Shown here piece by piece: positions 1-64,000 of a stretch of DNA of 64,000 nt. This DNA comes from Deltaproteobacteria bacterium (GTDB taxonomy: Bacteria; Desulfobacterota; Binatia; Binatales; Binataceae). How positions within the stretch are numbered: position 1 is the stretch's first letter; the number at the start of each line of letters is the position of its first letter. The notes beneath the pieces were generated by a model. The model made no database searches. It was not told where the DNA came from and saw nothing but the letters and a program-made list of their open reading frames with translations. The position numbers were made by a program, and so were the translations under genes. Location of the stretch: assembly GCA_027317185.1 (NCBI GenBank), contig DAHVFB010000001.1, forward strand, positions 35,954-99,953, given 5' to 3'.

Positions 1-497
1 TGCGACACGATCTCTTCGATCAGCGTGCGCTTGGCTTCCTCACGGGTCAGTCCGGCCACCGCTTCGAGCCGGCCGCGCGCCTCCTCGATCAAGGCCTGCC
101 GTTCGGCCTCCTTGTTGGCGAGGTTGCCTTCGCGGGTCTTGAGACCCTGATCGCGCCGGTTGAGCTCGGCTTCACGCCGCTCGAACGACTCGACTCGTTT
201 TTCAAAGCTTTCCTCCCGTGCTTGAAGCTTGCTTTCGAGCCCGGATAATTCCCGCCGCCGCTCGCGCCCTTCGCGCTCGGCTTCGGCTCGCGCAGTGGCC
301 ACTAGTTCCTTTGCCTTTAGTTCTCCTTCTTTGATCAGAAGTTCACGTTTGGTCTGGGCTTCACGGATGATCTCGTCGGCTTTATTGGCCGCGGCTTCCC
401 CATCGGCTGCCTGCTGGCGTTGCCGGGAAGCCGTCAAAATAAAGATAGCCGCGCCGCCGATCATCAGACCCAGGACGATTGCAATTAGTATCTCCAC
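1..497 (-). CDS. rny: Ribonuclease Y, N-terminal part (TM helix plus coiled coil); gene continues beyond window start
   Basis: Minus-strand ORF from GTG at 497 (GGAGG SD 7 nt upstream) reads VEILIAIVLGLMIGGAAIFILTASRQ then a long Glu/Arg/Lys coiled coil ending ...GLTREEAKRTLIEEIVS, matching the RNase Y N-terminus (B. subtilis SLTRDEAKQIILERV). No stop before position 1. Absent from the ORF track because it is open-ended. Confidence 0.6.
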   Translation of the reverse strand, partial: MEILIAIVLGLMIGGAAIFILTASRQRQQAADGEAAANKADEIIREAQTKRELLIKEGELKAKELVATARAEAEREGRERRRELSGLESKLQAREESFEKRVESFERREAELNRRDQGLKTREGNLANKEAERQALIEEARGRLEAVAGLTREEAKRTLIEEIVS

Positions 498-1120
498 CTG
501 GGACCTCCTTCTTCCGCCGATATCCGGGCCGGCGAGGGCGCATCAATGCCGTCCGGATAAATGGCGGATTCAGTAATCACAAAATCGAGCCGCCGATCGT
601 GCGCTTCGCACGGCAGCTCATCGAGCAACTGGAACGAATAAGCAAGTCCAATACTTGTCGCCGGAGGGGAAATCTCGCGTAGCAGACGATCGTAGTGGCC
701 ACCGCCACGTCCGATCCGATCTCCAGCGCTACTGAACGCGACGCCCGGTACGCATACCAGCATCTGGCGCAAGGATTCCGGAGTGGCGGTTTCTTCGCCG
801 TCCGGCTCAAGGATTCCGTAAGCGCCAACCCGCAGGCTGGAGCGATCGGTAATCCTGATGACCTCCAGGCGATCGCGCCCGGCATTCAGACGAGGATAGA
901 AAACCGCCTTGCCGCTGGCCAAGGCGGCGGCAAGAATTGCGTCGGTGGCGGCTTCCTGGCGGTGGGCAGCGTAAAGCAGGATCGCGCTCGCAGCGCGATA
1001 CCTGTCCCATCGAAGCAGACGGTCCTGAATTAGTTCGGATAGCGCGGCCGCGCGCGACGAAGACAAGTCCTCGCGGCTGTGCGCAATAATCGACCTGAAT
1101 AATCCTTTTTCGTCCGCCAC
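485..1120 (-). CDS. 5-formyltetrahydrofolate cyclo-ligase (MTHFS/YgfA family)
   Basis: 211-aa ORF with a GGGHYDR motif and overall MTHFS-like layout. Overlaps the rny start by 13 nt. Confidence 0.65.
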   Translation of the reverse strand: MADEKGLFRSIIAHSREDLSSSRAAALSELIQDRLLRWDRYRAASAILLYAAHRQEAATDAILAAALASGKAVFYPRLNAGRDRLEVIRITDRSSLRVGAYGILEPDGEETATPESLRQMLVCVPGVAFSSAGDRIGRGGGHYDRLLREISPPATSIGLAYSFQLLDELPCEAHDRRLDFVITESAIYPDGIDAPSPARISAEEGGPRWRY

Positions 1121-1385
1121 TGGTCTTCCAGCGGCAGGTACAGGGCCTAAGTCGGTAAGCTCATCGATTCGCTCACGGGCCAGCGCGCAGCCGAGAACAA
1201 TCCGCCACTTGCTGCCCGTCCAATATTTCCCTCGCGGTTAAAGTCGGTCGTATCATCGTCGACAACTCATAAACCAATAATATCGATACACACACCGCGT
1301 TATGCCTTCCGCTAAGCCCCACTAACCCCGCCGCAATCTATAGTATGTCCGCTGGCGCGCCGAATATTCAATTCAGCGATGCCCC
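1121..1385 (-). ncRNA. ssrS: Candidate 6S RNA (ssrS) in conserved zapA-ssrS-ygfA synteny
   Basis: 265-bp ORF-free gap between zapA and the 5-FCL gene, all on the same strand. In E. coli and many other bacteria ssrS occupies exactly this position. Possible closing stem ccagcgg/ccgctgg. Not folded or searched. Confidence 0.3.
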
Positions 1386-1652
1386 TTAATCCTCCATCGC
1401 CGCGGACAGTCTGCCGTTCAAAGCCTCAATCTGATCGGTCAATTCCCGATGCTCTCTGCGTAAGCTTTCGAGTTCATCAGCGAGATTGAGCGCCGCCAAA
1501 ATCGCCACGCTGACCGAGTTCACGGTCCTGGTCCGGGTCTGAATCTCCCGAATTCTGTCGTTCACCTGTCGAGCCAGGGCCTTGACCCATTCATCGCCAC
1601 GATCGCTCGCGACTGTCAGGCTCAGGCCCATAATCTCGACATTAACGTTCAT
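1386..1652 (-). CDS. zapA: Cell division protein ZapA
   Basis: 88-aa protein with a ZapA-like N-terminal domain and C-terminal coiled coil (LESLRREHRELTDQIEALNGRL). Confidence 0.65.
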   Translation of the reverse strand: MNVNVEIMGLSLTVASDRGDEWVKALARQVNDRIREIQTRTRTVNSVSVAILAALNLADELESLRREHRELTDQIEALNGRLSAAMED

Positions 1653-1666
1653 CGCATCACGCCCGT

Positions 1667-1921
1667 TCAGCCAAGCTCCAGACCGTCGAAGCGGGTCAGT
1701 ATCTTCTCGATTCGGCTGCGAACCTCGTTACGCTCGTCCTCATGCTGCTGACATTCGGAATGGAGCTGCTTGAGTTCCTCGCTCGCTTCCAGAAAGCGTC
1801 CCTCGCTCTCCGCAAGTTGCTGCACCAGTTTCTCGTTTTCCTGCCGTAACTGATGAATTCTGGCTACCGAAGCCTGAATTCTTTCATCCAACTGTTTTAA
1901 TGAATCAATCGCCATTGGCAT
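1667..1921 (-). CDS. zapB: ZapB-like small coiled-coil cell division protein
   Basis: 84-aa fully coiled-coil protein (QLRQENEKLVQQLAESEG...) immediately upstream of zapA. Confidence 0.45.
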   Translation of the reverse strand: MPMAIDSLKQLDERIQASVARIHQLRQENEKLVQQLAESEGRFLEASEELKQLHSECQQHEDERNEVRSRIEKILTRFDGLELG

Positions 1922-1959
1922 AAATCCCCAGCCACTCTAATTTTCCATAAATAAAGCTG

Positions 1960-3366
1960 TCAAGCCGCATAAGAACCACTGGTGCCCTGATTGGCGGATT
2001 CTTCGCTCTCGAACAGCGCTTCGACGAATTCATGAGCGTCAAAAGGTCTCAGATCCTCGACGCTTTCACCTAATCCTACATATCTGACCGGCAGCTTCAT
2101 CTGCTCCGCCACCGCCACAATCACCCCTCCTTTCGCAGTACTATCCAGTTTCGCGAGCACCACGCCGGTAAGCGCCACGGCATCTTTGAAGACTTTCGCC
2201 TGGCTAAGCGCATTCTGGCCGGTTGTAGCGTCCAGTACGAGCCAGGTCTCATGCGGCGCGCCGGGCAGGCTTCGCCCGACCACTCTTGCGATCTTTTTTA
2301 ACTCCTCCATCAAGTTGGTCTTGGTTTGCAGCCGTCCTGCCGTATCGATCAAGACCGTCCTCACACTTCGGGCCCGTGCGGCCGCCACCGCGTCAAAGGC
2401 GATCGCAGCCGGATCGGATCCCGGCTTCTGCTTGATGATCTCCGCCCCCACCCGTTTACACCATACTTCGAGTTGTTCGATAGCCGCGGCGCGAAAAGTA
2501 TCCGCCGCCGCTACGATCACAGGCCCGCGCTCGAGCTTGAACATGGTGGCCAGCTTCGCGACCGTCGTGGTTTTGCCAACCCCATTGACGCCCACCAGCA
2601 TCACCACCAGCGGCTCGTCGCCCGAATCGGCACCCGGACGCTCGACCGCAGCCAGGATGCGCTCGATTTCCGCCTTGAGCGCTTCACGGATCGCATCAGG
2701 CCGCGCATCGTGCTTGAGCCGGTCGCGCACCGCTGCGATTATCCGCATGCTCGCCTCGACCCCGACGTCCGCCGCGATTAGCGCTTCCTCAAGCTCCTCG
2801 CACATCTGATCAAGCTTGGCTCCGCCCCCCAGCACCGCGCGAATCCGGCCCATAAAGGCGTCGCGTGTGCGGCGCAAGCCAAATCCGAGCCTTTTTGGCG
2901 CGGCTTTGGGCGCCGCTTCGATAGGGGCTGGCTCCGCCGCTTCAGCTTGCTGCGGCTCAGCAACTTCAGTCTCCGGAACCGTGGCAGCGGGCGCTTCCAC
3001 CACCGACGGAGCGACCTCCGGCCCGGCCTTCAGTGCCTCGGGCTGCGTTTCCAGTGACAGCGGCTCGGCCCCAGCTTCCGATGGATGCTCGTTCTCATGC
3101 TCGATCGGACGCGCCGGCGCAGGTGGGCGTTGGACCGGTGGAGTCGCGCGGAACGGACGTCTGACCCGAGCGGGGGCCGACGGAGCACGTTCGGCCGCGG
3201 GCGCCTTCGTGGGTTCACCACCGTCGACCGCGGGCCGCGCCGCATCGGCAAAGGCGGCGGGCCGCCGTTTGCGATCGCTCAGCTCGACCAACAGGGCGCA
3301 GCCGAGCAGCCCGAACTGCATGCCCATCGCCATCATGAGCAGCACAGCAATCTGGTAGGAAGCCAC
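1960..3366 (-). CDS. ftsY: Signal recognition particle receptor FtsY
   Basis: 468 aa. N-terminal TM segment plus acidic/Pro-Ala-rich linker. C-terminal NG domain with GVNGVGKTTT, DTAGR and TKLD-like motifs. Confidence 0.9.
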   Translation of the reverse strand: MASYQIAVLLMMAMGMQFGLLGCALLVELSDRKRRPAAFADAARPAVDGGEPTKAPAAERAPSAPARVRRPFRATPPVQRPPAPARPIEHENEHPSEAGAEPLSLETQPEALKAGPEVAPSVVEAPAATVPETEVAEPQQAEAAEPAPIEAAPKAAPKRLGFGLRRTRDAFMGRIRAVLGGGAKLDQMCEELEEALIAADVGVEASMRIIAAVRDRLKHDARPDAIREALKAEIERILAAVERPGADSGDEPLVVMLVGVNGVGKTTTVAKLATMFKLERGPVIVAAADTFRAAAIEQLEVWCKRVGAEIIKQKPGSDPAAIAFDAVAAARARSVRTVLIDTAGRLQTKTNLMEELKKIARVVGRSLPGAPHETWLVLDATTGQNALSQAKVFKDAVALTGVVLAKLDSTAKGGVIVAVAEQMKLPVRYVGLGESVEDLRPFDAHEFVEALFESEESANQGTSGSYAA

Positions 3367-3516
3367 GCGAACCTCGAATGTAGATTACCGGTGCGGCCAG
3401 GGCCAGTCGGGAGACAGACGCCCATACGCTGAACTCGGCGTTACGAGAATAACAAGGGCGTCACGGATGGGAAACTCCGGTACGCAAAAACTGCCTGAAA
3501 CACTTCAAAATTTCCC

Positions 3517-3630
3517 TCTCCTTGTCTTAGAAGAGGGTCAGGGAGAGGTTATCCTGGTAGCTAATGCATCTTTAAGGCGAAGACGAAGACCTCGCCCTAC
3601 CCTCCCCTTGGACAAGGGGAGGGATTGAAC
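3517..3630. repeat. REP-like palindromic repeat units (CCCTCTCCTTG..CAAGGAGAGGG plus TCAGGGAGAGG); second copy of the family at 24689-24724
   Basis: 3517-3551 ccctctccttgtcttagaagagggtcagggagagg and 3606-3625 ccttggacaaggggaggg. Segments of both recur, partly in opposite orientation, at 24689-24724 (cctctccctgaccctctccttggacaaggagaggg). Confidence 0.55.
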
Positions 3631-3687
3631 CCACGATCTTAAAAAATCCATCGTAAATTCACACGATGCTGCTGCGAAGCGGCCGGA

Positions 3688-6600
3688 TTACGCGGCGGCG
3701 CGCGGGATGCGCATCGAGATCACCTTCGATACCCCGGGGCGATCCATCGTGACGCCGTGCACCTGGTCGGCGCGCTGCATGGTGCGCTGATTGTGCGTGA
3801 TCACGATAAATTGCGACTGTTCCTTGAACTCCTCGACGATCGTCGCGAAGGCGGCCACGCTGAATTCGTCGAGCGGCGCGTCAACCTCGTCCATCACGCA
3901 GAACGGGCTGGGATTGAGCAGAAACAGCGAGAACATCAGCGCCATCGCGGAGAGCGCCTTCTCGCCGCCCGACAGCAATCCGATTTCACGCACCTTCTTG
4001 CCCGGCGGCTGCACGAGGATATTGACCCCGGCATCGAGCAGGTCGCCATTACCGTCGAGTTCGAGCCGGCCCTGTCCGCCGCGCATCAGCTTGGGGAACA
4101 ATTGTGAAAAGTTGAGGGCTGCGCCCTCGAAAGTTTCGGCGAATCGGCGGCGCGCCTCGGTGTTGAGCTTTTTGATGGTTTGGCTCAGGTCTTCGACCGC
4201 CGCTTCGAGGTCGGCCTTCTCGGTGTTCAACGCCGCCGCGCGATCCTCGAGTTCGCGCACCTCGCTCTCGGCCGCCAGGTTCACCTCGCCAATCTTCTCA
4301 GCCCTGGCGCGCAGCTCGCTCAGCCGTCGATCGTCCTCTTCAGCATTGCGCGCGGTCAGCGCCTGCTCGATTTCATCGGCGACTGCCGTAAACGGGGTTA
4401 AAAATTTCTCGGCAAAGGTGCGATCAAGCTCCTCGCCGAGTGCGCTGGCGCGTTCTTTTTGCAGACTGCACTCCATCGCCTCGCGCTCAAGCCGCGACAA
4501 CCGATCGCGGGTTTCATTCAGATGCGCTCGGCGTTGATTGAGCGCACTTTCGCACCCGGCGCATTGTGCGCGCAAAGCTTCAATTTCGGTTCCAAGAGCG
4601 GCTTCGCGATCGCGATTTTGCGCATCCTGCACCGCCAGCTTTTCAAGCTCACCCGCAAACTCAATTCGTTCGCCGGCCAGACGCGCAAGCGTGGCCAAAC
4701 CGTCGTTGATCTGCGATTCCAACCCGATCGTGAGCTGTTGCAGATGGCGCAGCTCCTGCTCCAGAGACTTCAAGGTCGCGCGCCGCGCCTCAACCCGCGA
4801 GGCGGTCTGGGCGGCCGCGTGTGCAAGCTCTTCGGCGGTTTTTTTCTTATCGTCGAGCTCGAAGTTAATCGCGGCCAACTCGCTGCGGAAGCGCTGTTCG
4901 GCAATCGCCAACGCTTCCAGGCGTACGTTCGATCCGGCCACGGTTTCGGCAATCTCACCGAGGCGGCGCGCGGCGTCGCTACGGCGCGCCTCGGCCAGTG
5001 CGATCTGACTTTCGATCCGCGCCAACAGCTTGCGCTTTTCATCCAACTCGCGTTCGCCGGTGTTTGCCGTTCGACGGGCCTCGCCAAGCTGGTTTTCAAG
5101 CTGAATTCTTTCCGCGCGCCGCGCCGCCAGTGCCTGCTCGGCGCCGGCATGCTCGCGCACGGCTTCATCGAGCGCACGCCGGGCGTCATCGAGCGAGACC
5201 ACCGGTTCGGCTTCGAATTCGCTGTCGTGATTATCGCTGCTGCCGCCGCTGATCACGCGCCCCGGATGCACCAGGTCGCCCTCGCGGGTCACGAACACGG
5301 TCCCATGTCCGTTCAAATTAGAGGCCGCCAGCGCGCACTCGACATTATCGGCCAGCATCACATGGCCCAGCAGCGCTTCGGCGGTGGCGCTGAAACGCGG
5401 CTCAATCTCGAGCATCTCGACCAAACGTCCGGCGATACCGGGCGCTTCGATGCCTTCTGATCGCGCCGTTATATCGGCCTGCGGCACAAAGCTCAGACGC
5501 CCTGCCTTTTTTTGTTTAAGAATGTCGATCGCTTTGACCGCGAAATATGGCGATTCGACCACCACCGCTTCGAGCTGATCGCCCAGCACCGCGTGCACCG
5601 CGGGCGCCAGCGCGGGCGGCACCGTCAACAGATCGGTCAAGGCGGGCGGATCTACCGCCGGCCGATCGCCGTTGAGCGATTCGAGCACTTTGCGCAAACG
5701 CATCGCCACCGGCCGCTGCGCCCGGCGCGCCTCGCGCCGCTCGGCAGTTTTTAATATTTCGCGAGTTGACGAGACGCGGCCAGCGGCGCGCTCGACGATT
5801 GTGCGCGCCTCCAGTTCGCGTTCGGTGGCCTCGCCACGCAATCTTTCGATCTCCGGCAGGCGTGCGCGCGCGCTATCGAGCGCGGCCTCGGCAGTGCGCA
5901 GGTTTTCCTGTGCCGGACCAAGACTGGCTGCGGGATCGATCTGCGCGGAGGGCATATCGCGCGGCGTGCTCAGCGCCAATCGCGACTCGAGTTCCGCCCG
6001 CTCGCCGCTGAGGTCGGCCAAGCGACCGCGAATCACGGCGGCCTCGCGCACCACCTCGGAAAGCTCGTCCTTCAGATTCTCGGTCCCGCGTTCCACCGCG
6101 CGCAGCGCGGCCCGCGCGGCCTCGTGACGCTGGCGTTGATCGGCCAGTACCGATTCCGAACCATCGTCATCGCGTAGCTCACGGGCCAATCGCGATCCAT
6201 AAAGGGCGCGGTCGGCGCGCGAGGCGGTGGCCTTCAGCTCAAGCTCAGCCAGCCGGGCACGCAGTGCAGGTTCATCCTGATCGGCCGCGGCCAACCGACG
6301 GGCCAGAAATTCGCGAGCCCGCGCACGATCGGCGTCGCTGGCGCGAAGGCTTTCAAATTCGCGGGTGGCGCTGTGCAGCCGCTCGCGCTCGCCCGTAAGC
6401 GTTTCGGCCAGTTCACGTACGCCAACCTCGAACTCCTGAGCTGTGCCGCGCAAACCTTCGCTGTCGGCGCGCAGGTCAGTTTCGCGGCCCGAGCATCGGA
6501 GCTGTTCGGATCGCGTATGCAACAAGCGGCGGGCGGCCGCGAATCTTTCGACCTCGTGCAACTCGGCACGGATGATTCGGTAGGTCTCGGCCTTTTTTGC

Positions 6601-7236
6601 CTGCCGGCGGGAGTAGTTCAGTTGCCGATCGATCTCGGCCACCACGTCGCTGACCCGGCTCAGGTTTTCCTGCACGCGCTCGAGCTTGCGCTCGCTCATC
6701 TCGCGGCGCCCTTTGAACAGACCCAGCCCGGCAGCCTCCTCGATCAGCGTGCGAATCTCGGCCGGTTTAGCCTGGATAATTTCCTCCACCCGGCCCTGCT
6801 CGATCAATGCATAGCCGCGGCTGTGGATGCCCGCGGCCATGAAAAACTCCGCGATATCCTTGAGCCGGCAGGGAATCTTATTGATCAGATACTCGGAGTC
6901 TCCCGATCGATAGGCGCGCCGCGTAACGCACATCTCGGTGAGCCTGGAATAAGGCTCGGGCAGCGGCGAGTTTTCCTCGGATTCGAGGGTGAGCGAAACC
7001 TCCGCCATCCCGGCGGCGGGGTTATGCTCATTGCCGGCGTAAATTAGATCCTCCACGCTTTTGCCGCGCAGCCGGGTCGGCGCCTGCTCGCCCAGCACCC
7101 AGCGAATCGCGTCCATCACATTGGACTTGCCGCATCCGTTGGGACCCACCACGGCAGTGATGCCGGGTGAAAACGAAATCAGCGTGGGATCCAGAAAAGA
7201 TTTGAAGCCTACCAATTCGAGGCTCTTAAGACGCAT
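3688..7236 (-). CDS. smc: Chromosome segregation protein SMC
   Basis: 1182 aa. N-terminal Walker A (GPNGCGKSN), long coiled coils, hinge, C-terminal signature LSGGEKALSAMAL and Walker B/D-loop. Confidence 0.92.
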   Translation of the reverse strand: MRLKSLELVGFKSFLDPTLISFSPGITAVVGPNGCGKSNVMDAIRWVLGEQAPTRLRGKSVEDLIYAGNEHNPAAGMAEVSLTLESEENSPLPEPYSRLTEMCVTRRAYRSGDSEYLINKIPCRLKDIAEFFMAAGIHSRGYALIEQGRVEEIIQAKPAEIRTLIEEAAGLGLFKGRREMSERKLERVQENLSRVSDVVAEIDRQLNYSRRQAKKAETYRIIRAELHEVERFAAARRLLHTRSEQLRCSGRETDLRADSEGLRGTAQEFEVGVRELAETLTGERERLHSATREFESLRASDADRARAREFLARRLAAADQDEPALRARLAELELKATASRADRALYGSRLARELRDDDGSESVLADQRQRHEAARAALRAVERGTENLKDELSEVVREAAVIRGRLADLSGERAELESRLALSTPRDMPSAQIDPAASLGPAQENLRTAEAALDSARARLPEIERLRGEATERELEARTIVERAAGRVSSTREILKTAERREARRAQRPVAMRLRKVLESLNGDRPAVDPPALTDLLTVPPALAPAVHAVLGDQLEAVVVESPYFAVKAIDILKQKKAGRLSFVPQADITARSEGIEAPGIAGRLVEMLEIEPRFSATAEALLGHVMLADNVECALAASNLNGHGTVFVTREGDLVHPGRVISGGSSDNHDSEFEAEPVVSLDDARRALDEAVREHAGAEQALAARRAERIQLENQLGEARRTANTGERELDEKRKLLARIESQIALAEARRSDAARRLGEIAETVAGSNVRLEALAIAEQRFRSELAAINFELDDKKKTAEELAHAAAQTASRVEARRATLKSLEQELRHLQQLTIGLESQINDGLATLARLAGERIEFAGELEKLAVQDAQNRDREAALGTEIEALRAQCAGCESALNQRRAHLNETRDRLSRLEREAMECSLQKERASALGEELDRTFAEKFLTPFTAVADEIEQALTARNAEEDDRRLSELRARAEKIGEVNLAAESEVRELEDRAAALNTEKADLEAAVEDLSQTIKKLNTEARRRFAETFEGAALNFSQLFPKLMRGGQGRLELDGNGDLLDAGVNILVQPPGKKVREIGLLSGGEKALSAMALMFSLFLLNPSPFCVMDEVDAPLDEFSVAAFATIVEEFKEQSQFIVITHNQRTMQRADQVHGVTMDRPGVSKVISMRIPRAAA

Positions 7237-7402
7237 ACACCGCCCTCACCTCCGCCCTCCACAACAAGGCGCGCCATCCACTCTTCAGAGGCCACCAGCA
7301 TATCCGACATCGGGGCCGGATGGTCAAGCCTTGAATCAATATAATGTGGATAACCGCGATCGGAAACCCAACTTATTGTGATTTGACGGAGAGGACGGTC
7401 GA

Positions 7403-8047
7403 CTATTCGGGCAACAGTTCGGTATTCCAGTAGGCGGTATCGACCGCGCTCAGAAACGGCGTCCATTCTCGATAACGGCGCAGGCTGAAGATATCGGCCG
7501 AAAATGGCGTCCATTCCGGGCGGCACGGCCGGCGGATCAACATCATGCGGGCCTCTTCGGGCGTGCGGCCACCCTTGCGCCTATTACATATGTGGCAAGA
7601 GCAGACGATATTCTCCCAGGTCGACATGCCGCCGCGCGATCGCGGGACTACATGATCGAGGTTGAGCTCCGTACGCGGCAATCGCTGGCCGCAGTATTGG
7701 CAGGTATTGTTATCGCGCGCGAAAATGTTGAAGCGTGAGAAACGTACGTGGCGGCGTGGGATGCGTTCATAGGCCATCAGCACCATCACTCGCGGCACGC
7801 GGATGAAGCCGCCGATGATACCAAGGCGGTCGTGATGCATCTCGATCGACAGGTGGCGCCAGCTCTCGAAATCGAAGGTGCGGTATTCCTCATCAACTGC
7901 GCGCGCCACGCCCTGATACAATAAAGCGAAGGCGCGCTTGACCGAAGTGACGTGAACTGGAAGATAAGAGCGATTGAGCACCAACACCTTGCTATTAAGG
8001 AGCGAGGTTCCCGTGGGCCGCAAAGCACTTTCGACCGCAGCAGACAT
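7403..8047 (-). CDS. HNH endonuclease family protein
   Basis: 214 aa with CQYCG...LNLDHVVPRSRGG...N..CSCHICNRRK, a zinc-binding HNH nuclease motif. Confidence 0.65.
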   Translation of the reverse strand: MSAAVESALRPTGTSLLNSKVLVLNRSYLPVHVTSVKRAFALLYQGVARAVDEEYRTFDFESWRHLSIEMHHDRLGIIGGFIRVPRVMVLMAYERIPRRHVRFSRFNIFARDNNTCQYCGQRLPRTELNLDHVVPRSRGGMSTWENIVCSCHICNRRKGGRTPEEARMMLIRRPCRPEWTPFSADIFSLRRYREWTPFLSAVDTAYWNTELLPE

Positions 8048-8320
8048 TGGAAAAGCAGTAGCGTGCCCAAACCGGGCAAGTCAAGGCAGGCTCAACCAAG
8101 CAAGCCTTAAGCCTGAGTTACGCTCGCCGTTCGCCTTGCGCGTCGGAACCGGTCTCCGTATGATTTACGCAAGATGTGCAGGAGTTGAGGGGAGCGCGAC
8201 GGCAATCCGACGCTACCATCGTTGTTTTTTGCTGAGTAATCGCCGCGGGCGTTCACGCTCAGTTTTCCAATCCGGGTCACATCGCCCGCCTGACATTTCT
8301 TGCGCTGGATCTGGATCCCT

Positions 8321-10033
8321 GTGAAACGTGAAATCGTAATCAACGGCTCTGCGATGGAAGTGCGGGTGGCCTTGCTCGAAGACGGGCAGCTCACCGAATT
8401 CTTCCTCGAACGCAACACACGCACCGGTTTGGCCGGCAACATCTATAAGGGCCGGGTGACGCGGGTATTGCCCGGAATGCAGGCGGCCTTCGTCGATATC
8501 GGTCTGGAGAAGGCGGGTTTTCTGCACGTCTCGGACTTCCATGATGATACCGAGGCCTTTGATACGATCGCGCAAGTGGCAGGCGAGGAAATCGAGACCG
8601 AGCCGGTCGAGGATGACGCCGCCTACGACGCCGGGGCCAACCACGAATTTGCCGACTCTGACGATGCTCAGGGAGAGAACGCCGAATATGGCGAGGGCGG
8701 AAATGGCAATGCCGAAGATGGTAATCCCGAAGATGGCGAGGGCGCGAATGGAGATGGGTCAGGCGGCGATCATAGACGCCGCCCTCGCGGCCATCGGCGC
8801 GGCGTCAAACGCAACCGGCTGCCGATCGAGCAGCAGTTACGCCGCAACCAGGAGATAATCGTACAGATCGCGAAGGAGCCGATGGGCACCAAGGGCGCGC
8901 GGCTCACCTCCTCGATCTCGATTCCCGGCCGCCATCTGGTTTACACGCCGACCAACAATCATCTTGGAATTTCGCGCCGTATCGAGAGTGCCGAAGAGCG
9001 CAACCGCCTGCGCACCGCATTGATCGAACTGCGCCCGCCGCAGGGCGGCTTTATCGTTCGCACCGCGTGCGAGGGCGTGAGCAAGCGCGAGATTCAGCGC
9101 GACGTTTCATTCCTGACCAAGCTTTGGAGTTCAATCCTCAAGAAAAGCGAAACCACCGGTCCCGCGACCGTGCTCTACAACGATCTCGACGTGGCGCTGC
9201 GCACCGTGCGCGACCTTTTCTCCAGCGAGGTCGACAAACTGTGGTGCGACGATCCGGCCACCTATCAGCGGATCGTTGAATTCGTGCAGACTTACCTGCC
9301 GCGCCTGCGCTCGCGAATCGCGCGCTATGAAGACGCCGAGCCGATTTTCGATCGCTTCAATCTCGAAGAACAGATCGAACGCGCGCTCGATCGCAAAGTA
9401 TGGCTGAAATCCGGCGGCTACCTGGTCTTCGACCAGGCTGAAGCGCTGACCGCGATCGACGTCAATACCGGCCGCTTCGTCGGCAAAAAAAGCCAGCAGG
9501 AGACCGTGCTCAAGACCAACCTCGAAGCGCTCGACGAGGTGGTTCGGCAACTGCGCCTGCGCAACATCGGCGGGATTATCATCGTCGATTTTATCGATAT
9601 GGTGCGCGAAAGCGATCGTAAGCGAGTCAGCGACGCGTTCTCGCAATCGCTCAAGCGCGACAAGGCGCGCACCTCGGCGCTCAAAATTTCCGAACTCGGC
9701 CTCGTACAGATGACGCGCAAGCGCACGCGCGAAAGCCTCGAGGAGCTGCTTACCACCACCTGCTCCCATTGCCAGGCCCGCGGCGTAGTCAAATCCACCC
9801 CGACGCTGGCGGCCGAGGTGCTGCGCGCGCTCTATCGCGAGGCGGCCCATCGATCGCGCGACGAGATGCTGCTGGTCAGGGTGAGTCCCGATATCGCGCA
9901 CTACCTCTACGATTTCGGCTCGAAAGACCTCGCCACGCTGGAGAATCGTCTGAACGTGAAGATCGTTTTGCGGCCCAAGGACGGGCTGAGTCCCGGCGCT
10001 TTTGAATTGGAACCGGCAACCGCCGCCGCCTGA
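8321..10033 (+). CDS. rng: Ribonuclease G/E family endoribonuclease with an acidic insert
   Basis: S1 domain (GNIYKGRVTRVLPGMQAAFVDIGLEKAGFLHVSD) then the RNase E/G catalytic core (DVNTGRFVGKK...). Internal Asp/Glu/Gly-rich insert. The track starts at TTG 8300. GTG 8321 (VKREIVING) is equally plausible. Confidence 0.8.
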   Translation: MKREIVINGSAMEVRVALLEDGQLTEFFLERNTRTGLAGNIYKGRVTRVLPGMQAAFVDIGLEKAGFLHVSDFHDDTEAFDTIAQVAGEEIETEPVEDDAAYDAGANHEFADSDDAQGENAEYGEGGNGNAEDGNPEDGEGANGDGSGGDHRRRPRGHRRGVKRNRLPIEQQLRRNQEIIVQIAKEPMGTKGARLTSSISIPGRHLVYTPTNNHLGISRRIESAEERNRLRTALIELRPPQGGFIVRTACEGVSKREIQRDVSFLTKLWSSILKKSETTGPATVLYNDLDVALRTVRDLFSSEVDKLWCDDPATYQRIVEFVQTYLPRLRSRIARYEDAEPIFDRFNLEEQIERALDRKVWLKSGGYLVFDQAEALTAIDVNTGRFVGKKSQQETVLKTNLEALDEVVRQLRLRNIGGIIIVDFIDMVRESDRKRVSDAFSQSLKRDKARTSALKISELGLVQMTRKRTRESLEELLTTTCSHCQARGVVKSTPTLAAEVLRALYREAAHRSRDEMLLVRVSPDIAHYLYDFGSKDLATLENRLNVKIVLRPKDGLSPGAFELEPATAAA

Positions 10034-10070
10034 TTTTTCATGCCTGTGCGCCGATCGATTCCGATCGAAT

Positions 10071-11285
10071 TCAGCGCAAGTCGTTCAGCAGCAACCCCGT
10101 CAGATATTCGCCTTCGACATGGCCGAGCAGCACCGGATGGTCAGCACCGGGGCCGAGCCGCGCCAGCCGTCTGAGTTGCGCTCCGGCCCGCGACTGCGCC
10201 ATCCGCATTGCGCGCACGAAATCTTCGCCGCTTAGATGAGTTGAGCAACTGAAGGTCATCAGATAGCCGCCGGGGGCCAGCGCGCGCATCGCGGCGGCAT
10301 TCAACTCGACATACAAACGGCCGGCGTGCGCGGCCTGCTCGCGGGAACGGGCCAGCGGCGGCGGATCGAGCACGATCAGGTCGAATTGTTTGCCGCTTGA
10401 GCTCAGGTATTTACCCGCATCCTCATGCACTAACTCGATTCGTCCGTTCGGGATTTCATTGAGATCGGCATTGCGCCGCGCCCATTCCAGCGCCCGCGCC
10501 GACGTATCGACCGCGACCGTCTCGCGCGCGCCGCCTTTCGCTGCGGCGATCGCGAAGCTGCCCGAGTAGCAACATAGATCGAGCACGCGCGCATCGGCCG
10601 CGAGATCCATTATGCGGCGGCGGTTTTCGCGCTGATCTAGAAAGTAGCCGGTCTTTTGGCCGTGCTCGAAGTCCACCTCGATCCGGACTCCGTTCTCGCT
10701 CACGATCGCCGGACCGGGCGCATCGCCAGTCACGATTCCGCTGCGATCCGCCAGCCCTTCCTGCCGGCGGACCGCGCCCTGGCTGCGCTCGATTATCGCG
10801 CGCGGCCGGATCAGATGCTTGAGCGCAGCGATAATCGCCTCGCGCATGCGATCCATCCCGGCGCTCAGAAGCTGGATCACAAGCACTTCGTGGTAGCGAT
10901 CGACCACCAGCCCGGACAGCCCATCGCCATCGCCGTTGACCAGCCGGTAGCAATTGGTGTCGCCGCCGATCGTTCGCTGGCGCATACGGAGCGCGCGCTC
11001 GATACGTCCGGCGATAACGCGATCGAGATCGTCGCTGTCCGCACTCTCAGCGCCATTGCGCCATAGCAGCATCCGCACCGCGATGGTGGTGTTCGGATTA
11101 AAATGGCCAACTCCGATCGCCGCGCCGCTGGCGTCGAGAACTTCGACCGCGGCGCCGATTGGCAGGCCGGACGGTTCGCGACGCTCGATCGCCTGCGAAA
11201 ATATCCACGGGTTTCCGCCCCTTACCGGGCCGTCCTTGCCGCGACGGAGAAAAATCCTTCCTGTTGTCTGATTAAGCGAGGTCAT
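10071..11285 (-). CDS. rlmI: Class I SAM-dependent 23S rRNA (m5C) methyltransferase, RlmI/RlmK-like (PUA plus MTase)
   Basis: 404 aa. N-terminal PUA-like region, SAM-binding motif LDLCCYSGSF, and catalytic PC-like region DLIVLDPP. Confidence 0.7.
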   Translation of the reverse strand: MTSLNQTTGRIFLRRGKDGPVRGGNPWIFSQAIERREPSGLPIGAAVEVLDASGAAIGVGHFNPNTTIAVRMLLWRNGAESADSDDLDRVIAGRIERALRMRQRTIGGDTNCYRLVNGDGDGLSGLVVDRYHEVLVIQLLSAGMDRMREAIIAALKHLIRPRAIIERSQGAVRRQEGLADRSGIVTGDAPGPAIVSENGVRIEVDFEHGQKTGYFLDQRENRRRIMDLAADARVLDLCCYSGSFAIAAAKGGARETVAVDTSARALEWARRNADLNEIPNGRIELVHEDAGKYLSSSGKQFDLIVLDPPPLARSREQAAHAGRLYVELNAAAMRALAPGGYLMTFSCSTHLSGEDFVRAMRMAQSRAGAQLRRLARLGPGADHPVLLGHVEGEYLTGLLLNDLR

Positions 11286-11342
11286 AATTCGTTTTCATAG
11301 ATTGCACTGCGGCGCGAGCTTGGCAAAGCTGATGGTGCCGCG

Positions 11343-12149
11343 ATGTCCGAACTGAAGAAAATCCAGCAGTTGATCTATGCCCTTGTCGCGCGACCAACGA
11401 CGATCGCCGGCGCCAACGATTTCGGCCCCGGCGCCATTGACTCCGTAATCGCTGGCGATGAAAAACTGCGGGCCGCCAGGCGCATCCAGATCTACGCCGA
11501 TGCTTACTTTGCCCGGCTGCTCGGAATTATGAAAGAAGATTTCCCGGCGGTGCTGAAACTGGCCGGCGAGAGAACTTTCACGAAATGGATAGACGATTAC
11601 CTGATGGAGCATGCGCCCGCCGATCCCTCGATTTTTCCGCTCGGGCGCAACTTCGCCGGTTTTCTCGCTGATCGTTGCGATATCGACGACACCGCTGAGT
11701 ATCCTTTTATCGCCGAACTGGCGGCGCTCGAACGCGCGACTATCGAGGTCTTTCACGGGCCCGAAGCCGAGACGCTCACGGCCGCCGCGATGCGCTCCAT
11801 ACCGGCCGCACAATGGGCCGCGATCGAGCTGCGTACCCATCCGGCTTTGCAGATGCTCGATTGCCGATGGGCGGTGGACGAACTGCTGCGGATGATCACG
11901 AACGCCGAGCCGTGGCATCAACCGGATTTCCGCCCGATCGGTCTCGTGGTATGGCGCGAGCAATCGCAGGTCTATTATCGGCGGCTCGAGCCCGGCGAAC
12001 GCAGTGGGCTCGAAATCGCAAGGCATGGCGCGACTTTCGCTACCCTATGCGAAGCGGCGAGCGCGGAAATCGAAGGCGACGCGGTGGCCGCAATCAACCG
12101 GATGCTCGCGCGATGGCTGGCCGACGGATTGATAGTGAAAACCAGCTAA
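11343..12149 (+). CDS. Hypothetical protein (possibly DUF2063-like putative DNA-binding protein)
   Basis: 268-aa ORF with good coding texture. No motif recognised with certainty. Confidence 0.35.
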
Positions 12150-12709
12150 GACCGGCTTGCCGGATTCGGCCACGGACGCTCGTGATCGCGCAAATATACG
12201 CCGCTGCGGCCGCCGCTTTTGCTGATCAACCGGACCGCATCGATCGTCATGCCACGGTCGATCGCCTTCGCCATGTCGTAGATTGCGAGCGCCGCCGCGC
12301 TGACCGCCACCATCGCTTCCATCTCGACTCCAGTACGGGCGATCGTGACTGCGCGGGCCTGAATCTCAATCGCGGCCGGCTGTTCAGCGGGCCGGAAGTC
12401 GACCTCGACCAGTTCGAGCGGTAGCTGATGGCATAGCGGAATCAATTCGTGGGTGCGCTTGGCCGCCATGATGCCTGCCACTCGCGCCACCGCGAGCGCT
12501 TCGCCTTTTTTGAGCTGGCCGCCGATGATTGCTTTGAGGGTCGCCGATTGCATCGCGATTCGTCCGCGCGCGACCGCCTCGCGCCGCGTTATCGGTTTAG
12601 CGCCGACATCGACCATCCTGACGCGCCCTTGATCGTCGAGATGGGTAAGTTTCGGCACGCCGCGCGACGCTCTGCCGGAACTGCGTGAATTTGATTTTCC
12701 CGAGGCCAT
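12146..12709 (-). CDS. moaC: Cyclic pyranopterin monophosphate synthase MoaC
   Basis: Strong match to MoaC (MVDVGAKP...[11 protein letters not shown]...TGVEMEAM...IYDMAKA...SGGRSG). Start moved to ATG 12709 (GGGAG SD). The track's longer N-terminus is translated from a repeat element. Confidence 0.85.
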
Positions 12710-12734
12710 CGGAACTCCCAGGGAAGCTCTGCAT

Positions 12735-12835
12735 CCCATGCTGTCATTCTGAGGGCAGCGAAGAACCCCGGGATTCTTCACGTCACGGACTCGGTTCAGA
12801 ATGACAACCCGGCATGTGCAGGGATTCCCTGCCGC
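12735..12835. repeat. Structured inverted-repeat element in the moaC 5' leader (TGTCATTCTGA ... TCAGAATGACA with nested GAAGAA/TTCTTC and GCAGGGA/TCCCTGC palindromes)
   Basis: 11-bp perfect inverted repeat at 12741-12751 / 12794-12804 with nested palindromes. Translates to the [18 protein letters not shown]-type pseudo-peptide typical of dispersed hairpin repeats. Partial copy (cgtcattctgaatc) at 17632. Confidence 0.45.
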
Positions 12836-12919
12836 AGTTTATGCGGCGCTGCTCGCGCTATACAATGAGAACAATAACCATTTTACTCCGGCAAGCTATT
12901 CAATTATCGAGTTTCAAAT

Positions 12920-13861
12920 ATGACAGAAGAGATTTATCGCCTTGCGATTCTTGGCTCCGGCCCCGCGGGACTGACCGCGGCCCTCTATAGCGCGCGCGCG
13001 AACCTCGCGCCGGTCCTGATTGAAGGAGGCGAACCGGGCGGACAGCTCACGATTACGACCGAGGTCGAGAATTATCCCGGCTTCGAGCATGGCATCCAGG
13101 GTCCGGAAATGATGGAGGTGTTTCGGCGTCAGGCGGCGCGTTTCGGAACCAAATTCATCACCGGAGTCGCAACCGCGGCGGCCTTGAAAAAGCGGCCGAT
13201 CGAAATAACGCTCGACGAGGGCAAGGTGTTGCGCACCCATGCGCTGATCATTTCAACCGGCGCTTCCGCCAAGCTGCTTGGATTGCCGGCCGAGAAACAT
13301 CTGATGGGCTATGGCGTGAGCGCCTGCGCCACCTGCGATGGCGCGTTTTTCAAAGATCGCAACGTGATCGTGGTTGGCGGCGGCGACACCGCGATGGAAG
13401 AAGCGCTGTTTCTCACGCGCTTTTCGCCGAAGGTCAGCGTAGTGCATCGGCGTGACCAGCTTCGCGCCTCGAAGATTATGCAGGAACGCGCGCGCGCTAA
13501 TCCCCGGATCGGCTTTGTCTGGAATTCCGCGGTCGAAGATATCCATGGCGATCAGAAAGGCGGCGTGGTGGCCGTGACCTTGCGTAACCTCGAGACCGGC
13601 GAGTCGAGCCGGATGCCGACCGACGCGGTTTTCGTCGCCATCGGCCATCAACCAAACACCGGTATCTTCCGCGGCCAGCTTGAGATGGACGAACTCGACT
13701 ATCTAAAGGTGAAACCGGGCTCGACCTTCACCAATATCGATGGTGTCTTCGCGGCGGGTGATGTCGCGGATCGAGTCTATCGACAGGCGGTGACGGCGGC
13801 GGGCACCGGCTGCATGGCGGCGTTGGACGCCGAGCGATGGCTGGAAGCGCATCATCTCTAA
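12920..13861 (+). CDS. trxB: Thioredoxin-disulfide reductase
   Basis: 313 aa. FAD motif GSGPAG, redox-active CATCDG, NADPH motif GGGDTA. Confidence 0.92.
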   Translation: MTEEIYRLAILGSGPAGLTAALYSARANLAPVLIEGGEPGGQLTITTEVENYPGFEHGIQGPEMMEVFRRQAARFGTKFITGVATAAALKKRPIEITLDEGKVLRTHALIISTGASAKLLGLPAEKHLMGYGVSACATCDGAFFKDRNVIVVGGGDTAMEEALFLTRFSPKVSVVHRRDQLRASKIMQERARANPRIGFVWNSAVEDIHGDQKGGVVAVTLRNLETGESSRMPTDAVFVAIGHQPNTGIFRGQLEMDELDYLKVKPGSTFTNIDGVFAAGDVADRVYRQAVTAAGTGCMAALDAERWLEAHHL

Positions 13862-13896
13862 GTCGGCGATCGGCTTAAATCAGCGGCCTCCGCGAA

Positions 13897-14970
13897 CTAG
13901 ACCAGCCTGACCGGATAAGCGCCGGCGGTTTCGACGCGGCCGACGATCGCGGCCTCGACAATCCCCGCCGCCTGCAGGTCGGAGAGCAGCGCGAGCGAAT
14001 CCTTTTGCGGCAATGCGATCAACAGTCCACCCGAAGTCTGCGGGTCGAATGCGATCTCGACCATCGCGTCAATCACTTCTTCTGCTATAGCGAGGCGCGG
14101 GCCAAAGAATTCGCGATTGCGCTTGCCGCCGCCGGGGATCATCCCGGCGCTGATCGCATCGAGCGCGCCCGGCAGCAGGGGCAGATCCGATTCCTCGATC
14201 GCCAGCGTGACACCGCTGCCCTCCGCCATCTGCATCGCATGTCCAATCAGGCTGAAGCCGGTGATGTCGGTGGCGGCATGAACCGCATAACGGAGCATCG
14301 CGGCGGCCGCGTCGGAATTGAGCGCCGCCATGATTGCGACCGCGGTGGCATAGTGATCTTCGGGTAGCCGATCGCGCTTGAACGCGGTCATCAGGACGCC
14401 GGTGCCGAGTGGCTTGGTGAGGATCAGTGCATCGCCCGGCTGCGCACCGACATTACGCACGATGCGCCGCGGATCGATCACACCGGTCACCGCCATGCCG
14501 TATTTAACTTCCTCGTCCGCCACGCTGTGCCCGCCCACGATCATGGCGCCAGCCTCGCGCACCTTTTCGGCGCCGCCGCGCAGAATTTCGCCCAGCATCT
14601 CGGCCGGCAAACCGGTTTGCGGCCAGCAAACGATATTGAGCGCGGTCAGTGGCCGCCCGCCCATCGCGTATACATCGGACAGCGCGTTGGCGGCGGAAAT
14701 TTGACCGTAGGTGAATGGATCGTCAACCACCGGCGTAAAAAAATCGACGGTGTTGACGATTGCGAGGTGATCGGAAAGACGATACACACCGGCGTCGTCG
14801 CCCGTTCCGATTCCCACCAGGAGATCGGGATGGCTACCAAGATCGAGCTGCCCGAGCACTGCTTTGAGGTCCGCCGGACCCAGCTTGCCGGCTCAGCCGG
14901 CCGCTTTACAGCGCGCCGTGAGCCGAATCAGATCTTCACGCCCGGCGTTATTGTCCTTCGCCTTCATCAT
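13897..14970 (-). CDS. selD: Selenide, water dikinase SelD, predicted selenoprotein (in-frame UGA = Sec at 14893-14895)
   Basis: Track ORFs 13897..14859 and 14893..15108 are the same frame separated only by TGA. Joined reading MMKAKDNNAGREDLIRLTARCKAAG-U-AGKLGPADLKAVL matches the SelD active-site region (H. influenzae [22 protein letters not shown]). GC hairpin GGUCC-GGC-GGACC starts 12 nt after the UGA. selB is adjacent. Confidence 0.8.
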
Positions 14971-15019
14971 GACCTTGCCGCGATGACTTATCGGATTGTG
15001 GCACGCGGCGCATTTTATT

Positions 15020-16951
15020 TCAGCCCTGATGCGAGCGCAGCCGGCGCGCATCGCCAACCCGCGTGGTGACGCCGGTATGATCGAAAAAATCCAGCAGGGC
15101 AATCGCAAATTTACGCGACGCGCCGAGCAAATCGCGATAGCCGGCGGCGGTAATTTCAGGGTTGCCGTTAAGATATTTAAGCAGCCGGGCGCGGGCGTCC
15201 TCGAGGCGTGGACGATCGAAATAGAGGTCGGTCGCGATCTTGACCACTTTCCCTTCGCGCTCGAGCGCGGCCAGCAGGGTCCGCAGGCGTCCGGTCTCCG
15301 AGGCCGGAAGCTTAAGCTCTTCCGCCAACTGCTTGAGTTCCGGCGGATGGAATCCCGCCGCCGCCAGCACCTGTTCGATTCGCGCGCCGACGCGGCTGTC
15401 GTCGCCGCCGAGCTTCACCCGGTGCGACTTGAGCCGCAGGAGGTTGTCCTCCCGAACCAGGTCCGATTCGCGTCCCAGCCGATCGATCACCGCGCGGAAA
15501 TTTCGCGCGGCGATCTCGTATGGAAGCTGTGCGCGCATCGCTTCCATCTCCATGCCCGGCGAAAGCGGCTCCGCCTGATGATGGGCCGCGATCGCGCCAA
15601 GCGCGGATTTTTTCAGCTCCTCCCATTTGGTCCGGGTAGTGAAGCCTTCTTCGTCGCCGAGCGAAAGTTTAATGAAACGGGTGTCGCGCAGCGCTTCCTC
15701 GACCTCGGCCACGGGGGCGTTGAGCATCAGCGCGGTATGTAATCTGGTGACCGCGAAACTATCCTGCAGATTGAGCAGGGCCTCGATCGCAAGCGGACCG
15801 CTGCGATCGCGAATCGCCAGCAGCCGTTCGCGGTAGAGTTCGACCGGTTTGCGCGAGCGGCGGCCCAATGGATTCAGCACGCGCCCGCCGCCCAGCGTCC
15901 GCCGGCTGGTTTCGTCGCGGACCACGAATTTATCGCCGGTCAGAGCCACCACCGGATCGTTGAGCACCAACTGGACCAAGCCACCGCTTTTGACCGGAAT
16001 CTGCCCCGCGGATTCGATTACGATCGCGCGCGCCATAGTCTCACTGGTGCCGATATAAAATCGCAAGCGCTGGTTATTGCGAATCGCGTGTTTCGCGGCC
16101 GGGCGCACCTCCAGCCACGCATCGAGGCGGGAGGTCACGATCTCGAGCCGCTCATCGGCCAGCACGTCGCCGCGTTTAAGTTCAATTCGCTCCGCGCCGG
16201 AGAGATTCAGCGCCACCCGCTGGCACAGTCCCGCACTCTCAACCGGCTCCGAATGCACCTGAATTGCGCGGACGCGGACCTCGCCGCCGCCGGGCAGGAC
16301 GCGCAGCTTCTGTCCCAGCTTGACCGAGGCGCCCATCGCGGTGCCGGTCACCACGGTGCCATGGCCCTTGATCACGAACGCACGATCCAATGGCAGGCGA
16401 AACAATCCGGTGGCGCGGCGCGACTCGAAACCATCGAGCTGGCGCGAGATTTCGGCTTTGAGCTGATCGATCCCGGCCCCGGTCAGCGAGGAAACCGGAA
16501 TCACTGGGGCATCGGCCAGCGCAGTGCCGTCGGTCAAAAGGCCGATTTCCTCACGTACCTCGTCGAGCCGCCGGGCATCGGCCAGATCGGACTTGGTGAT
16601 CACGAAGATGCCACGACCGGCGCCGAGCAGATGCAAAATATCGAGATGCTCTTCGCTCTGCGGCATCACGCCGTCGTCGGCGGCCACCGTAAACAACACC
16701 AGATCGATTCCATGCGCACCCGCCAGCATATTGCGGATGAAGCGCTCGTGGCCGGGGACATCGACGATACCGGCCCGCATGCCATCGGGCAGCGTAAAGT
16801 AGGCGAAGCCCAGATCGATCGAGATCCCGCGTTCCTTCTCTTCCTTGAGACGATCGGTTTCCTGACCGGTAAGCGCCCGCACCAGGGCGGTCTTGCCGTG
16901 GTCGATATGTCCTGCGGTGCCGATTATCGCATGGGCTACTGAAGAGGCCAT
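15020..16951 (-). CDS. selB: Selenocysteine-specific elongation factor SelB
   Basis: 643 aa. GTPase domain (GHIDHGKT, DVPGHERF, TKSD) plus long C-terminal winged-helix extension typical of SelB. Confidence 0.85.
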   Translation of the reverse strand: MASSVAHAIIGTAGHIDHGKTALVRALTGQETDRLKEEKERGISIDLGFAYFTLPDGMRAGIVDVPGHERFIRNMLAGAHGIDLVLFTVAADDGVMPQSEEHLDILHLLGAGRGIFVITKSDLADARRLDEVREEIGLLTDGTALADAPVIPVSSLTGAGIDQLKAEISRQLDGFESRRATGLFRLPLDRAFVIKGHGTVVTGTAMGASVKLGQKLRVLPGGGEVRVRAIQVHSEPVESAGLCQRVALNLSGAERIELKRGDVLADERLEIVTSRLDAWLEVRPAAKHAIRNNQRLRFYIGTSETMARAIVIESAGQIPVKSGGLVQLVLNDPVVALTGDKFVVRDETSRRTLGGGRVLNPLGRRSRKPVELYRERLLAIRDRSGPLAIEALLNLQDSFAVTRLHTALMLNAPVAEVEEALRDTRFIKLSLGDEEGFTTRTKWEELKKSALGAIAAHHQAEPLSPGMEMEAMRAQLPYEIAARNFRAVIDRLGRESDLVREDNLLRLKSHRVKLGGDDSRVGARIEQVLAAAGFHPPELKQLAEELKLPASETGRLRTLLAALEREGKVVKIATDLYFDRPRLEDARARLLKYLNGNPEITAAGYRDLLGASRKFAIALLDFFDHTGVTTRVGDARRLRSHQG

Positions 16952-17006
16952 CGATTAGAAACATAACCCGAACCGCACGGCTGGGCCATGCGCACGGCGG
17001 CGAGGA

Positions 17007-17549
17007 TCAATAATTGCGCCCGACCTCGAAGCGGCCCTGCTCCTCAAAGCCGCCGCCCTGGTAGCAGGAATAGCCGCCTCTGATCAGGTTGGCCGCGACT
17101 GGGGAGCCGTTGAACAGGCAACTCGATCCATCCGGCATCCCGATCCGCAGAAACAGCTTTCCGTTCTTCAGCGAGCCGCCAAAGATTGTGCCGCTGTCGT
17201 TCTGGTTGCGGCAATCGGTATTGCCGGTGGAACATTTGTAGAAGCCGGTGATCTTCTCATGGTCCTGAACCATGGTAATCGCGATTTGATTGATCGCATT
17301 GCAGCGGGTATCAATCGAAAACGGGCCCGCCAGGCAGGTCGCCACCGATTTGCCCTCCCAGATGCCGCTGGCGTTAAAACCATGCCCCGCAGCCGACCCG
17401 ACCTGCGACTGCGATCCCGAAGCTGGCATCGCGGATGGTGCGGCCGCCGTGGCTGACGAACATGCATAGCCGGCCAGCGCCAGCACGACCATCGCCAGGT
17501 TAACTCCGCGCATGGTCACTAATTCAAAAAATCCTGTTGTTCGGTTCAA
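17007..17549 (-). CDS. Secreted Cys-rich hypothetical protein
   Basis: 180 aa. N-terminal signal peptide (VVLALAGYACSS), 8 Cys in the mature part. No recognised domain. Confidence 0.45.
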   Translation of the reverse strand: MNRTTGFFELVTMRGVNLAMVVLALAGYACSSATAAAPSAMPASGSQSQVGSAAGHGFNASGIWEGKSVATCLAGPFSIDTRCNAINQIAITMVQDHEKITGFYKCSTGNTDCRNQNDSGTIFGGSLKNGKLFLRIGMPDGSSCLFNGSPVAANLIRGGYSCYQGGGFEEQGRFEVGRNY

Positions 17550-17709
17550 AATGGGTATCCGCCAAGTGTTGTGGCTGCCGGTCCCTTCACCGGCATCGCT
17601 CTATCGGCCTCGCTCAGATAACACATCGTTGCTCGTCATTCTGAATCTATGAATCGCGCTATGCGATGGTCAAGCCGGGGAAATCTAGCGAAACGGACGG
17701 AGGATTTGA

Positions 17710-18375
17710 CTACATTGCCCCGGCAGCCCAAACTACACGGCCGGCGATCTTCACCAGCCCGGCGGAAACCGTGACCGCAGAATAGGCAGGGTTGTCACTG
17801 CGAATCCCCAGCGCCGTCCCACCGCGCTCACGCTGCACGCGCTTTACCACCAAATCGCTGCCGTCGAGCAACACGTACAAGCCGTCAACCACGGCCCGAG
17901 TCTGCCGCAAATCGGCCAGCACCAGGTCGCCCTCCGCCAGCGTCGGCGTCATCGAATCGCCAATCACGTCAAGCAACATCAAGCACTTGGGATCGATCGC
18001 CAACCGGCCTCGCAGCCAGTGGGATCGAAAGGCGAGCACGTCGGTAATCTGCGAACTGCGCAGGCGCGATCGGCCACGTGAGCCGGTTCGAACTTCGCTG
18101 CTCGATAAAAATGTAAAATCGTCGTAAGCGGCTCCTTGCGATCCAAGGTTATTGACCAGTTCCCGGCCGGTTGCGAGCCACTCGACCGACACTCCGGCGG
18201 CGCGCGCAAGCGCCACCAGGCTCGCGAGATTCGGTTGCCCTCGTCCCGCGATCCATTTGTAGACCGCGTTATCGGACACCCCGATCGTTCGCGCCAGTTC
18301 GGCCACGCCCACAAACTGCCGCACGATCGTTTTCAGCCGATCACTAAACAGTCCCTCTTCTACTATGGTTGACAT
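17710..18375 (-). CDS. Phage CI/LexA-like repressor (HTH_XRE plus S24 peptidase)
   Basis: 221 aa. N-terminal HTH (LARTIGVSDNAVYKWIAGRGQP). C-terminal S24 with Ser (GDSMTPTL) and Lys (VVKRV) dyad. Confidence 0.75.
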   Translation of the reverse strand: MSTIVEEGLFSDRLKTIVRQFVGVAELARTIGVSDNAVYKWIAGRGQPNLASLVALARAAGVSVEWLATGRELVNNLGSQGAAYDDFTFLSSSEVRTGSRGRSRLRSSQITDVLAFRSHWLRGRLAIDPKCLMLLDVIGDSMTPTLAEGDLVLADLRQTRAVVDGLYVLLDGSDLVVKRVQRERGGTALGIRSDNPAYSAVTVSAGLVKIAGRVVWAAGAM

Positions 18376-18400
18376 ATTGTTATCAAAATCTTGACAAGCT

Positions 18401-18429
18401 GTCGGTCTTTGTGAGATATGAACAGGTCC
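18401..18429 (+). promoter_or_regulatory. Candidate sigma70 early promoter divergent from the repressor gene (TTGACA-17-GAGATAT)
   Basis: ttgacaagctgtcggtctttgtgagatat, 26 bp beyond the repressor start. Tandem second TTGACA at 18370. Confidence 0.25.
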
Positions 18430-19157
18430 TATGGTGAAGGGGAGCCGCCTGTTTGTCTGATTATACGATCCCGGTTTCCCGCGACTCAGAGCTTGCGCAT
18501 CCCACCGTTATACATGGGTCCACTTTGATTCCATGGACTTCAGACCGGCTGTTACTTTTCGCAATCACGCATATTGGCGCTGCCAGATCGACCTTAAACT
18601 GCTTCGATCACCAGGCTCCCGTCGTACAGCAAGTCACATGCCGCTGCCAATCGAATGACCGTGCACGCACTCAAAAGATCGCCCCGGCGCTGCCAGACCT
18701 GGACTTTCGCGCAAAGCTCACATTCACCGCCGGGCATCGCGGGACAAACCCTTCCTGTGGGGACTTAGCACACTACTGTAGGATATTTGCATCATTCAAC
18801 GCGGGGAGAAACGCGCGCGATCCCAGCGCCCCATCCCGCGATGGAGCAGCTACGATGTAATGGCGCGCACGTCCCGCTGATTTGCCGCCAACCACCGATC
18901 CAAGGAGGGGGCTTCATGGATCACGTTCGAGTACACGCCGGGCGCTTTATACAGCGCCTGCTTCTTTCCAATTCCGAACCACTTGCGGCAGGCATACTTC
19001 GCCCGCCCTGAGCGGTGGCCGATTAAGCGGAACCTGCAAATTTGTTCCATTCCCGCTGAAGTTTCAGCGGCATTCGAAAACCAGAACCGGCCTGTAAGAC
19101 GGTTCCTCATCCCGCGGTTCGAGCCATCGGCGTCATGCCTGGCTTGGACGCGGCCTC

Positions 19158-19505
19158 ATGGTGAATGCAATGTCGATGTTGATGGAAATCGTGGATACGA
19201 TCGGCGACGACGCAGCCTTGAAACTGATCGCCGATTTTGCCGGCACGCGTCTTTATGTACCGCAAGAGCCAAATCCCGAGGATCCGATCTCCCGCTCGAT
19301 CGGCCTGCCGGCGGCGCAAAAGCTGGCCCGCCTGTACGGCGGTGATCGCATGGACGTCCCCAATCCTGCGGTGCGCCGCATGCGGATTTTGCAAATGCGT
19401 GCGGCCGGGGCCACCGTGGAATCGATCGCGCGGGAACTCCGATGCACCGCGCGGCGTGTTTACCAGGTGCTGGCCGAAGCCCGCACCGTCAGTCCCTCGC
19501 TCTGA
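19158..19505 (+). CDS. Mor/C-family phage transcriptional activator
   Basis: 115 aa. Central GTRLYVP motif and C-terminal HTH (ATVESIARELRCTARRVYQVL), as in the Mu Mor/C family. Confidence 0.5.
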   Translation: MVNAMSMLMEIVDTIGDDAALKLIADFAGTRLYVPQEPNPEDPISRSIGLPAAQKLARLYGGDRMDVPNPAVRRMRILQMRAAGATVESIARELRCTARRVYQVLAEARTVSPSL

Positions 19506-19838
19506 TTCCCGGCATATCGCCGGTCTCGCGCTGCCCTCCAAGGGCGGCACCCAATCCGTTTATACTTTGTTCTTGTTATCGCTTGACGCGCAACTACGTG
19601 TTTTGAACGGACGAGGACCCTCATCGCATCACTACATTTTGCTACTCACCACACACTATATTTTCTACTCGCTTGAGGCGCGAGGGCGACATACTAAGCC
19701 GCTAGCACTGCCGTAGCGGAAGCGTTTCAGGTCCAATTTTACCGAGATAGCAAGTAGCACACCACTGACTACTCGGTTTGTAATTATTTCCTTTCTGAAT
19801 GATGCCTGCACACTAGCCACTTATTTCAAAATGCCTAT

Positions 19839-19858
19839 TCAGTGAAAAATTTCAGTCT
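19839..19858 (+). promoter_or_regulatory. Candidate late-promoter/activator site TCAGTGAAAAATTTCAGTCT upstream of the lysis genes
   Basis: Near-identical 20-mer recurs at 33801-33820 upstream of the head gene gpI (19 of 20 positions). Built from direct TCAGTG/TCAGTC half-sites. Confidence 0.35.
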
Positions 19859-19925
19859 GTTCGCTTCGCCAAACTGTCTCTACTCTGCGCGAGTGACCTG
19901 TCCTGAAACATCAATTGATTCAACC

Positions 19926-20450
19926 ATGAACACAGATTTGTTTCGTAATGCGCCATCATCTGGCTACCCACAGGCATTTGCGGTCGCTCTCGCCCGCGTA
20001 TTTGCCGACGAGGGCGGTTATAGCGATCAGCGTAACGATCCGGGTGGCGCCACCAAATATGGAATTTCGCAGCATCAGTATCCGACGCTCGACATTGCGA
20101 AGCTGACGCGAGACGAAGCCGCAACAATTTACTACCGCGACTGGTGGCAGCGTTTCGACTTCGGTTCGTTGCCCGATACTGTCGGCGGCAAACTGTTTAA
20201 TTTGGCAATTAATATCGGTCCGCGCGAGGCGTCGCTGTGCTTGCAGCGCGCGTTGCGGGCCTGCGGCCATCGGGTGGCCGAAGATGGCGCACTTGGTGAT
20301 CAATCCCGCGCCGCGGCGCAATCCGCCGATCCAGCAGCGCTCGCTGCGGCGCTGCGCTCGGAAGCTGCGGGCCATTATCGAGTGCTGGCCGTCTCGGATG
20401 CTCGCCGCAAAGTGTTTCTCGAGGGCTGGCTTAATCGCGCTTACGAATAA
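19926..20450 (+). CDS. Endolysin, glycoside hydrolase family 108 (N-acetylmuramidase)
   Basis: EGGYSDQRNDPGGATKYGI signature of GH108. The track ORF starts at 19842. ATG 19926 is preferred because the promoter motif overlaps 19842. Confidence 0.75.
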   Translation: MNTDLFRNAPSSGYPQAFAVALARVFADEGGYSDQRNDPGGATKYGISQHQYPTLDIAKLTRDEAATIYYRDWWQRFDFGSLPDTVGGKLFNLAINIGPREASLCLQRALRACGHRVAEDGALGDQSRAAAQSADPAALAAALRSEAAGHYRVLAVSDARRKVFLEGWLNRAYE

Positions 20451-20465
20451 AGAAGGAGAGAACTC

Positions 20466-20711
20466 ATGAACCTATCTTCATTGCTTGATGTTTCGGTGGC
20501 CGGTGTAACGCTTGGCGCTGCCGGATTCGCGCTCGGAACTCTTTTTGGGCATTGGCTGGCCGTACGCCTGATGGCGGCGATTCACGGACTGGAGTCGCGT
20601 CTCGCCGCGGTCGAACATGCGCTCGGACTTGGCGGCAAGCCGGTCACCAGCGCGCCGGCGAAAGCTCTGGTTTCAACTCCGGCGCCCAGTGCTGCGCAGC
20701 CGGTGAAATAG
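20466..20711 (+). CDS. Putative holin (small membrane protein)
   Basis: 81 aa, one or two TM segments, directly after the endolysin. Confidence 0.4.
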   Translation: MNLSSLLDVSVAGVTLGAAGFALGTLFGHWLAVRLMAAIHGLESRLAAVEHALGLGGKPVTSAPAKALVSTPAPSAAQPVK

Positions 20712-20713
20712 TC

Positions 20714-21121
20714 ATGTTCGCGCTGCTTCCGATACTAACCAGGGCCTGGAAACCGGCGATGTTGGCCGCGATCGTGGCGGGCGCGCTGATCTATTTATCG
20801 GTGCTGGTGCATGAGCGCAACGCCGCCCGTAGCGAGGTACGGCGCGATAGCGCGCAAATCGTTGATCTGCAGTCGAGTAATCAGCAGTTTCAGGCGGCGG
20901 TCGGCCAATGCAATGCACAGGTGACCAGGCTCAGGAGCGCGGCCGGCGCGCTCGCACGGGAGCAGCAGGCTCGGGAAAACAGTTTCAATCAACGCGCAAA
21001 TGCGATCGTGGCGGCCTCGGCCACTCAGGCCGCGATTCTGCAGACCGCCAAAATCGCTCCCGATTGCGAGAACGCGATTCGATGGGGCCGCGCCGAAGGA
21101 CCGGAGCTGGGCAGATGGTAA
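20714..21121 (+). CDS. i-spanin (Rz-like): N-terminal TM plus coiled coil
   Basis: MFALLPILTRAWKPAMLAAIVAGALIYL TM, then a Gln/Ala-rich coiled coil. Overlaps the next gene by ATGGTAA. Confidence 0.5.
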   Translation: MFALLPILTRAWKPAMLAAIVAGALIYLSVLVHERNAARSEVRRDSAQIVDLQSSNQQFQAAVGQCNAQVTRLRSAAGALAREQQARENSFNQRANAIVAASATQAAILQTAKIAPDCENAIRWGRAEGPELGRW

Positions 21122-21450
21122 CCGCTGCGAAAGCCTTCGCCGCGATCGCGATAATCTCCGCTGTGGGCGGATGCGCCGCGCGCCCGCCGATGGCCCCGCG
21201 TCCGGTCATGGTCAAAGTTCCGGTGCCGGTGCCGGTCTATTGCCCGCTTTCGCTACCGGACAAGCCACGGCTGCCGATAAGCGAGCTCACGCCATCTTCA
21301 ACTCCGGCCGATACCATTCGCGCTTACGCCTCGGCGGTCGCGATCCTGAAAGGCGCCGTGCGTCAGCGCGATCAGATGATCACCGGCTGCGCCGCGCCGG
21401 CCGCCAACTCCGCCAATAACGCCAACACCGCAAAAATAGCTGCAAAGTGA
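21115..21450 (+). CDS. o-spanin (Rz1-like) Pro-rich outer-membrane lipoprotein
   Basis: Lipoprotein signal AIAIISAVGGC and VPVPVPVYCP proline-rich region. Separate gene, not embedded in the i-spanin. Confidence 0.5.
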   Translation: MVTAAKAFAAIAIISAVGGCAARPPMAPRPVMVKVPVPVPVYCPLSLPDKPRLPISELTPSSTPADTIRAYASAVAILKGAVRQRDQMITGCAAPAANSANNANTAKIAAK

Positions 21451-21686
21451 TGAGATTTATCACCGACATACTGACAGGTAAGGACAATCTGACGTTCGAC
21501 GCCGCGCGCGTGATGGGCGTGATGGGAGCCGGCGCCTATATCGTGTTCTGGAGTGCGGCGGTATTCCATCTGGGCGTCTTCAGCGCCGGTGACGCGGCCG
21601 CCTACGGCACCGGTTTGGGCTTGGTGATGGTCGCGATGTCGGGGGCGGTGAGATTGAAGCAGGAAGCGGAGCCCGAGCGGCGATGA
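21447..21686 (+). CDS. Small membrane protein (second holin/antiholin-like)
   Basis: 79 aa with two hydrophobic segments. Confidence 0.35.
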   Translation: MMRFITDILTGKDNLTFDAARVMGVMGAGAYIVFWSAAVFHLGVFSAGDAAAYGTGLGLVMVAMSGAVRLKQEAEPERR

Positions 21687-21942
21687 TTATCGAGGCGCGC
21701 GCACCGTTGTCATCCGCTCGCCGGCCATTCGGGGCAGGACTGTCGTGGAAGAAGACCCCCTTCCGTACCTTCCCCCGCAACCAAGCGGGGGAAGGCAACA
21801 TGAATGGCTTCCCCGGTGACCGACCGGAAGCAGACGCCACGACTCTCACATCCTACGCCCATTCCCGCGAGGGAAGGGGACGGGGGTTAGGCCGTCTCGA
21901 CTCCGCGGCGCGGCGCGCGGACGGCAGGCGGGACGGCGCGCG

Positions 21943-22254
21943 ATGAACTGGCAATCCATTGGAGTGTTGCTGCTGTTTTTTATCGCCACCGGCGCGATCA
22001 ACCTCGCCGCTTTGCGGCTGCTGTTCAGACAGCATGAAGTGGCCTATCGCGGACGGCTCGAAGCGTTGCGGCGCCGGGGCACCGACCATTCGCAGCAGCT
22101 CGAACGCGAACTGACCAATCTGAAGTCGCAATTGCCCGCCGGCTATGTGCGGCGGGAGGACTGGATCAGGTTTGGCGCCCTGATCGACGCCAAGCTCGAC
22201 TCGATTCGCCATGACATGGCGGTGGTGAGAGATAAATTTGATGGACAGGCTTAA
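21943..22254 (+). CDS. Phage hypothetical membrane protein
   Basis: 103 aa, N-terminal TM segment. Confidence 0.35.
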   Translation: MNWQSIGVLLLFFIATGAINLAALRLLFRQHEVAYRGRLEALRRRGTDHSQQLERELTNLKSQLPAGYVRREDWIRFGALIDAKLDSIRHDMAVVRDKFDGQA

Positions 22255-22552
22255 TCTCGAACAAAAACAGCGCGAAACCGCGCGCTGGCGGATTCTGCGG
22301 GTGCTCGATGCGGGCCGCCCGATGCCGGTGTCCGAGGCGATCATATGGCGCGTGGTGACCGAGAGCGAGACCCAGTTGTCGCCCAACGCGGTGCGGCGTG
22401 AGCTGAGCTATCTGCGCGATCTCGCGCTGCTCGAAATCGAACACGAAGACACCGACACCTGGTCGGCCAAGCTCACCGCGCGCGGGGTCGATGTGGTCGA
22501 GTACACAATACCGGCGCCGGCCGGAATCGCGCGTCCGCGCAAGAACTGGTAG
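22238..22552 (+). CDS. Phage hypothetical protein
   Basis: 104 aa, overlaps its neighbours. Confidence 0.35.
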   Translation: MMDRLNLEQKQRETARWRILRVLDAGRPMPVSEAIIWRVVTESETQLSPNAVRRELSYLRDLALLEIEHEDTDTWSAKLTARGVDVVEYTIPAPAGIARPRKNW

Positions 22553-22557
22553 CTGCG

Positions 22558-23094
22558 ATGCCACCCAGGTCCAAGACGAAATTGCTGCCAGCCGCGTTAC
22601 GCGAGGAACTTGAGCGCCGCCTGCTGGAAAAAAGCTTCAGCGGCTACCGGGAGCTTTCGCGATGGCTGGCCGAACAGGGCTACTCAATCACCCACGCCGC
22701 GTTGCACAAGTACGGCCGCAGCTTCGAGCGGCGGCTTAAGCAGGTGAAACTGGCCACTGCGCAGGCCCGCGCGATCGTCGAAGGCGCGCCCGATGACGAC
22801 AATCGGATCAACGAAGCGATGCAGATGCTGATCCAGCAGCGGCTGTTCGAAATTCTGGTCGAAGTCCAGGGCGACGAGCTCAAGGAGATCAACCTGCACG
22901 CGCTGGCCCGCTCGGTGGCGGAGCTGGGACGCGCATGGGTGATGCAGAAAAAATGGAAGGAAGAGACACGCGCGATAGTGGCCGGCAAGGTCAACGCCGC
23001 GGGCGAGAAGATCACCGGCGTGGCGCGCAATGCCGGGTTGACGCCGGAAACCGAGGACCGCATCCGCAAAGCCCTGCTCGAAATACAGGTGTGA
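22558..23094 (+). CDS. Mu gp27-like protein (DUF3486), terminase small-subunit role
   Basis: LPAALREELERRLLEKSFSGYRELSRWLAEQGYSITHAALHKYG matches the gp27/DUF3486 N-terminus. Directly precedes the large terminase. Confidence 0.55.
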   Translation: MPPRSKTKLLPAALREELERRLLEKSFSGYRELSRWLAEQGYSITHAALHKYGRSFERRLKQVKLATAQARAIVEGAPDDDNRINEAMQMLIQQRLFEILVEVQGDELKEINLHALARSVAELGRAWVMQKKWKEETRAIVAGKVNAAGEKITGVARNAGLTPETEDRIRKALLEIQV

Positions 23095-23096
23095 CG

Positions 23097-24629
23097 ATGA
23101 CCCCGCAAACCGACAAACTTTCAATTCTGCTTCCGTATCAAAGCCGCTGGATTGCCGATCCGGCGCAGGTCAAGGTGTGCGAAAAATCACGCCGCGTGGG
23201 TATCACCTGGACCGAAGCGGCCGATGCGGCGCTGGCGGCCGCCAGTCAGCGCGGCAGCGACACCTGGTATATCGGCTACAACAAGGACATGGCGCTGGAG
23301 TTCGTGTGGACCGCCGCCGAATGGGCGAAACGGTTCAATCGCGCCGCCCGCGAACTCGAGGAAATCGCGATCAACGACGAGGATCGCGACATCCTCGCCT
23401 ATCGTATCCGCTTCGCCTCGGGCCACAAGATTACGGCGCTGTCGTCGCGTCCTTCCAACCTGCGCGGCAAGGACGGGCGCGCGGTGATCGACGAGGCCGC
23501 CTTCCACGACGATCTCGCAGGCCTGATGAAGGCGGCGCTGGCCTTCACCATGTGGGGCGGCAAAGTGCGCGTGATTTCCACCCACAACGGCGCGGGCAGC
23601 GCCTTCAACGAACTGGTGAGCGACGTTCGCGCCGGGCGGCTCAACTATTCGCTGCATCGAATCGCCTTCGACGAAGCGATCGCGCAGGGCCTGTTCCGCA
23701 AAATCTGCGAACGCAACGATCGCGAATGGAGCGCGGCGGCCGAGCGCGCGTGGCGCGACGAGATCGTCGACTTCTATGGCGACAACTGCGACGAGGAGCT
23801 GTTCTGTACTCCGCGCGCCAACTCCGGCGCCTATCTGTCGACGCCGCTGATCGAAAGCCGGATGCGATCAGCCAGTCCAGTGGTGCGCTGGGCGATGCCG
23901 GCGGAGTTCGCCGGCGAACGGGATGAGATCCGATCCAAGATCGCGCTGGATTTCTGCCGCGAACAACTCGATCCGGCAATCGCGCTGCTCGACCCTTCGT
24001 TGATGAGCTGCTTCGGCGAAGATTTCGGACGCAGCGGCGACCTGACGGTTATCTGGCCGCTTCAGATCGAGGCGCGCCTGACGCGCCGCACGCCGTTCGC
24101 GGTCGAGCTGCGCAACATCCCGTTCCGTCAGCAGGAGCAGATTTTGTTTTATATCGTTGATCGCCTGCCGCGTTTTTTCGCCGGTGCGATGGACGCGCGC
24201 GGCAACGGGCAATACCTGGCGGAAATCGCAATGCAGCGCTACGGCAATCGGATCAAGCAGGTGATGCTGTCGGCCGAGTGGTACCGCGAGCAGATGCCGC
24301 GCTACAAGGCGGCCTTCGAGGACGGCACGATCGAGCTGCCCAAGGACGACGGCATTTTGTCGGACCATCGATCGCTGGTGATGGAGCGCGGGGTGGTGAA
24401 AGTGATGGAACGCCGCGAACGCGACGCCACCGGCGGACGCCATGGCGATTCGGCGATCGCCGGAGCGCTGGCCTGGTTCGCCTCCTATCAGGACGCCGTC
24501 GAATATGACTATGCGCCGATTTCGCGGGTCGCGGCGCGGGCGCTGGAACATGACATGTCAAATCGCGCCGGTGCGTCCGAGGATGCGTTGTCGGATCGCA
24601 GCCGCCGCTTCGGCATGGGCGCGTGGTGA
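23097..24629 (+). CDS. Terminase large subunit (Mu gp28-like)
   Basis: 511 aa from ATG 23097. ATPase plus nuclease layout, conserved VIDEAAFHDD and STHNGAGS regions. The track's N-extension comes from the preceding gene's frame. Confidence 0.8.
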   Translation: MTPQTDKLSILLPYQSRWIADPAQVKVCEKSRRVGITWTEAADAALAAASQRGSDTWYIGYNKDMALEFVWTAAEWAKRFNRAARELEEIAINDEDRDILAYRIRFASGHKITALSSRPSNLRGKDGRAVIDEAAFHDDLAGLMKAALAFTMWGGKVRVISTHNGAGSAFNELVSDVRAGRLNYSLHRIAFDEAIAQGLFRKICERNDREWSAAAERAWRDEIVDFYGDNCDEELFCTPRANSGAYLSTPLIESRMRSASPVVRWAMPAEFAGERDEIRSKIALDFCREQLDPAIALLDPSLMSCFGEDFGRSGDLTVIWPLQIEARLTRRTPFAVELRNIPFRQQEQILFYIVDRLPRFFAGAMDARGNGQYLAEIAMQRYGNRIKQVMLSAEWYREQMPRYKAAFEDGTIELPKDDGILSDHRSLVMERGVVKVMERRERDATGGRHGDSAIAGALAWFASYQDAVEYDYAPISRVAARALEHDMSNRAGASEDALSDRSRRFGMGAW

Positions 24630-24688
24630 GCGCGATGGTTATCGATCGACAGCCCTTCACTCCCCAGTGCTTATTTCTCTCAGCGTCC

Positions 24689-24724
24689 GACCTCTCCCTG
24701 ACCCTCTCCTTGGACAAGGAGAGG
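24689..24724. repeat. REP-like palindromic repeat (same family as 3517-3630)
   Basis: cctctccctgaccctctccttggacaaggagaggg. Sits in the leader of the portal gene and is translated as PLPDPLLGQGEG in the track's over-extended ORF 24442..26130. Confidence 0.55.
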
Positions 24725-24750
24725 GCTTCGGAAGCTCACGGAGTAAGCGA

Positions 24751-26130
24751 ATGAAGCTATACGACGCGTATGGGCGAGCGGTAGACACCGGGCGCCTGCG
24801 TGAAGAACAGGCCGCGCCGACCTTCGCCGGCATCCGCAATATCTACTCCGTGATGCATCCGTCGGCCGGACTGACGCCCGAGCGCCTGTCCGCGATCTTG
24901 CGCGAAGCTGAGTCCGGCGATCCATATCTGTACCTCGAACTGGCCGAGGAGATGGAGGAAAAGGACCTGCACTACCTGGCCGTGCTCGCCACCCGCAAGC
25001 AATCGGTGGCCCAGCTCGACATGGTGATTCGACCGGCTTCGAGCGCGTCCGAGGACCTGAAGATCGCCGCGATGGTGCGCGAGGTGCTGCTCGACGGCAC
25101 GCTGGCGATGGAAGCGTTCCTGTTCGACAGCCTCGATGCGATCGGCAAGGGCTTTTCGGCGGTCGAAATAATCTGGGATACCGCCGGACGCACCTGGGTT
25201 CCACAGCGCCTGGTATGGCGCGATCCGCGCTGGTTTCTGTTCGATTGGATCAATGGCGAAACGCTGAGGGTACGCACGCTCGACGCGAGCGACCGCGAGT
25301 CGGAACTCGAGCCCGATCGCAGCAGCCATTTCCAGGGATCGGGCGCCGGTGCTCGATCGGGACTGCAACCGTTCACCGAACCCCTCCTGCCATACAAGTT
25401 CATCGTACATATCGCCAAGGCCAAGGCCGGACTGCCGATTCGGGGCGGGCTGGCGCGTGCGGCCGGCTGGTCGTACCTGTTCAAGAATTATGTGCTCAAG
25501 GATTGGGTCACCTACACCGAAGTTTTCGGCCAGCCTTTGCGGGTGGGCAAATATGGACCGGGCGCGACTGAGAACGACAAGCAGGTTTTACTCGATGCGG
25601 TGACCAATATAGGCAGCGACGCCGGTGCGATTATTCCGGACTCGATGGTGATCGAGTTCACGGAAGCGCGCCAGCAGGGCAGTATCGAGCTCTACGAAAA
25701 CTTCTGCGCCTACCTCGATCGCCAAGTCAGCAAGGCGGTGCTGGGACAGACGCTGACCACCGAGATGCCGCGCGAAGGTGGATCGCGCGCGGCCGCCCAG
25801 GTTCATCAGGCGGTGCGCCGCGACATCCTAAGCGCCGACGCCCGGCGGCTGGCCGCCACGATCACTCAGGATTTAATTAGACCGATTGTCGATCTGAATT
25901 TCGGGCCGCGCCCGCGCTATCCGCAATTCACGCTGGCCTTGCCCGAGGATCAGGACCTCAAGGTGTTTGCCGACATCATTGCAGAACTCGCCGACCGCGG
26001 GCTGCGCATCAGTCAGAAGACGGTGCTCGACAAGCTTGGATTGCCCGAGCCGCAGGCGGGAGAGCCGCTGCTGGAATCGATGCGCAATACGTCCGCCTCC
26101 GCCACCGCCGATCAGTCGCGCAAAGCATGA
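24751..26130 (+). CDS. Portal protein (Mu gp29 / DUF935 family)
   Basis: 459 aa from ATG 24751 (GGAG SD). N-terminal MKLYDAYGRAV...IRNIYSVMHPSAGLTPERLSAILREAESGD typical of Mu-type portals. Confidence 0.8.
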   Translation: MKLYDAYGRAVDTGRLREEQAAPTFAGIRNIYSVMHPSAGLTPERLSAILREAESGDPYLYLELAEEMEEKDLHYLAVLATRKQSVAQLDMVIRPASSASEDLKIAAMVREVLLDGTLAMEAFLFDSLDAIGKGFSAVEIIWDTAGRTWVPQRLVWRDPRWFLFDWINGETLRVRTLDASDRESELEPDRSSHFQGSGAGARSGLQPFTEPLLPYKFIVHIAKAKAGLPIRGGLARAAGWSYLFKNYVLKDWVTYTEVFGQPLRVGKYGPGATENDKQVLLDAVTNIGSDAGAIIPDSMVIEFTEARQQGSIELYENFCAYLDRQVSKAVLGQTLTTEMPREGGSRAAAQVHQAVRRDILSADARRLAATITQDLIRPIVDLNFGPRPRYPQFTLALPEDQDLKVFADIIAELADRGLRISQKTVLDKLGLPEPQAGEPLLESMRNTSASATADQSRKA

Positions 26131-26240
26131 TCGAAGGTTACGGAAATCCCCCGCCCGATCCCCGCCACTAACCCCACCATAAAAAGGACCGCCTGCCCGG
26201 CCACGGACAGGCGGTCTCACGCCTTTAGCAGCAGCCCGAG

Positions 26241-27602
26241 CTAGATCGGCGGAACCGGCAGCGGATAGAACGTCACCCCTGCGCCGTTGGAACAACTGAA
26301 GGTGGTGCTGGTGCCTGCGCAGTTACCAGCCGGAAGCGCTGTACTTATACCGCCCGCGTTGCTCTTCAATTTGGAAAGGTCGACTCGCACGAGAAAACCA
26401 AAATCAGTCGCCAAGCCGAAGGTGCCCTTGCCACAAGCCTGAATGGCGGTCGAGTTAGGCTCAAACCTGGTAGACCATATGTTGCCGTTGGGGTCATTTG
26501 GCAGGTTGGCGGAAACCGAAGAAACATCGCTGCTTTGGATCTGAGCGACTTTGGTGTTCGGTAGTTGCATTAAACCAATGCCCGGCTCGTACTCCTCGGT
26601 TATGAAAGCCTGGTGCGATTTCCTGTCCACCGCCGCGCTCAAATCAGCGTTATTACTGTCGATCACGACCGGAATCGAGTTGGGCGGCGTTCCCGCTTCA
26701 GTGACCGTACACGACGATCCGGGATTCACCGTAGCGCCATTGAGATTCAGAACGATGATGGTTGAATCGCCTCCGATGTCGTCGGCGGCCAGCCAGACTC
26801 CGGTGGAAGGATCGACCGCCGCAGAATCCCAACCCGTGGAATTAGAGCCAGCAGCGAGGTTCGCGTCGGTAAGCAAGCAGCTTTCACTGCCGGTGACGTC
26901 GATCATCTCCATCGAGTCAGCCGTGGACGGCGGGTTGTCGTTGGCATTCAGGATCAGATTGGTGGTCGGATCGAATGCGAAATTGTCGCTCTGCGAACCG
27001 GTCTGAGAGGCAACGATCGGACCGAAAGTATTGGTGGTTAGATCGAAAGCTGTAAAGCCGGTGCAGGCGCCGGCCGACGCGCACCCGCTGCCATCGGTAG
27101 TGGCAACCAAAACCTGTTTATGCTTCGGATCGGCAACGATGCCACCGTTTGCCGCGTCCGCGCCCGTCGGAAAGGGAAACGGCGAGCCGGCAATCGGGTT
27201 ACCGGTGCTGTCGAAAATATCGAGGAATCCGTTATTCCCGTTCTGTCCGCTGGAGACCAATAAATGCCGACTGCGCGGGTCGAACGCCACCGCGATCGCA
27301 TAATCCGGATGTCCGATATCGAGCGTGGCGACGTGCGGCGACGCGGTATCTGGATTAACTCCCAGATTGAGCACCTCGACCTGACCATCGCCACTCGTGC
27401 CCAGAAAGTCCAAGGCCACGAAGGCGTAGTTCTTTTTGCAATCCACCGTGGTAAGTGCAGCGGTAGTGGATGCGTTACCGCCAGTTACCTTGGGCGTGAA
27501 CCTGTTATTCGAACTCGAATCACACCCCCCCATCGTGAGTACAAATATTAAGCTGGTAAACGCGAGCGCGCTTACCATAGTTGTCTTGAAATTCGGACGC
27601 AT
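26241..27602 (-). CDS. Secreted lipoprotein, beta-propeller-like repeat protein (cargo)
   Basis: 453 aa. Signal plus lipobox (LTMGGC). Repeated strand-like segments. Confidence 0.45.
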   Translation of the reverse strand: MRPNFKTTMVSALAFTSLIFVLTMGGCDSSSNNRFTPKVTGGNASTTAALTTVDCKKNYAFVALDFLGTSGDGQVEVLNLGVNPDTASPHVATLDIGHPDYAIAVAFDPRSRHLLVSSGQNGNNGFLDIFDSTGNPIAGSPFPFPTGADAANGGIVADPKHKQVLVATTDGSGCASAGACTGFTAFDLTTNTFGPIVASQTGSQSDNFAFDPTTNLILNANDNPPSTADSMEMIDVTGSESCLLTDANLAAGSNSTGWDSAAVDPSTGVWLAADDIGGDSTIIVLNLNGATVNPGSSCTVTEAGTPPNSIPVVIDSNNADLSAAVDRKSHQAFITEEYEPGIGLMQLPNTKVAQIQSSDVSSVSANLPNDPNGNIWSTRFEPNSTAIQACGKGTFGLATDFGFLVRVDLSKLKSNAGGISTALPAGNCAGTSTTFSCSNGAGVTFYPLPVPPI

Positions 27603-27766
27603 TGTTTCCCCTCCCTGAAGATAGATAAAGTCCTATTAACCGACTAAAGGATAGATTATCTGTAGCAAAGGCTGAAAATGAAGTCTACGCGTCTAAGCTA
27701 ATTATCCGCGAAAATTACGTCAAATAGGCGTGCGAAGCCCACTGCGGCAAAAGGTTTGATCGGGTA

Positions 27767-27859
27767 GGTCAGGGCAAGATGGGCGCGGTATGGCCGAAGC
27801 GCGCGTTGGTCATCGAAGAAATCAGGCTGAAACTATTGAAACCGGAACTGTAAAGCTCC
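27767..27859 (-). pseudogene. 3'-terminal fragment (last 29 codons plus stop) of a Kelch-repeat gene paralogous to 29144..30412
   Basis: About 95% nucleotide identity to 29141-29233. Reading frame preserved (ELYSSGFNSFSLISSMTNARFGHTAPILP*). No upstream ORF body. Confidence 0.5.
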
Positions 27860-27987
27860 ATCCGGCGGCCCTCAAACGCATGGCGTCGCGGTATGGCGCA
27901 AGCTCACACCTCGCCCCGGAGGGCTAAGGCGCCGGAGCTGCGCGTCTTCTCAGGCGCCGCTTAACGCCGGGACGGCAATCGGCAGCG

Positions 27988-28974
27988 CTACGGGGCGCGG
28001 TTGTTCACGTTGGTGCAGGGCCCTGCGCTGGTATCCTCAGCCAAATTAGCGCCCGAATTGTGCAGCGCCTTCACCAGCACGGCGTTGCCTGGACATATGA
28101 GCGAGACGCCGTCAGTGTGGTTGCCGGTGGCGGAGGTGGCGGTTATCAGGCCGTTTTCGTCCAACTCAACCCCGTTGTTTCCGTTCTTAGTGAATTTGCC
28201 GTTGGTGACGAGGTTGTCCTGGTTTGATTGGTTTGACGACGATGCGTAGACACCGTCGCCGACGTTGCCGGTCGCAGAGCAGCTGACGATCGAGTTGCAG
28301 CAGCCGGTCGCGTCGATGCCGTCGCCGCCATTGCCGGTGGCCTTGCTATTGGTCACGGTGCTACAACAACCACCCGCCACGATTCCGACGTCGCCGTTGT
28401 TGGTGGCTGTGGTATTGACGATCGTGAAGCAGCACCCGTTTGCATCGATGCCCCTACGCTGGTTGTTAATCGCTATCACATTGGCAAGGGTGCTGCAGCA
28501 CGCGACCTCGAGACCGTCGCCATCCCCGCTGCTCAACGACGTTACGGCCCCGGACAGCTTCACATGGTCGATGGTGGCGCTGTTCGTGGCTTTAAGCGCG
28601 AGATCTACGTTGAAGCCGGTGACGGTGCCGTTAAGAATCGCTATTTCGCTCAGGGTGTTGCCCCCGTCCGTGATGCCGAACATGCTGGTGCTGGAACTGG
28701 CGTTGCCGCTGATCGTGTGTCCACCCAGGTCGATCGACACGTTGTTGGCCGTAATCGTGATGCAGGTGGCCCCTGAGGCGGCCAGGTTCCCGGCCAATTT
28801 GTAGTTGCCCGCGCTGTTGATGGTCGTCCCGCAGGCGGATATCGGAGTAGACGCCGAAGGCGCGGCGGCGCTCGGGGGCGAGTCTAATAATCCCAGACCG
28901 AGCAACGCCGCAAACAGCACTAGCGCAACAAGTTTAACCACCCCGGCTCCCCGCTTTTGTGTTGATCGCGCCAT
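27988..28974 (-). CDS. Secreted right-handed parallel beta-helix repeat protein with paired-Cys (GCC) repeats (cargo)
   Basis: 328 aa. Signal peptide. Tandem ~22-aa repeats ATGNGGDGIDATGCCNSIV / NNGDVGIVAGGCCSTVT. Confidence 0.55.
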   Translation of the reverse strand: MARSTQKRGAGVVKLVALVLFAALLGLGLLDSPPSAAAPSASTPISACGTTINSAGNYKLAGNLAASGATCITITANNVSIDLGGHTISGNASSSTSMFGITDGGNTLSEIAILNGTVTGFNVDLALKATNSATIDHVKLSGAVTSLSSGDGDGLEVACCSTLANVIAINNQRRGIDANGCCFTIVNTTATNNGDVGIVAGGCCSTVTNSKATGNGGDGIDATGCCNSIVSCSATGNVGDGVYASSSNQSNQDNLVTNGKFTKNGNNGVELDENGLITATSATGNHTDGVSLICPGNAVLVKALHNSGANLAEDTSAGPCTNVNNRAP

Positions 28975-29143
28975 AAGATATCCCCCCTACTGCCCGCCAA
29001 GACGATATAAATCGAAACAGTTAGCTAAGCCCGGCGTCGGTTGTAGCAGAGCAGATAAGCTAAAGTACAGCGATCAAGGCAAAATTGAGCTGAAAGCGGG
29101 TCACGTATAGAGCGATCTTCAGGCAGGCGTGTTAAGGCAGGGG

Positions 29144-30412
29144 TCAGGGCAGGATGGTCGCGGTATGGCCGAAGCGCGCGTTGTTCATCGAAGAAATCAG
29201 GCTGAAACTGTTGAAACCGGAACTGTAAATCTCCGCCGTATTGACCGCGCTGGCGGCGTTCAAGCCGTTCAGGCCGTCCTGGCCACCGGTAATCAGCGCC
29301 ATCCCGGCCAGCGGACCGCTGCTGAACGCGGTCGCGGTGTGATAGCGCCGGAAATCCGTCATATTGCCGGTCGGCCCGAAGGCTCCGCCCGGATTGTAGA
29401 GTTCCGCGGTATAGGTCAGCGTGTTGCCGCTGGTCAGCCCGCCGCATAGCAGCACCAGACCGTTTTGCAGGATCGCGGAAGCGAACTGCATGCGGCTGAT
29501 GGTCATCAGGCCCGCCGCGGCGAACGAATTGGAGGCGGGATTGTACAACTCGGCGGTCGAGGTGATCACGCCCGCGTTATCCTGGCCACCAGCCAGCATC
29601 ACCTGCCCATTGAGCACGCCTCCGGAGAAAAAGATCGCGTTGTCGAAGAAGCGGCTGTCTTGCATCAGGTTTGTGATGTTCGTGAATTTCTGGGTGGTGG
29701 GATTATAGAGTTCGGCCTCGTTCTGCACGGCGGTCATCGCGGAGTTCGCGAAACCGCCCGCGATCAGCACCTGGCCGTTGGTGAGCAGCGTCGCGGTATG
29801 TGCCGCGCGCGGGAAATGCATCGGCGCGGGAGTGGCGGTGAATTTATCGGTAGCTGGATCGTACAATTCTGCACTGGCCAACGGATTTCCGTTCGCATCG
29901 ATGCCGCCGGTGATCAAAACCATCCCGTTATTGAGCAAGGTGGCAGTATGCAGCGCGCGAACGGAGGTCATGCTGGCGGCGATCGGATGGAACAACTGAT
30001 TTTTTTCGTTGAACAACTCCGCCGATTTCAGCGTAGTCCCGTTGCCGTCCTGCCCACCGGTAACCAGAATGGCGCCGCTGTGCAGGATGGTCGCGGTATG
30101 AAACGCGCGCGCCGCGTTGAGCGAATTAGTGGTGGTAAAGGTCTGGGTGGTTGGATTGAAGAGTTCGGCCTGCGCAACCGCCGCGCTGCTGGCATTGATA
30201 CCGCCGACGATGAGGACATCGCCTGAGAGCGGACCCGGAGTGGCAGTGCCGCTCGAGGTCGGCGTACCGCTGCTGCTACTGGTCACCTCGACCGCGCCGA
30301 AGCCGGGACCGCAGCCCTGCCCCACCATCGCCAGCCAGCCGAAGGTCACCAGCGCCGCGGCCGCCAACAGGATATTTCGTATCGTCGCTAGTAATCCGGC
30401 CGTGCGCTTCAT
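29144..30412 (-). CDS. Kelch-repeat lipoprotein (cargo)
   Basis: Start at MKRTAGLL (GGAGGGGG SD) with lipobox GQGCG. Five or more Kelch motifs (FHTATLL..G.VLITGG). The track N-extension is rejected. Confidence 0.7.
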   Translation of the reverse strand: MKRTAGLLATIRNILLAAAALVTFGWLAMVGQGCGPGFGAVEVTSSSSGTPTSSGTATPGPLSGDVLIVGGINASSAAVAQAELFNPTTQTFTTTNSLNAARAFHTATILHSGAILVTGGQDGNGTTLKSAELFNEKNQLFHPIAASMTSVRALHTATLLNNGMVLITGGIDANGNPLASAELYDPATDKFTATPAPMHFPRAAHTATLLTNGQVLIAGGFANSAMTAVQNEAELYNPTTQKFTNITNLMQDSRFFDNAIFFSGGVLNGQVMLAGGQDNAGVITSTAELYNPASNSFAAAGLMTISRMQFASAILQNGLVLLCGGLTSGNTLTYTAELYNPGGAFGPTGNMTDFRRYHTATAFSSGPLAGMALITGGQDGLNGLNAASAVNTAEIYSSGFNSFSLISSMNNARFGHTATILP

Positions 30413-30613
30413 GCCCCCTCCAATCTGCAAGCTCTCCACGAAGGCTACGGCTATAACATAGCCCAAAGGCCCACGAAACGAGTTGCAAAATAGTGAATTA
30501 TTCTGCGCTTTGAAAATGCAGTCGCCGGCGCGCCCCATCCTGCTCGTGCTGCTCGTGGCATACCGGCCCGGACTGCGGTAATTTGGAATCGCAGGTACGG
30601 GGATGGCAGTCAT

Positions 30614-31243
30614 ATGAGAGCTACATCGAATTCTTCGCCAGCGCGGATTGCGGCGCCCTGCAGCACGGAGCGAAAATCGATCGCGCTGACTTGGCCGATC
30701 GTCACGCTAGTGCTGACCGCGTTCCTGCCGCTGAGCGGATGCCTGGGAGCCTCGGGACTCGGCGGACTCGGAGGAATGAGCGGCCTCGGCGGCATGAATC
30801 CGTTCGGCGCCACCACCGCCACCCCGCAGGAACGTGCGATGAACGTCGAGCCGATGCTGACGGCGGCGGGTTTCCAAACACTCGCGCCGCAGAAGACAGA
30901 GCATCAGCAGCAGCTCGCCGCGCTGCCGGCGCTCACGATGAACACCTATACCACCGCGGAGGGTCAGCAGCGCTATTGGTATGCCGACCCCAGTTATTGC
31001 CATTGCATGTATGTCGGCGACGCCGGCGCTTATCAGCGCTATGAAACCCTGAAGTTGCAAAATCAGCAGCTCCAAAACGAGCAGCAGGCGCAACAGCAGC
31101 AGATGCAGATGCAACAGATGCAAATGCAGCAGATGCAGATGCAGCAAATGCAGATGATGGGACCGTTCGGATCGCCGATGGGCGGCTACGGCAGTCCGTT
31201 CGGCTTCGGCATGGGCGGCCCTGGCATGGGCTTCATGTTTTAA
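30614..31243 (+). CDS. Lipoprotein with C-terminal Gln/Met tandem repeat (cargo)
   Basis: Lipobox LSGC. QMQMQQMQMQQMQMQQMQMM encoded by a 9-nt tandem repeat at 31100-31158. Gly/Met-rich tail. Confidence 0.5.
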   Translation: MRATSNSSPARIAAPCSTERKSIALTWPIVTLVLTAFLPLSGCLGASGLGGLGGMSGLGGMNPFGATTATPQERAMNVEPMLTAAGFQTLAPQKTEHQQQLAALPALTMNTYTTAEGQQRYWYADPSYCHCMYVGDAGAYQRYETLKLQNQQLQNEQQAQQQQMQMQQMQMQQMQMQQMQMMGPFGSPMGGYGSPFGFGMGGPGMGFMF

Positions 31244-31353
31244 GTTTTCCTCGACCGCGATCGATTCAATCCAGACCGGGAATTGCCTGCTTCGCCTTTA
31301 TCCGCAAACACAATTTGCGCACCGCTGGTTGAGGCGGCGTTCCGCCTGCTAGT

Positions 31354-32172
31354 TTGCTGGCGATGAATTTCGCCGCGTTCCTTGCCGCCTGCCATGCGCA
31401 ATGGCCCGAGTTCGACGATCCGCGATCACTGTCCAAATCTTTGAAGCCGACCGACCGGCGCCTGGCCGATCTGCCGAAAAAGATTGAAGGGATGGCGACC
31501 GAGAACAAGCTGATGCTGCTCAATCTCGCAGTCGCGCAGCTTGGACCCGGCGAGGTTTACGTCGAGGTGGGATGCTACAAGGGCCTAAGCCTGGTTTCGG
31601 CGGCCGCGGGCAACGATCGCGCGTCGATTTATGCCTGCGATAATTTCTCGCAATTTCAATCCACCGCCGACCAACTGCGCCGCACGATTGCGTCGCATAC
31701 GCGGCCGGAGCAGGTGCATTTCTTCGATATGGAGTTTCGCGAGTTCCTGCGGATCGCGCCGTGGCGGCCGGCCCGTATCGGAGTTTATTTCTACGATGGC
31801 GGGCACTCGTTCGCCGATCAGTACGAGGGGCTTAAATATGCGCTGGGCGATCTCGCCGACGATGCATTAGTGATCGTGGATGACACCAACAAGCGCAACG
31901 TTCGTTCCGCGAATCATCTGTTCGCCGCCCTCGTTCCGGGTTTCGAGCCAATTCTCGACCTGCGCACGCCGCGCAACCATTCGCCGACCTGGTGGAACGG
32001 AGTCCAGGTATACCGCTATCGGCGGCCGGCCACGATTGCGGCGCTTGCCGGCGATCCGCTTGGCTATCGAATCCGGAAATTTCTGTGGGATGATGTTTTT
32101 CTGCGCTCGCGCCACGCCTACCGCGCGCGCCGCAGCGACCTGAAATTCTATCTGCGCCGCAAGTTCAAGTAG
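31354..32172 (+). CDS. Class I SAM-dependent methyltransferase (TylF/MycF-like, cargo)
   Basis: VYVEVGCYKG SAM motif, FYDGGHS, IVDDTN. Confidence 0.55.
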   Translation: MLAMNFAAFLAACHAQWPEFDDPRSLSKSLKPTDRRLADLPKKIEGMATENKLMLLNLAVAQLGPGEVYVEVGCYKGLSLVSAAAGNDRASIYACDNFSQFQSTADQLRRTIASHTRPEQVHFFDMEFREFLRIAPWRPARIGVYFYDGGHSFADQYEGLKYALGDLADDALVIVDDTNKRNVRSANHLFAALVPGFEPILDLRTPRNHSPTWWNGVQVYRYRRPATIAALAGDPLGYRIRKFLWDDVFLRSRHAYRARRSDLKFYLRRKFK

Positions 32173-32265
32173 GCAATGAGAGAGGGTGGCCCGGATCGTA
32201 AAGGACCTGTCGGAATTCGACCGCGTATAGAGATGGCAGTACGCGCGGCGTGCGACCCAGGTAAG

Positions 32266-33510
32266 ATGAAAATGGCAGCCAAAACGCTTTTCACCAACGC
32301 TAACCTGGTTCTGGACGGATTCACGGAACTCCAAAAATCGTTCGACGTGCTGGTCCACGATAACCGCATAATTGCGGTGTCGCAAACGCCGCTGGCTCAT
32401 GAAGATGCAAAAGTGATCGATATTCGCGGCAGGACGCTGATGCCGGGTCTTATCGATGCGCATGCGCATATAACGGGACTGTCGCTGAGCCCGAAAAACA
32501 TCGCCTACCCGGCCTCCGAAATTGCCATCGCCGCCGCCAATTATCTGCGCTGCAGCCTGATGGACGGTTTCACCTCGATCAGAGAAGCGGGCGGCGCCGA
32601 CCACGGCGTCGCCCGCCTGCTGGCCGAAGGGAAAATCATTGGGCCACGAATGTTCTACTCGGGGCGCGCGCTAACGCAGACCGGCGGAGGCGCAGACTTT
32701 CGCTCTCCCGATGAGGTCCTGGATCCGTGTGGTCACACCGGTCCGTTTACGGTGATGTCCGTGATCGCCGATGGAATTGACGAGGTGCGCAAGGCCGCGC
32801 GTGAAGAACTGCGCCGGGGCGCGGCGCAAATAAAAGTATTCGTCTCCGGTGGAGTGGTGTTTCCATCGGAAGCTCATCCAACTATTTACGAATACTCATT
32901 GGAAGAATTGCGCGCGATTGTGGAAGAGGCGAACGGCCGCGGCACCTACGTCATGGCCCACGTCTATACCGATGAGGGAGTTCGCCGGTGTTTAACCGCC
33001 GGCGTCCGATCTATCGAACATGCCAATTTCGTCAGCGAAGAAACGGTCGCCATGATGGCCCGGCACGGAGTCTACCTCGATCCGACCTTCATATCGCTCG
33101 TGCAACGAATCGAGTCAGCGGCCGAAACCGGGCTGCCAAACAATATCGTTGACAATTTGAAGACGACGGTGGCGAGGGGCCAGCAAGTCTACCGCTGGGC
33201 GAAGCGCTACCAGGTGCCAATCGCTTTCGGGACCGACCTATGGGGTCCAGAGGCGCAAACGTCGCAGCTCAGAGAATTTGAAATGCGAATGGAGCTCGAC
33301 GATGCGCCCGGTATCATTGCTTCAGCCACCCGCATCAATGCCGGGTTGCTAATGCAGAACGGCAACCTGGGAACCATTTCTCCCGGAGCCTACGCCGACC
33401 TCTTGGTCGTCGAAGGAGACCCCTTGAGCGACCTGAGGGTCATGACCGATCCTCAGAAGAATCTTAAGCTGATCATGAAGGACGGCGTAATCTACAAGAA
33501 CGAGATCTGA
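32266..33510 (+). CDS. Amidohydrolase-family metal-dependent hydrolase (cargo)
   Basis: GLIDAHAHI metal-binding motif, TIM-barrel amidohydrolase layout. Start at ATG 32266 (MKMAAK). Confidence 0.7.
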   Translation: MKMAAKTLFTNANLVLDGFTELQKSFDVLVHDNRIIAVSQTPLAHEDAKVIDIRGRTLMPGLIDAHAHITGLSLSPKNIAYPASEIAIAAANYLRCSLMDGFTSIREAGGADHGVARLLAEGKIIGPRMFYSGRALTQTGGGADFRSPDEVLDPCGHTGPFTVMSVIADGIDEVRKAAREELRRGAAQIKVFVSGGVVFPSEAHPTIYEYSLEELRAIVEEANGRGTYVMAHVYTDEGVRRCLTAGVRSIEHANFVSEETVAMMARHGVYLDPTFISLVQRIESAAETGLPNNIVDNLKTTVARGQQVYRWAKRYQVPIAFGTDLWGPEAQTSQLREFEMRMELDDAPGIIASATRINAGLLMQNGNLGTISPGAYADLLVVEGDPLSDLRVMTDPQKNLKLIMKDGVIYKNEI

Positions 33511-33800
33511 GGTACATAGCGGCGATCGCGAGGGCCGCTGTAATCATCGAGATCGGATAGCTCGCGCTGGCTGAACTTGGCTATCCGAGAAAATAGCAAC
33601 TTTTCCCGTTTATCGGTCGCCGAAAAGCAATTCGGTCTGTCTCTTCCACCAGCCGCACACGCAAGTCGCCTTAGAATTCCTTCTCCCGCTTAATTCCGAG
33701 GGAAGGTACGGAAGGGGCTTCCTGCGGGAGCGTCGAATCGCTCACGCCAAGCATTGTTCAGACCATTTCAATATTTCGCACATGGCAACTGACACTATAG

Positions 33801-33820
33801 TCAGTGAAATATTTCAGTCT
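33801..33820 (+). promoter_or_regulatory. Second copy of the candidate late-promoter motif TCAGTGAAATATTTCAGTCT, upstream of gpI
   Basis: Matches 19839-19858 at 19 of 20 positions. Preceded by the inverted repeat ACTGAC-N6-GTCAGT. Confidence 0.35.
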
Positions 33821-33948
33821 TATTGCGTCCGCTGGCAAAGCGCAGAATGCGCGAGTCTTAAGGATCACCGCATCATACCAACCGATTCCACCAACCCAGG
33901 CTATTAGCCACTGACCTTTAGTCATTCACAAGGACTCCTATTCAATCA

Positions 33949-35061
33949 ATGACTAGTCAAGCAACCAACTCCAGAACGCCGGGCGCGGCCCCCCCCCACC
34001 GCGACGCCTGGCGCACGCGGGCCCGCGGTCAACTTCCGGTGATCTCCTCTGCCACCGGTTCGTGGTCCATGCCAACTCCCGAAGTTCCCCCATCGTGGGT
34101 CGAACTCCTCCCGATCGGCGAGTTTGCGGGACGCGATGGCCGCGGGCCATTCCGCGTAAACGACCCCGCGGCGGTGATTGCCGCGACTCGGGCCTTGCGG
34201 ATGGAGGCCGGTCTTCCGATCGATTACGACCACGCCACCGACCTCGCCGCGCCCACTGGCGGACCAGCCCCGGCCGCCGGATGGATTCGAGAACTCGAGG
34301 TCCGCGCGGGATCGATTTGGGGGCAGGTCGAATGGACTCCGAACGGCGCACAGGCGATCCGGGCGCATCAGTATCGTTATCTGTCGCCGGTATTTCAGTT
34401 TTCGCGCAGCGGCGAAGTGATGCGGCTGCTGCGAGCGGGATTGACTAATAATCCGAATCTTTACCTGACCGCGATCTGCGCGGCCAACAAAAAGGAACTC
34501 GACATGGAAATGCTGATTGATCAGTTGCGTGAAATCCTAGGTCTCGACGACAACGTTGATGCCGCCCAGATACTCGAGGCGGTCCGAAATCTGGCTGCCG
34601 CACCCAACCTCCCTGAGGATGCAGCGCCCCTCAACGAGGGCGCTGGCGACGATGACGATGATGCCGAAAGCCCCGATCCGGCCCGCTTCGTGGCAATGTC
34701 GCACTTTCAGCGCGCGGTCACCGAACTGAACCATCTGCGCGCCGAGCGTGGACAAGAACGCGCCGAGCTAACCGTTGACGACGCGATTCGAGCCGGCAAA
34801 CTGGTGCCGGCGCAGCGCGCCTGGGCCGTTTCATATTGCCAGGCGGATTTCGGCGGCTTCAAGGAATTCATCGCACGTCAGCCCGCGATGCTTCCGGCCG
34901 CGCAGCACTTTGCTTCCGCTTCGGCGCCGCGCGCGAAGTCTGAAAGCCTGACGCCGGGCGAGCTCGCGATCTGCACTCAACTTGGCCTGCGTCCCGAAAC
35001 CTTTATCCAGCGCCGAGCAGCTCGCGGCCAGTTGCTGAAACTCAACAAGTTTTTCGATTAG
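33949..35061 (+). CDS. Mu gpI-like prohead protease/scaffold protein
   Basis: ELLPIGEFAGRDGRGPF...PIDYDHATDL...PAPAAGWIRELEVR...YRYLSPVF matches the FluMu/Mu I protein family. Acidic linker plus C-terminal scaffold-like region. True start may be internal (about 34069). Confidence 0.65.
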   Translation: MTSQATNSRTPGAAPPHRDAWRTRARGQLPVISSATGSWSMPTPEVPPSWVELLPIGEFAGRDGRGPFRVNDPAAVIAATRALRMEAGLPIDYDHATDLAAPTGGPAPAAGWIRELEVRAGSIWGQVEWTPNGAQAIRAHQYRYLSPVFQFSRSGEVMRLLRAGLTNNPNLYLTAICAANKKELDMEMLIDQLREILGLDDNVDAAQILEAVRNLAAAPNLPEDAAPLNEGAGDDDDDAESPDPARFVAMSHFQRAVTELNHLRAERGQERAELTVDDAIRAGKLVPAQRAWAVSYCQADFGGFKEFIARQPAMLPAAQHFASASAPRAKSESLTPGELAICTQLGLRPETFIQRRAARGQLLKLNKFFD

Positions 35062-35221
35062 CTAGTCGGCCCAACCAGCTTCAATCGCCAGCCCGCTTCG
35101 ATCGGCCCGTTTCGACGGAACAAGCCATAAGCACGAAGCTCACTTCGATACTGGCGGTTGAAAAACCTCAACCATAGATCCGCCCCGGATCGCTCAAGCA
35201 CCCGCGAAAGGAGAAAGACTG

Positions 35222-35917
35222 ATGGCGGCTTTGACCAGCGCTCGCAATACTCCCGAAATGGCCGATTTTGGCCGCATCCAGGTTTACCCTGTTGAAGCCA
35301 ACACGGTCGTTTATCTCGGCTCGATGGTGGCGCTTAATGGCGCCGGCAACGCCGTGCCCGCCAGTTCGACCCCGGGATTGAAGATTGTGGGGCGCGCCGA
35401 ACGCGTCCACAACGGCATCCCGGGCCAGAACGCCGTCAACACCGGCGGCGTGGCCGGTGGGATATCGATCGTATGCCGCCGCGGCGTTTTCATGTACGCG
35501 GTCAATGACAGCTCGATCGCGCAGGCACAGATCGGATCGCCCGCCTTCGCGGTCGATGACAACTCGGTTTCGGCCAGCGACGGTAGCGCCAGTTCGGTGG
35601 TCGCGGCCACCGCGTTCACCTTTCCAGTCGCCGGGACGCCTCAACTGATCGTCCTGAATCATGAGTACGTCTCCAAGGTGGTCGTCACCAGCGATCCGGC
35701 CGGCACCACTTACGTCGAGGGCACTGACTATGTAGTCGATTACCAGTCGGGTCTGGTGATGCGCACGGCCGCCAGCGCGATCGCGGCCGGCGCCCAGGTG
35801 CTGATCTCGTTTGACTGGGGCGCGCCGTCGCGCAGCATCGCGGGACAGATTGTCAATCTCGATCCGAGCGGCGAAGTGTGGATCGACTTCTGGCATCAGT
35901 CCACGCTCGCGATCTGA
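35222..35917 (+). CDS. Head decoration-like protein (DUF2190-like N-terminus) with a C-terminal shared phage surface domain
   Basis: Between gpI and gpT. The C-terminal about 65 aa (VVVTSDPAGTTYVEGTDYVVDYQSGLV...VLISFDWG) is shared with the sheath and the gp37-like protein. Confidence 0.4.
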   Translation: MAALTSARNTPEMADFGRIQVYPVEANTVVYLGSMVALNGAGNAVPASSTPGLKIVGRAERVHNGIPGQNAVNTGGVAGGISIVCRRGVFMYAVNDSSIAQAQIGSPAFAVDDNSVSASDGSASSVVAATAFTFPVAGTPQLIVLNHEYVSKVVVTSDPAGTTYVEGTDYVVDYQSGLVMRTAASAIAAGAQVLISFDWGAPSRSIAGQIVNLDPSGEVWIDFWHQSTLAI

Positions 35918-35946
35918 CCATCCGCTAACACACCAGGGACACCACA

Positions 35947-36897
35947 ATGGAAATATCTCAGGCAAATCTCACTTCGTTGTTCACCGGCTTCGACGTGGTA
36001 TTTCAGCGCGGCTTCGACAAGCCACCCTCTTACTACGACCAGATCGCGACCGTGGTGCGATCGACCAGCCGCCAGACCACCTATCCGTGGCTCGGACGCA
36101 CCACCAGCTTTCGCGAATGGCTTGGCGAGCGCGTGGTGCAAGCGCTCGAAGCCCATACTTACACCATCGTCAATCGCAATTTCGAGGATACCGTCGGAAT
36201 TGATCGCAACGACATCGAAGACGACAACTACGGCGTCTACGAACCGATTATCGAGCAGCTCGGCTGGGACACCAAGGTCCATCCCGACATGCTGCTGTTC
36301 CAGATGATCAAACAGGCGGTTGCGACGCCCGCCAACGTCGTCGGTTACGATGGCCAGCCTTTTTTCTCGGCGAGTCATCCGGTGGGTCCGATGGGCGACC
36401 CGGTCCGCGACAGCGTGGTGGCCAATATCAACTCCAGCGGCACCGGTGCGTACTGGTTCCTGATCGACGCCTCGCGCGCTATCCGTCCGTTCATTTTTCA
36501 GCTTCGCCGCGAGTATGCGGTGACACGGATGAACACGCTCTCCGATGAGATGGTCTTCAACCGGCGCGAGTTCCGTTACGGCGTTGACGGCCGCGCGAAC
36601 ACCGGCGTTGGGCTGTGGCAACTGGCGTACGCCAGCAACCAGGACTTGAGTAATCCAGCCAACTACGGGGCCGCGCGCGCGGCAATGCGATCGATCAAAA
36701 CCGACGGCGGCCAGCCGTTCGGCACCTTGGCGAGCCGCAAGGGCGTTTACTTGGTGGTCCCGCCGGCGCTCGAAGAGGTGGCGCGTCAGCTACTCAACTC
36801 CGAGTTCATGGCCGGCGCCGGCGCAAGTTCCGCAGTCGCTACGACTAACATCTGGCGCAACAGTGCCGACCTAATCGTCAGCGAGTACCTCGCCTAG
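35947..36897 (+). CDS. Major head subunit, Mu gpT family
   Basis: 316 aa. MEISQANLTSLFTGFDVVFQ..., FFSASHPVG and GAYWFLIDASR are typical of Mu-like gpT. Confidence 0.8.
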   Translation: MEISQANLTSLFTGFDVVFQRGFDKPPSYYDQIATVVRSTSRQTTYPWLGRTTSFREWLGERVVQALEAHTYTIVNRNFEDTVGIDRNDIEDDNYGVYEPIIEQLGWDTKVHPDMLLFQMIKQAVATPANVVGYDGQPFFSASHPVGPMGDPVRDSVVANINSSGTGAYWFLIDASRAIRPFIFQLRREYAVTRMNTLSDEMVFNRREFRYGVDGRANTGVGLWQLAYASNQDLSNPANYGAARAAMRSIKTDGGQPFGTLASRKGVYLVVPPALEEVARQLLNSEFMAGAGASSAVATTNIWRNSADLIVSEYLA

Positions 36898-36916
36898 CTT
36901 TAACGGTGAGATAAAC

Positions 36917-37351
36917 ATGAGCTACGCCGCCGCACAGGACCTGATCGCCCGCTACTCGAATCGCGACCTGGTCCAGTTGACCAACGACGATCCCACCGTC
37001 ACCACGATTAACACCGATGTGCTGCAGCAGGCGCTTGATGACGGTTCGGCGGAAATCGACGGCTACCTCGATGGGCGGTTTGCGCTGCCACTGGCGCAAC
37101 CGCCCGCCATTTTGGCGCGGCTGGCCTGCGATATCGCGATGTATCGGCTGCAATCGCTGCGGCCGCTGCACGACCTGGCCGATGCGCGCAAGCGCTACGA
37201 GGATGCGGTCGCGTTCTTGATGGAAGTGGCCCGCGGAACGGTAACGCTGGGCTTGTCGGCGGTAGGCACGGAACCGCCATCCGCACCCGACGCAGCCGTG
37301 GTCGAGGGTCCATCGCGGGTTTTCGATCGCAACAAGCTCCGCGGCTTCTGA
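36917..37351 (+). CDS. Mu gp36-like protein (DUF1320)
   Basis: DLIARYSNRDLVQLTNDD...IDGYLDGRFALPL...LACDIAMYRL pattern. Confidence 0.6.
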   Translation: MSYAAAQDLIARYSNRDLVQLTNDDPTVTTINTDVLQQALDDGSAEIDGYLDGRFALPLAQPPAILARLACDIAMYRLQSLRPLHDLADARKRYEDAVAFLMEVARGTVTLGLSAVGTEPPSAPDAAVVEGPSRVFDRNKLRGF

Positions 37352-37390
37352 GTATCACTTACTACTAACCCGTAACGCTGAGCGAGTTAT

Positions 37391-38176
37391 TTGATGGCAG
37401 CCGTATTGGATATTCCGTGGACCGGACAAAGCTTCAGTCCCCCGTCGCCACTCGATATCGGAACTATCGAAGCGGCGATCGTGGCGCAGCTCCGTTCCAC
37501 GATAACCACGATCGAGGTGGTCCAATTTCCCGACCGTGCCGAAGCCTACCGCCTGACCCATCGAATCGGCGCGGCGCTGGTGGCTTACCGCGCGTCGAGC
37601 TACGGCGAACTCATCGATACGGCGGCAGTCGTGCAGGCGCGAACGCTCGAATTCGAGGTGCGCCTGATAGTGCGAGATCTCGGCTGGAGCTACGGCGGCC
37701 CCGGATCGGGCGGCGGACCCGGCGCCTATGCATTGCTTGAAGCCGTGCGCGCCGCATTGACCGGCTTTCAAATTCCGGGATGCCGCAAGGCTTATCCGCT
37801 CAAGGAGCGATTCGTCGAGCGCGATACTCGGGGCGGGGTCTGGATTTATTCGATCAGTTTCGCAATCGAGACCGTGGCCATGGAAGTTTCGATCCTCGAC
37901 CAGTTCCCGTTGTTTATCAGCGGAACCACAAACAATGGAAACGGGCAGACGCTTACGTCAGTCGGCGCATTTCAGGGAACCTTCGACACCAGTGGAGTGC
38001 TTCAGTTGCCGGTGGTCAATCTCTCGAACGTAATGGTTTTCGATTCGAGCGGCCGAAGCTACCTCAATGGAACCGACTTCCAGGTCGATCCAGCCAGCGG
38101 CACGCTCACCGTGATCGCCGGCGGCGGACTGGCCGCGGGAGAAACTGTGAGCGTCGCCTGCGGATACCACAGCTAG
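37391..38176 (+). CDS. Mu gp37-like protein (DUF1834) with a C-terminal shared surface domain
   Basis: N-terminus IEAAIVAQL...ALVAYRAS gp37-like. C-terminus VLQLPVVNLSNVMVFDSSGRSYLNGTDFQVDPASGTLTVIAGGGLAAGETV is related to the 35222 and sheath modules. Confidence 0.5.
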   Translation: MMAAVLDIPWTGQSFSPPSPLDIGTIEAAIVAQLRSTITTIEVVQFPDRAEAYRLTHRIGAALVAYRASSYGELIDTAAVVQARTLEFEVRLIVRDLGWSYGGPGSGGGPGAYALLEAVRAALTGFQIPGCRKAYPLKERFVERDTRGGVWIYSISFAIETVAMEVSILDQFPLFISGTTNNGNGQTLTSVGAFQGTFDTSGVLQLPVVNLSNVMVFDSSGRSYLNGTDFQVDPASGTLTVIAGGGLAAGETVSVACGYHS

Positions 38177-38243
38177 TTCAGCCCGGGCGATGCGGCGGCG
38201 GCGCCGATCTTCCGGCGCATAATCCACCACAGGAGTGACATCA

Positions 38244-39746
38244 ATGCCAGCGAGCTTTATGCACGGAGTCGAAGTAACGGAGGTCAACAGCGGCCCGCGG
38301 CCGGTAACCGTCGTCAAATCGGCGGTAATCGGGCTGGTCGGCACCGCCCCGATCTGGAGCATCAGCAATGCCCCCGCGGTCAACACGCCGGTATTGGTAA
38401 GCTCGGCGCCCGACGCGGCGCAATTCGGTCCTTTGATCAAGGGCTATTCCATTCCATATGCCCTGGCCGCTATTCAGTCCCAGGGCGCGGGCCAGGCGAT
38501 CGTCATCAATGTGTTCGATCCCACCATTCACACCAGCGCGATAGCCGCGACGCCGTTCACCTTCAGCACTACCGGCACCAGCGCCGGCACCATCAAGCTT
38601 GGCCACATGGGCGTGTCGCAGGTGGTGGTGACCAGCGATCCGGCGGGCACCACTTATACGCTGGCGAGCGACTACACGCTCGACGCGGTCAATGGCATCG
38701 TCACTTTGGTCGCGGGCGGAAGGATCGCCGCGGGCGCAACGGTACTGGTGTCGTTCGACTATGCCGATCCGACCAAGGTCAGCGATGCCAACGTAATTGG
38801 CGCCTTCGCCAGCGGCGCATATAGCGGTTTGCAGGCGCTGAAGATTACTTACGGCACGATGGGCTTCTTCGCGAGAATTTTGATCGCGCCGGGCTTTTCT
38901 CAGAATCCCGACGTCGCCAGCGCGCTTACCTCGATGGCGGACACGCTGCGCGCGATGGCGCTGGTGGACAGCGCGCCGGGCACCTCCGCCGCGACCGCGA
39001 TCGCCAACCGGAATGTCACCGGCAATGCGTTCGACACCAGCTCGAACCGTGCGATCCTGTGCTACCCACAGGAATTGTTTGTCGACAACGGTATCGATCC
39101 GACCACCGGACTGACGGTCAATGCCAATTCGATCGCGCCGCTGTCGCAGTATGTGGCGGGTGCGATGGCAGCCAAAGACCTAGCTAAGGGTTATTGGTGG
39201 TCGCCGTCCAACACCCAGTTCCAGGGCGCGCTCGGACCCGACGTGCCGCTTTATGCTTCAATCATCGATCCCGCCTCCGACGTCAACAATCTCAACGCCG
39301 AAGGTATTCTTACTGTGTTCAACAGCTTCGGCACCGGCTTGCGGGTATGGGGTAATCGATCGGCCGCCTATCCGACGAGCACCGCACCCGACAACTTCAT
39401 CAGCGTGCGCCGTACGATGGACGTGATCGAGGACTCGGTCGAATTGGCGATGCTGCAGTTCATCGATCAGCCAATATCGAACGCCCTGATCGCGTCGATT
39501 CTGGCGAGCGTCAATGGATTTATCCGAACCTTGATTCAGCGCGGCGCGTTGGTCGGTGGCAGCGCCAGTTACAATCCGGCGGAAAATCCTGCAGCTCAGC
39601 TTTCGGCCGGACAACTCGTATTTGATATCGACGTGATGCCGCCGCCGCCGGCCGAGCGCATCAGCTTCAACGTCACGATCGATACCACCCTGTTGCAGCA
39701 GCTCGGCCAGAGCAACGCCCTGAGCACCGGGACAATCCCGGCCTGA
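38244..39746 (+). CDS. Contractile tail sheath protein (Mu gpL-like) with inserted surface domain
   Basis: MPASFMHGVEVTEV...VIGLVGTAP matches the Mu L N-terminus (YHHGVQVLEIN..IVGMVCTA). C-terminal GLRVWGNRS sheath core. Start ATG 38244 (AGGAG SD). Confidence 0.85.
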   Translation: MPASFMHGVEVTEVNSGPRPVTVVKSAVIGLVGTAPIWSISNAPAVNTPVLVSSAPDAAQFGPLIKGYSIPYALAAIQSQGAGQAIVINVFDPTIHTSAIAATPFTFSTTGTSAGTIKLGHMGVSQVVVTSDPAGTTYTLASDYTLDAVNGIVTLVAGGRIAAGATVLVSFDYADPTKVSDANVIGAFASGAYSGLQALKITYGTMGFFARILIAPGFSQNPDVASALTSMADTLRAMALVDSAPGTSAATAIANRNVTGNAFDTSSNRAILCYPQELFVDNGIDPTTGLTVNANSIAPLSQYVAGAMAAKDLAKGYWWSPSNTQFQGALGPDVPLYASIIDPASDVNNLNAEGILTVFNSFGTGLRVWGNRSAAYPTSTAPDNFISVRRTMDVIEDSVELAMLQFIDQPISNALIASILASVNGFIRTLIQRGALVGGSASYNPAENPAAQLSAGQLVFDIDVMPPPPAERISFNVTIDTTLLQQLGQSNALSTGTIPA

Positions 39747-39768
39747 ATTCCTGATTAAGGAGACCGCG

Positions 39769-40287
39769 ATGGAACTGTCAGTGAACCGGATCACCAACGC
39801 CAACATTTACGTGGACGGCATCGGATTGCTCGGCCGCGCCGAAGAAATTCAGGTCGCCCAGCCTCGCCACCGGATGATCGATCACAAAGGTCTCGGCATG
39901 GCCGGCGTGGCCGAGTTCTGGGCCGGCGTCGACAAGCTCGAGTCGCGCATCAAGTGGTCATCTATTTATCCCGAAGCCCAACTGCTGGTGAACAACCCTT
40001 TCAGCGCTCACTCCTTCCAGGTAATGGGCAGTATCGATCAATACACCAGCCAGGGGCGATCCGCCGAACTGCCGCTGGTCTATCTGATGACCGGGGTGTT
40101 CAAGGATGCCGGCGCGTTCAATTTCAAGCATCAGGAGAACGTCGACGCGCTGTCGCTTATCTCGGTGTATCACACCGAGTTGTACGTCGCGGGCGTGCAG
40201 ATTTTTCTTTATGACGTGATGGCCAATCTTTATGTGGTTGGCGGCGTCGATCAGCTCGCGAGCTTCCGATCGAATCTCGGTGAATAA
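39769..40287 (+). CDS. Tail tube protein (Mu gpM / P2 FII family)
   Basis: NANIYVDGIGLLGRAEEIQV...GMAGVAEF pattern of FII-type tube proteins. Confidence 0.75.
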   Translation: MELSVNRITNANIYVDGIGLLGRAEEIQVAQPRHRMIDHKGLGMAGVAEFWAGVDKLESRIKWSSIYPEAQLLVNNPFSAHSFQVMGSIDQYTSQGRSAELPLVYLMTGVFKDAGAFNFKHQENVDALSLISVYHTELYVAGVQIFLYDVMANLYVVGGVDQLASFRSNLGE

Positions 40288-40305
40288 GGGAACGGACGAA
40301 CCAGC

Positions 40306-40641
40306 ATGGCTTACGAATCGTTAAGCGTGAATGGAGTGCCGGTAAATGCCGACGCACCCGAAGCCAATCGCGTCGTCACGCTGCCCTCGGGACGCAACGC
40401 CGCCATTCGTAAAGGCGCCGGACGCGATCTGCTCAGAGCACAGCGTGCGGCCCAAAGCGGCGAACCGACCGCGATAATTTTCGCGCTTATCGCGGAGCTG
40501 GTGCGCATCGACGGCAAGAACATCGTTTACGAGGACGTACTCGCGATGGATCTGGTCGATGTGCTCGCGCTGCAGGAGGAAGTCGCGGGCGGAAATTTTC
40601 AGGCAGCGGCGTACCCTCCGCCGCCACCATCGCCGGTTTAA
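40306..40641 (+). CDS. Tail assembly chaperone (P2 gpE / Mu gp41-like), short form
   Basis: 111 aa, between tube and tape-measure position. Pro-rich C-terminus. Confidence 0.55.
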   Translation: MAYESLSVNGVPVNADAPEANRVVTLPSGRNAAIRKGAGRDLLRAQRAAQSGEPTAIIFALIAELVRIDGKNIVYEDVLAMDLVDVLALQEEVAGGNFQAAAYPPPPPSPV

Positions 40642-40766
40642 TCCAGTTCGGCTTCAGCTTCTCGGAGCTGACCGCCATGGAACTCGCGGAACTCGCGTTC
40701 TGGTCCGCCACGATCGCCGGCTATCTGCAAGGCGGCGATCGTCCGGAGCGCGGAGGGAACCGCTGA
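40593..40766 (+). other. Programmed -1 frameshift site (A_AAT_TTT at 40593-40599, GC hairpin 40606-40624) and -1-frame extension to 40766 giving the long chaperone form
   Basis: Heptamer in the correct phase. 6-bp GCGGCG/CGCCGC hairpin 6 nt downstream. The -1 frame is open for 56 codons (SGSGVPSAATIAGLIQFGFSFSELTAMELAELAFWSATIAGYLQGGDRPERGGNR*). Confidence 0.5.
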
Positions 40767-40791
40767 GTACGCTCGTAAATATGGAATTGAA

Positions 40792-41076
40792 ATGATCACA
40801 CGCTTGTATATTGGAAACCTGAATTTTGCGATTACCGAGGCCGGGCTGCAGGAGATGGTCGGCCGGATGACCAGCCTGCCACCAGCGCATATCGACCGCG
40901 CCGAGGTCATTCGCGATCGTGATACCGGCCGCTCACGCGGCTTCGGATTTGTCGAGTTGGCCAATTCCGAAGCCGCCCAGCGTGCGATGAGCGAGCTCGA
41001 TGGAATCGAAGTGATGGGCCGAACCCTGAAGGTTCAGATCGCGAAGCCGCGTTCGCCGATGCGCTCGCGTGCTTGA
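40792..41076 (+). CDS. RRM-fold RNA-binding protein (RNP-1 RGFGFVEL, RNP-2 LYIGNL)
   Basis: 94 aa. Canonical RNP-2 (RLYIGNLNF) and RNP-1 (SRGFGFVEL) motifs. Lies inside the tail operon. Confidence 0.7.
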   Translation: MITRLYIGNLNFAITEAGLQEMVGRMTSLPPAHIDRAEVIRDRDTGRSRGFGFVELANSEAAQRAMSELDGIEVMGRTLKVQIAKPRSPMRSRA

Positions 41077-41080
41077 TGGC

Positions 41081-42214
41081 ATGAAACCGCGCGCAAAAAT
41101 TCCCTCGATGATCGAAACCATGCGGACTGTGCATCGCCGGTTGGCAGTGAAGCGATCACTAACCTCCGACTTTTCGATCCGATCGCTTGTGCGCAACAGC
41201 CAGGCGATCGCCGGCGAACATGGCGGCGACTCCGCGAACGAAACAACTGGCGCGCGCGGAAGCGACTCTCGAGTGGAATACGATTCGCGATCGCCTGCTG
41301 AATCAACTTCGCGACCGACGGGACAGCTTCGAATTCGCGATGCGATCACGAGTCAAAGTCCCTGGGGGCCGCTCGCATCGGATCGCCAAACCCGCGCCTC
41401 GGCGCGCCGCGACTATCTGACGAACCGAGAGCCTGATCAGACGCCCTCGCCAAAGCGTCGCAGTCTGACTCAGACGACGGATCGGCGTTACTCTCCATCT
41501 GCTCGCCTTTCAACGGACGGCTTTTCCGGCAGGGCTTATGATCCGAATTCCAAATTCATATCGGTTGGCGGCCGCCCGACGGCGAAACACTCAGCCTCGC
41601 GGCCGGATGGCGGAAACAGCTCGCTTGAGCTAGCGATCGCGAAGGTTACGCGGCTCGGCACACAACTGGATCGATCACACAGTGCGAAGCTCGCCGCGCC
41701 GACCGACTCGCGTCATCGCGCTGCCCCTGCTCGATCGAAATCAACCGCTTCGCCTAAGCGCGCTGAGGGCGCGCGTGATTCCAATCAGCAATTGAACGCA
41801 TCGCCACGAATTCGGTCGCTGTCATCCATAAAAGTGGGCGCATCGAGCGTGTCTCCACCGACCGGCGGCGAAAGCCGGCACGCTTTTACCAGCCTGGGCG
41901 GACTGATCTCAGGCGCCGGCGCTTCGGCGCGCGCTCACAACCATTACGGCAGGCCCGAACGTCTCAGGCCAGATCGCATTTTCAATCCGCCGCTGCCGGC
42001 GAACAGCAAAGGCGCCACGATTTCATCGAAGCCGCGAGCGGCCGCGGCAAGCGATCCCACCGTCGTGATCAATTCTTCGCCAACTATCGTGATCCACGCC
42101 GGGACAGCCGGCGATCTCGAGCGGCAGGTGCTCGAAGCGTTGCGGAACTATCGCAGCGAGCTGTACGACGAATGGCGTCGCGAAGTGGCGCGGCGCGAAA
42201 GAACGGAATTCTAG
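41081..42214 (+). CDS. Ser/Arg/Thr/Pro-rich low-complexity protein occupying the tape-measure gene position
   Basis: 378-codon ORF from ATG 41081 (or GTG 41069), overlapping the RRM stop. Only long ORF in the region. Composition disordered. C-terminal 45 aa more globular (DLERQVLEALRNYRSELYDEWRREVARR). Confidence 0.45.
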   Translation: MKPRAKIPSMIETMRTVHRRLAVKRSLTSDFSIRSLVRNSQAIAGEHGGDSANETTGARGSDSRVEYDSRSPAESTSRPTGQLRIRDAITSQSPWGPLASDRQTRASARRDYLTNREPDQTPSPKRRSLTQTTDRRYSPSARLSTDGFSGRAYDPNSKFISVGGRPTAKHSASRPDGGNSSLELAIAKVTRLGTQLDRSHSAKLAAPTDSRHRAAPARSKSTASPKRAEGARDSNQQLNASPRIRSLSSIKVGASSVSPPTGGESRHAFTSLGGLISGAGASARAHNHYGRPERLRPDRIFNPPLPANSKGATISSKPRAAAASDPTVVINSSPTIVIHAGTAGDLERQVLEALRNYRSELYDEWRREVARRERTEF

Positions 42215-42229
42215 GCGGGAGCACTTATC

Positions 42230-42820
42230 ATGTTTGCGATCTTCGGAGATATCCCATTCGAGGTACTTGGCTCGCCCGAACAGATGGCGGCGACCAACAT
42301 CTACGGATACGCCGAACATCAGGTGGTCGAGGATCAGCCTCGTCTGCAATGGGTGGGAGACGCACTAACCGTTATTGAGCTCGAGTTGATGTTTCACGTT
42401 TCGTTCACCAGTCCGGCTTTGCAACTCGCGGCGCTCGAGTTGGCGGCCTCCGATCATCAGGCGCGCGCGCTGGTGTTCGGCAGCGGAGAGTACGTCGGCT
42501 ATTTCGTGGTGACGCGGCTCACCGTGATTTCGCGATCGCTCGGACCGACCGGCCTTCCGATCGCGATCTTGGCCAGACTCGAACTCAAACAATGGGCGAT
42601 CAATACTGGGCTAAGTGCAAGCTCGCCGTTGGCGCCATTGATCACGCCCATCGCCATCGCCGTAGCCTCCTCCTCGTCAAACACCGCATCAAATAACTCT
42701 CCGGCGATACCGGCCGTGTCAGCGATGCTCATAACTCCCGCTCCATCGGGTCCAGGCAGTTCGCAGATGACGCCCGGCGACGTTCCGACTACCAGAATCG
42801 TAAGAAGCGCCGGAGCCTGA
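42230..42820 (+). CDS. P2 gpU-like tail protein
   Basis: MFAIFGDIPFEV...ALVFGSGEYVGYFVVTRL...LELKQW follows the gpU family pattern. Ser/Pro-rich C-terminal tail. Confidence 0.55.
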   Translation: MFAIFGDIPFEVLGSPEQMAATNIYGYAEHQVVEDQPRLQWVGDALTVIELELMFHVSFTSPALQLAALELAASDHQARALVFGSGEYVGYFVVTRLTVISRSLGPTGLPIAILARLELKQWAINTGLSASSPLAPLITPIAIAVASSSSNTASNNSPAIPAVSAMLITPAPSGPGSSQMTPGDVPTTRIVRSAGA

Positions 42821-42841
42821 TCCGACCTGGAGATAATCTTT

Positions 42842-43072
42842 ATGAGCACTCAGGCGCAGTTTCTCGAACACACAACGATCGCTGGCGAGCGCTGGGATCT
42901 AATTGCCTGGGCCTATTATGGCGACCCCACGCTCTATCTGCCAATCGTGATGGCGAACCCCGGCATACCGATCGAACCGGTCTTCGAAGCCGGCCTGCAG
43001 CTCAAGATTCCAATCATTCAGGTGAGCCCAATCGCCACGGCCGACCTGCCACCATGGAAACGCGCCAGTTGA
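42842..43072 (+). CDS. P2 gpX-like tail protein
   Basis: GERWDLIAWAYYGDPTLYLPIVMANPGIP..GLQLKIP motif of tail protein X. Confidence 0.6.
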   Translation: MSTQAQFLEHTTIAGERWDLIAWAYYGDPTLYLPIVMANPGIPIEPVFEAGLQLKIPIIQVSPIATADLPPWKRAS

Positions 43073-43109
43073 CGCTTAACGCTCCGCCTCCCGTTGAAAG
43101 GATCCTTCG

Positions 43110-44120
43110 ATGAATGCCGCCGTTGCATACCCAGTTCCATCGCCCAACTGGATACTGACTTACACAGGGCAGAATATCACCGCCGATATTTCTTCAATGG
43201 TACTTTCGATTAGCTACATCGATCATCTGTCGAGCCGCGCCGGCGAACTGGAAATCCTGGTCGAAGACAGCAGCCGCCAATGGCAGGGCGCGTGGTATCC
43301 GGCACTCGGCGACGAAGTTAATCTCCTAATCGGTTATCGGAACGCGCCGCTGTTGCCCTGCGGCGATTTCGAAATCGACCAACTGGAACTTGACGGGCCT
43401 CCCGACAGCTTTCGTATGCGCTGCCTATCCGCCTACATCACGCCTGCGATGCGCACCCGCAACACCTTCATCTACGAGAATCAGAGCCTGCTGGCGATTG
43501 CCGCGACAGTCGCACAAAAATACCAACTGCAAGTGGTGGGTATCGCTGACGCGATCAATCCGGTCTTCTCGCGCATCGTGCAGAAGCACGAAAGCGATGT
43601 TGAATTCCTAAATCGAATCGCCAGGGAGCACGACTACGATTTCACCGTACGAGGATCTCAACTGATCTTCTACTTTAGGGCGGCGCTGGCAGCCGAGGTC
43701 CCGCAAATCACGTTGACGCGTAGCGACGTGGAGCGCTTTTCCTTTCAAAATCGTACTCGCCACATTTACAAAGCCGCGCAGCTAAACTATTTCGACCCGG
43801 ACACCCGGCAATTAATTAGCCAATCGGCTGAAGCGGCCGGCATTCCGACCGGCGATACGATTAAGCTGGTGGCGCGCTGCGATAATGGTCAGCAGGCTTT
43901 GCTCAAAGCTCAGGCCGCGCTCGACGAGGCGAACTCGTCTTTTATTCACGCTACTTTTCTGCTGCCGGGCAATACCGCGCTCAGCGCCGGCAACACCGTT
44001 GCGCTTTCGGGTTGGGGATCGTTCGACGGTCGTTATCTCGCGGTCCAGACTGAGCATTTGTTAAACCGCAAAAGTGGCTATACGACAAAGCTTATAATGC
44101 GCCGCGTCATCGCCGACTAG
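43110..44120 (+). CDS. Late control gene D family protein (gpD, baseplate hub)
   Basis: 336 aa, gpD layout. Confidence 0.75.
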   Translation: MNAAVAYPVPSPNWILTYTGQNITADISSMVLSISYIDHLSSRAGELEILVEDSSRQWQGAWYPALGDEVNLLIGYRNAPLLPCGDFEIDQLELDGPPDSFRMRCLSAYITPAMRTRNTFIYENQSLLAIAATVAQKYQLQVVGIADAINPVFSRIVQKHESDVEFLNRIAREHDYDFTVRGSQLIFYFRAALAAEVPQITLTRSDVERFSFQNRTRHIYKAAQLNYFDPDTRQLISQSAEAAGIPTGDTIKLVARCDNGQQALLKAQAALDEANSSFIHATFLLPGNTALSAGNTVALSGWGSFDGRYLAVQTEHLLNRKSGYTTKLIMRRVIAD

Positions 44121-44143
44121 GTATCGATGCGCAGGGAATCAAA

Positions 44144-44608
44144 ATGTACAGACTTGGAATTGTAACCGAGCAGGATTCCACCGGCGCACGCGTGCGGGTG
44201 CGCTTTCCCGATCGCGATCAGATGCAGTCGTACTGGCTGCGAGTGGTAGTGCCGAAGACTCACGCCGACAAGGTTTTTTGGATGCCGGACCTGGGTGAGC
44301 AGGTGGTCTGTGCGATGGATGAATGGGATGAAGCGGGTGCCGTTCTCGGTGCGATTTATTCAAGCGTCGATACCACGCCAGTACAAAGTCCCGACAAATT
44401 CAACCTGACGTTTCTCGACGGCACCGTTATCGAATACGACCGCAGTGCGCACGCCCTTACTATAAATCTATGCGCCGGCGCCTCCGCTGCGCTCAATGCC
44501 CCGGCAGGAATTACCATTTCATCAGGCGCGACTAAGGTCACGATCGGACCGAGCGGCGTTTCGATCGTTCCGCCGCTGCCGATCACCTCGACGGTTGCGC
44601 AGACCTGA
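44144..44608 (+). CDS. Baseplate assembly protein V (spike)
   Basis: GIVTEQDSTGARVRVRFPDRD...SYWLRV OB-fold N-terminus of gpV. Confidence 0.75.
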   Translation: MYRLGIVTEQDSTGARVRVRFPDRDQMQSYWLRVVVPKTHADKVFWMPDLGEQVVCAMDEWDEAGAVLGAIYSSVDTTPVQSPDKFNLTFLDGTVIEYDRSAHALTINLCAGASAALNAPAGITISSGATKVTIGPSGVSIVPPLPITSTVAQT

Positions 44609-44625
44609 GTACCTGGAGAGATAAC

Positions 44626-45021
44626 ATGGCGGCTACTTTGGCGAACATTACTTCGGTTGACTGGTCACTCAAGCTCGGCGCGATCGGTGAGGTGGTACAG
44701 GGCCTCGCGGATGTCGATCAGTGCATACAGATAATTCTGACTACTCCGAAAGGATCCGATCCGTTGCGTCCCACCTTCGGCAGCGATCTCTGGCGATATA
44801 TCGACTATCCGATCGACGTTGCGATTCCATCGGCGGTCCGCGAAGTAACGCAGGCAATCACCCTGTGGGAACCGCGAGTCAAGTTGGTGTCGGTCACCAC
44901 GTTGCCGGGAGAAACCGCGGGCCATTTGTCGGTCACCGTCATCTGGCGGTTGCAGCTTGGTTCGGCCGCATCGCAGACCCGCACCACCTCCGTCCAGCTT
45001 CCCGGTATCAGCCAGCCCTGA
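44626..45021 (+). CDS. Baseplate protein W (gp25-like)
   Basis: ILTTPKGSDPLRPTFGSDLW motif of the GPW/gp25 family. Confidence 0.75.
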   Translation: MAATLANITSVDWSLKLGAIGEVVQGLADVDQCIQIILTTPKGSDPLRPTFGSDLWRYIDYPIDVAIPSAVREVTQAITLWEPRVKLVSVTTLPGETAGHLSVTVIWRLQLGSAASQTRTTSVQLPGISQP

Positions 45022-45060
45022 CCGCGAAAGGTCGATCAAATCCTTGTTGAGGTAAAGTGA

Positions 45061-46248
45061 ATGGCCGCTGGTGTTCCAAATCTTCCCGCTCCGCTGTTCG
45101 TCAACGACAGCGATGGGCTAGACCCGAACCTTATCCTCGCCGACATGATCGCGGCTTTCGAAGCCGCCGCCGCGCGCACGCTGCAGCCGGCGCAAGTCGA
45201 GCGCCTGCTGATCAACCTGTATGCGTATCGCGAATCTCTGGTGCGCGACGCGATCCAATATGCCGGGCAGCAAAACCTGCTCGCCTTCGCCAGTTTTCCG
45301 ATGATCGATTACCTGGGAGCGCTGCTTGGCGTAACAAGATTGGGAGCCGTCGGCGCCAGCGTCACGTTGCAGTTCACCTTAGTTAATCCGCTGAGCGTCC
45401 AATACACAATTTTCGCCGGCACACTGGTCGGAACCAATGACGGTCAGATCTCATTTGCGACCGACAGCGAACTGATTATTCCAGCGGGGAGTACGCAGGG
45501 AAGCGTCAGCGCGACCGCCACCACCGCGGGAACATCCGGCAATGGCTATCTGGCCGGACAGGTAAATGTATTACTCAATCCGAGCGCCCAGATCGCCAGC
45601 GTTACCAATACCGATGTCAGCAGCGGCGGCTCGGCGCCCGAGACCGACGATCACTACCGGACCCGTATCCAGGCCGCGCCGAACCAGTTTTCAGTCGCCG
45701 GTCCTTCCTCCGCCTATCGTTTTTTCGCCCTGGGGGCGGACCCTTCGATAATCGACGTCCAGGTTTTGAGTTCGGCGCCGGGCACGGTGGATGTTTATGT
45801 ATTGACCGGACCGGTCAGCGTGCAACCCGCGGCGGGTCCGAATCCGGGCGGTGTCGCGAGTGCTTCGCTGCTGCAGAAAGTGCAGGCGATTCTTTCGGCG
45901 GATAGCGTTCGGCCATTGACCGATACCGTGAACGTTAACCCCGTCACCGAAGTGGACTATCAGATAGCCGCCACGATTTCGCTATATACCGATGCCGATC
46001 CAGCGGCCACCATGGCGGCGGCGAATGCCGCGGCGGTGCAGTTTGCATTGAATCAGGCAGGCAGAATCGGGCGCGATGTCGTCGCCAGCCAGATCGTCAG
46101 CGCGCTTTCCGTGCCGGGCGTTTACCAGGTCAGCGTAACCGCACCGGTCGCCGGACAGGGGGTGCTCTCGATGTCCTCGGCACCGGGACTGTGGGCGAAC
46201 TGCACGGCGATTTCACTTACCCAGGCGACCAGCGCGGAGCATAGCTGA
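45061..46248 (+). CDS. Baseplate protein J
   Basis: 395 aa, Baseplate_J-like. Confidence 0.75.
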   Translation: MAAGVPNLPAPLFVNDSDGLDPNLILADMIAAFEAAAARTLQPAQVERLLINLYAYRESLVRDAIQYAGQQNLLAFASFPMIDYLGALLGVTRLGAVGASVTLQFTLVNPLSVQYTIFAGTLVGTNDGQISFATDSELIIPAGSTQGSVSATATTAGTSGNGYLAGQVNVLLNPSAQIASVTNTDVSSGGSAPETDDHYRTRIQAAPNQFSVAGPSSAYRFFALGADPSIIDVQVLSSAPGTVDVYVLTGPVSVQPAAGPNPGGVASASLLQKVQAILSADSVRPLTDTVNVNPVTEVDYQIAATISLYTDADPAATMAAANAAAVQFALNQAGRIGRDVVASQIVSALSVPGVYQVSVTAPVAGQGVLSMSSAPGLWANCTAISLTQATSAEHS

Positions 46249-46251
46249 GCG

Positions 46252-47094
46252 ATGCCCCACCTCACAGTTCAACCGTCGATAAACGACGCGCGGAGTCAGG
46301 CCCTGCTGCAACTGATCGAGCGGCTGGGCGCGATCGATCTGACGCCGATGCTGGTGTATCGAATCGATTCCGTGCCCCAGACCACGTTGCCGTTTCTGGC
46401 CTGGCAATTCGACATACTTTCGCCGCTATGGCAGCTAATCGCCCCCGACGGCGTCAGTATCGATGCGCTTACGGACATCGACACGCTTACCTCGATCGAT
46501 ACCCTGAGCGGCCCTGGCGGGCCGGCGGGCGGCGGCCAGCGCGCGATGCTCAAAACCGCCATCGCGCTGCATCGGGTACGTGGCACGCCGGCGGCGATCA
46601 AACGCGCGCTATCGCAATTGGGCTGGGGGGCCGTAAGCCTGATCGAAGGGCAGCAGAGCTGGGGTGGCAGCACGTATCCCGCGAATCAGGGATGGGCGGT
46701 CTTTCGCGTGATACTCGATGTCGCGGATAACCAATCGGTTGCCGCCTCGGACCTCAACCTGATTACCGCCGCGATTAATTTCTTCAAGCCGGCGCGCGCG
46801 TGGCTGGACTCCGTATGGTTCATGCTGCCGCCGATCATCGACGACACTCCGGTTCCGGCCGATCGGTTAAGCGCCGGCGGTATCGCACAAATCGAAATCG
46901 ACAATGCTCCCGAGCCGGCGGACGCGCTGCTGTCCAACGTAACGTCCGCGCCGCTTTCGGACCAGTACGGACCGATCACCCCGCGGTACAACGCGCATTA
47001 CCGGCATAGCGGAATCACCTATGGCGCCGCTGAACCGGTGGTCGCGGATTCGGCACTCGTGATCGGCGGCAACCCTGTCTTACAAGGAGGATAA
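46252..47094 (+). CDS. Phage tail protein I
   Basis: LPFLAWQFDI..W motif of P2 gpI-like proteins. Follows J. Confidence 0.65.
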   Translation: MPHLTVQPSINDARSQALLQLIERLGAIDLTPMLVYRIDSVPQTTLPFLAWQFDILSPLWQLIAPDGVSIDALTDIDTLTSIDTLSGPGGPAGGGQRAMLKTAIALHRVRGTPAAIKRALSQLGWGAVSLIEGQQSWGGSTYPANQGWAVFRVILDVADNQSVAASDLNLITAAINFFKPARAWLDSVWFMLPPIIDDTPVPADRLSAGGIAQIEIDNAPEPADALLSNVTSAPLSDQYGPITPRYNAHYRHSGITYGAAEPVVADSALVIGGNPVLQGG

Positions 47095-47095
47095 A

Positions 47096-47617
47096 ATGGA
47101 GTTGATTCGGACCCGTCTCGATCTTTCGGCCAGCATCTCCACTCGGCGTCCCACGGGAATCGTCGGCATCCGGATCTTCCGGCATGGGATGCTGATCGGT
47201 ACCCACGACTCGCCCAACCTGTTCGTCAACGCCGGCCTGCCCGCGCTGGCGGCGCTACTCGCGGGCGACACCGCCGGTCAGTCCGCCACCGCCATCGGTT
47301 TTGGCTCGGGTTCCAATGCCCCGGCGCTGACGGACACCGGCCTGAGTTCGCCCGCATACTATAAGGCGCTGGACAGCCATGCCGAGAACGGCACGAATCC
47401 AGGGTCGGGCAGCGTGCAGCTCAATTGGAGCCTGGTCGCCGCCGACAGTGGGGCGCAAGGTATCACGATCCAGGAACTGGGGCTGTTCGCCAATCCAACC
47501 GCGGTCGCGCTGCCGGGAACCAATTCGCCGACGATCCTGCTCGCGCGCAAAACGATCTCACCGATCACCTTCAGTTCCGGGATGAGCTTGACCGGAACCT
47601 GGACGCTTACTTTTTAG
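47096..47617 (+). CDS. Phage tail hypothetical protein
   Basis: 173 aa, between tail protein I and the fiber. Confidence 0.35.
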   Translation: MELIRTRLDLSASISTRRPTGIVGIRIFRHGMLIGTHDSPNLFVNAGLPALAALLAGDTAGQSATAIGFGSGSNAPALTDTGLSSPAYYKALDSHAENGTNPGSGSVQLNWSLVAADSGAQGITIQELGLFANPTAVALPGTNSPTILLARKTISPITFSSGMSLTGTWTLTF

Positions 47618-47671
47618 CTGACCATCGAACATCGCGCTCGCTCTGCGCAGACCCAATCGACTTAGGCTGAG

Positions 47672-48271
47672 GTGACCATGACGACCTTGATCGACAATGC
47701 GGAGTTCACGGCGGATGAAGTTTACGAAATTCAGGCGACCGACACGGTTGAAGGCGCGGCCACTGGCGCGAGCTTCGGGGGGATCGGAATTTCAAACCAA
47801 CCGCATCAGCAACTTGCCAACCGTACCGCGCTTCTGAAGCAACGGCAGGACACTAACCTCGCCAACATCTCCGCGCTGCAGACCTTTACCGCGCAGTTTC
47901 GGGGATCGTTGCAAGGTAACGGCTATCTTGAGATCCCGATCATCGACGTGGCTCGCGGCGCGGTGGTGGCGATAATCCAGTGGGGCTACTACTCACTGCC
48001 AGCCACAAAAATCAGCGGCGATACTCAGTATTCGGTGGTCTGGCCGATTCCGTTTCCGAACGCGATCCTGCTCCCGCCGCTGGCGACCAACGTCTACGCG
48101 GCGACCGGTGGCGAAAACACCGTGGCCTCGGTGATCTCCTATGGTACCGCCAGCGCGGTGTTCGTACTCGACGTGCCCAACGGCATGGTCACTGCGGGCG
48201 GCCAGACCGTTATTGGGGGCAATGGACCTGAGAAAAGCAACGGCTTCTCCTGGCTCGCGATCGGCTTTTGA
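47672..48271 (+). CDS. Short tail fiber protein
   Basis: N-terminus NAEFTADEVYEIQATDTVEGAATGASFGGIGISNQP..LANRTALLK resembles conserved tail-fiber N-terminal anchor domains. Last gene of the tail module. Confidence 0.5.
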   Translation: MTMTTLIDNAEFTADEVYEIQATDTVEGAATGASFGGIGISNQPHQQLANRTALLKQRQDTNLANISALQTFTAQFRGSLQGNGYLEIPIIDVARGAVVAIIQWGYYSLPATKISGDTQYSVVWPIPFPNAILLPPLATNVYAATGGENTVASVISYGTASAVFVLDVPNGMVTAGGQTVIGGNGPEKSNGFSWLAIGF

Positions 48272-48284
48272 CGGCGCGACCGGT

Positions 48285-49040
48285 TCAGCCCATCGCGGTG
48301 CCGCCGTTCACGCTCAGAATCTGGCCGGTGATGAAACCCGCCTCGCTCGAAGCCAGAAATGCGACCGCCGCCGCGACGTCTTCGATCTTCGCCATCCGGC
48401 GCATCGGGATCATCTGCATCATCGATACGATCAATGGATGGTTTTCGGCGGCGGCGCGCTTTACCTCTTCAGTTTCAACCCCGCATGGCGCCACGGCGTT
48501 GATGGTAATCCCTTCGACGGCGAGTTCCCGCGCGAATCCAACCGTCGCGCCATGCACCCCACCCTTCGCGCCGTTGTAGATCGTGTGCAGATCGAGGCCG
48601 GTGTAGACCGAGTCGGCTCCCATATTCACGATCCTTCCGTATCCACGTTTTTTCATGCGTGGGATGACCGCCAGCGTCGCCCGCAGCATGGTCCACAGGT
48701 TCCGATTGATCGTCGCCTGCAAGGTCTCTTCGGTATGCTCGAGCGAAGGACGCAGGATTCCGCCGCCGGCATTGTTAACCAGGATATCGATCCGGCCAAA
48801 CGCCTGCTCGGTCTCGGCCACCATCTTTTCGGCCACTCCCGGCTGACCGAGATCGCCCACCGCACAGAGCGTGCGCACGCCAAAAGTCTTCGCAACTTCG
48901 CCGGCCACCGCGCGTGCGTTATCGGACAAATCGCCGATCATGATCGCGGCGCCTTCGGACGCCAGCCGCCGCGCGATTCCCAATCCGATTCCGCCCGCCG
49001 CTCCGGTTACGATCGCCACCTGATCACTGAATCTTGCCAT
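48285..49040 (-). CDS. SDR-family oxidoreductase
   Basis: TGAAGGIG Rossmann motif, NNAG, YNGAKGG catalytic motif. Confidence 0.75.
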   Translation of the reverse strand: MARFSDQVAIVTGAAGGIGLGIARRLASEGAAIMIGDLSDNARAVAGEVAKTFGVRTLCAVGDLGQPGVAEKMVAETEQAFGRIDILVNNAGGGILRPSLEHTEETLQATINRNLWTMLRATLAVIPRMKKRGYGRIVNMGADSVYTGLDLHTIYNGAKGGVHGATVGFARELAVEGITINAVAPCGVETEEVKRAAAENHPLIVSMMQMIPMRRMAKIEDVAAAVAFLASSEAGFITGQILSVNGGTAMG

Positions 49041-49079
49041 GGCTTCCTTTTACGCCTTCTTGTTAATCTTCCGTTCAGA

Positions 49080-49556
49080 CTACAAAATTATGCTGACCTT
49101 GCCGGTCGGCCGCAGCGCTTCGAGGTCGAGAATCGCCTTACGCAGGCTGATCTTCAGCCCGGACCCGTCGCGGCGCAGCGTATGCTCGTAATGGCCGACA
49201 TAATAATCGGAAATCTCGCCGCGAAAACGATAGACCGCGAAGTTCGACCACAGCAGCATTTCGGAACCGTCATCCTTTAGCACCCGCACGTTGCTAATTA
49301 ATCGCCGGGTACGCGATCGCGGCGACTCGGCATGCGCATGGGGACTCTCCAGCCGTGCGATGCGGGCGCGGAGACGGACCATGTCGTCAGCGATCAGGAA
49401 CAGCGTGTTTTCCGGATTGCCTTGCGGCCGATCGGTTGCAGGCACCCAGTACTGCGCATCCTCGGTCAACAGCGCGAGCCACTCCTGCAGGCGCCACTCA
49501 TCGAGTAGCGCCGCCTCGTGATAGAGAAAATCTTCGGCTTCCGCCCTTGTCAGCAT
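49080..49556 (-). CDS. Aromatic ring-hydroxylating dioxygenase beta subunit (NTF2-like)
   Basis: Start at MLTRAEAEDFLYHEAALLDEWRLQEW. Typical beta-subunit fold signature. Confidence 0.65.
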   Translation of the reverse strand: MLTRAEAEDFLYHEAALLDEWRLQEWLALLTEDAQYWVPATDRPQGNPENTLFLIADDMVRLRARIARLESPHAHAESPRSRTRRLISNVRVLKDDGSEMLLWSNFAVYRFRGEISDYYVGHYEHTLRRDGSGLKISLRKAILDLEALRPTGKVSIIL

Positions 49557-49617
49557 AGCCCCAGTCGCCTCGGTTTGTGAGTTTTCGTTGGTGCGGCCAG
49601 TATGCAACAGGGCCGAA

Positions 49618-50931
49618 CTACGCGACGGCGCGGCGTCTGGCCGCCGATCCGTCTTCGATTTGTTGTGACCAGCGCCGCCAGAACGATCGCATCTGTTCCT
49701 CGTCGCTCATGTCGGCATCGTGAACCATACCGCGCGAGATATCCGACCATTCAACTTCCTTCGAGGCCCGGAATCCAAGCTGGCATGAGTCCAGCGCCGC
49801 AAGATCGTCCGGGGTCGCGAAACCACCCGGCCCCAGAAAGGTGAGAAAATTGTCCAGCCGTATCGCGCGCCATTGCGCCCCTTCATTTCGTGGAGTCATC
49901 GCCCAGGCCGACACTTCGAGGTAGTCGGGCGCGATCGGATTCCATGTGCGCACCGTCAGCGACATGATGTCGTTCACGATCAAACTTGGATAAATATGCA
50001 GATTGCGGTTCCAATTGGTGATTCGATCGGCGCGTTTCTCACCGTAGCGTTCCGCCAGCCGCCGCCGCACCGCCGCCATCTCGCCCTTTACCTTTTCGCC
50101 CCATCGCGGCTCCCATTTTGCGCACGGACGTCCCATCGGACCGGTATGCTCGATCACTCCATGACCATTGCCGAGCGCCCGCGCATGTCCGCGAACCGGC
50201 TCATTAAAATCGGCGCCGGTGCTGCGCAGATATTCGAGGTAAGTATGGTGAGTGGATCGCAGATGGTAGCCGTCGATACTGTTTTCGACCAACAGTTTCC
50301 AGTTTGCCCGGAAAGAATATTTTTGGCTGCCCGGCGCAATTTCCATCCCGTCTTCGGCCTGGTCGAGAATGACGTCGAGCACCTCCTTGGCGTCCGCGAG
50401 ATAATCGACAAAGTCCTCGATCGCCGGATCGAACGACAAAAAAATCATGCCGCGATAATTGGTGGTGCGCGCGGGCGCCTTCAGGCTCAGCGTCTCGCGC
50501 CTGAACGCGCCGCCATAGCCGGCCGCGTCGGGCACCCCAATCAGATCGCCCTGATTGTTGAAGGTCCATGCGTGATAGAAGCATTGAAATGATTTCGCAT
50601 TGCCGTCCGATTCCCGGCAGACCTGAGCTCCGCGATGGGTACAGGAATTGATCAACACGCGAATCTGACCATCGGCGCCATGGCTCATGATCACTGGACG
50701 CCCACCCACGTCTCGTGTGACAAAATCGCCGGGGTTACGAACTTCCGATTCATGGCCGACATAGAGCCACGAGCGATCGAAAATATTGCGCCGCTCGAGC
50801 TCGAGAATTTCCGGCGAGACAAATACAGATCGGTTAACGCGAAATATCCCATTGCGTTGATCATCGATCACCAGCTTCGTTCTGCCATTCGCCTGCATCA
50901 CGATACCTCGCGAACTGCCCGGCATGGACAA
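49618..50931 (-). CDS. Rieske non-heme iron ring-hydroxylating dioxygenase alpha subunit
   Basis: Rieske CTHRG...CFYHAW plus a mononuclear-iron catalytic domain. Confidence 0.8.
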   Translation of the reverse strand: MSMPGSSRGIVMQANGRTKLVIDDQRNGIFRVNRSVFVSPEILELERRNIFDRSWLYVGHESEVRNPGDFVTRDVGGRPVIMSHGADGQIRVLINSCTHRGAQVCRESDGNAKSFQCFYHAWTFNNQGDLIGVPDAAGYGGAFRRETLSLKAPARTTNYRGMIFLSFDPAIEDFVDYLADAKEVLDVILDQAEDGMEIAPGSQKYSFRANWKLLVENSIDGYHLRSTHHTYLEYLRSTGADFNEPVRGHARALGNGHGVIEHTGPMGRPCAKWEPRWGEKVKGEMAAVRRRLAERYGEKRADRITNWNRNLHIYPSLIVNDIMSLTVRTWNPIAPDYLEVSAWAMTPRNEGAQWRAIRLDNFLTFLGPGGFATPDDLAALDSCQLGFRASKEVEWSDISRGMVHDADMSDEEQMRSFWRRWSQQIEDGSAARRRAVA

Positions 50932-51082
50932 GGGCCGGACAGATACTTTGCCCTCATTCTGCTACTTAGCATCCTCAGATAACCGTATCAAATGAGAATC
51001 AGGAAGCTGCTTACTTGATTCATTTTGAAGTGGCGGAGTATTTTCCAAGGCAGATCATCGCGTTTCCGCATTTTGTTTCTAT

Positions 51083-52795
51083 ATGTCATCGGCCGCGCAA
51101 AACGATTTCATTAATCTGCCATTCCAGGAGAAACTTGAGTTTCTCTATGGATTACCGGCGCGCCAGAAGCGCGATTTGATTCTCGCTTCGCCCGAAGCCG
51201 AGCGGTTGGTGCAATCCTTCGCCCCCGACACACTTTTCTACACGCTCAAGGAAATCGGAGTTGCCGATGCCGGCGATCTGCTGAGCCTCGCGGTGCCGGA
51301 ACAGGTGCGCTGGCTGTTCGACCTCGATTGCTGGAACAAGGACCGGCCGGATTTCAGCCGCATGCGCGAGTGGGTCGAGGTGCTTTCCGAGTCCGGCCGG
51401 CGGCGGATGGCCGAAGCGCTGATGGCGCTCGATCTTGAATTGGTGGCGCTGCTGATGCGCCAATACATTCGCGTTTATCGGCTTGACGATCCGCAAATGC
51501 TGCCCGAGGTGGCTTCCGATCATTTCGTGCAATTCGATGAGCATTACCTGGTCGAGTTCACCCAATCGGATACGGTTGGCGCATTCGTCCAGGAATTCAT
51601 CGAGGAGGCGTTCGAAAGCGATTACAATTATTTCGCCGGCCTGATGGAGGAAATCTATTGGGGCGTCGAGGCCGAGCTTGAAGAGCAGGCCTATCAATTC
51701 CGCATCACGCGGCTGGCGGACCGCGGCTTTCCCAATTATTTCGATGCGCAGGACGTGTTCTCGTACGTCAATCCGCAACGCTTCGCCGATATCCGGCAAA
51801 CTTATTCACCGCCGACCCGCTCCGATCTGCCCAGCGATTTCGATCCGGTGCCGCATGATATGGCGCCGGTGACCGGCGGTTCCGATCATTCGCTGTTTAA
51901 TACGGCGCTCACCGCCGGCTTCGCCGCGCAGGGCAAGCGCCAGTTGCGCAGCGAGATGGCGACGGTGACCAATCAGGTGCTGGTGGCGAGATCGGTCGAT
52001 TTTGGCGATCTCGATGCGGTCAGGGTCGCGGTCGAGATGACCCACGATTACCTGAATCTCGCACTCGAGCATCTGGCCGGCGGCGATCTGACGGCGGCGA
52101 TCGAGCATCTGCGCGATACCCACCTGAAGCTGCTGTTCCGGCTCGGCGTCAGTCTCACGATCGACCTGCGCAAGCGCGCCGAAGCCACGGTCGAGAGTCT
52201 TGGTCTCGCGGCGCAAAATTCGCCCAACGTCGCTTACCTCGACTCGCCGTACCGCGAAGCGCTGGCGGGATTTCTCGAACGCCAACCCCGCTTTTTCAGC
52301 GCGCTCGATCGCTCCGGCGCGGTCGCGATGCGCGAATTCCGCACCATGCGCGACCTCCATCTCGCCTATGGCGTGCTCGATCAGATCGGCGCGATGCCGG
52401 AATTGTTCCGCGCGCTGCTCGCGCTCGATATCGCTTCGCCCGGCTTTCGCTCCGCAATCGCCGGCCACGAAATCAGTCTCAGCCAGATTCTGCTCACGGC
52501 CTGCGCGCGCTATGCGATGGACCGGCGGCTCAGCATCGATCCGATTGAACCGGAAAGGCTGGCCGAGATGCACGCGGCGCTGATGACACGAGGTGATCAT
52601 CCGGCCCATCTGCGGCCGGAGTTCCATCAGCGCCTCGACCAACTGCTGGAACAGCGCCTGGATGAAGCGACCCGCAAACGTGCGGCGGCTTTTGTAAACT
52701 CATCCTTGAACATGCTCGAAGAGGAATTTGGCGGCCTGCGCGCCGATGAACCGATCGATCCGCGCTTCGTCAGGGTCGTGATGATCCGGCGTTAG
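51083..52795 (+). CDS. Conserved hypothetical protein (570 aa, mostly alpha-helical)
   Basis: Long ORF with good coding texture. No recognised motif. Confidence 0.45.
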   Translation: MSSAAQNDFINLPFQEKLEFLYGLPARQKRDLILASPEAERLVQSFAPDTLFYTLKEIGVADAGDLLSLAVPEQVRWLFDLDCWNKDRPDFSRMREWVEVLSESGRRRMAEALMALDLELVALLMRQYIRVYRLDDPQMLPEVASDHFVQFDEHYLVEFTQSDTVGAFVQEFIEEAFESDYNYFAGLMEEIYWGVEAELEEQAYQFRITRLADRGFPNYFDAQDVFSYVNPQRFADIRQTYSPPTRSDLPSDFDPVPHDMAPVTGGSDHSLFNTALTAGFAAQGKRQLRSEMATVTNQVLVARSVDFGDLDAVRVAVEMTHDYLNLALEHLAGGDLTAAIEHLRDTHLKLLFRLGVSLTIDLRKRAEATVESLGLAAQNSPNVAYLDSPYREALAGFLERQPRFFSALDRSGAVAMREFRTMRDLHLAYGVLDQIGAMPELFRALLALDIASPGFRSAIAGHEISLSQILLTACARYAMDRRLSIDPIEPERLAEMHAALMTRGDHPAHLRPEFHQRLDQLLEQRLDEATRKRAAAFVNSSLNMLEEEFGGLRADEPIDPRFVRVVMIRR

Positions 52796-53604
52796 CCGCT
52801 CAACGGAGGCGCTCTGAAGGTAATCGCCCGCGCGGTTCCGTCGTGACGCGCCACGATGGTGACTGGCGCGTTGGCGCCCACCCGGGCGGCGGCTGCGCTG
52901 AAGCCTTCGAGCGTGTTAACCGCGTCGCCGTCAATGCTCACCACCACGTCACCTCGCGACAGTCCGGCGGCGGCCCCAACTCCGGCGGCATCGGTGATTA
53001 ACAGGCCGCTGCTGTCAGACCCGTTGAAGTAGCCTGCAAGCTGCGGGGTCATTTGCTGCATCGTCAGGCCGAACTTTTGGATTGTGGCCGGAAGTTGAAC
53101 CGTGGTCAGATCGCTCGCGCCGGGATGCTGGAAAAGTTGTTCATTAACATAAATCGGCGCGTCGGTGTTCATCGCCAGGGCAATCGCATCGCTGGGGCGG
53201 CAATCGACCTGGTATTGATCATCGTCCAGCGTGATGTACGCGTAGTAAGTTCCCCCGCGTATCTCACTGATCACCGCCCGATCCAGATGATTGCCGGTTT
53301 TCTCGATAATCGAACTTAATAGCTGATCCATCAGCGGGCGTCGCAGCTTCACGCCGTGCATCGCGAGCACGATAGCGCGGGCCTCGCTCTCGCCAATCAT
53401 AATCGGCAGCGAGCGGCCGTGCTTATCGCGCAGTAAAACATAATGCGTTCCCGTCCGGTTATCGACGCCGATCCGCCCCACCTCGACCTTGACCTGGCTG
53501 ATCGCGCGGGAGGCGCCGGGCCGGCCGATACAGCCGCCGAGCATCAAACTGAAAATCGCCAGCCAACCGCATATTGTTTTTATGGGCACTCGCGTAATCT
53601 TCAT
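52792..53604 (-). CDS. Bifunctional nuclease (DUF151/BFN) domain plus PDZ domain lipoprotein
   Basis: BFN-like core (HYVLLRDKHGRSLPIMIGESEARAI...DCRPSDAIALAM) followed by a PDZ (GLLITDAAGVGAAAGLSRGDVVVSIDGDAV). N-terminal lipoprotein signal. Confidence 0.6.
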   Translation of the reverse strand: MKITRVPIKTICGWLAIFSLMLGGCIGRPGASRAISQVKVEVGRIGVDNRTGTHYVLLRDKHGRSLPIMIGESEARAIVLAMHGVKLRRPLMDQLLSSIIEKTGNHLDRAVISEIRGGTYYAYITLDDDQYQVDCRPSDAIALAMNTDAPIYVNEQLFQHPGASDLTTVQLPATIQKFGLTMQQMTPQLAGYFNGSDSSGLLITDAAGVGAAAGLSRGDVVVSIDGDAVNTLEGFSAAAARVGANAPVTIVARHDGTARAITFRAPPLSG

Positions 53605-54236
53605 CTATCCGCCGTCTCGATCCCGTCGTTGAACTCACGTGCAATCAGATAAAGTTCCGACGATCCAGGCCGGCTGGCTTTGGTGCGCGCGATATCGACG
53701 CGGACGAATTTTTTCCTGAAGCGGGCCACCAGCGGTTCAAAGTTGGCATTCATGAAAATCTTCGCGATCATCGCGGCGCCGGGCCGCAGCACCGACGGCG
53801 CAACCTCCAGCGTCATCTGCAACAGCTCGTCCATCCGCGCCTGATCGCGATCCGCGATGCCGCTCAGCCGGGGCGCGAGATCGCTGGTCAGCAGACCGGC
53901 GCGGCCGCCCAACTCTTCGGCCATACTCACCTTAACCGCTGGATCGCATATATCGCCGGTAATCGTGCGCACGTTCGGAAAGCTCGCACGCACGGCAACC
54001 AGATCGACGCCCACCACGCGGCCGCGAGATCCCACCGCGCGGCTCAGGATCGCGAGCCATCCGCCCGGTGCGCAACCGAGATCGAGCACGCACTCGCCGG
54101 GCCGCGCAAGCCGGTAGCGATCGAGCAGCTCTTCGATTTTGAAGGCGGCGCGCGAAGGCAAACCCTTCTCGCGGGCCTTCTGGAAGAATCGATCATGCGG
54201 CCGATACGTCGCCATGCGTCCTCCAGCATAGCGCAA
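53601..54236 (-). CDS. rlmE: 23S rRNA (Um2552) 2'-O-methyltransferase RlmE/FtsJ
   Basis: SRAAFKIEELLDRYRL...VLDLGCAPGGW motif. Confidence 0.85.
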   Translation of the reverse strand: MRYAGGRMATYRPHDRFFQKAREKGLPSRAAFKIEELLDRYRLARPGECVLDLGCAPGGWLAILSRAVGSRGRVVGVDLVAVRASFPNVRTITGDICDPAVKVSMAEELGGRAGLLTSDLAPRLSGIADRDQARMDELLQMTLEVAPSVLRPGAAMIAKIFMNANFEPLVARFRKKFVRVDIARTKASRPGSSELYLIAREFNDGIETADR

Positions 54237-54313
54237 ACCGGGCTTGTATTGGCGTTGCGCGCCGGAGGCGGTATCTTATTCGGTCTCGGCTGATTTCCCC
54301 TTCACCGCAAATT

Positions 54314-56506
54314 TTGGAGTTTATGTCCTCACTCGATCTGGAAAAGCTCAACCCCGAGCAACGCGATGCGGTCATGGCGCCCGACGGTCCGATCCTGATT
54401 CTGGCCGGCGCCGGCTCCGGCAAGACGCGTGTGCTGACTCATCGTATCGCCCATCTGCTGGCCGAGGGCAAAGCTACGCCCGATCAGATGCTCGCGGTCA
54501 CCTTCACCAACAAGGCGGCGCGCGAGATGCGCGAGCGCGTCGCGGCGCTGGTCGGCACCGGCGCCAATCGCATTTGGATCAGCACCTTTCATTCCGCCTG
54601 TGCGCGAATTCTGCGGCATGAAGCGCCGCGGCTGGGCTTCACGCCCGACTTCACCATCTTCGATGAAGGCGATTCGCTGACCCTGCTGCGCCGGATCCTC
54701 GAAGAAGCGGCCCTGCCGGATTCACCCACTCCCGAAATTGCGCGAGCGCGCATCAATCAGGCCAAGAACGAAGCCGTCTCGCCCGCGCACTTCGCTGACG
54801 CGGCGGCCGGCGGCCGCGATCTGACGCTGGCGAAAATTTATCAGCTTTATCAGGATCGGATGCGCGCGATGAACGCGCTGGATTTCGACGATCTGCAGTT
54901 TCTCACCTTCCATCTTTTTGAGCGCGAACCGGAGGCGCTGGCGCGATGGCAGGGACGCGCCGCTCATCTGCTGGTGGACGAGTATCAGGACACCAATAAC
55001 GTGCAGTATCAACTGGTGCGGGCGCTGTCGGCGCGCACTGGAAACCTGTGCGTGGTGGGCGATGAGGATCAGTCGATCTACCGCTGGCGCGGGGCCGATA
55101 TCCGCAACATCCTGGATTTTGAGCGCGACTTCCCCAACGCACGAATCTTCAAACTCGAACAGAACTATCGCTCGACCAAGACCATCCTGGCTGCCGCCAA
55201 CGACGTCATCCGCAACAACAGCGAGCGCAAGGTTAAGACGCTGTGGACCGAAAACGGCGATGGCGACCAAATCGTCTACTACACCGGGCTTACCGAACGG
55301 GACGAGGCCGACTTTATCGCCCGCGAAGTTGCGCGATTGACGGGTGAGGCGCGAGTGCGTCCCGCCGACGTGGTGGTGTTCTATCGCGTCAATGCCCAGT
55401 CGCGGGTGATCGAGGAAGCGCTCGTGCGGCGGCGGATTCCCTATTACATCGTCGGTGGCGTGCGGTTTTATGAGCATCGGGAGATCAAGGATCTGCTGGT
55501 CTATCTGCGCCTGATTATCAATCCCGCCGACGCCCTCAGCCTGGAACGGCTGGTTGGCGTGCCGCCGCGCGGGATCGGTGCGCGCACGGTCGAGGTGATG
55601 CGCGAAGTGGCGGCCGATGCGAAAATTCCTCTTTACGAGGCGATGGGTCGGCTGGAGACGGAGTCGCGCGTGGCGTTTCGGATCGCGAAGCAGGCCTCGG
55701 CGCTTTACGAATGGCTGCGCGATCTGATCGGCCGCGCCGCGAGCATGAGCGTCCGCGGCGTGCTCGATGAGGTGATCGATCGCAGCGGCTTCGCCGCCTA
55801 CCTCGACGGGCTGGCCGACGGTCCTACGCGCAAGCAGAATGTGGCCGAGATGCTGGCGGCGGCGAGCGCTTTCGATGCTGAAAGCGGCACCGGGGGGCTG
55901 GCGGATTTTCTCGAACGGGTGGCGCTGGTCAGCGACGCCGATCAGGTGAACACGGCCGGCGGACGAATCGCGCTGATGACGCTGCATACGTCCAAAGGGC
56001 TCGAGTACCCGGCGGTGTTCATCGCCGGCATGGAGGAGGGCCTGTTTCCGCATAGCCGCGCGCAGAACAGCGATACCGAGGTCGAGGAGGATCGGCGCCT
56101 GTGCTACGTCGGGATGACCCGCGCCCGTGAGTTGCTGTACCTGACCAATACCCTGTCGCGCGAACTGTATGGAACCCGGTCGGAGTCGCGATCCTCACGC
56201 TTTCTCAACGAAATATCCACCGAACGGATGCGGCGTATCGCACCCGAACGCGAACGCGAAACGTCGTTACTCAGGCCGCCGTCGCGCGATCCTTATATCG
56301 ATTACACCGACAGCCAGCTACCCGCCGACCGGGAATCGGGCGAATTTGCCGCGGGCACGCGCGTGATCCATCCCACTTTAGGGCGCGGCGTGGTGCGCAA
56401 GAAGGAGGGACGCGGCGATGCCGCCAAGGCCTGGATCAATTTCGATCGCGGCGGGATCAAGCTGCTGGTGCTGAAGTTTGCCAATTTACGCCCGATTGCC
56501 GATTAA
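54314..56506 (+). CDS. uvrD: ATP-dependent DNA helicase UvrD/PcrA
   Basis: LNPEQRDAV, Walker A AGAGSGKTRVLTHRIA, and the SF1 motif set through TLHTSKGLEYPAVFI. Confidence 0.9.
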   Translation: MEFMSSLDLEKLNPEQRDAVMAPDGPILILAGAGSGKTRVLTHRIAHLLAEGKATPDQMLAVTFTNKAAREMRERVAALVGTGANRIWISTFHSACARILRHEAPRLGFTPDFTIFDEGDSLTLLRRILEEAALPDSPTPEIARARINQAKNEAVSPAHFADAAAGGRDLTLAKIYQLYQDRMRAMNALDFDDLQFLTFHLFEREPEALARWQGRAAHLLVDEYQDTNNVQYQLVRALSARTGNLCVVGDEDQSIYRWRGADIRNILDFERDFPNARIFKLEQNYRSTKTILAAANDVIRNNSERKVKTLWTENGDGDQIVYYTGLTERDEADFIAREVARLTGEARVRPADVVVFYRVNAQSRVIEEALVRRRIPYYIVGGVRFYEHREIKDLLVYLRLIINPADALSLERLVGVPPRGIGARTVEVMREVAADAKIPLYEAMGRLETESRVAFRIAKQASALYEWLRDLIGRAASMSVRGVLDEVIDRSGFAAYLDGLADGPTRKQNVAEMLAAASAFDAESGTGGLADFLERVALVSDADQVNTAGGRIALMTLHTSKGLEYPAVFIAGMEEGLFPHSRAQNSDTEVEEDRRLCYVGMTRARELLYLTNTLSRELYGTRSESRSSRFLNEISTERMRRIAPERERETSLLRPPSRDPYIDYTDSQLPADRESGEFAAGTRVIHPTLGRGVVRKKEGRGDAAKAWINFDRGGIKLLVLKFANLRPIAD

Positions 56507-56551
56507 TAACCCTTCCCGTATCATCTGAGCGAACATCGGGAGGGGCATTTT

Positions 56552-57646
56552 TTGTTAATTCACCCAACGCTCGATCGTATGAAAGCGGACAGCCGTAACG
56601 CATCGCGATGGTTAATTCGGCTGCTCCTGATTGTCATGTTGATAGCGGTGGCCGGCGTCGCCCAGGCCTGGGACGAGGCGATGTTCGCCAAACGGCCGCT
56701 GTCCGCTTTCCCAGTTCCGCCGGGGCGCGATACGGTGGTCGGCGAGCTGATGAGCTATCGGATTCGCAAGGGCGATACCCTGCTCGATATTGGACGCTGG
56801 TACGGACTCTCAGCCAAGGAAATCTCCGACGCCAATAATCATATCGACTGGTGGGCTCCGCCGGTTGGTCAGGAAATAATTCTGCCGACCGAGCACATCC
56901 TGCCCGAAGCGCCGCACGTGGGGCTGGTGCTGAACATACCCGAAATGCGGATCTATTATTTTCCTCCGCCGTCCATACCGCGCCGGCGAAAACATGGCGT
57001 GACATCCGCTTCATACAGCAACACCCGTGTGGTCTATACCTTTCCGGTCGGACTAGGACGTTTCGATTGGAAGACTCCAGTCAGCGTGTTCAAGGTGACC
57101 GCGAAAACTCACAATCCCTCCTGGGTCCTGCCCGAGGATATTTACCAGGAGCATCTGGAGCGCGACGGCGAAGCCGATCACGTGATTCCCGGCGGCGATC
57201 CGGATAATCCGCTGGGCCATTACCGCCTGAGCCTCTCGCTGCCGGAGTATGCGATTCACGGTACCAACGTGCCGTGGGGCGTCGGCATGACCGTCAGTCA
57301 CGGCTGCGTGCGCCTGTATCCCGAAGATATCGATCGGCTTTTTCATATCGTGAAAGTGGGCACGCCCGGCCGTTTCGTCTATCAACCGATAAAATTCGGC
57401 TGGCGCGATAACCAGCTTTATGTCGAGGTTCACGACGATCTGTACGGCAGATATCCCGGCCTGTGGAATCTCGCGCTGCACGAGGTGCAACGGCGCGGCC
57501 TACAGGACGATGTCGACGCACATAAGCTTGAAAAAGCAGTAGAAGCGAAAACCGGAATTCCAACCTACGTGATGCCGGGCGACGAACCGGATACGGCCGG
57601 CGCGCCGAGCACAGTCTCCAACACGGGTTCCACTCCCGCCAGCTAA
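56552..57646 (+). CDS. L,D-transpeptidase (YkuD) with LysM domain
   Basis: LysM (GDTLLDIGRWYGLSAKEISDANN) and catalytic HGT...SHGCVRL. Confidence 0.75.
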   Translation: MLIHPTLDRMKADSRNASRWLIRLLLIVMLIAVAGVAQAWDEAMFAKRPLSAFPVPPGRDTVVGELMSYRIRKGDTLLDIGRWYGLSAKEISDANNHIDWWAPPVGQEIILPTEHILPEAPHVGLVLNIPEMRIYYFPPPSIPRRRKHGVTSASYSNTRVVYTFPVGLGRFDWKTPVSVFKVTAKTHNPSWVLPEDIYQEHLERDGEADHVIPGGDPDNPLGHYRLSLSLPEYAIHGTNVPWGVGMTVSHGCVRLYPEDIDRLFHIVKVGTPGRFVYQPIKFGWRDNQLYVEVHDDLYGRYPGLWNLALHEVQRRGLQDDVDAHKLEKAVEAKTGIPTYVMPGDEPDTAGAPSTVSNTGSTPAS

Positions 57647-57690
57647 CCGGCTGGCGCTGGGTCCGATGGCATCGTAATCTGTTTCGTACG

Positions 57691-58872
57691 ATGCGGCAGA
57701 TACCTTTTCATCGCCCGCTTATCGGGCCGGAAGAAGAAGCTGAAGTAATCGACACTTTGCGCTCCGGATGGATCACCACCGGGCCCAAAGTCAAACGCTT
57801 CGAACGTGAGTTTGCCGAGTATGTCGGCGCACGGCGTGCGCTGGCGGTGGCGCACTGCACCGGTGCGCTGCATCTGGCGCTGTTTGCGCTCGGAATCGGC
57901 CCCGGCGACGAAGTGATCACCACGCCGTTCACCTTTACCGCCACCGCTGAGGTGATGGGTTACCTCGGGGCGCGGCCGGTGTTCGTCGATATCGATCCGA
58001 TCACTTTGAACATCGACCCGAACCAGGTCGAACAGGCGCTGAGCAGCGGCGCCCATCGCCGGGTGAAAGCACTGATGCCGGTGCATTTCGCGGGGCATCC
58101 CTGCGACATGGATCGGCTGGGCGCGATCGCCAGCCGGCACGGGATCAGGATTATCGAAGATGCCGCCCACGCGGTCGGCGCGGCGCGAACGATTGAGGGA
58201 CGCGGGATGGTGAAAATCGGCACCATCGGCGACCTCACTTGCTTCAGTTTCTATGCGACCAAAAACATCACCGCCGCCGAAGGCGGAATGATCACTACCG
58301 AAGATGACGCTTTGGCCGATCGCATCGCGGTCGCGAGCCTGCACGGGATGGATCGCGATGCCTGGAAGCGCTACGACGCCAGCGGATCATGGTACTACGA
58401 AATCCACGATACCGGGTTCAAGTACAACCTTTCCGATGTGCACGCGGCGATTGGTATTGTGCAGTTAAAGCGATCGGACGACTTCATGCGCCGGCGCGCT
58501 TCAATAGCGCAATCTTATAATCAGAGCTTCCAATCCGATCCCGCCTTGGAAGCCCCGCAAACCGAAGCGCAGATCGAACACGCATGGCATCTCTATGTGC
58601 TGAAACTGCGGCTTGATCGCCTGCGTATCGATCGCGCCCGCTTCGTCGAACTGCTGCGCGAGCGCGGGGTCGGCACTTCGGTGCATTGCATACCGCTGCA
58701 TACGATGCATTTCTATCGTGATCGTTATGGTTATCGGCCGGGTGATTTTCCGATCGCCGAAGAGGTCTTCAGCCGCTGCCTGTCGCTGCCGATCTATCCT
58801 GCTATGAGCGCGGAAGATATCAGCTACGTGGCTGAAACGGTGCTGGATTTGAGCCGGGAGCATCGGCGCTAA
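57691..58872 (+). CDS. DegT/DnrJ/EryC1/StrS (ArnB-like) PLP-dependent sugar aminotransferase
   Basis: 393 aa, typical fold-type I sugar aminotransferase motifs (FSFYATKNIT Lys region). Confidence 0.8.
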   Translation: MRQIPFHRPLIGPEEEAEVIDTLRSGWITTGPKVKRFEREFAEYVGARRALAVAHCTGALHLALFALGIGPGDEVITTPFTFTATAEVMGYLGARPVFVDIDPITLNIDPNQVEQALSSGAHRRVKALMPVHFAGHPCDMDRLGAIASRHGIRIIEDAAHAVGAARTIEGRGMVKIGTIGDLTCFSFYATKNITAAEGGMITTEDDALADRIAVASLHGMDRDAWKRYDASGSWYYEIHDTGFKYNLSDVHAAIGIVQLKRSDDFMRRRASIAQSYNQSFQSDPALEAPQTEAQIEHAWHLYVLKLRLDRLRIDRARFVELLRERGVGTSVHCIPLHTMHFYRDRYGYRPGDFPIAEEVFSRCLSLPIYPAMSAEDISYVAETVLDLSREHRR

Positions 58873-58890
58873 CCGGGTGAGGAGTCGAAG

Positions 58891-59838
58891 ATGCGGACAC
58901 TGGTGACCGGCGGCGCGGGTTTTCTCGGTTCTCATCTATGTGAGCGGCTGGTTAGGGATGGCCACGAAGTGATCTGCCTCGACAATTTCTTCAGCGGCAA
59001 GCGGGCCAACGTCGCGCATCTGCGCGGCCATCCGAACTTCGAGATTGTGCTCCACGACATCGTGAATCCGATTCTGCTCGAAGTCGATCGCATCTACCAT
59101 CTGGCTTGCCCCGCTTCGCCGGTTCATTACCAGTACAACCCGGTCAAGACCATCAAAACCAGCGTGATGGGCACGATCAACATGCTCGGTCTGGCTAAGC
59201 GGGTAAAGGCGCGCATCCTGCTCACCTCCACCAGCGAGGTCTACGGCGATCCGCAGGAGCATCCGCAGACCGAGAGCTACTGGGGTCACGTAAATCCGAT
59301 CGGCGTGCGTTCATGCTACGACGAAGGCAAGCGCGTGGCCGAGTGCCTGATGATGGACTACCATCGGCAGAACAATGTCGATATTCGCATCGTGCGCATT
59401 TTCAACACGTATGGCCCGCGCATGGCAATCAACGATGGCCGCGTGGTGTCGAATTTCTGCGTGGCGGCGCTGCGCGGGGAAAATCTCGAAATTTACGGCG
59501 ATGGCAAGCAGACCCGATCGTTCGCATACGTCGACGATCTGATCGAGGGCCTGCTGCGTATGATGGAAACCCCGGATTTGACCGGGCCGGTGAACATCGG
59601 CAATCCTGACGAATTTACGATTCTTGAGTTGGCCTCGCTCGCGATCGAACTCGCGCACAGTTCCTCGAAACTTAAATACATGCCGGCGCGTCCTGACGAT
59701 CCGGTACGGCGGCGGCCTGACATCTCGATGGCGCGCAAGTATCTTAACTGGGAACCGGCCACGCCGCTGCGCAAAGGACTGAGCTCGACGATGGAGGCTT
59801 TTCGCCACGAGCTCGGCGGCGAGGACCCCGGGCATTAA
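58891..59838 (+). CDS. UDP-glucuronate decarboxylase (UXS/ArnA C-terminal-like SDR)
   Basis: [17 protein letters not shown] catalytic motif. High similarity to the UXS family. Confidence 0.85.
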
Positions 59839-59946
59839 CGGAACGCCGCCCATATGCGATTATCGTCGCCCTTCCCTTCAGCTACGAGAGCTTCGCATGG
59901 CCGCTCTGGCCTCGTCCTTAGTTCTTAAGAGGTAACAGGTTCGTAT

Positions 59947-60726
59947 ATGCCGACCGCTTTGATTACCGGCGCTTCGGCGGGGATTGGCGAGGAATTCGCC
60001 TATGCGCTCGCCCGCGATCGTTTCGAGCTGGTGCTTACCGCGCGCCGTGAAGATCGCCTGCGGCAGGTGGCCGAAAGGGCCACCGCGCAAGGCGCCAGCG
60101 CGGTTCACGTTATCGCCGCCGACCTTGCGCGGCGCGAAACTCCGGCCGCGATCTTTGACCAAGTCGAGCGGGAAAACCTGCGAGTCGATTACCTGGTTAA
60201 CAACGCCGGCTTCGGCACGCGCGGACGATTTTCCGATCAGCCTTTGGATCGCGAACTCGAAGAGATCGACCTAAACGTCACCGCGCTGGTGGCGCTGACA
60301 CGTAAATTTCTCCCCCCGATGATCGCGCGCCATCACGGCACCATCATCAACGTTGCCTCGACCGCGGGTTTTCAGCCGCTTCCGTTCATGGCCACCTATG
60401 CCGCGACCAAAGCCTTTGTGGTCAGCTTCAGCCAGGCGATCGCGGCCGAGGCGGCCGGCACCGGCGTCAGGATTCTGGCGTTATGTCCTGGGCCGACCCG
60501 CTCCGAGTTCCACGCGGTGGCCGGGATCGAGGATGCGCGTACACCCGAGTTCATGTTCATGGACGTGAAGACCGTGGTGGCGCAGGGGCTGGCTGCCGCC
60601 CGGCGCGGCAAGTGGCTACATATCAATGGCGCGTTGAATTTTGTGCTGGCGGAATCCATCCGAATCGCACCGCGCACGCTGGCGACGCGTATCGCGGCCC
60701 GGCTTTATCGTCCCGCCCAAAGCTGA
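59947..60726 (+). CDS. SDR-family oxidoreductase
   Basis: TGASAGIG, NNAG, YAATKA motifs. Confidence 0.75.
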   Translation: MPTALITGASAGIGEEFAYALARDRFELVLTARREDRLRQVAERATAQGASAVHVIAADLARRETPAAIFDQVERENLRVDYLVNNAGFGTRGRFSDQPLDRELEEIDLNVTALVALTRKFLPPMIARHHGTIINVASTAGFQPLPFMATYAATKAFVVSFSQAIAAEAAGTGVRILALCPGPTRSEFHAVAGIEDARTPEFMFMDVKTVVAQGLAAARRGKWLHINGALNFVLAESIRIAPRTLATRIAARLYRPAQS

Positions 60727-60931
60727 CGCGGCCTACTGCTTTTAAAAGTGACGTGCCATTCGGCGCGCAATCCGTTCGAGATGAAATGCTTGGTGCTGTT
60801 GATCAGACCGGCGGCAAAAACCTTTTCACATACATCCTGCGGAAAAATTTCCTTTTCATCGCCCCGGCGCGATTCCTTCTGCATCATGCTACAATCGGCC
60901 ATCTTCATTTCTACAATTCCGGAGGAGGTAA

Positions 60932-61234
60932 ATGACCATGGCTTTCACGGTAATCGCAAAGATCAAATCCAAGCCGGGCTCCGAGAAGCAGGTTGAGCAG
61001 GCTTGCATCGAGATGGCCGCGAAGGTCCGGCAGGAAGCCGGCACGCTGACCTACATCATGCATCGCTCGACTAACGATCCGACGACGCTGATGGTTTACG
61101 AGGTCTACACGGACAAGGCCGCCTTCGAGCACCATCGCGGCACCCCGTATATGGCCGAATTGCATAGCAAGCTGACCAATCTGGTGGCGGGACCGCCGGA
61201 AGTGGAAACGCTGGAAGAATTCGCCCGCAAATAG
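60932..61234 (+). CDS. ABM-domain (antibiotic biosynthesis monooxygenase-like) protein
   Basis: 100-aa ferredoxin-like ABM pattern. Confidence 0.6.
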   Translation: MTMAFTVIAKIKSKPGSEKQVEQACIEMAAKVRQEAGTLTYIMHRSTNDPTTLMVYEVYTDKAAFEHHRGTPYMAELHSKLTNLVAGPPEVETLEEFARK

Positions 61235-61284
61235 CGGTGTCATCGAAACGGCGGGCCGGCGCCGTTCGATCCGATTCGAGGCTC

Positions 61285-62271
61285 ATGCCAAAAGCGATCG
61301 TGATGGGCGATCCGGCCCATTTTTCGGTTCGGGGCGGCGCCAATCCGCATACGCGCAACGTCCTCGGGATGAGAAAACGCGTTGACCCGGAGCTGGCGCG
61401 GCGGCAGTGGCACGCGCTGGCGCGTGCGCTGATTGCACATGGCGTCAATATTTGCGTGATCGGGCCGGATCGGAATTTGAGTGGACTGGTTTATCCGGCG
61501 AATGCCGGTTTTCTGTATCCGCCAAGTGGGCCGGAAAGAATTTTTTATCTCGCGAATCTGCTGCCGACGCGCGCGGCTGAGCGGGAAGTATATAGCCCGT
61601 TCATCCGCGCGATGGGGCTGCCGACGCGCGATATCGAATCGCGATTCGAAGGCGAAGCGGATCTCTTTCCGGCCGGACGCTTCATGATCTTTACTCATGG
61701 AGCGATCGAGCGGCAGCGCTTCGCGCCGCGCCTGGGCCTGCCACCCTGGCGGCGGATTTACGGCTTTCGCTCGGACAAAAACGCCCTCGGCGAGCTACAG
61801 CATATCGCGAGGGATCATCGTCCGCTGCTGAAGCTGGAACTTGCCTTGGAAGCGCACTACCACGGCGATACGGTGCTGTCGTCGTTCGGGCCGGATCGCG
61901 AGTTCATGCTCGCCTATATGGCGGGACTGAGCGCCGAATCGCAACAACGGCTGCGCGATGCATTCGATCGCAACCTGATCGAGCTGTCCGAACGCGACGG
62001 CCGACTCTATGCCGCCAACTCGTTCCAGACCGACTTCGCGGGCAAGCTCTACCTGTTCCTGCCGGAGGGTGTCAGCGACGCCCTGCTAAAGCGCGTGCGG
62101 GAGCGCGCAGTGGAACCGGTGACGGTAAATGTCAGCGAATTTCTGGCCAAGGGTGGCGGATCGATCAAGTGTATGATTCTCGACCTCGGCCAGATTGCCG
62201 ATCTGCCACCGGCGGCCGAAGCGAGAGCTTTTCGCGGCTGCCGCTCCTATTCGACACTGTTTGAAAATTGA
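61285..62271 (+). CDS. Amidinotransferase/pentein-superfamily protein (DDAH/arginine-deiminase-like fold)
   Basis: C-terminal GGGSIKCM with catalytic Cys typical of pentein-fold enzymes. Start at ATG 61285 (MPKAIVMG). Confidence 0.5.
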   Translation: MPKAIVMGDPAHFSVRGGANPHTRNVLGMRKRVDPELARRQWHALARALIAHGVNICVIGPDRNLSGLVYPANAGFLYPPSGPERIFYLANLLPTRAAEREVYSPFIRAMGLPTRDIESRFEGEADLFPAGRFMIFTHGAIERQRFAPRLGLPPWRRIYGFRSDKNALGELQHIARDHRPLLKLELALEAHYHGDTVLSSFGPDREFMLAYMAGLSAESQQRLRDAFDRNLIELSERDGRLYAANSFQTDFAGKLYLFLPEGVSDALLKRVRERAVEPVTVNVSEFLAKGGGSIKCMILDLGQIADLPPAAEARAFRGCRSYSTLFEN

Positions 62272-62285
62272 ATTCCGATGCCGGA

Positions 62286-62519
62286 TTATTTTTTCGGCGG
62301 CGGAAAAAGCTGCACACCGCTCTGTTGGTCAACCACCGTAATGGCCTTGACCGGACATGAACGCGCCGCCGCGATGATTACCGCGTCGGCCGCGCCGCTT
62401 TGATCGAAAACTTCGGACTTGCCTTCCTCATCCATTTGAAACACGCTCGGAGCATTCTCCATGCAATCGCCGCTCATGACGCAGCGCGCCTTGTTCACGG
62501 TGGTAACCAGCTTCGCCAT
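62286..62519 (-). CDS. Small single-cluster ferredoxin
   Basis: MAKLVTTVNKARCVMSGDC...CPVKAI (CxxxxxC...CP pattern). Start at internal Met of the track ORF. Confidence 0.6.
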   Translation of the reverse strand: MAKLVTTVNKARCVMSGDCMENAPSVFQMDEEGKSEVFDQSGAADAVIIAAARSCPVKAITVVDQQSGVQLFPPPKK

Positions 62520-62606
62520 ACTAAACTCCATGATGAATTCGATTGGCCTGCACAATAGAATCACGCTGTGCGCCACCGCAAGTGCGAAGCGGACAGGCTC
62601 AATTTT

Positions 62607-62999
62607 ATGATGGAAATTGTCGGTACCGGAATCGATCTAATCGAAGTCGAACGGATGCGGGCGGCGCTCGAAAATCCGGCCACCGGTTCCCGTTTCCGCC
62701 TGCGCGTGTTCACTGAACGTGAGGTCAGCTACTGCGAGTCGCGCGGACGCGGCCGCTACCAGAGCTATGCGGCGCGTTTCGCGGCCAAAGAAGCGGCGAT
62801 GAAGGCGCTGGGTACGGGATGGAACCGAAATGTGGGGTGGCGCGATATCGAAGTGGTGCGCGAACGCGGTCAGGCGCCCACCATCGCCTTGTGGGGCAAG
62901 GCGGCTGAGTTCGCACGGCGCAAAAAGGTGACGCGCTTCCACTTGAGCATCACGCACACCACGGCGAACGCGATCGCCCACGTGATCGCGCAAGCCTGA
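62607..62999 (+). CDS. acpS: Holo-[acyl-carrier-protein] synthase
   Basis: MMEIVGTGIDLIEVERM...FAAKEAAMKALG AcpS signature. Confidence 0.8.
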   Translation: MMEIVGTGIDLIEVERMRAALENPATGSRFRLRVFTEREVSYCESRGRGRYQSYAARFAAKEAAMKALGTGWNRNVGWRDIEVVRERGQAPTIALWGKAAEFARRKKVTRFHLSITHTTANAIAHVIAQA

Positions 63000-63006
63000 T
63001 CGAGTT

Positions 63007-64000
63007 CTACGGTTTGGTAGGAGTGGCGGTGGGCTGATTCGATACCCCGAAATCGTAGGCGGTCTTGTCGATCTGGCTGTAGTCGTCATTGTCTATCGAA
63101 TAGAGCGTCCGATTAGCGGTGGAGGCCGCGTAATCGAAACTCTGATTGCCGGGCGCGCCGCCCGGTGACTTGCTCATCAGGGTCAACTCGGACAGCTTGA
63201 TCGCACCCATCTGCTTGCCTTTGCGATCGAACAGCCGGATCAGCACGCGCGGCTGATCCATGCCGAACCGGTTTGGATCGGTCATCGGATCCGCCGCGAT
63301 ATCGTTGCCCTTCAGAAAACGCAACTGGTCGAGAAAATTCTCCACCACCGCGGTCTTGGCGGGTACGGTCTTGCCATTCCAGGTGATATCCCAGCCCCCG
63401 CCCTTGCGGGCAAGCGTGTACTGCTCAAGCGCCGATTCCACATCCACATGACCCACCGCGGAAGGATCGAAAGCCAACACCGTCTTGTCTCGCAACTCGT
63501 TGACCGACTTATCGAAACCGTTGAGCGATTCCTTGGTGATCGTAAAAACCGACGGTTGACCGGCGATCTGAATGTAAATCCCGTCGCGGCCGCCGACCAT
63601 ATCGTTGCCGAACTTCAACTCCTGCGACTGGCCCTGCTTACCGGTACGGACCGTGATCGTGAACCGCGGATGATCGAGCCCATACTCGGCCAGATTGCTG
63701 GCATTATCGACGACAAAATCCGCTGCCTTAAGATCGGCCAGCGAGCTTAGCGCACTCAGCACAGTGGTAGGATCGGCCTCGTAAGGCTGTGGTTTGACGA
63801 TCCGCCAACGGTCGCCATCGCGGGTTAAATCGATCGTGGCTCCGCCGGGATGATCGATCACGAATTGCTGCACCTGATCGACCTTGAAGTTGAGCAACTG
63901 GCGATCGCGAAAATCGTTGGCGGTCTTGGTGACGTCGGACGGAAACGATTCGTTAACCAGCACCACCGCCGGATTGCCAGCCACTTTCGCATAAGCGGAT
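63007..64000 (-). CDS. DUF4340-like protein, C-terminal part (gene runs off window end)
   Basis: Repeated modules ending in YGLDHPRF / FGMDQPRV typical of DUF4340. No start within window. Confidence 0.45.
   Translation of the reverse strand, partial: SAYAKVAGNPAVVLVNESFPSDVTKTANDFRDRQLLNFKVDQVQQFVIDHPGGATIDLTRDGDRWRIVKPQPYEADPTTVLSALSSLADLKAADFVVDNASNLAEYGLDHPRFTITVRTGKQGQSQELKFGNDMVGGRDGIYIQIAGQPSVFTITKESLNGFDKSVNELRDKTVLAFDPSAVGHVDVESALEQYTLARKGGGWDITWNGKTVPAKTAVVENFLDQLRFLKGNDIAADPMTDPNRFGMDQPRVLIRLFDRKGKQMGAIKLSELTLMSKSPGGAPGNQSFDYAASTANRTLYSIDNDDYSQIDKTAYDFGVSNQPTATPTKP

Follow-up and report, generated by a model that had tools for sequence, protein, structure and literature searches.

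A predicted selenocysteine-containing selD with SelB-dependent UGA decoding in an uncultured Candidatus Binataceae bacterium

The window analysed here, a 64 kb stretch of DNA, carries on its minus strand the neighbouring genes selB (15020..16951) and selD (13897..14970), the latter of which is interrupted by an in-frame TGA at 14893..14895. If this codon is read through, selD is a complete coding sequence of 357 codons followed by a TAG stop. According to the original prediction, the gene is split at this TGA into two open reading frames that share one frame, and this is indeed what we find on the minus strand: the TGA is in frame with a 71-codon ORF upstream and with a 320-aa ORF (13897..14859) downstream. 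The joined translation runs ...IRLTARCKAAG-*-AGKLGPADLKAVL..., and its junction, RLTARCKAAG-[UGA]-AGKLGP, reads just as it had been written there. The upper boundary needs correction, since position 15108, given as the upper coordinate, is merely the first TTG of the mechanically derived ORF and falls within the 3' end of selB; the gene itself starts at the ATG at 14970 or, alternatively, at the second ATG at 14967 (minus strand). As read from the sequence, a possible ribosome-binding site, AAGG (14973..14976, minus strand), would be spaced 2 nt from the first and 5 nt from the second of these. The resulting N-terminus agrees with those of full-length homologues, which begin, for instance, with MSKAKDNN....

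Judged by profile matches, the joined product is a full-length SelD (selenide, water dikinase or selenophosphate synthetase). It matches TIGR00476 with 388.5 bits (cut-off 125) over query residues 16-323, covering profile positions 1-309 of 311, and NF002098 with 334.9 bits (cut-off 299). Its Pfam domains are the PurM-like AIRS (PF00586, 93.6 bits) and AIRS_C (PF02769, 61.3 bits), and the predicted activity is the ATP-dependent synthesis of selenophosphate from selenide.

The UGA, codon 26 of this frame (14893..14895, minus strand), falls on a position of known importance. In our alignments, its column coincides with Cys17 of Escherichia coli SelD (3u0o) and likewise with a cysteine in Aquifex aeolicus SelD (2yye), and a lysine follows at +3 in each case (AAG-[UGA]-AGK here, GAG-C-GCK in 3u0o and SSG-C-AAK in 2yye). 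We take the catalytic Sec or Cys residue and the lysine three residues on to be represented by Cys17 and Lys20 in the E. coli enzyme. The motif RLTARCKAAG-x-AGKLGP is common to 12 full-length homologues of 66-75% identity, with x being cysteine in 10 of them, and homologues that are 67-75% identical and aligned over all 357 residues have cysteine in exactly the UGA column. The assignment of the UGA to the Sec/Cys position of the active-site loop, as originally proposed, is thus borne out. On the codon level, TGA is found in 64 of 71 distinct close relatives (Binataceae-level sequences) and TGC in the other seven; among the 70 genome loci from many phyla in which the motif was found, 58 have TGA and 12 have TGC or TGT. 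One widespread relative has TGG (Trp) at the Sec codon, together with altered conserved motifs. Over the 10 codons 5' of the UGA, the amino acids are kept while the synonymous sites vary (Leu -9 uses five codons and Thr -8 four), so this segment is translated in frame and under purifying selection. Furthermore, UGA is not reassigned genome-wide, because TGA terminates 14 of the 37 Pfam-supported genes in the window, selB among them. Going by position and conservation, the apparent stop in selD almost certainly encodes the catalytic selenocysteine.

Directly upstream of selD, on the same strand and separated from its ATG by a gap of 49 nt, lies selB, which encodes a selenocysteine-specific elongation factor of 643 aa. 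The protein matches TIGR00475 with 365.5 bits (cut-off 242) over profile positions 2-580 of 581 and contains the Pfam domains GTP_EFTU, Beta-barrel_SelB, SelB-wing_2 and SelB-wing_3, the SECIS-binding winged-helix domains included; under the accession MBF6569092.1, NCBI names the identical protein selenocysteine-specific elongation factor and assigns it to a Candidatus Binataceae bacterium. The gene, reported earlier as lying immediately upstream, is therefore both adjacent and intact. Where the upstream flank is part of the locus, this adjacency is kept in most relatives with a TGA-type selD, and selB lies upstream in none of the Cys-type loci with an upstream flank in our data. Linkage of selD to trxB and moaC was also considered, and we regard their adjacency as coincidental because it is not conserved beside selD in the relatives. 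Beyond selB, the window continues into a Mu-like prophage.

As to the other components of the selenocysteine machinery, ARAGORN found no tRNA gene in the 64 kb window, tRNA-Sec (selC) included; it did detect a tRNA-SeC in another locus (L012), so the method works. Similarly, a six-frame scan for the SelA PLP motif returned nothing in the 64 kb window and found SelA in 16 other loci. The view that the organism decodes selenocysteine rests on the intact selB and on the conservation described above.

Shortly after the UGA, the mRNA contains a candidate SECIS hairpin, GGUCC-GGC-GGACC (14868..14880, minus strand), whose GGC loop sits on a 5-bp stem that a flanking G-U pair may extend to 6 bp. Its sequence, GGUCCGGCGGACC, has its sole exact copy in the 64 kb window at 14868-14880, and the window contains no further copies of the hairpin, which might have marked additional selenoprotein genes dependent on this SelB. 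The hairpin overlaps the codons for Gly-Pro-Ala-Asp-Leu; it begins 12 nt after the UGA and its loop 17 nt after it (a 12-nt spacer and a 5-nt arm), and when folded within 170 nt of sequence it pairs with a probability of 0.78. The GC hairpin that had been noted 12 nt 3' of the UGA, where bacterial SECIS elements sit, thus exists; it also fits a published model and is constrained at synonymous sites.

In the model summarised in PMC13188914, a bacterial SECIS element has an upper stem of 4-16 bp capped by an apical loop of 3-9 nt, and at least one of the first two loop bases is a G, most often a G with G or U after it. The UGA and the apical loop are 16-37 nt apart, and the minimum free energy does not exceed -7.5 kcal/mol. 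The candidate hairpin agrees with all four constraints. Its GGUCC/GGACC stem of 5 bp (6 bp with the G-U pair) carries a 3-nt GGC loop, which reads either GGC or GGA across 64 of 64 TGA-type relatives, and the distance of 17 nt lies within the range of 16-37 nt. The energy is -10.7 kcal/mol for the segment from the UGA to +34, but as the bare 15-nt hairpin alone has only -7.4, this agreement holds only with the flanking pairs included. Folded over 71 nt and 131 nt around the UGA, the sequence has no better energy than its dinucleotide shuffles (z = 0.09 and -1.07, respectively); at 61% G+C, folding energy alone is uninformative. Consequently, the support for the hairpin comes from the comparison between sequences rather than from thermodynamics. 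Rfam yielded no match for the whole window at gathering thresholds, and a permissive scan of 14780-14960 yielded no SECIS model, only a chance sRNA match (E = 6.5); hence, no Rfam model is of use for this bacterial SECIS. A lower stem, GCU...AGC, was considered as a further conserved element. The fold of the window sequence itself includes it, but inspection of the alignment showed that it is not kept among the relatives, and we discarded it.

Among the TGA-type relatives, the hairpin is intact in 64 of 64. The glycine at +5 is encoded by GGT in all 64, a codon that accounts for 14% of glycine codons in the window's genes; the proline at +6 is CCG and codon +7 ends in G throughout. Changes within the hairpin are few; they either turn G-C pairs into G-U wobbles or lie in the loop (Ala to Glu), while neighbouring synonymous sites vary freely. 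In five of the seven Cys-type relatives, the synonymous sites of the hairpin are altered (GGG or GGC, and GCC) and the residues GPADL are kept. These five sequences probably form one clade and thus amount to about one event. An intact hairpin persists in two recently derived Cys-type genes and in the Trp-type gene. No compensatory double change was seen in the Binataceae set, as the stem is invariant there apart from the wobbles, and we therefore draw support from the synonymous sites, from the contrast with the Cys-type genes and from a cross-phylum alignment. In the latter, the same helix is kept, with a central pair that is UA in 22 sequences, GC in eight, CG in three and AU in two. The covariation score of 0.222, compared to a shuffled mean of 0.150, was reached by none of 500 shuffles and is the highest of all slid registers. 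In some other Sec-type lineages, the best candidate hairpin lies about 33 nt downstream.

Several other explanations of the locus have to be weighed against these observations. The TGA could be due to nonsense mutation or to base miscalling and cut selD short, as gene callers imply by stopping there and as the 320-aa database copy would suggest; decay does occur in the family, given the widespread relative with TGG and altered motifs. Yet this reading is already contradicted by the conservation of the same TGA, which 64 distinct close relatives and 58 loci of many phyla share, and as purifying selection acts on either side of it in a single frame and the remainder of the protein has the score of a full-length SelD, we consider a pseudogene or an assembly error highly improbable. 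We give just as little credence to a functional protein of 320 aa that starts from the GTG at 14859, with the 25 upstream codons being an untranslated leader or a separate small peptide. While mechanical ORF finding and public gene calls do give the ORF 13897-14859, its product would be devoid of the N-terminal loop with the catalytic Sec/Cys and Lys (E. coli residues 1-25); moreover, the upstream codons are kept at the amino-acid level with varying synonymous sites, and full-length Cys-type homologues align across all 357 residues. The start at Met 14859, which the original prediction had allowed for as the competing possibility, fails for the same reason, as the entire catalytic loop would be missing, and the codon is GTG, not Met. 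Lastly, the UGA might be read as another residue (Trp, Cys or Gly) through near-cognate suppression or an altered code. The Trp codon at this site in one relative and the lack of a selA or selC gene in the window would be in line with this, but TGA ends 14 of 37 well-supported genes, selB included, Sec or Cys is known to occupy this catalytic position, and a dedicated, intact selB is adjacent and co-conserved with TGA-type rather than Cys-type genes. In our view, such a read-through has next to no chance of being correct.

A more serious objection concerns the hairpin rather than the codon. With a genuine Sec codon, GGUCC-GGC-GGACC could still be a by-product of the GPADL codons, and the true SECIS could be another or a larger structure. 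The hairpin encodes a conserved peptide and shows no compensatory change in the close set, two Cys-type genes and the Trp-type gene retain it, its energy z-score is not significant, and the best candidate lies about 33 nt downstream in some other Sec-type lineages. These points are outweighed by the fixation of the rare GGT and of the other synonymous stem sites in 64 of 64 sequences with variable flanks, and by their relaxation in the diverged Cys-type clade. A mere coding by-product would likewise have to be reconciled with a central pair that takes all four Watson-Crick combinations across phyla, with a covariation score above all 500 shuffles and all slid registers, and with the fit to all four bSECIS constraints of PMC13188914. 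We regard this explanation as unlikely, if distinctly less so than the preceding three.

The reading that we prefer, and which we hold to be very probable on the basis of sequence comparisons, is that of a Sec-containing selD with SelB-dependent UGA decoding in an uncultured Candidatus Binataceae bacterium. Translation would start at the ATG at 14970 or 14967, and UGA codon 26 would not act as a stop but would be decoded as selenocysteine by SelB with Sec-tRNA(Sec). SelB, encoded immediately upstream and probably co-transcribed with selD, would be recruited by the short mRNA hairpin GGUCC-GGC-GGACC, with its apical loop 17 nt after the UGA. The selenocysteine would lie in the N-terminal glycine-rich loop (..CKAAG-U-AGK..), at the position of E. 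coli Cys17 and with the essential lysine at +3. The enzyme would make selenophosphate, the selenium donor for Sec-tRNA synthesis; since selenophosphate feeds Sec-tRNA synthesis in the known pathway, the full-length SelD would need its own product. We infer that selenocysteine is inserted, that SelB binds the hairpin, that selB and selD are co-transcribed, and that selA and selC lie elsewhere in the genome. As a SelB-binding SECIS that would direct this insertion, the hairpin is a candidate, for which synonymous-site constraint and covariation argue indirectly.

Sec-containing SelD has long been known, from Haemophilus influenzae and Aquifex aeolicus among others. It is also listed for Deltaproteobacteria and Clostridia, and SelD is described, together with FdhA, as the most widespread bacterial selenoprotein (PMC1794560). 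Our Sec reading is thus correct but ordinary, as it concerns one of the two most widespread bacterial selenoprotein families; the selenium-dependent SelD arrangement is already well described in other bacteria and opens no new question. The present gene shares with other bacterial Sec-SelD genes the family, the UGA at the catalytic position in a glycine-rich loop, the lysine at +3 and a hairpin, here the candidate SECIS, just downstream and inside the coding sequence. Its AAG-U-AGKLGP is close to SSG-C-AAKVGP in the solved chain of the A. aeolicus protein. It differs from them in its host lineage, uncultured Binataceae with 61% G+C, in a cysteine five residues before the selenocysteine (C-KAAG-U), which is invariant in close relatives and absent in most other lineages, and in its hairpin, whose stem of 5-6 bp and loop of 3 nt are among the shortest that the model allows. 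The alignment to E. coli SelD (3u0o) spans query residues 12-325 (E = 4.8e-73), with conservation of the catalytic loop, the lysine and the AIRS and AIRS_C domains. Unlike the UGA here, however, the E. coli gene encodes Cys17, and because of this cysteine, the E. coli enzyme needs neither a SECIS nor its own product.

Compared to the SECIS of E. coli fdhF, which we take to be about 40 nt long, the hairpin described here is much shorter. It resembles the bacterial SECIS consensus (bSECISearch, as given in PMC13188914) in being an intra-ORF stem-loop after the UGA with a GG that opens a small apical loop. By contrast to both the consensus and fdhF, no bulged U is evident, and alignment inspection reveals no lower stem conserved among the relatives. 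With regard to gene order, the direct succession of selB and TGA-type selD corresponds to that in most relatives with an upstream flank, whereas more distant lineages have selA-selB-selD (L010 and L011) or a tRNA-Sec gene beside selD (L012); here, neither selA nor a tRNA-Sec gene neighbours selD.

The cross-phylum pattern invites a broader, tentative idea, which we consider possible but less probable than not: a very short GGNCC-GGN-GGN'CC hairpin over the Gly-Pro-x-x-Leu codons may constitute a SelD-specific SECIS across phyla, in which pairing would dictate the Gly+4 residue (Asp, Ala, Gly or Val, depending on the wobble base of the glycine codon), and SelD may be the main or only selenoprotein for which Binataceae keep the Sec machinery. 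In addition, the RNAalifold consensus of the 64 sequences contains a small hairpin, GCCGGC-UGA-GCCGGC (14887..14901, minus strand), with the UGA in its loop. The codons flanking the UGA hardly vary (62 of 64 sequences have GGT at -1 and 61 of 64 have GCC at +1), and no compensatory change was seen in this hairpin; this is weak support for a role, which is uncertain.

The expectation that automated gene callers would truncate selD proved correct. The database copy is a 320-aa fragment (P0001), and 108 of the 120 best homologues are likewise fragments, of 308-328 aa with 85-92% query coverage. More than 100 close relatives are therefore present in public protein collections as fragments of this size that lack the catalytic loop, so that metabolic reconstructions of Binataceae will miss both a functional SelD and the Sec-decoding trait. 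For these bacteria, which are widespread in soil and peat, the gene indicates a use of selenium and a selenium-activating enzyme that itself requires selenium to be made.

On the minus strand, selD runs in a single frame from an ATG at 14970, across the TGA at 14893-14895, into the 320-residue ORF at 13897-14859 that constitutes the public gene call, and it terminates with a TAG; around the UGA, the translation reads MMKAKDNNAGREDLIRLTARCKAAG-*-AGKLGPADLKAVLGQL... The original prediction of a selenocysteine (Sec)-type selD had set the upper end of the gene at 15108, but this is merely the first TTG of a mechanical ORF and lies inside selB, which ends at 15020 and is separated from the selD ATG by a 49-nt gap. 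From 14970, the gene begins with ATG ATG AAG GCG AAG GAC AAT AAC, and since full-length SelD homologs start with MSKAKDNN or MSKPKDNN, translation from 14970 or 14967 fits; an AAGG on the same strand precedes the first ATG by 2 nt and the second by 5 nt. While the start coordinate needs correcting, the in-frame TGA was confirmed and its interpretation as a Sec codon is supported by the following analyses.

With Cys put in place of the stop, the product scores 388.5 bits against the SelD equivalog TIGR00476 (cut-off 125) and 334.9 bits against NF002098 (cut-off 299), and matches the AIRS and AIRS_C domains. Among solved structures, it aligns to E. coli SelD (3u0o, E = 4.8e-73) with AAG-[UGA]-AGKLGP opposite GAG-C-GCKISP, so that the UGA column corresponds to Cys17 of the E. 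coli protein, with Lys at +3 (codons are counted from the UGA). A. aeolicus SelD (2yye) also aligns, with SSG-C-AAKVGP opposite the UGA loop, and both structures support the proposed placement of the UGA at the Sec/Cys position. The shorter SelD that had been considered as an alternative, starting at GTG 14859, is rejected because the whole catalytic-position loop (AAG-[UGA]-AGK) would be missing.

The best 120 database homologs comprise the exact 320-residue fragment (P0001), 107 other fragments of 308-328 residues and just 12 full-length proteins, ten of which have Cys in the UGA column within a near-identical RLTARCKAAG-C-AGKLGPADL. In a broader sample of 80 genome loci from the family alignment, the motif was located in 70, of which 58 have TGA at this site and 12 have TGC or TGT. 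Loci of the TGA type are spread over Binatia, Acidobacteriota, Chloroflexota, Clostridia, Desulfobacterota, Geobacter and others. A close sample of 91 Binataceae-level loci, reduced to 71 distinct sequences, has TGA in 64 and TGC in seven. In the ten codons upstream of the TGA, these close relatives keep the amino acids and vary at synonymous sites (three codons for Arg-10, five for Leu-9, four for Thr-8), and this segment is therefore translated in the selD frame. The genetic code is standard, as 14 of the window's 37 genes with Pfam support, selB among them, end in TGA. Jointly, the gene calls, the Sec/Cys pairing, the relatives' DNA, selection and the code rule out that selD is a pseudogene, that the TGA is a sequencing error or that UGA is reassigned genome-wide.

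The adjacent selB, which had also been part of the prediction, is intact: it encodes 643 residues, matches TIGR00475 across the whole profile, and contains the GTP_EFTU, Beta-barrel_SelB, SelB-wing_2 and SelB-wing_3 domains. An identical NCBI entry, MBF6569092.1 from a Candidatus Binataceae bacterium, is annotated as a selenocysteine-specific elongation factor. Where the flanking sequence of TGA-type relatives is long enough, most carry selB directly upstream of selD, and no selB was found within the 1.5-5 kb upstream of Cys-type Binataceae selD (loci L009, L094, L099, L103, L113, L123 and L144). This pattern fits the trait being lost along with the change from Sec to Cys, and suggests that the replacement accompanies the loss or relocation of selB. 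Within the 64-kb window, we found no tRNA genes (ARAGORN), no Rfam families and no SelA motif; that selA and selC are present in this genome is an assumption. Both search methods work, since ARAGORN detected a tRNA-SeC directly upstream of selD in a Vicinamibacterales genome (L012, 4717-4813), and the motif scan detected SelA in the selA-selB-selD clusters of two MAGs, one from Binatia and one from Syntrophobacteraceae (L010, 1519-2985; L011, 1424-2824). The gene clusters of these three more distant lineages are fuller than the one in the window.

The candidate selenocysteine insertion sequence (SECIS), GGUCC-GGC-GGACC (14868-14880, minus strand), occurs once in the window and begins 12 nt past the UGA. 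It falls within all four constraints of the model for bacterial SECIS elements given in PMC13188914, albeit at the short end of the range: the apical loop is 3 nt (GGC; model 3-9 nt) and opens with two Gs (the model asks for at least one there), the upper stem counts 5 bp, extended to 6 bp if a G-U pair is included (4-16 bp), the distance from the UGA to the loop 17 nt (16-37 nt), and the free energy from the UGA to +34 is -10.7 kcal/mol (-7.5 kcal/mol or lower), a threshold passed only with flanking pairs counted, as the bare 15-nt hairpin reaches -7.4 kcal/mol. Set in 170 nt of context, the hairpin pairs with a probability of 0.78. Because shuffled versions of the sequence fold just as well, the folding energy is no evidence for the hairpin; comparative sequence data are more telling.

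Among the 64 TGA-type close relatives, Gly+5 is GGT without exception, even though the window's genes use this codon for only 14% of their Gly residues; Pro+6 is likewise fixed as CCG, and codon +7 always ends in G. GAC encodes Asp+8 in 62 relatives and GAT in the other two; the first base of Leu+9 is C in 63 and T in the remaining one. Both rarer forms retain a G-U pair, and the sole amino-acid change in the hairpin codons, Ala to Glu at +7, touches only the middle loop base. Neighboring synonymous sites are free to vary, with six codons at Leu+4 and three at Gly+2. Five of the seven Cys-type relatives retain the GPADL peptide with pairing destroyed by GGG or GGC and GCC codons; they probably form one clade and hence count as about one event. 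The other two still carry the hairpin and look recently derived. Compensatory double changes in the hairpin were absent from this close set.

Across phyla, a 59-sequence alignment of TGA-type genes reveals the same helix in differing sequences: GGUCC/GGACC in Binataceae, GGGCC/GGCCC in loci L015 and L072, GGCCC/GGGCC in Geobacter (L052, L076) and GGACC/GGUCC in L063 and L073. At the center of the helix, the Gly-codon wobble base is paired with position 2 of codon +8 (UA 22, GC 8, CG 3, AU 2). The covariation score of 0.222 (shuffled mean 0.150) was reached by none of 500 shuffles and is the highest among all slid registers, and the complete 5-bp helix occurs in the same register in 19 of 58 TGA-type loci versus one of 12 Cys-type loci. 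In some lineages, the best candidate hairpin instead sits ~33 nt downstream, so the GGUCC-type element is not universal, and some other structure might serve as the functional element of this selD. Given the agreement with the bacterial model, the synonymous constraint and the cross-phylum covariation, we regard this as unlikely; GGUCC-GGC-GGACC very probably acts as the selD SECIS, as originally proposed.

In the cross-phylum alignment (A3), the wobble base and its partner three codons on occupy columns 18 and 26 (14878 and 14870, minus strand). Owing to this pairing, the amino acid at +8 (Asp, Ala, Gly or Val) tracks a synonymous site, and the hairpin would be an RNA structure that shapes a protein residue in SelD. 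A further, putative hairpin (14887-14901), small and with its loop formed around the UGA, is predicted by RNAalifold; among the 64 TGA-type close relatives, the codons flanking the UGA hardly vary, -1 being GGT in 62 and +1 being GCC in 61.

FdhA and SelD reportedly have the widest distribution among bacterial selenoproteins, and all Sec-decoding bacteria without FdhA have a Sec-containing SelD (PMC1794560); a recent review ranks SelD second in size among prokaryotic selenoprotein families and places the Sec in an N-terminal flexible loop (PMC13188914). The studied gene is a straightforward member of this family with only minor local peculiarities, and the main value of the finding is the corrected annotation of selD. 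We found no paper mentioning selenocysteine use in Binataceae. One of the peculiarities is a Cys five residues before Sec (Cys21, C-KAAG-U; 14908-14910, minus strand), invariant in all 71 Binataceae-level sequences; most other lineages lack Cys here and often have Val or Ser. It may act as a resolving thiol for a selenenylsulfide.

In a widespread Binatia SelD homolog (P0021, present in 68 collection blocks), the Sec/Cys codon is a genuine TGG, encoding Trp (L161 3076-3078, in a gene at 3001-4074; GCA_003152635.1, contig PMAR01000064.1). Its ggtccggcggacc hairpin is still intact, an ABC transporter takes the place of selB upstream, and other conserved motifs are altered (e.g. TDITGF to TGIAGF); this SelD appears to descend from a TGA-type ancestor and to be either decaying or repurposed, and a further protein, P0057, resembles it.

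Downstream, the thioredoxin reductase gene trxB (12920-13861, plus strand) converges on selD with a 35-nt gap, followed by moaC (12146-12781, minus strand). Neither adjoins selD in any relative examined, and the linkage thus looks coincidental. On the other side, a Mu-like tailed-prophage gene set (17710-49280) starts ~760 nt beyond selB with a CI-like HTH/S24 repressor (17710-18375, minus strand) and includes a Mu portal (24442-26130), a GH108 endolysin, Mu protease I, the gpT major head protein, tail sheath, GpU, gpD hub, baseplate J, P2 tail protein I and a tail fibre. Within it lie some genes that look unlike phage genes: one for a Kelch-repeat protein (29144-30613), one for a methyltransferase and one for an amidohydrolase (32176-33510).

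Follow-up and report, generated by a model that had tools for sequence, protein, structure and literature searches.

A Mu/BcepMu-type particle and lysis gene set without transposition genes in Binataceae, a candidate gene-transfer-agent-like system

In the 64-kb window, that is, the whole stretch of DNA that was analysed, the interval of 17.7-48.3 kb was found to carry the head, contractile-tail and lysis gene set of a Mu-type phage from which the transposition genes have been lost; the rest of the window consists of housekeeping genes. The left neighbour is the host gene selB (15020-16951), and its assignment in the preliminary description was confirmed, but the boundary is less simple than was proposed there, as a 180-aa lipoprotein-like gene (17007..17549, minus strand) is located between selB and the repressor. 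This gene, which has no Pfam or PHROG match, adjoins the repressor across the window's clade and was also present in L172 and L173, and its product shares 66% identity with the ORF in the same position of the relative L004 (dN/dS 0.23; because dS is saturated, all of the dN/dS values given here are approximate). Its membership in the element is uncertain. On the right, the element ends with the second fibre ORF at 48271, which is followed after 13 nt by a convergent host operon of SDR and ring-hydroxylating dioxygenase genes, as had been described. These 13 nt leave no space for an attR or a right end, and a search for Mu-type ends, i.e., inverted terminal repeats, found none at the element. 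The composition of the element is that of the host (GC 0.609 vs. 0.613; GC3 0.721 vs. 0.718).

The regulatory pair corresponds to what was initially proposed, i.e., a CI-like repressor followed by mor with about 780 bp of ORF-poor DNA between them. The CI/LexA-type repressor (17710..18375, minus strand) matched HTH_3 (7e-9), Peptidase_S24 (7e-14) and phrog_4, and its GDSM serine and VKR lysine were unchanged across five relatives. The Mor/C-family late transcription activator (19158..19505, plus strand, as are all of the following genes unless stated otherwise) matched Pfam Mor (6e-7), HTH_23 and phrog_836 (3e-22) and had a dN/dS of 0.11. In Mu, ner, A, B and the semi-essential early genes lie between the repressor and Mor, whereas here there is only a 782-bp domain-free gap (18376..19157). 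No Pfam domain was found in its six frames at E<=1, its two ORFs had no PHROG match, and a tblastn comparison with the transposition and early proteins of BcepMu, RS138 and the phage-like relative L239 gave no match. The gap sequence is poorly conserved except for a block with a ribosome-binding site and ATG at about 18893-18920, and presumably holds only a divergent early promoter and operators. A remnant of a transposase or integrase, to which the preliminary description had pointed as the finding that would speak against it, was present neither in the gap nor elsewhere in the 64-kb window, and domain searches of the element and of the remaining window likewise revealed no DDE transposase, integrase or replication protein, in agreement with its central claim.

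Downstream of mor, the endolysin (19926..20450; Glyco_hydro_108, 7e-21, and PG_binding_3, 1e-12) opens the lysis cassette; its start was checked and placed at the ATG at 19926, while the mechanical ORF begins at 19842. It is followed by a protein with a TM segment (20466-20711), a lipobox protein that is possibly spanin-like (21115-21450) and a putative holin-like protein with two TM segments (21447-21686), for which the roles are suggested by these sequence features; the small ORFs of 20466..21686 had no family matches. A 79-aa ORF of the cassette is 82% identical in L004 (dN/dS 0.20). A pair of genes similar to BcepMu gp25 (21943-22254) and gp26 (22238-22552), which matched phrog_462 (4e-11) and phrog_436 (1e-25), occupies the same position as in BcepMu. 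The packaging genes encode a Mu gp27-type small-terminase-like DNA-binding protein (22558..23094; Phage_Mu_Gp27, 6.5e-39), the large terminase TerL (23097..24629; phrog_2, 9e-33; dN/dS 0.28) and a Mu-type portal (24751..26130; Portal_Mu, 4e-105), of which thousands of relatives labelled Binataceae are known at 67-80% identity. In TerL, the Walker-A-like KSRRxGxT, the Walker B VIDEA and three Asp-containing nuclease motifs were unchanged in six family members.

The lysis operon and the head operon share a conserved upstream dyad, CAGTGAAAWATTTCAGTCT. It occurs as CAGTGAAAAATTTCAGTCT at 19840..19858 (plus strand), 86 nt upstream of the endolysin ATG, and as CAGTGAAATATTTCAGTCT at 33802..33820 (plus strand), 147 nt upstream of the ATG of protease I; these are two exact matches in the window, compared with 0.01 expected by chance. 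Of 47 family loci, 19 had the same dyad type upstream of GH108, and 93 of 112 had a dyad of the CAGTGAAATATTTCAGTCT or TGAACNGTTCA type ahead of protease I; at the latter site, a conserved block is common to the window, L004 and L013. By analogy with Plys and PI of Mu, respectively, the two sites are candidate Mor-dependent late promoters, which is consistent with a retained Mor regulon.

A 7.3-kb non-phage block (26241..33510), which the preliminary description had missed, separates the portal from protease I, so that the particle module is interrupted. On its minus strand, the block encodes three secreted repeat or Kelch proteins (453 aa, 328 aa and a Kelch propeller according to Pfam) and, on the plus strand, a Q-rich lipoprotein (30614-31243), a Methyltransf_24 enzyme (31354-32172) and an amidohydrolase (32176-33510). 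The pair of the lipoprotein and the methyltransferase recurs in relatives at 57-76% identity and in either orientation, while the amidohydrolase was found in this genome only among the relatives that were compared. Between the portal and the protease, eight species have no cargo and others up to about 13 kb; the cargo is not required for the particle. In Mu, BcepMu and RS138, this junction is occupied by F and G.

The head genes resume with a Mu I-type protease/scaffold (33949..35061; Mu-like_Pro, 3e-72), a 231-aa virion protein of structural or decoration type (35222..35917; phrog_1731, 2e-25, and phrog_807) and the major head protein gpT (35947..36897; Mu-like_gpT, 2e-98), the most conserved gene of the element (dN/dS 0.064, 77-90% identity). 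The 231-aa protein has an Ig-like domain at its C-terminus and resembles RS138 orf38, and PF27730 is carried by relatives. The head-completion/tail-terminator proteins are Mu gp36 (36917-37351; Phage_Mu_Gp36, 8e-35) and gp37 (37391-38176; Gp37, 1e-30, and Phage_tail_terminator), the latter with an additional C-terminal Ig-like domain (phrog_807, residues 174-259). They are followed by the tail sheath (38235-39746; Phage_sheath_1/1C; dN/dS 0.12), the tail tube (39769-40287; Phage_tube; dN/dS 0.08) and a tail-assembly-chaperone-like ORF (40306-40641; phrog_21320; dN/dS 0.16). Between the latter and the tape-measure slot, there is a gene for a 94-aa RRM_1 protein (40792..41076; RRM_1, 1e-15) that belongs to no PHROG family but was in the same slot in 54 of 80 species loci (the best 80), with a dN/dS of 0.05-0.17. 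The slot itself holds a short, atypical ORF (41069..42214; 381 aa) that has a high content of R, S, A and P and no Pfam or PHROG match, and of which only the last 45 or so residues are tape-measure-like; these are kept across the family and align weakly with the C-terminus of the BcepMu tape measure. In most relatives its length is 210-507 aa, and it is missing from about 13 species. The baseplate set (42230..47094; dN/dS 0.12-0.30) comprises gpU (42230-42820; Phage_P2_GpU), X (42842-43072; Phage_tail_X), D (43110-44120; Phage_GPD), V (44144-44608; Phage_base_V), W (44626-45021; GPW_gp25), J (45061-46248; Baseplate_J) and I (46252-47094; Tail_P2_I). Two short fibre or receptor-binding proteins close the element (47096-47617 and 47672-48271; phrog_5417, phrog_4209 and Gp53-like_C for the pair).

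Mu late-gene order up to the fibre, as put forward earlier, was retained from the endolysin through TerL, the portal, the protease and gpT to the tail; the tail and baseplate, however, are BcepMu/P2-like and not Mu-like, and Mu F (gp30) and G (gp31) were not found in the element. By Mu standards the module is not the complete one that had been described, because F and G, which are essential head genes in Mu, are lacking and the tape measure is short (381 aa), two points that had gone unnoticed, as had the RRM gene. The particle may therefore lack parts unless other loci encode replacements. The loss of these head genes, the strongly conserved contractile tail and baseplate, the unusual tape measure and the accompanying RRM and secreted cargo proteins might suggest that the element was domesticated as a tailocin- or eCIS-like weapon or injection device, or as an SOS-triggered lysis module, and not for DNA-filled particles. 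We consider this improbable since the most conserved gene is that of the capsid protein gpT, and TerL, the portal, the protease and the gp36/gp37 connectors are under selection with intact catalytic motifs. To our knowledge, tailocins and eCIS have shed their capsid and terminase genes, unlike this element.

Taken alone, the window would be explained just as well by a dying prophage that had recently suffered a deletion; it is the comparative evidence that favours domestication. Relatives of gpT were found in 106 GTDB species representatives, and the best 80 (77-90% identity) came from 80 different assemblies, none with two copies; the hosts are uncultured MAGs throughout. In 33 metagenomic and five long-contig loci that carry both genes, the repressor and Mor are 427-1360 bp apart, so that together with the window 39 loci share the transposase-less layout, which was the same in every relative examined. 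A, B, F and G were not detectable in 3.19 Mb of family loci (tblastn and small HMMs; flanks to 10 kb), and neither A/B nor an integrase was seen in the 10-kb flanks of relatives. In a more distant relative, L239 (TerL about 66% identity), an AAA_22/TniB-like ATPase, Gam, ParB_N and GemA are still encoded ahead of Mor, which shows what the lineage of the element deleted. This distribution suggests that the loss of the transposition genes is ancestral and not recent. Further, across 30 compared genes, dN/dS was 0.06-0.30, an approximate range given a dS of about 1, and there were no stop codons. The missing early region, the lack of F and G and of both ends, the foreign genes in the middle of the element and the shrunken tape measure could also be expected of a cryptic prophage remnant that is decaying by deletion and had lost its early region in one step. 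Neutral decay over such a time would, however, have ruined the ORFs, whereas the remaining genes are intact in more than 100 species at saturated dS, TerL and the repressor have invariant catalytic motifs and the regulatory dyads are kept; decay is thus largely refuted and we assign it very little probability.

The flanks point to a fixed chromosomal position. SDR, RHD beta, RHD alpha, DUF6178, BFN, FtsJ and UvrD follow the element in the same order in the window and in two other species, in which the host flank proteins share 55-86% and the element proteins 37-90% identity at saturated synonymous sites; the two fibre proteins, which diverge fast, share 53-68%. A DoxX-repressor junction on the left is common to 12 loci of another clade, and the divergence of host genes and of TerL correlated well (Spearman 0.93, 15 pairs). 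In contig_22604, the element is split: its halves lie on opposite strands and are separated by about 33 kb that contain host metabolic genes. The left flank has selB in the window vs. a PrmA-like gene in the closest relative, and the right flank in the Binatus clade is unlike that of the window. Rearrangement explains these differences; mobility over a long timescale is a less probable alternative. Such varying flanks would also suit an autonomous temperate or transposable Binataceae phage with mobility or replication genes that are unrecognised or act in trans, as would the intact and selected structural, lysis and regulatory genes, the fast-diverging fibres and the 111 related contigs that are listed as viral in IMG/VR; moreover, the searches of relatives covered 10-kb flanks, and A/B, F, G or a tape measure might be encoded at distant loci. 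Nevertheless, such a phage seems unlikely considering the gap, which does not exceed 1360 bp in any of 38 loci, the compact family members without spare ORFs, the A/B- and integrase-free flanks, the missing space for an attR, an insertion site shared across species at a dS of about 1, the separated yet intact halves, the single copy per assembly among the best 80 matches and the entirely host-like composition. Early-gene-carrying transposable relatives of the L239 type occur in the same metagenomes, and a co-resident intact Mu-like phage could in principle mobilise the element by supplying transposase in trans. The transposase of Mu-like phages requires Mu-type ends, and here no inverted terminal repeats were found, the right end has no space, the locus is fixed across species and, unlike in satellites, the full structural set is encoded, which makes dependence on a helper highly improbable.

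From these sequence comparisons, we consider it likely that the element descends from a transposable phage of the BcepMu/Mu type and has been domesticated, being chromosomally fixed and vertically inherited in Binataceae; it is probably an SOS-inducible particle producer of the GTA/PBSX type. The GTA-like, domesticated reading of the preliminary description is thereby supported by the ancestral loss, the 106 species, the shared flanks, the dN/dS values, the host composition and the split halves. The ancestor would have lost the early region between the repressor and Mor, both Mu ends and F and G, and with them all of the transposition, replication and integration functions, while the regulatory pair, the lysis cassette, the DNA-packaging machine, the head genes and the contractile tail would have been retained under purifying selection. 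DNA damage would lead to RecA-stimulated self-cleavage of the S24 repressor, as the invariant Ser/Lys dyad suggests, and an early promoter in the 782-bp gap would then express Mor. Mor could in turn activate the two dyad-bearing late promoters, one for the lysis-terminase-portal operon and one for the protease-capsid-tail operon. The gp27/TerL/portal headful machine would fill heads with chromosomal DNA in situ; the substrate would have to be chromosomal because no replication or transposition amplifies the element and it has no Mu ends. After the tails have joined, the cell would lyse and release its particles, which may be gene transfer agents or may kill other cells in the manner of PBSX.

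In Binataceae, an uncultured soil family, selection has kept this element intact in more than 100 species, which makes it a candidate for a new gene-transfer-agent-like particle system, with particle production and DNA transfer predicted from its gene content. A feature that fits this reading less well is its control, since RcGTA-type agents depend on regulators of the host, whereas this element keeps a phage-type repressor of its own.

The Mu-like cluster of the Binataceae window is likely to be a domesticated, particle-producing element that works under a repressor/Mor switch. Its map was based on an ORF listing, translation and scans against Pfam and PHROG. To its left lie a selD-like gene (13897-14859) and selB (15020-16951) of the host, followed by a lipoprotein-like ORF of 180 aa on the minus strand (17007-17549). 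The element opens with a CI/LexA-type repressor gene on the minus strand (17710-18375), whose product has the HTH_3 and Peptidase_S24 domains, and a gap of 782 bp separates it from mor (19158-19505). A GH108 endolysin gene (19926-20450) is followed by small membrane and lipoprotein ORFs, and genes similar to BcepMu gp25 and gp26 lie between these lysis ORFs and the Mu gp27 gene (22558-23094). The genes for the large terminase TerL (23097-24629) and the Mu portal (24751-26130) come next, and then a block of non-phage genes (26241-33510), which we refer to as the cargo. Beyond the cargo are the Mu protease/scaffold I (33949-35061), a decoration-type protein of 231 aa (35222-35917), gpT (35947-36897), gp36, gp37 (37391-38176), the tail sheath (38235-39746), the tube and a chaperone-like ORF. 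An RRM_1 protein of 94 aa (40792-41076) is encoded between this last ORF and a 381-aa ORF in the tape-measure slot (41069-42214), 3' of which are the P2/BcepMu-type genes gpU, X, D, V, W, J and I and two short fibre proteins, the last of which ends at 48271. The convergent host operon for an SDR and a ring-hydroxylating dioxygenase begins 13 nt past the fibre stop, and these 13 nt are all that lies between the fibre stop and the SDR stop. The other genes of the window are housekeeping genes (FtsY, SMC, RNase G, MoaC, thioredoxin reductase, UvrD, a YkuD transpeptidase and sugar-modification enzymes), amid which a stand-alone HNH endonuclease gene was observed between SMC and RNase G (7403-8047). 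The tRNA and Rfam scans of the entire window gave no match, and hence there is no tRNA attachment site. An Ig-like module of about 70 residues with the motif VVVTSDPAGTTY is common to the decoration-type protein (35222-35917), the C-terminal third of gp37 and residues of about 100-180 of the sheath; in the relatives it corresponds to PF27730/UCP028589, and it matches phrog_807. It would appear that one surface domain was copied onto proteins of the head, neck and tail.

In the preliminary description, the element was said to have neither transposase, integrase nor replication genes, and this was borne out. No ner, A, B or other early gene was found in the gap between the repressor and Mor, where the six-frame Pfam search had no match at E<=1, the PHROGs had none for its two ORFs, and tblastn with the transposition proteins of BcepMu and RS138 (reference Mu-type phages) and the early proteins of a related phage had none either. 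No transposase or integrase was found elsewhere in the 64-kb window; a weak A-like tblastn match (4956-5220, E 0.02) was rejected, as it sits within the SMC gene. The A, B, F, G and tape-measure proteins of BcepMu and RS138 gave only chance-level tblastn matches in the window, and A, B, F and G were also absent from 250 fetched loci of the family (3.19 Mb) when searched using tblastn and small HMMs of the Mu, BcepMu and RS138 proteins. Mu-type terminal transposase-binding repeats were not found, and the search of the left boundary returned short, chance-like repeats, with no meaningful inverted repeats and no candidates for Mu ends. The Mu late-gene order that had been proposed is kept, with an almost gene-for-gene fit to BcepMu that is better than the fit to Mu. 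The claim of a complete particle module was an overstatement: the head, tail and lysis genes are present, and the Mu-type head set comprises gp27, TerL, the portal, I, T, gp36 and gp37 together with Mor, but there is no F or G, the tape measure is short and the cargo interrupts the order. F (gp30) and G (gp31) come after the portal in Mu, BcepMu and RS138; both are missing in the window, where the cargo is found instead. This replacement, the short tape-measure slot and the RRM gene had all been overlooked. The element is of Mu-like ancestry and is not a functional member of the transposable phages; it is a phage-like structural cluster without replication and integration functions, as in gene transfer agents (GTAs).

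The same state was found in the relatives. The exact-sequence look-up of the window's own gpT gave no match, and its relatives were reached using homologue searches, which returned more than 1400 sequences for gpT (the best 120 at 77-100% identity) and thousands for the portal (67-80% identity), nearly all of the latter labelled Candidatus Binataceae or Binatus. The genomic context was inspected for five portal relatives on long contigs. The order endolysin, gp27, TerL, portal was present in all five, no transposase was found in any of them, and in the four in which the repressor gene was fully inside the locus, no more than one small ORF separated it from Mor. Moreover, a metagenome scan with a TerL alignment yielded at least 361 loci, and the distance between the repressor and Mor was 427-1360 bp in the 33 that held both genes. 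In the Binatus clade, a conserved ORF of 73-78 aa with a CxxC...CxxC zinc-finger-like pattern lies between the two genes and overlaps the Mor start (L005, 3492-3713; L007, 3232-3453; L009, 2428-2664); it does not occur in the window's clade. With a size close to that of Ogr/Com, it could be an additional regulator. Early genes were kept in two outlying metagenomic loci. L239 (VFSW01008986.1, 1-6600), whose TerL is about 66% identical, has an AAA_22/TniB-like ATPase, a DnaA_C-HTH protein, Gam, ParB_N and GemA upstream of Mor, and L243 has GemA; in both, the endolysin is of the Hydrolase_2 type, replacing GH108. These two loci are probably live transposable phages that are related to the ancestor of the element, and their early genes show what the Binataceae element has lost.

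Such losses could also be those of a prophage in decay whose tape measure has been destroyed. This explanation was dropped, since the C-terminus of the 381-aa ORF is conserved family-wide and all of the genes are under purifying selection. All 30 genes that were compared between the window and its closest sequenced relative (loci L004 and L012) are intact, including the repressor, Mor, endolysin, gp27, TerL, portal, protease, sheath, tube, baseplate, RRM and methyltransferase genes, and their dN/dS ranged from 0.06 (gpT) to 0.30 at a dS of about 0.5-2.2. The ATPase and nuclease motifs of TerL were invariant in six members and the GDSM serine and VKR lysine of the repressor in five. Taken together, the intact genes, the low dN/dS and the invariant motifs rule out a decaying relic.

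The spread of the element points to descent together with its hosts. Based on a scan with a gpT alignment, in which one genome was used per GTDB species, relatives of gpT are present in 106 species, and the best 80 of these 106 matches are 77-90% identical and come from 80 different assemblies, all Binataceae-type MAGs. One carrier contig, DASQHV010000229.1, is labelled Candidatus Acidiferrales; its gpT is 82% identical to that of the window, which suggests an error in binning or labelling and not a transfer. Gene by gene, two other species (L252 and L253) show the right-flank order of the window, namely fibre, SDR, RHD beta, RHD alpha, DUF6178, BFN/PDZ, FtsJ and UvrD; among these genomes, the host flank proteins are 55-86% identical and the element proteins 37-90%. 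Since the flank is common and the synonymous divergence is about 1, the element was at this site before the species split. In the Binatus clade, a Carboxyl_trans-DoxX-repressor junction is common to 12 loci, and the divergence of the host carboxyltransferase follows that of TerL (Spearman 0.93, 15 pairs). The flanks differ between clades; we attribute this to rearrangement, and it is the weakest point of the argument for vertical descent. The composition is that of the host, with a GC of 0.609 in the element genes and 0.613 in the flanking host genes and a GC3 of 0.721 and 0.718, respectively. The species spread, the syntenic flanks, the dN/dS values and the host-like composition are all consistent with the vertical inheritance under purifying selection that is expected of a GTA.

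The organisation of the element is one that a free phage could not tolerate, as is seen from the cargo and from a split locus. The junction between the portal and the protease is the cargo site. The two genes are adjacent in eight species, with no methyltransferase, F or G there; in the window's clade 5-7 kb are inserted, and in the Binatus clade about 13 kb, with a distance of 15.3 kb between the portal and gpT in contig_13844. Encoded in the window's cargo (7.3 kb) are three secreted proteins of the repeat or Kelch type, a lipoprotein rich in Q, an enzyme of the Methyltransf_24 family and an amidohydrolase. The lipoprotein (30614-31243), which has a (QQMQM)n repeat, a glycine/methionine-rich tail and only a weak DUF7537 match, adjoins the methyltransferase and is conserved, and among the relatives this pair occurs in either orientation. 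The amidohydrolase (32176-33510), between the methyltransferase and protease I, is found in this genome only; because it is absent from all of the relatives that were examined, including the closest ones, it looks like a recent insertion. In contig_22604 (ENA ERZ25039474, about 168-233 kb; L009 and L010), the element lies in two divergently oriented halves about 33 kb apart, both of which are intact. The left half (repressor to portal) occupies about 213-223 kb of the plus strand, whereas the right half (protease to tail) is on the minus strand and extends downwards from about 181 kb; the DNA between the halves carries host genes, among them those for a thiolase, a ROK kinase and a member of the beta-lactamase family.

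The tail is unusual as well. The tape-measure slot is only 1.15 kb long; R, S, A and P abound in its product of 381 aa, for which there was no family match. The ORF that precedes gpU has 210-507 aa in most species, where it is highly variable in sequence and ends in the conserved motif PTxVIN...ALRxHRxELFxQxxRExxRRxRxxF, which aligns weakly with the C-terminus of the BcepMu tape measure; we read this ORF as a putative shortened tape measure. In about 13 species (L023, L027, L030, L035, L037, L038, L043, L071, L074, L078 and L086, and also L020 and L057), the tape-measure ORF is missing and gpU directly adjoins the RRM gene, at about 15.0-15.4 kb of each locus, and no tape-measure-like sequence was found elsewhere in these loci. 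In this subclade, the sheath, tube, gpU, D, W, J and RRM genes have a dN/dS of 0.02-0.18 at a dS of 0.5-1.4. Its contractile tail is under strong purifying selection with no linked tape measure; the gene may have been relocated, or the tail may be assembled independently of a tape measure. The RRM_1 protein, a eukaryote-type RNA recognition motif, is found at the same position in 54 of the best 80 species with a dN/dS of 0.05-0.17, and had no family match in PHROG.

Aligning the close relatives revealed a non-coding dyad of 19 nt, CAGTGAAAWATTTCAGTCT (given also as GTGAAAWATTTCA), of which there are exactly two copies in the window at a chance expectation of 0.01. One is 86 nt before the endolysin start and the other 147 nt before the start of protease I, where it is the sole conserved block of an otherwise diverged intergenic region. 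Of the 112 family loci, 93 have the dyad or its Binatus-clade variant, TGAACNGTTCA, in the stretch of about 400 nt that precedes protease I; this zone makes up 1.8% of the searched sequence and holds 41% of all of the dyad matches. Upstream of the endolysin it was found in 19 of 47 loci; in many of those that lack it, Mor overlaps the endolysin gene, so that no separate promoter would be expected. In the split genome, contig_22604, it is kept before the relocated protease operon. The k-mer conservation upstream of protease I in the Binatus clade proved to be N-terminal coding sequence and not the dyad. The late promoters of Mu, Plys and PI, depend on C, an activator of the Mor family, and the two dyads of the window are at the corresponding positions. 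This correspondence suggests that Mor may drive two late operons through the dyad. The Ser/Lys dyad of S24 is seen in the repressor; SOS induction and the killing of sensitive strains would be putative properties of the element. Around the regulatory regions, scans for sigma-70 promoters and for terminators gave no more than chance-level matches. The AT-rich spacer between Mor and the endolysin has, upstream of the late dyad, two exact copies of a direct repeat of 13 nt, TCGCTTGASGCGC (written also as TCGCTTGA(C/G)GCGC), at 19579-19591 and 19669-19681, 90 bp apart; it was rejected as a shared operator because it does not recur at other operons. Within the repressor-Mor gap, the sole block conserved in the window's clade (18893-18920) is an RBS-like GGAGGGGG followed by an ATG, which in the window opens an ORF of 31 codons, perhaps a remnant or one that encodes a small regulatory peptide.

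Since the element has no means of amplification or excision, the packaged DNA is most likely chromosomal DNA taken in situ. The particles may serve gene transfer, the killing of competitors or another role. It is conceivable, though we hold it to be doubtful, that this is an independent GTA family that arose from a Mu/BcepMu-like phage and became fixed in the Binataceae, with an SOS-sensitive repressor and a Mor regulon that could coordinate physically separated loci, a conserved RRM protein in the tail-assembly region, and a contractile tail under selection despite a vestigial tape measure or none. A full-text literature search revealed no link of Binatia, Binatota or Binataceae with GTAs or such an element, and no Mu-derived GTA was apparent from the titles and abstracts of the literature that joins GTAs, Mu-like phages and domestication. 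To our knowledge, only a handful of independently evolved GTAs and PBSX-like particles have been described, all from cultured hosts, and we know of none derived from a transposable phage. The phylum of the element has no cultured members and is abundant in soils and peat. If particles are made, this would be a further independent domestication in such a phylum, and possibly a major route of gene exchange or interference competition in soils and peat. The element also illustrates how a Mu-type phage can be tamed, with the early region between the repressor and Mor gone and both ends lost; because the repressor/Mor switch and the two late promoters were kept, the structural genes could be split with their coordination retained. 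The variable cargo site and the subclade without a tape measure are testable oddities that bear on tail-assembly biology.

With the R-type pyocins and other tailocins, the element shares a domesticated P2-type contractile tail, lysis genes and SOS-linked regulation. Tailocins have no capsid, portal or terminase genes, whereas gpT, the portal, TerL and the protease are present here, and the capsid, portal and terminase genes are the best conserved; the gene set is not that of a tail-only particle. GTAs are domesticated defective phage genes that are immobilised, under purifying selection and vertically inherited, and whose particles are released by lysis (PMC8987985). The element, which similarly has no replication or integration functions, fits domestication in this sense, being apparently immobilised, inherited vertically and under purifying selection. 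The defining functional traits of GTAs are the packaging of essentially random host DNA, usually shorter than the cluster itself, a small head and DNA delivery to recipient cells, all of which would be putative in the element. The gene set of RcGTA is dispersed over several loci, which resembles the split element in contig_22604. RcGTA was derived from an HK97-type siphovirus and is run by host regulators, whereas the element is Mu-derived and myovirus-like and has kept the repressor/Mor circuit of the phage.

Its ancestry is a BcepMu/Mu-type phage. The late order of BcepMu is the same gene for gene, from lysis, gp25, gp26, gp27, TerL, portal, I, T, gp36 and gp37 to sheath, tube, chaperone, tape measure, U, X, D, V, W, J, I and fibre, and an activator of the Mor/C type and two putative late promoters at the Plys and PI positions are likewise shared. 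Unlike these phages, the element has no transposase A, B ATPase, Gam/GemA or other early genes, no ends, and no F (gp30), G (gp31) or gp38; its tape measure has 381 aa compared with 846 aa in BcepMu, and it adds the RRM gene, the cargo block and a fixed chromosomal position.

The nearest architectural analogue is PBSX of Bacillus, a clade-conserved, fixed cluster of phage origin of about 28-30 kb. It has its own repressor and a dedicated late activator, keeps the terminase, head, contractile tail and lysis genes without those for integration or replication, and is induced by DNA damage. Both systems share this gene content and a chromosomally fixed cluster that is conserved within the host clade, and by analogy induction by DNA damage would be expected of the element. 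The SOS-induced particles of PBSX-like prophages have small heads, carry host DNA and kill sensitive strains without injecting it, and for the element such traits would be putative. One report (PMC8347963) describes a 28.7-kb PBSX-like region with bacteriocin activity that is highly conserved among Bacillus strains. The proteins of the two are analogous and not homologous: the head and Mor are of the Mu/BcepMu type here, whereas PBSX has an Xre repressor and the sigma-like factor Xpf. The element also belongs to a different phylum and has a short tape measure or none; variable cargo breaks up its gene order, and its genes can lie at two separate loci. Among the domesticated phage particle systems, it is distinguished by its Mu origin, a retained two-promoter Mor regulon, a hot spot for cargo, an RRM gene and a reduced tape measure.

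Follow-up and report, generated by a model that had tools for sequence, protein, structure and literature searches.

Within a 64-kb stretch of DNA from an uncultivated soil bacterium of the Binataceae, hereafter called the window, a 20-bp sequence occurs twice in a block of phage Mu-like genes, once ahead of the lysis genes and once ahead of the head genes, which raises the question of what these two copies do. A first-pass annotation of the same DNA had proposed that they are late promoters dependent on an activator of the Mor/C family. As argued below, the two copies probably are the core of two Mor/C-type activator-dependent late promoters, P_lys and P_I, of a Mu-derived element. The promoter type proposed originally is well supported, computationally, by the position of the copies, the lack of a -35 element, a -10-like hexamer at the predicted distance, a phylogenetic footprint and co-variation of site and protein, whereas the direct-repeat half-site structure that came with it had to be given up.

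Two motif copies in a Mu-like block

Host genes, including those for RNase G, SelD and SelB, reach up to ~17 kb of the window and resume after ~49.3 kb. The left part of the block between them consists of two minus-strand genes, for a 180-aa protein and for a repressor, then a 780-bp spacer, a Mor-like gene and P_lys. Then follow the endolysin gene, small genes, and the genes for gp27, the large terminase and a Mu portal. P_I precedes gpI, and the genes after it encode an Ig-domain virion protein, the capsid protein gpT, an adaptor, the sheath, and baseplate and fibre proteins up to ~49.3 kb. Between the portal gene and P_I, 7.3 kb (26241-33510) are taken up by non-phage genes. Those on the minus strand encode proteins of 453 and 328 aa, both of unknown function, and a protein with Kelch repeats; those on the plus strand encode a 209-aa protein without assigned function, followed by a methyltransferase and an amidohydrolase. 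Some related elements are compact, and their portal gene leads straight into P_I and gpI. Others are split, with 6 to more than 10 kb intervening, and have the methyltransferase and 209-aa genes on the opposite strand. The larger features of the block are as follows.

17007-49280: Mu-like block.
17710-18375, minus strand: CI/LexA-type repressor gene (HTH_3 and Peptidase_S24), divergent from mor and presumed to stand at the top of the cascade.
19158-19505, plus strand: gene for a Mor/C-family HTH protein, the proposed activator and the sole family member in the element.
19542-19561, plus strand: terminator-like hairpin 3' of the mor-like gene, isolating P_lys.
19893-20450, plus strand: endolysin ORF (GH108 and PG_binding_3), with the ATG at 19926 as an alternative start.
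33619-33636, plus strand: terminator-like hairpin upstream of P_I.
33949-35061, plus strand: gpI, Mu-like prophage protease/scaffold (Mu-like_Pro), first gene of the head-tail operon.

Repeats of other kinds are also present in the block. Of a 93-nt direct repeat (95% identical; 27767-27859 and 29142-29234), the first copy falls between the ORFs for the 453-aa and the 328-aa protein, and the second takes in the 3' end of the Kelch gene; the repeat looks like what is left of a partial duplication. The gene for a 231-aa virion protein (35668-35712) and the tail sheath gene (38612-38656) share a 45-nt repeat (87% identical). Since both of these proteins match the Ig-like family phrog_807, proteins of the head and of the tail carry the same decorating domain.

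The two 20-mers lie on the plus strand at the coordinates given by the first-pass annotation and match, as it had reported, at 19 of 20 positions; the sole mismatch, A against T, falls at the centre of a dyad. Their positions relative to the genes were likewise verified, with copy 1 ending 68 bp before the endolysin ATG (19926) and copy 2 ending 128 bp before the gpI ATG (33949). Both occupy gene-free spacers (19506-19925 for copy 1 and 33511-33948 for copy 2), and the 1-kb bins that hold them have the lowest GC content of the region (0.555 and 0.545, with ~0.60 in the rest), in agreement with the ORF-free, AT-richer setting described earlier. The motif search that the annotation had suggested returned only these two matches in the whole 64 kb when up to three mismatches were allowed, and none is expected from 100 dinucleotide-preserving shuffles. 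Similarly, the exact dyad TGAAANNTTTCA was present at the two copies only in a search of the window. The component parts can be listed in order.

19839-19858, plus strand: 20-mer copy 1 (P_lys), TCAGTGAAAAATTTCAGTCT, spanning the dyad core plus the initial 4 bases of the downstream block.
19843-19854, plus strand: dyad core of P_lys, TGAAAAATTTCA, with 5-bp inverted half-sites TGAAA and TTTCA and 2 bp between them.
19855-19861, plus strand: GTCTGTT, the local form of a conserved CCCTTAT block, directly 3' of the dyad and overlapping the -35 region.
19881-19886, plus strand: -10-like hexamer TACTCT of P_lys, identical in three related loci (L001, L004 and L088).
19886-19894, plus strand: TGCGCGAGT block, copy 1, comprising the last base of the -10 hexamer, a GC-rich discriminator and the predicted transcription start.
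33801-33820, plus strand: 20-mer copy 2 (P_I), TCAGTGAAATATTTCAGTCT.
33805-33816, plus strand: dyad core of P_I, TGAAATATTTCA, a perfect 12-bp palindrome.
33817-33823, plus strand: GTCTTAT, a variant of the CCCTTAT block.
33843-33848, plus strand: -10-like hexamer CAGAAT of P_I.
33848-33856, plus strand: TGCGCGAGT block, copy 2, with discriminator and predicted start.

The likeness of the copies extends past the 20-mer. After a 27-bp stretch that is not conserved, both carry TGCGCGAGT at offset +47, and the -10-like hexamers stand just 5' of this block at offset +42. A -10 element had been predicted 20-25 bp downstream of each copy, and an xAxxxT hexamer does start 23 bp past each 20-mer. As -10 elements, the hexamers of these promoters (TACTCT, CAGAAT and CACAAT) are weak, and a consensus scan of either spacer found no sigma-70 -35/-10 pair. 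From the hexamer alone, transcription is predicted to start at ~19893 for P_lys and ~33855 for P_I. The dyad core at 19843-19854 is the proposed activator-binding site, and its centre would lie ~32.5 bp upstream of the -10 hexamer, at about -44.5. Between the mor terminator and P_lys there are a further ~270 bp of non-coding DNA (19562-19838), of which short blocks are kept in L001 and L004, such as CTTGTTATCG at 19572-19581.

Conservation of the architecture and its start codons

Related loci were gathered in three sets: the contexts of Mor homologues; gpI relatives from species-representative genomes, of which 80 loci were kept out of at least 112 relatives; and 80 metagenome loci anchored on Mor. 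The loci of the second set are nearly all labeled as Binataceae or deltaproteobacterial MAGs, and their gpI and gpT proteins are ~50% and ~83% identical to those of the window. Across ~160 related Binataceae loci, the same series of parts is found, namely the dyad TGAAA-N2-TTTCA, CCCTTAT, 19 nt, an xAxxxT hexamer and a start codon 7-8 nt on. The 7-bp block reads CCCTTAT in the relatives and GTCT(G/T)(T/A)T in the genome of the window.

These comparisons also settle how the site is built. The first-pass annotation had described a direct repeat of TCAGTG and TCAGTC half-sites about 13 bp apart, and this arrangement proved to be specific to the window genome, as the orthologous sites read ctcccTGAAATATTTCAgcc or gggTGAAATATTTCAccc. 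The orthologous spacers between mor and lys retain CTGAAATATTTCAG and TTTACTCTGCG and do not retain the flanking TCAGT repeats. As a candidate half-site structure, TCAGTN8TCAGT was rejected: it was absent from all six of six loci and unconserved in orthologous sites, where the inverted repeat TGAAA-N2-TTTCA is found instead.

Upstream of gpI, nearly all loci share one common layout, with sites of three classes. Class 1 consists of TGAAA-N2-TTTCA, cCCTTAT, 19 nt, (C/T)ACA(A/C)T, 8 nt and ATG. Sites of class 2 carry TGAACTAGTTCA and tCCTTAT, with the downstream layout of class 1, and those of class 3 read aGTTCAggg(C/A)TGAACtGTTCA, gCCTTAT, 19 nt, CACAAT, 8 nt and ATG. The CAGAAT hexamer of P_I is used at three class-1 gpI sites, including that of the window, and at one class-3 site. 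Upstream of lys, the class-1 layout ends with TA(A/C)(T/C)TT, 7 nt and GTG.

The spacing within this layout is almost invariant. All but one of 90 unique sites, or 89, contain an xAxxxT hexamer, which in 87 stands exactly 38 bp past the first base of the core, and in 83 of the 90 an in-frame, open start codon follows the hexamer within 5-10 nt. The hexamer offset equals that of the window at 15 of 16 lys sites (the 16th has it 1 bp further) and at 72 of 74 gpI sites. The dyad core is near maximum information content in the 16 unique sites upstream of lys, and the information profile as a whole shows four conserved blocks (half-sites, CCCTTAT, hexamer and start codon) with unconstrained sequence between them. 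Within the dyad, conservation peaks at the inner A/T of TGAAA/TTTCA, and the outer G/C are variable.

The gap between hexamer and start codon is too short for a Shine-Dalgarno sequence, and thus the genes would have to be transcribed from there as leaderless mRNAs or with a leader of 1-2 nt. This forced start at the hexamer provides independent evidence that the conserved architecture is a promoter. It also suggests that the late mRNAs of most relatives are leaderless or nearly so. In the window, an in-frame GTG at 19893, 6 nt past TACTCT, is a candidate leaderless start of the endolysin gene. The gpI gene of the window has lost the proximal start codon and would have a leader of ~95 nt, compared with a start 8 nt past the -10 element in most relatives. 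A run of nine C residues (33989-33997) inside the 5' end of gpI (..AAPPH..) was also seen, and it is possibly a tract prone to slippage or assembly error.

The full architecture is confined to two positions. Searched as a regular expression in 87 sources (~1.5 Mb), it matched solely at two places, ahead of the first lysis gene and ahead of gpI, and the minus-strand matches are the same palindromes read in reverse; no match was found in the host DNA flanking the loci in these ~1.5 Mb. In IMG/VR, the exact 20-mer had no matches and the 18-mer TGAAANNTTTCACCCTTA had 38. Nine of the latter loci (10 sites) are in Binataceae-type elements, and all of these are P_lys or P_I sites followed by the complete downstream architecture. 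The remaining 29 lie in unrelated AT-rich contigs that lack it, which by our own estimate is about the number expected by chance for 16 specified bases. A third or fourth site, equivalent to the Mu promoters PP, ahead of the baseplate/tail genes, or Pmom, ahead of mom, was found neither in the window nor in the ~10 kb of tail genes 3' of gpI in most gpI-anchored loci. A gap at 42.8-43.1 kb of the window contains a small ORF and no motif site, and no mom-like gene was seen.

One subgroup departs from the usual arrangement. In the loci whose Mor-like protein carries the helix sequence CTERYVYKVL (L141, L146, L148, L150, L152, L153, L156, L157 and L165), the stop codon of mor and the start codon of lys overlap (..GTGA..), a separate P_lys is absent, and the activator site is kept at P_I only. 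Because of this overlap and the missing P_lys, mor is the first gene of the lysis and packaging operon in this subgroup.

The candidate activator and competing explanations

If the dyad is an activator site, then the protein most likely to bind it is encoded nearby. The Mor-family assignment made in the first-pass annotation withstood a profile search, in which the protein scored 29.9 bits with Pfam Mor (PF08765; cutoff 24.9) over residues 44-110, and its homologues carry a precomputed PF08765 match. Alignment with Mu Mor (hhalign E=4.4e-5, probability 69%) spans the GGxxxxxP beta-linker and the HTH, and alignment with Mu C is weaker (E=7e-4, probability 26%). Fold searches with an AF2 model (pLDDT 82.8) returned generic HTH folds only. 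Membership in the Mor/C family is thus moderately supported.

A link between protein and site is seen when the recognition helix is compared with the half-sites. Proteins with helices of the form CT(R/S/A/V)RRV(F/Y)QVL always adjoin TGAAA-N2-TTTCA promoters. The helix CTERYVYKVL belongs to split elements whose gpI promoter has TGAAC/GTTCA half-sites, GGCTGAAC-N-GTTCAGCC; this connection was made via identical sequence, since L156 equals L030 at 100% over 3.6 kb. For genomes with class-2 sites (TGAACTAGTTCA), no overlapping contigs were found to link them to a Mor type. The helix type therefore co-varies with the half-site (TGAAA versus TGAAC), which is the signature expected of a protein and its site, and the co-variation rests on about two clades, that is, one or two independent events. 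It points to the Mor-like protein as the likely ligand of the dyad and favors the Mor/C-dependent reading.

The only serious rival is that the dyad, in a true promoter, is bound by a host factor such as a dimer of the CRP/FNR family, so that the late genes would answer a host physiological signal. Class II CRP sites are centered at -41.5, and the CRP half-sites are TGTGA and TCACA. The promoters described here resemble class II CRP/FNR promoters in having a palindrome for a dimeric HTH protein over the -35 region and a poor -35 element, and many class-1 sites read GTGAAATATTTCAC, or GTGA-N6-TCAC, with outer bases that agree with four of five bases of each CRP half-site. The moderate support for the family membership of the Mor-like protein also lends this reading some weight. 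However, in a CRP site the inner A/T bases, which are the most conserved here, would belong to the spacer, where the sequence is unconstrained, whereas the outer G/C bases vary, and the distance from the site to the -10 element exceeds that of a class II site by 3 bp. Furthermore, the half-site changes along with the Mor helix type, and the architecture is restricted to the phage-derived element and occurs nowhere in the host DNA flanking the loci. A host factor is therefore an unlikely occupant of the dyad.

Less probable still is an operator role, in which the CI/LexA-type repressor (17710-18375) would bind the dyad and thereby directly shut down the two late operons. A dimeric HTH repressor is always encoded beside the system, adjoining mor in all related loci, and palindromic operators are typical of such proteins. 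The place where an autoregulatory operator would be expected is the 780-bp spacer between repressor and mor (18376-19157), which holds no called gene; but the dyad TGAAA-N2-TTTCA is absent from it, and it carries a different palindrome, CTACnGTAG (CTACTGTAG, 18773-18781), which is kept in relatives beside a TTGACA. In addition, a position near -44 in a promoter that has no -35 element is that of an activator, and without an activator, these promoters leave nothing to repress. CTACnGTAG is itself a possible repressor operator.

Other observations concern the same region. A strong Shine-Dalgarno sequence with an ATG (GGAGGGGGCTTCATG, ATG at 18916) opens a 31-codon ORF in the spacer, and relatives keep its start and not its sequence; the product is possibly a small Cro/Ner-like protein or a leader peptide. 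In eight loci (L006, L091, L092, L097, L102, L104, L128 and L136), the repressor-mor pair occurs with no phage structural genes after it, and in L006 it is followed by genes for a sigma-54 activator and a response regulator. Such pairs could be remnants, or the regulator pair could have been reused elsewhere.

Two readings deny that the copies are promoters. That they are recombination, packaging or insertion-boundary sites flanking the 14-kb segment at 19.8-33.8 kb is suggested by their being direct repeats with ~7.3 kb of non-phage genes between them (26241-33510). This idea is highly improbable and largely refuted because compact relatives, which lack the insertion, carry the sites at the same gene-relative positions; moreover, the conservation reaches to a -10 element and a start codon at fixed offsets, and no recombinase or transposase was found. 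Finally, the AT-rich composition of the motif is all that would suggest a chance similarity or a structured RNA, and the likelihood is negligible given that shuffles yield no expected matches, that folding energies are no better than those of shuffled sequences (z = -0.04 and -0.12), that the start codons come only after the conserved blocks, and that neither an Rfam family nor a tRNA was found.

The promoter reading can be put together as follows. Loss of the divergent CI/LexA-type repressor would lead to expression of the single Mor-family protein, which would bind the dyad as a dimer or tetramer centered near -44 and recruit sigma-70 RNA polymerase to a promoter that has no -35 element. The parts of such a promoter would be the dyad TGAAA-N2-TTTCA, the 7-bp block in the place of the -35 element, a 19-bp spacer, the weak xAxxxT hexamer and a GC-rich discriminator. 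Transcription would begin ~7 nt past the hexamer, which in most relatives is at the start codon or no more than 2 nt from it. P_lys would then drive the genes for endolysin, the small lysis proteins, gp27, the large terminase and the portal, and P_I those for the protease/scaffold gpI, the decoration protein, capsid protein gpT, sheath, tube, baseplate and fibres.

A probable Mu-type promoter design in a transposase-less element

There are close parallels for this arrangement in phage Mu. The four late promoters of Mu have -10 hexamers and lack -35 elements; the 16-bp imperfect dyad bound by C, centered at -43.5, overlaps the -35 region, and critical bases lie immediately 3' of it (PMC2582627). 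For C and Mor alike, the dyad is centered at -43.5, 31.5 bp before the -10 element, in promoters without -35 hexamers (PMC2582627, PMC4390567), and a 2025 preprint describes tetrameric binding for Mu Mor and C. In the annotated Mu genome, the order is C, terminator, Plys, lys ... G, terminator, PI, I.

Like Plys and PI of Mu, the two promoters of the window stand after the activator gene and before the endolysin gene, and directly before gene I. The gene order seen in Mu is also found in ~100 related loci. In both systems a terminator (here, a terminator-like hairpin) precedes each promoter, a -10 element occurs without a -35 element, and the dyad overlaps or abuts the -35 region. CCCTTAT fills the place of the critical bases downstream of the Mu dyad. 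The distance from dyad centre to -10 element is 32.5 bp here compared with 31.5 bp in Mu, a comparison conditional on the predicted transcription start; the dyad centre would be further upstream than that of Mu by 1 bp, or, with transcription starting at the ATG, by as much as 3 bp. The two 5-bp inverted repeats TGAAA and TTTCA recall those of Pm, the Mor-activated middle promoter of Mu, and the Mor-like protein likewise aligns better to Mor than to C.

Differences are also evident. The dyad sequence is unrelated to that of Mu, and the element has two promoters compared with four, with no equivalents of PP and Pmom found. The lys and I genes of Mu have leaders with annotated ribosome-binding sites, whereas the start codons of the relatives examined here lie 7-8 nt past the -10 element. 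In the Mu cascade, Mor activates C, which in turn activates the late promoters; here, one family member stands at the place of C and apparently serves the late promoters directly. Given a Mu-like architecture combined with a differing sequence, activator count, promoter count and starts, the sites are classed as Mor/C-type late promoters. The design is already known from phage Mu, and here it is kept across ~80 species in an element that has no transposase.

The last point was pursued by comparing the window with L001-L166 and L206-L212. MuA and MuB were not found by tblastn in the window or in L001-L166 (167 sources), even when genes of the closest viral relative were included as queries, and neither an integrase nor the F and G head genes were present in the Mu-like block of the window or of any genome or metagenome locus examined. 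In the true Mu-like viral contigs that carry Mor homologues (27-46% identity), MuA and MuB are upstream of mor, and F and G lie between the portal gene and I. To the left of the repressor in the element are host metabolism genes.

A gpI relative is present in at least 112 species genomes, and gpT and the sheath gene are intact in ~95% of the species loci. With dN/dS values of 0.10 for gpT and 0.145 for the sheath, at near-saturated synonymous divergence, the capsid and sheath genes are under purifying selection across ~70 species. Flanking genes are common to close subclades only, and beyond these no conserved chromosomal neighborhood was found among the loci. In the closest subclade, a lasso-peptide-like cluster (asparagine synthase, PqqD, a transglutaminase-core protein and methyltransferases) flanks the element upstream of the repressor (L001, L004, L006, L088 and L092); it is absent from the window.

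These features bring to mind gene transfer agents such as RcGTA, which the element resembles in having genes for head, tail and lysis but none for replication, transposition or integration, and in combining structural genes under selection in many species, sometimes split by host-like genes, with a dedicated regulator. It differs in being Mu-derived with a contractile tail. A literature search found no link between Binatota and a Mu-like element or gene transfer agent. We tentatively suggest, as a possibility short of an even chance, that an S24-type repressor, one Mor-like activator and two leaderless or near-leaderless operons form a minimal circuit in a selected, transposase-less Binataceae element that is domesticated or gene-transfer-agent-like and is not a prophage.

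The analysis provides a testable regulatory map, with an activator site, a -10 element, predicted starts and a likely activator, for a phage-derived element in a phylum that has no cultured model. It extends the promoter design of Mu Mor and C to a distant lineage, where the DNA specificity is different, and the natural variants, TGAAA and TGAAC half-sites with their differing helices, could be used to dissect DNA recognition by Mor/C proteins. Leaderless late mRNAs, as suggested by the conserved spacing between -10 element and start codon, would be unusual for Mu-like systems. The promoter signature can also serve as a sharp marker to find and delimit these elements in metagenomes. If the minimal circuit is as suggested, the phylum Binatota would possess a particle system not described before, either gene-transfer-agent-like or domesticated in some other way.
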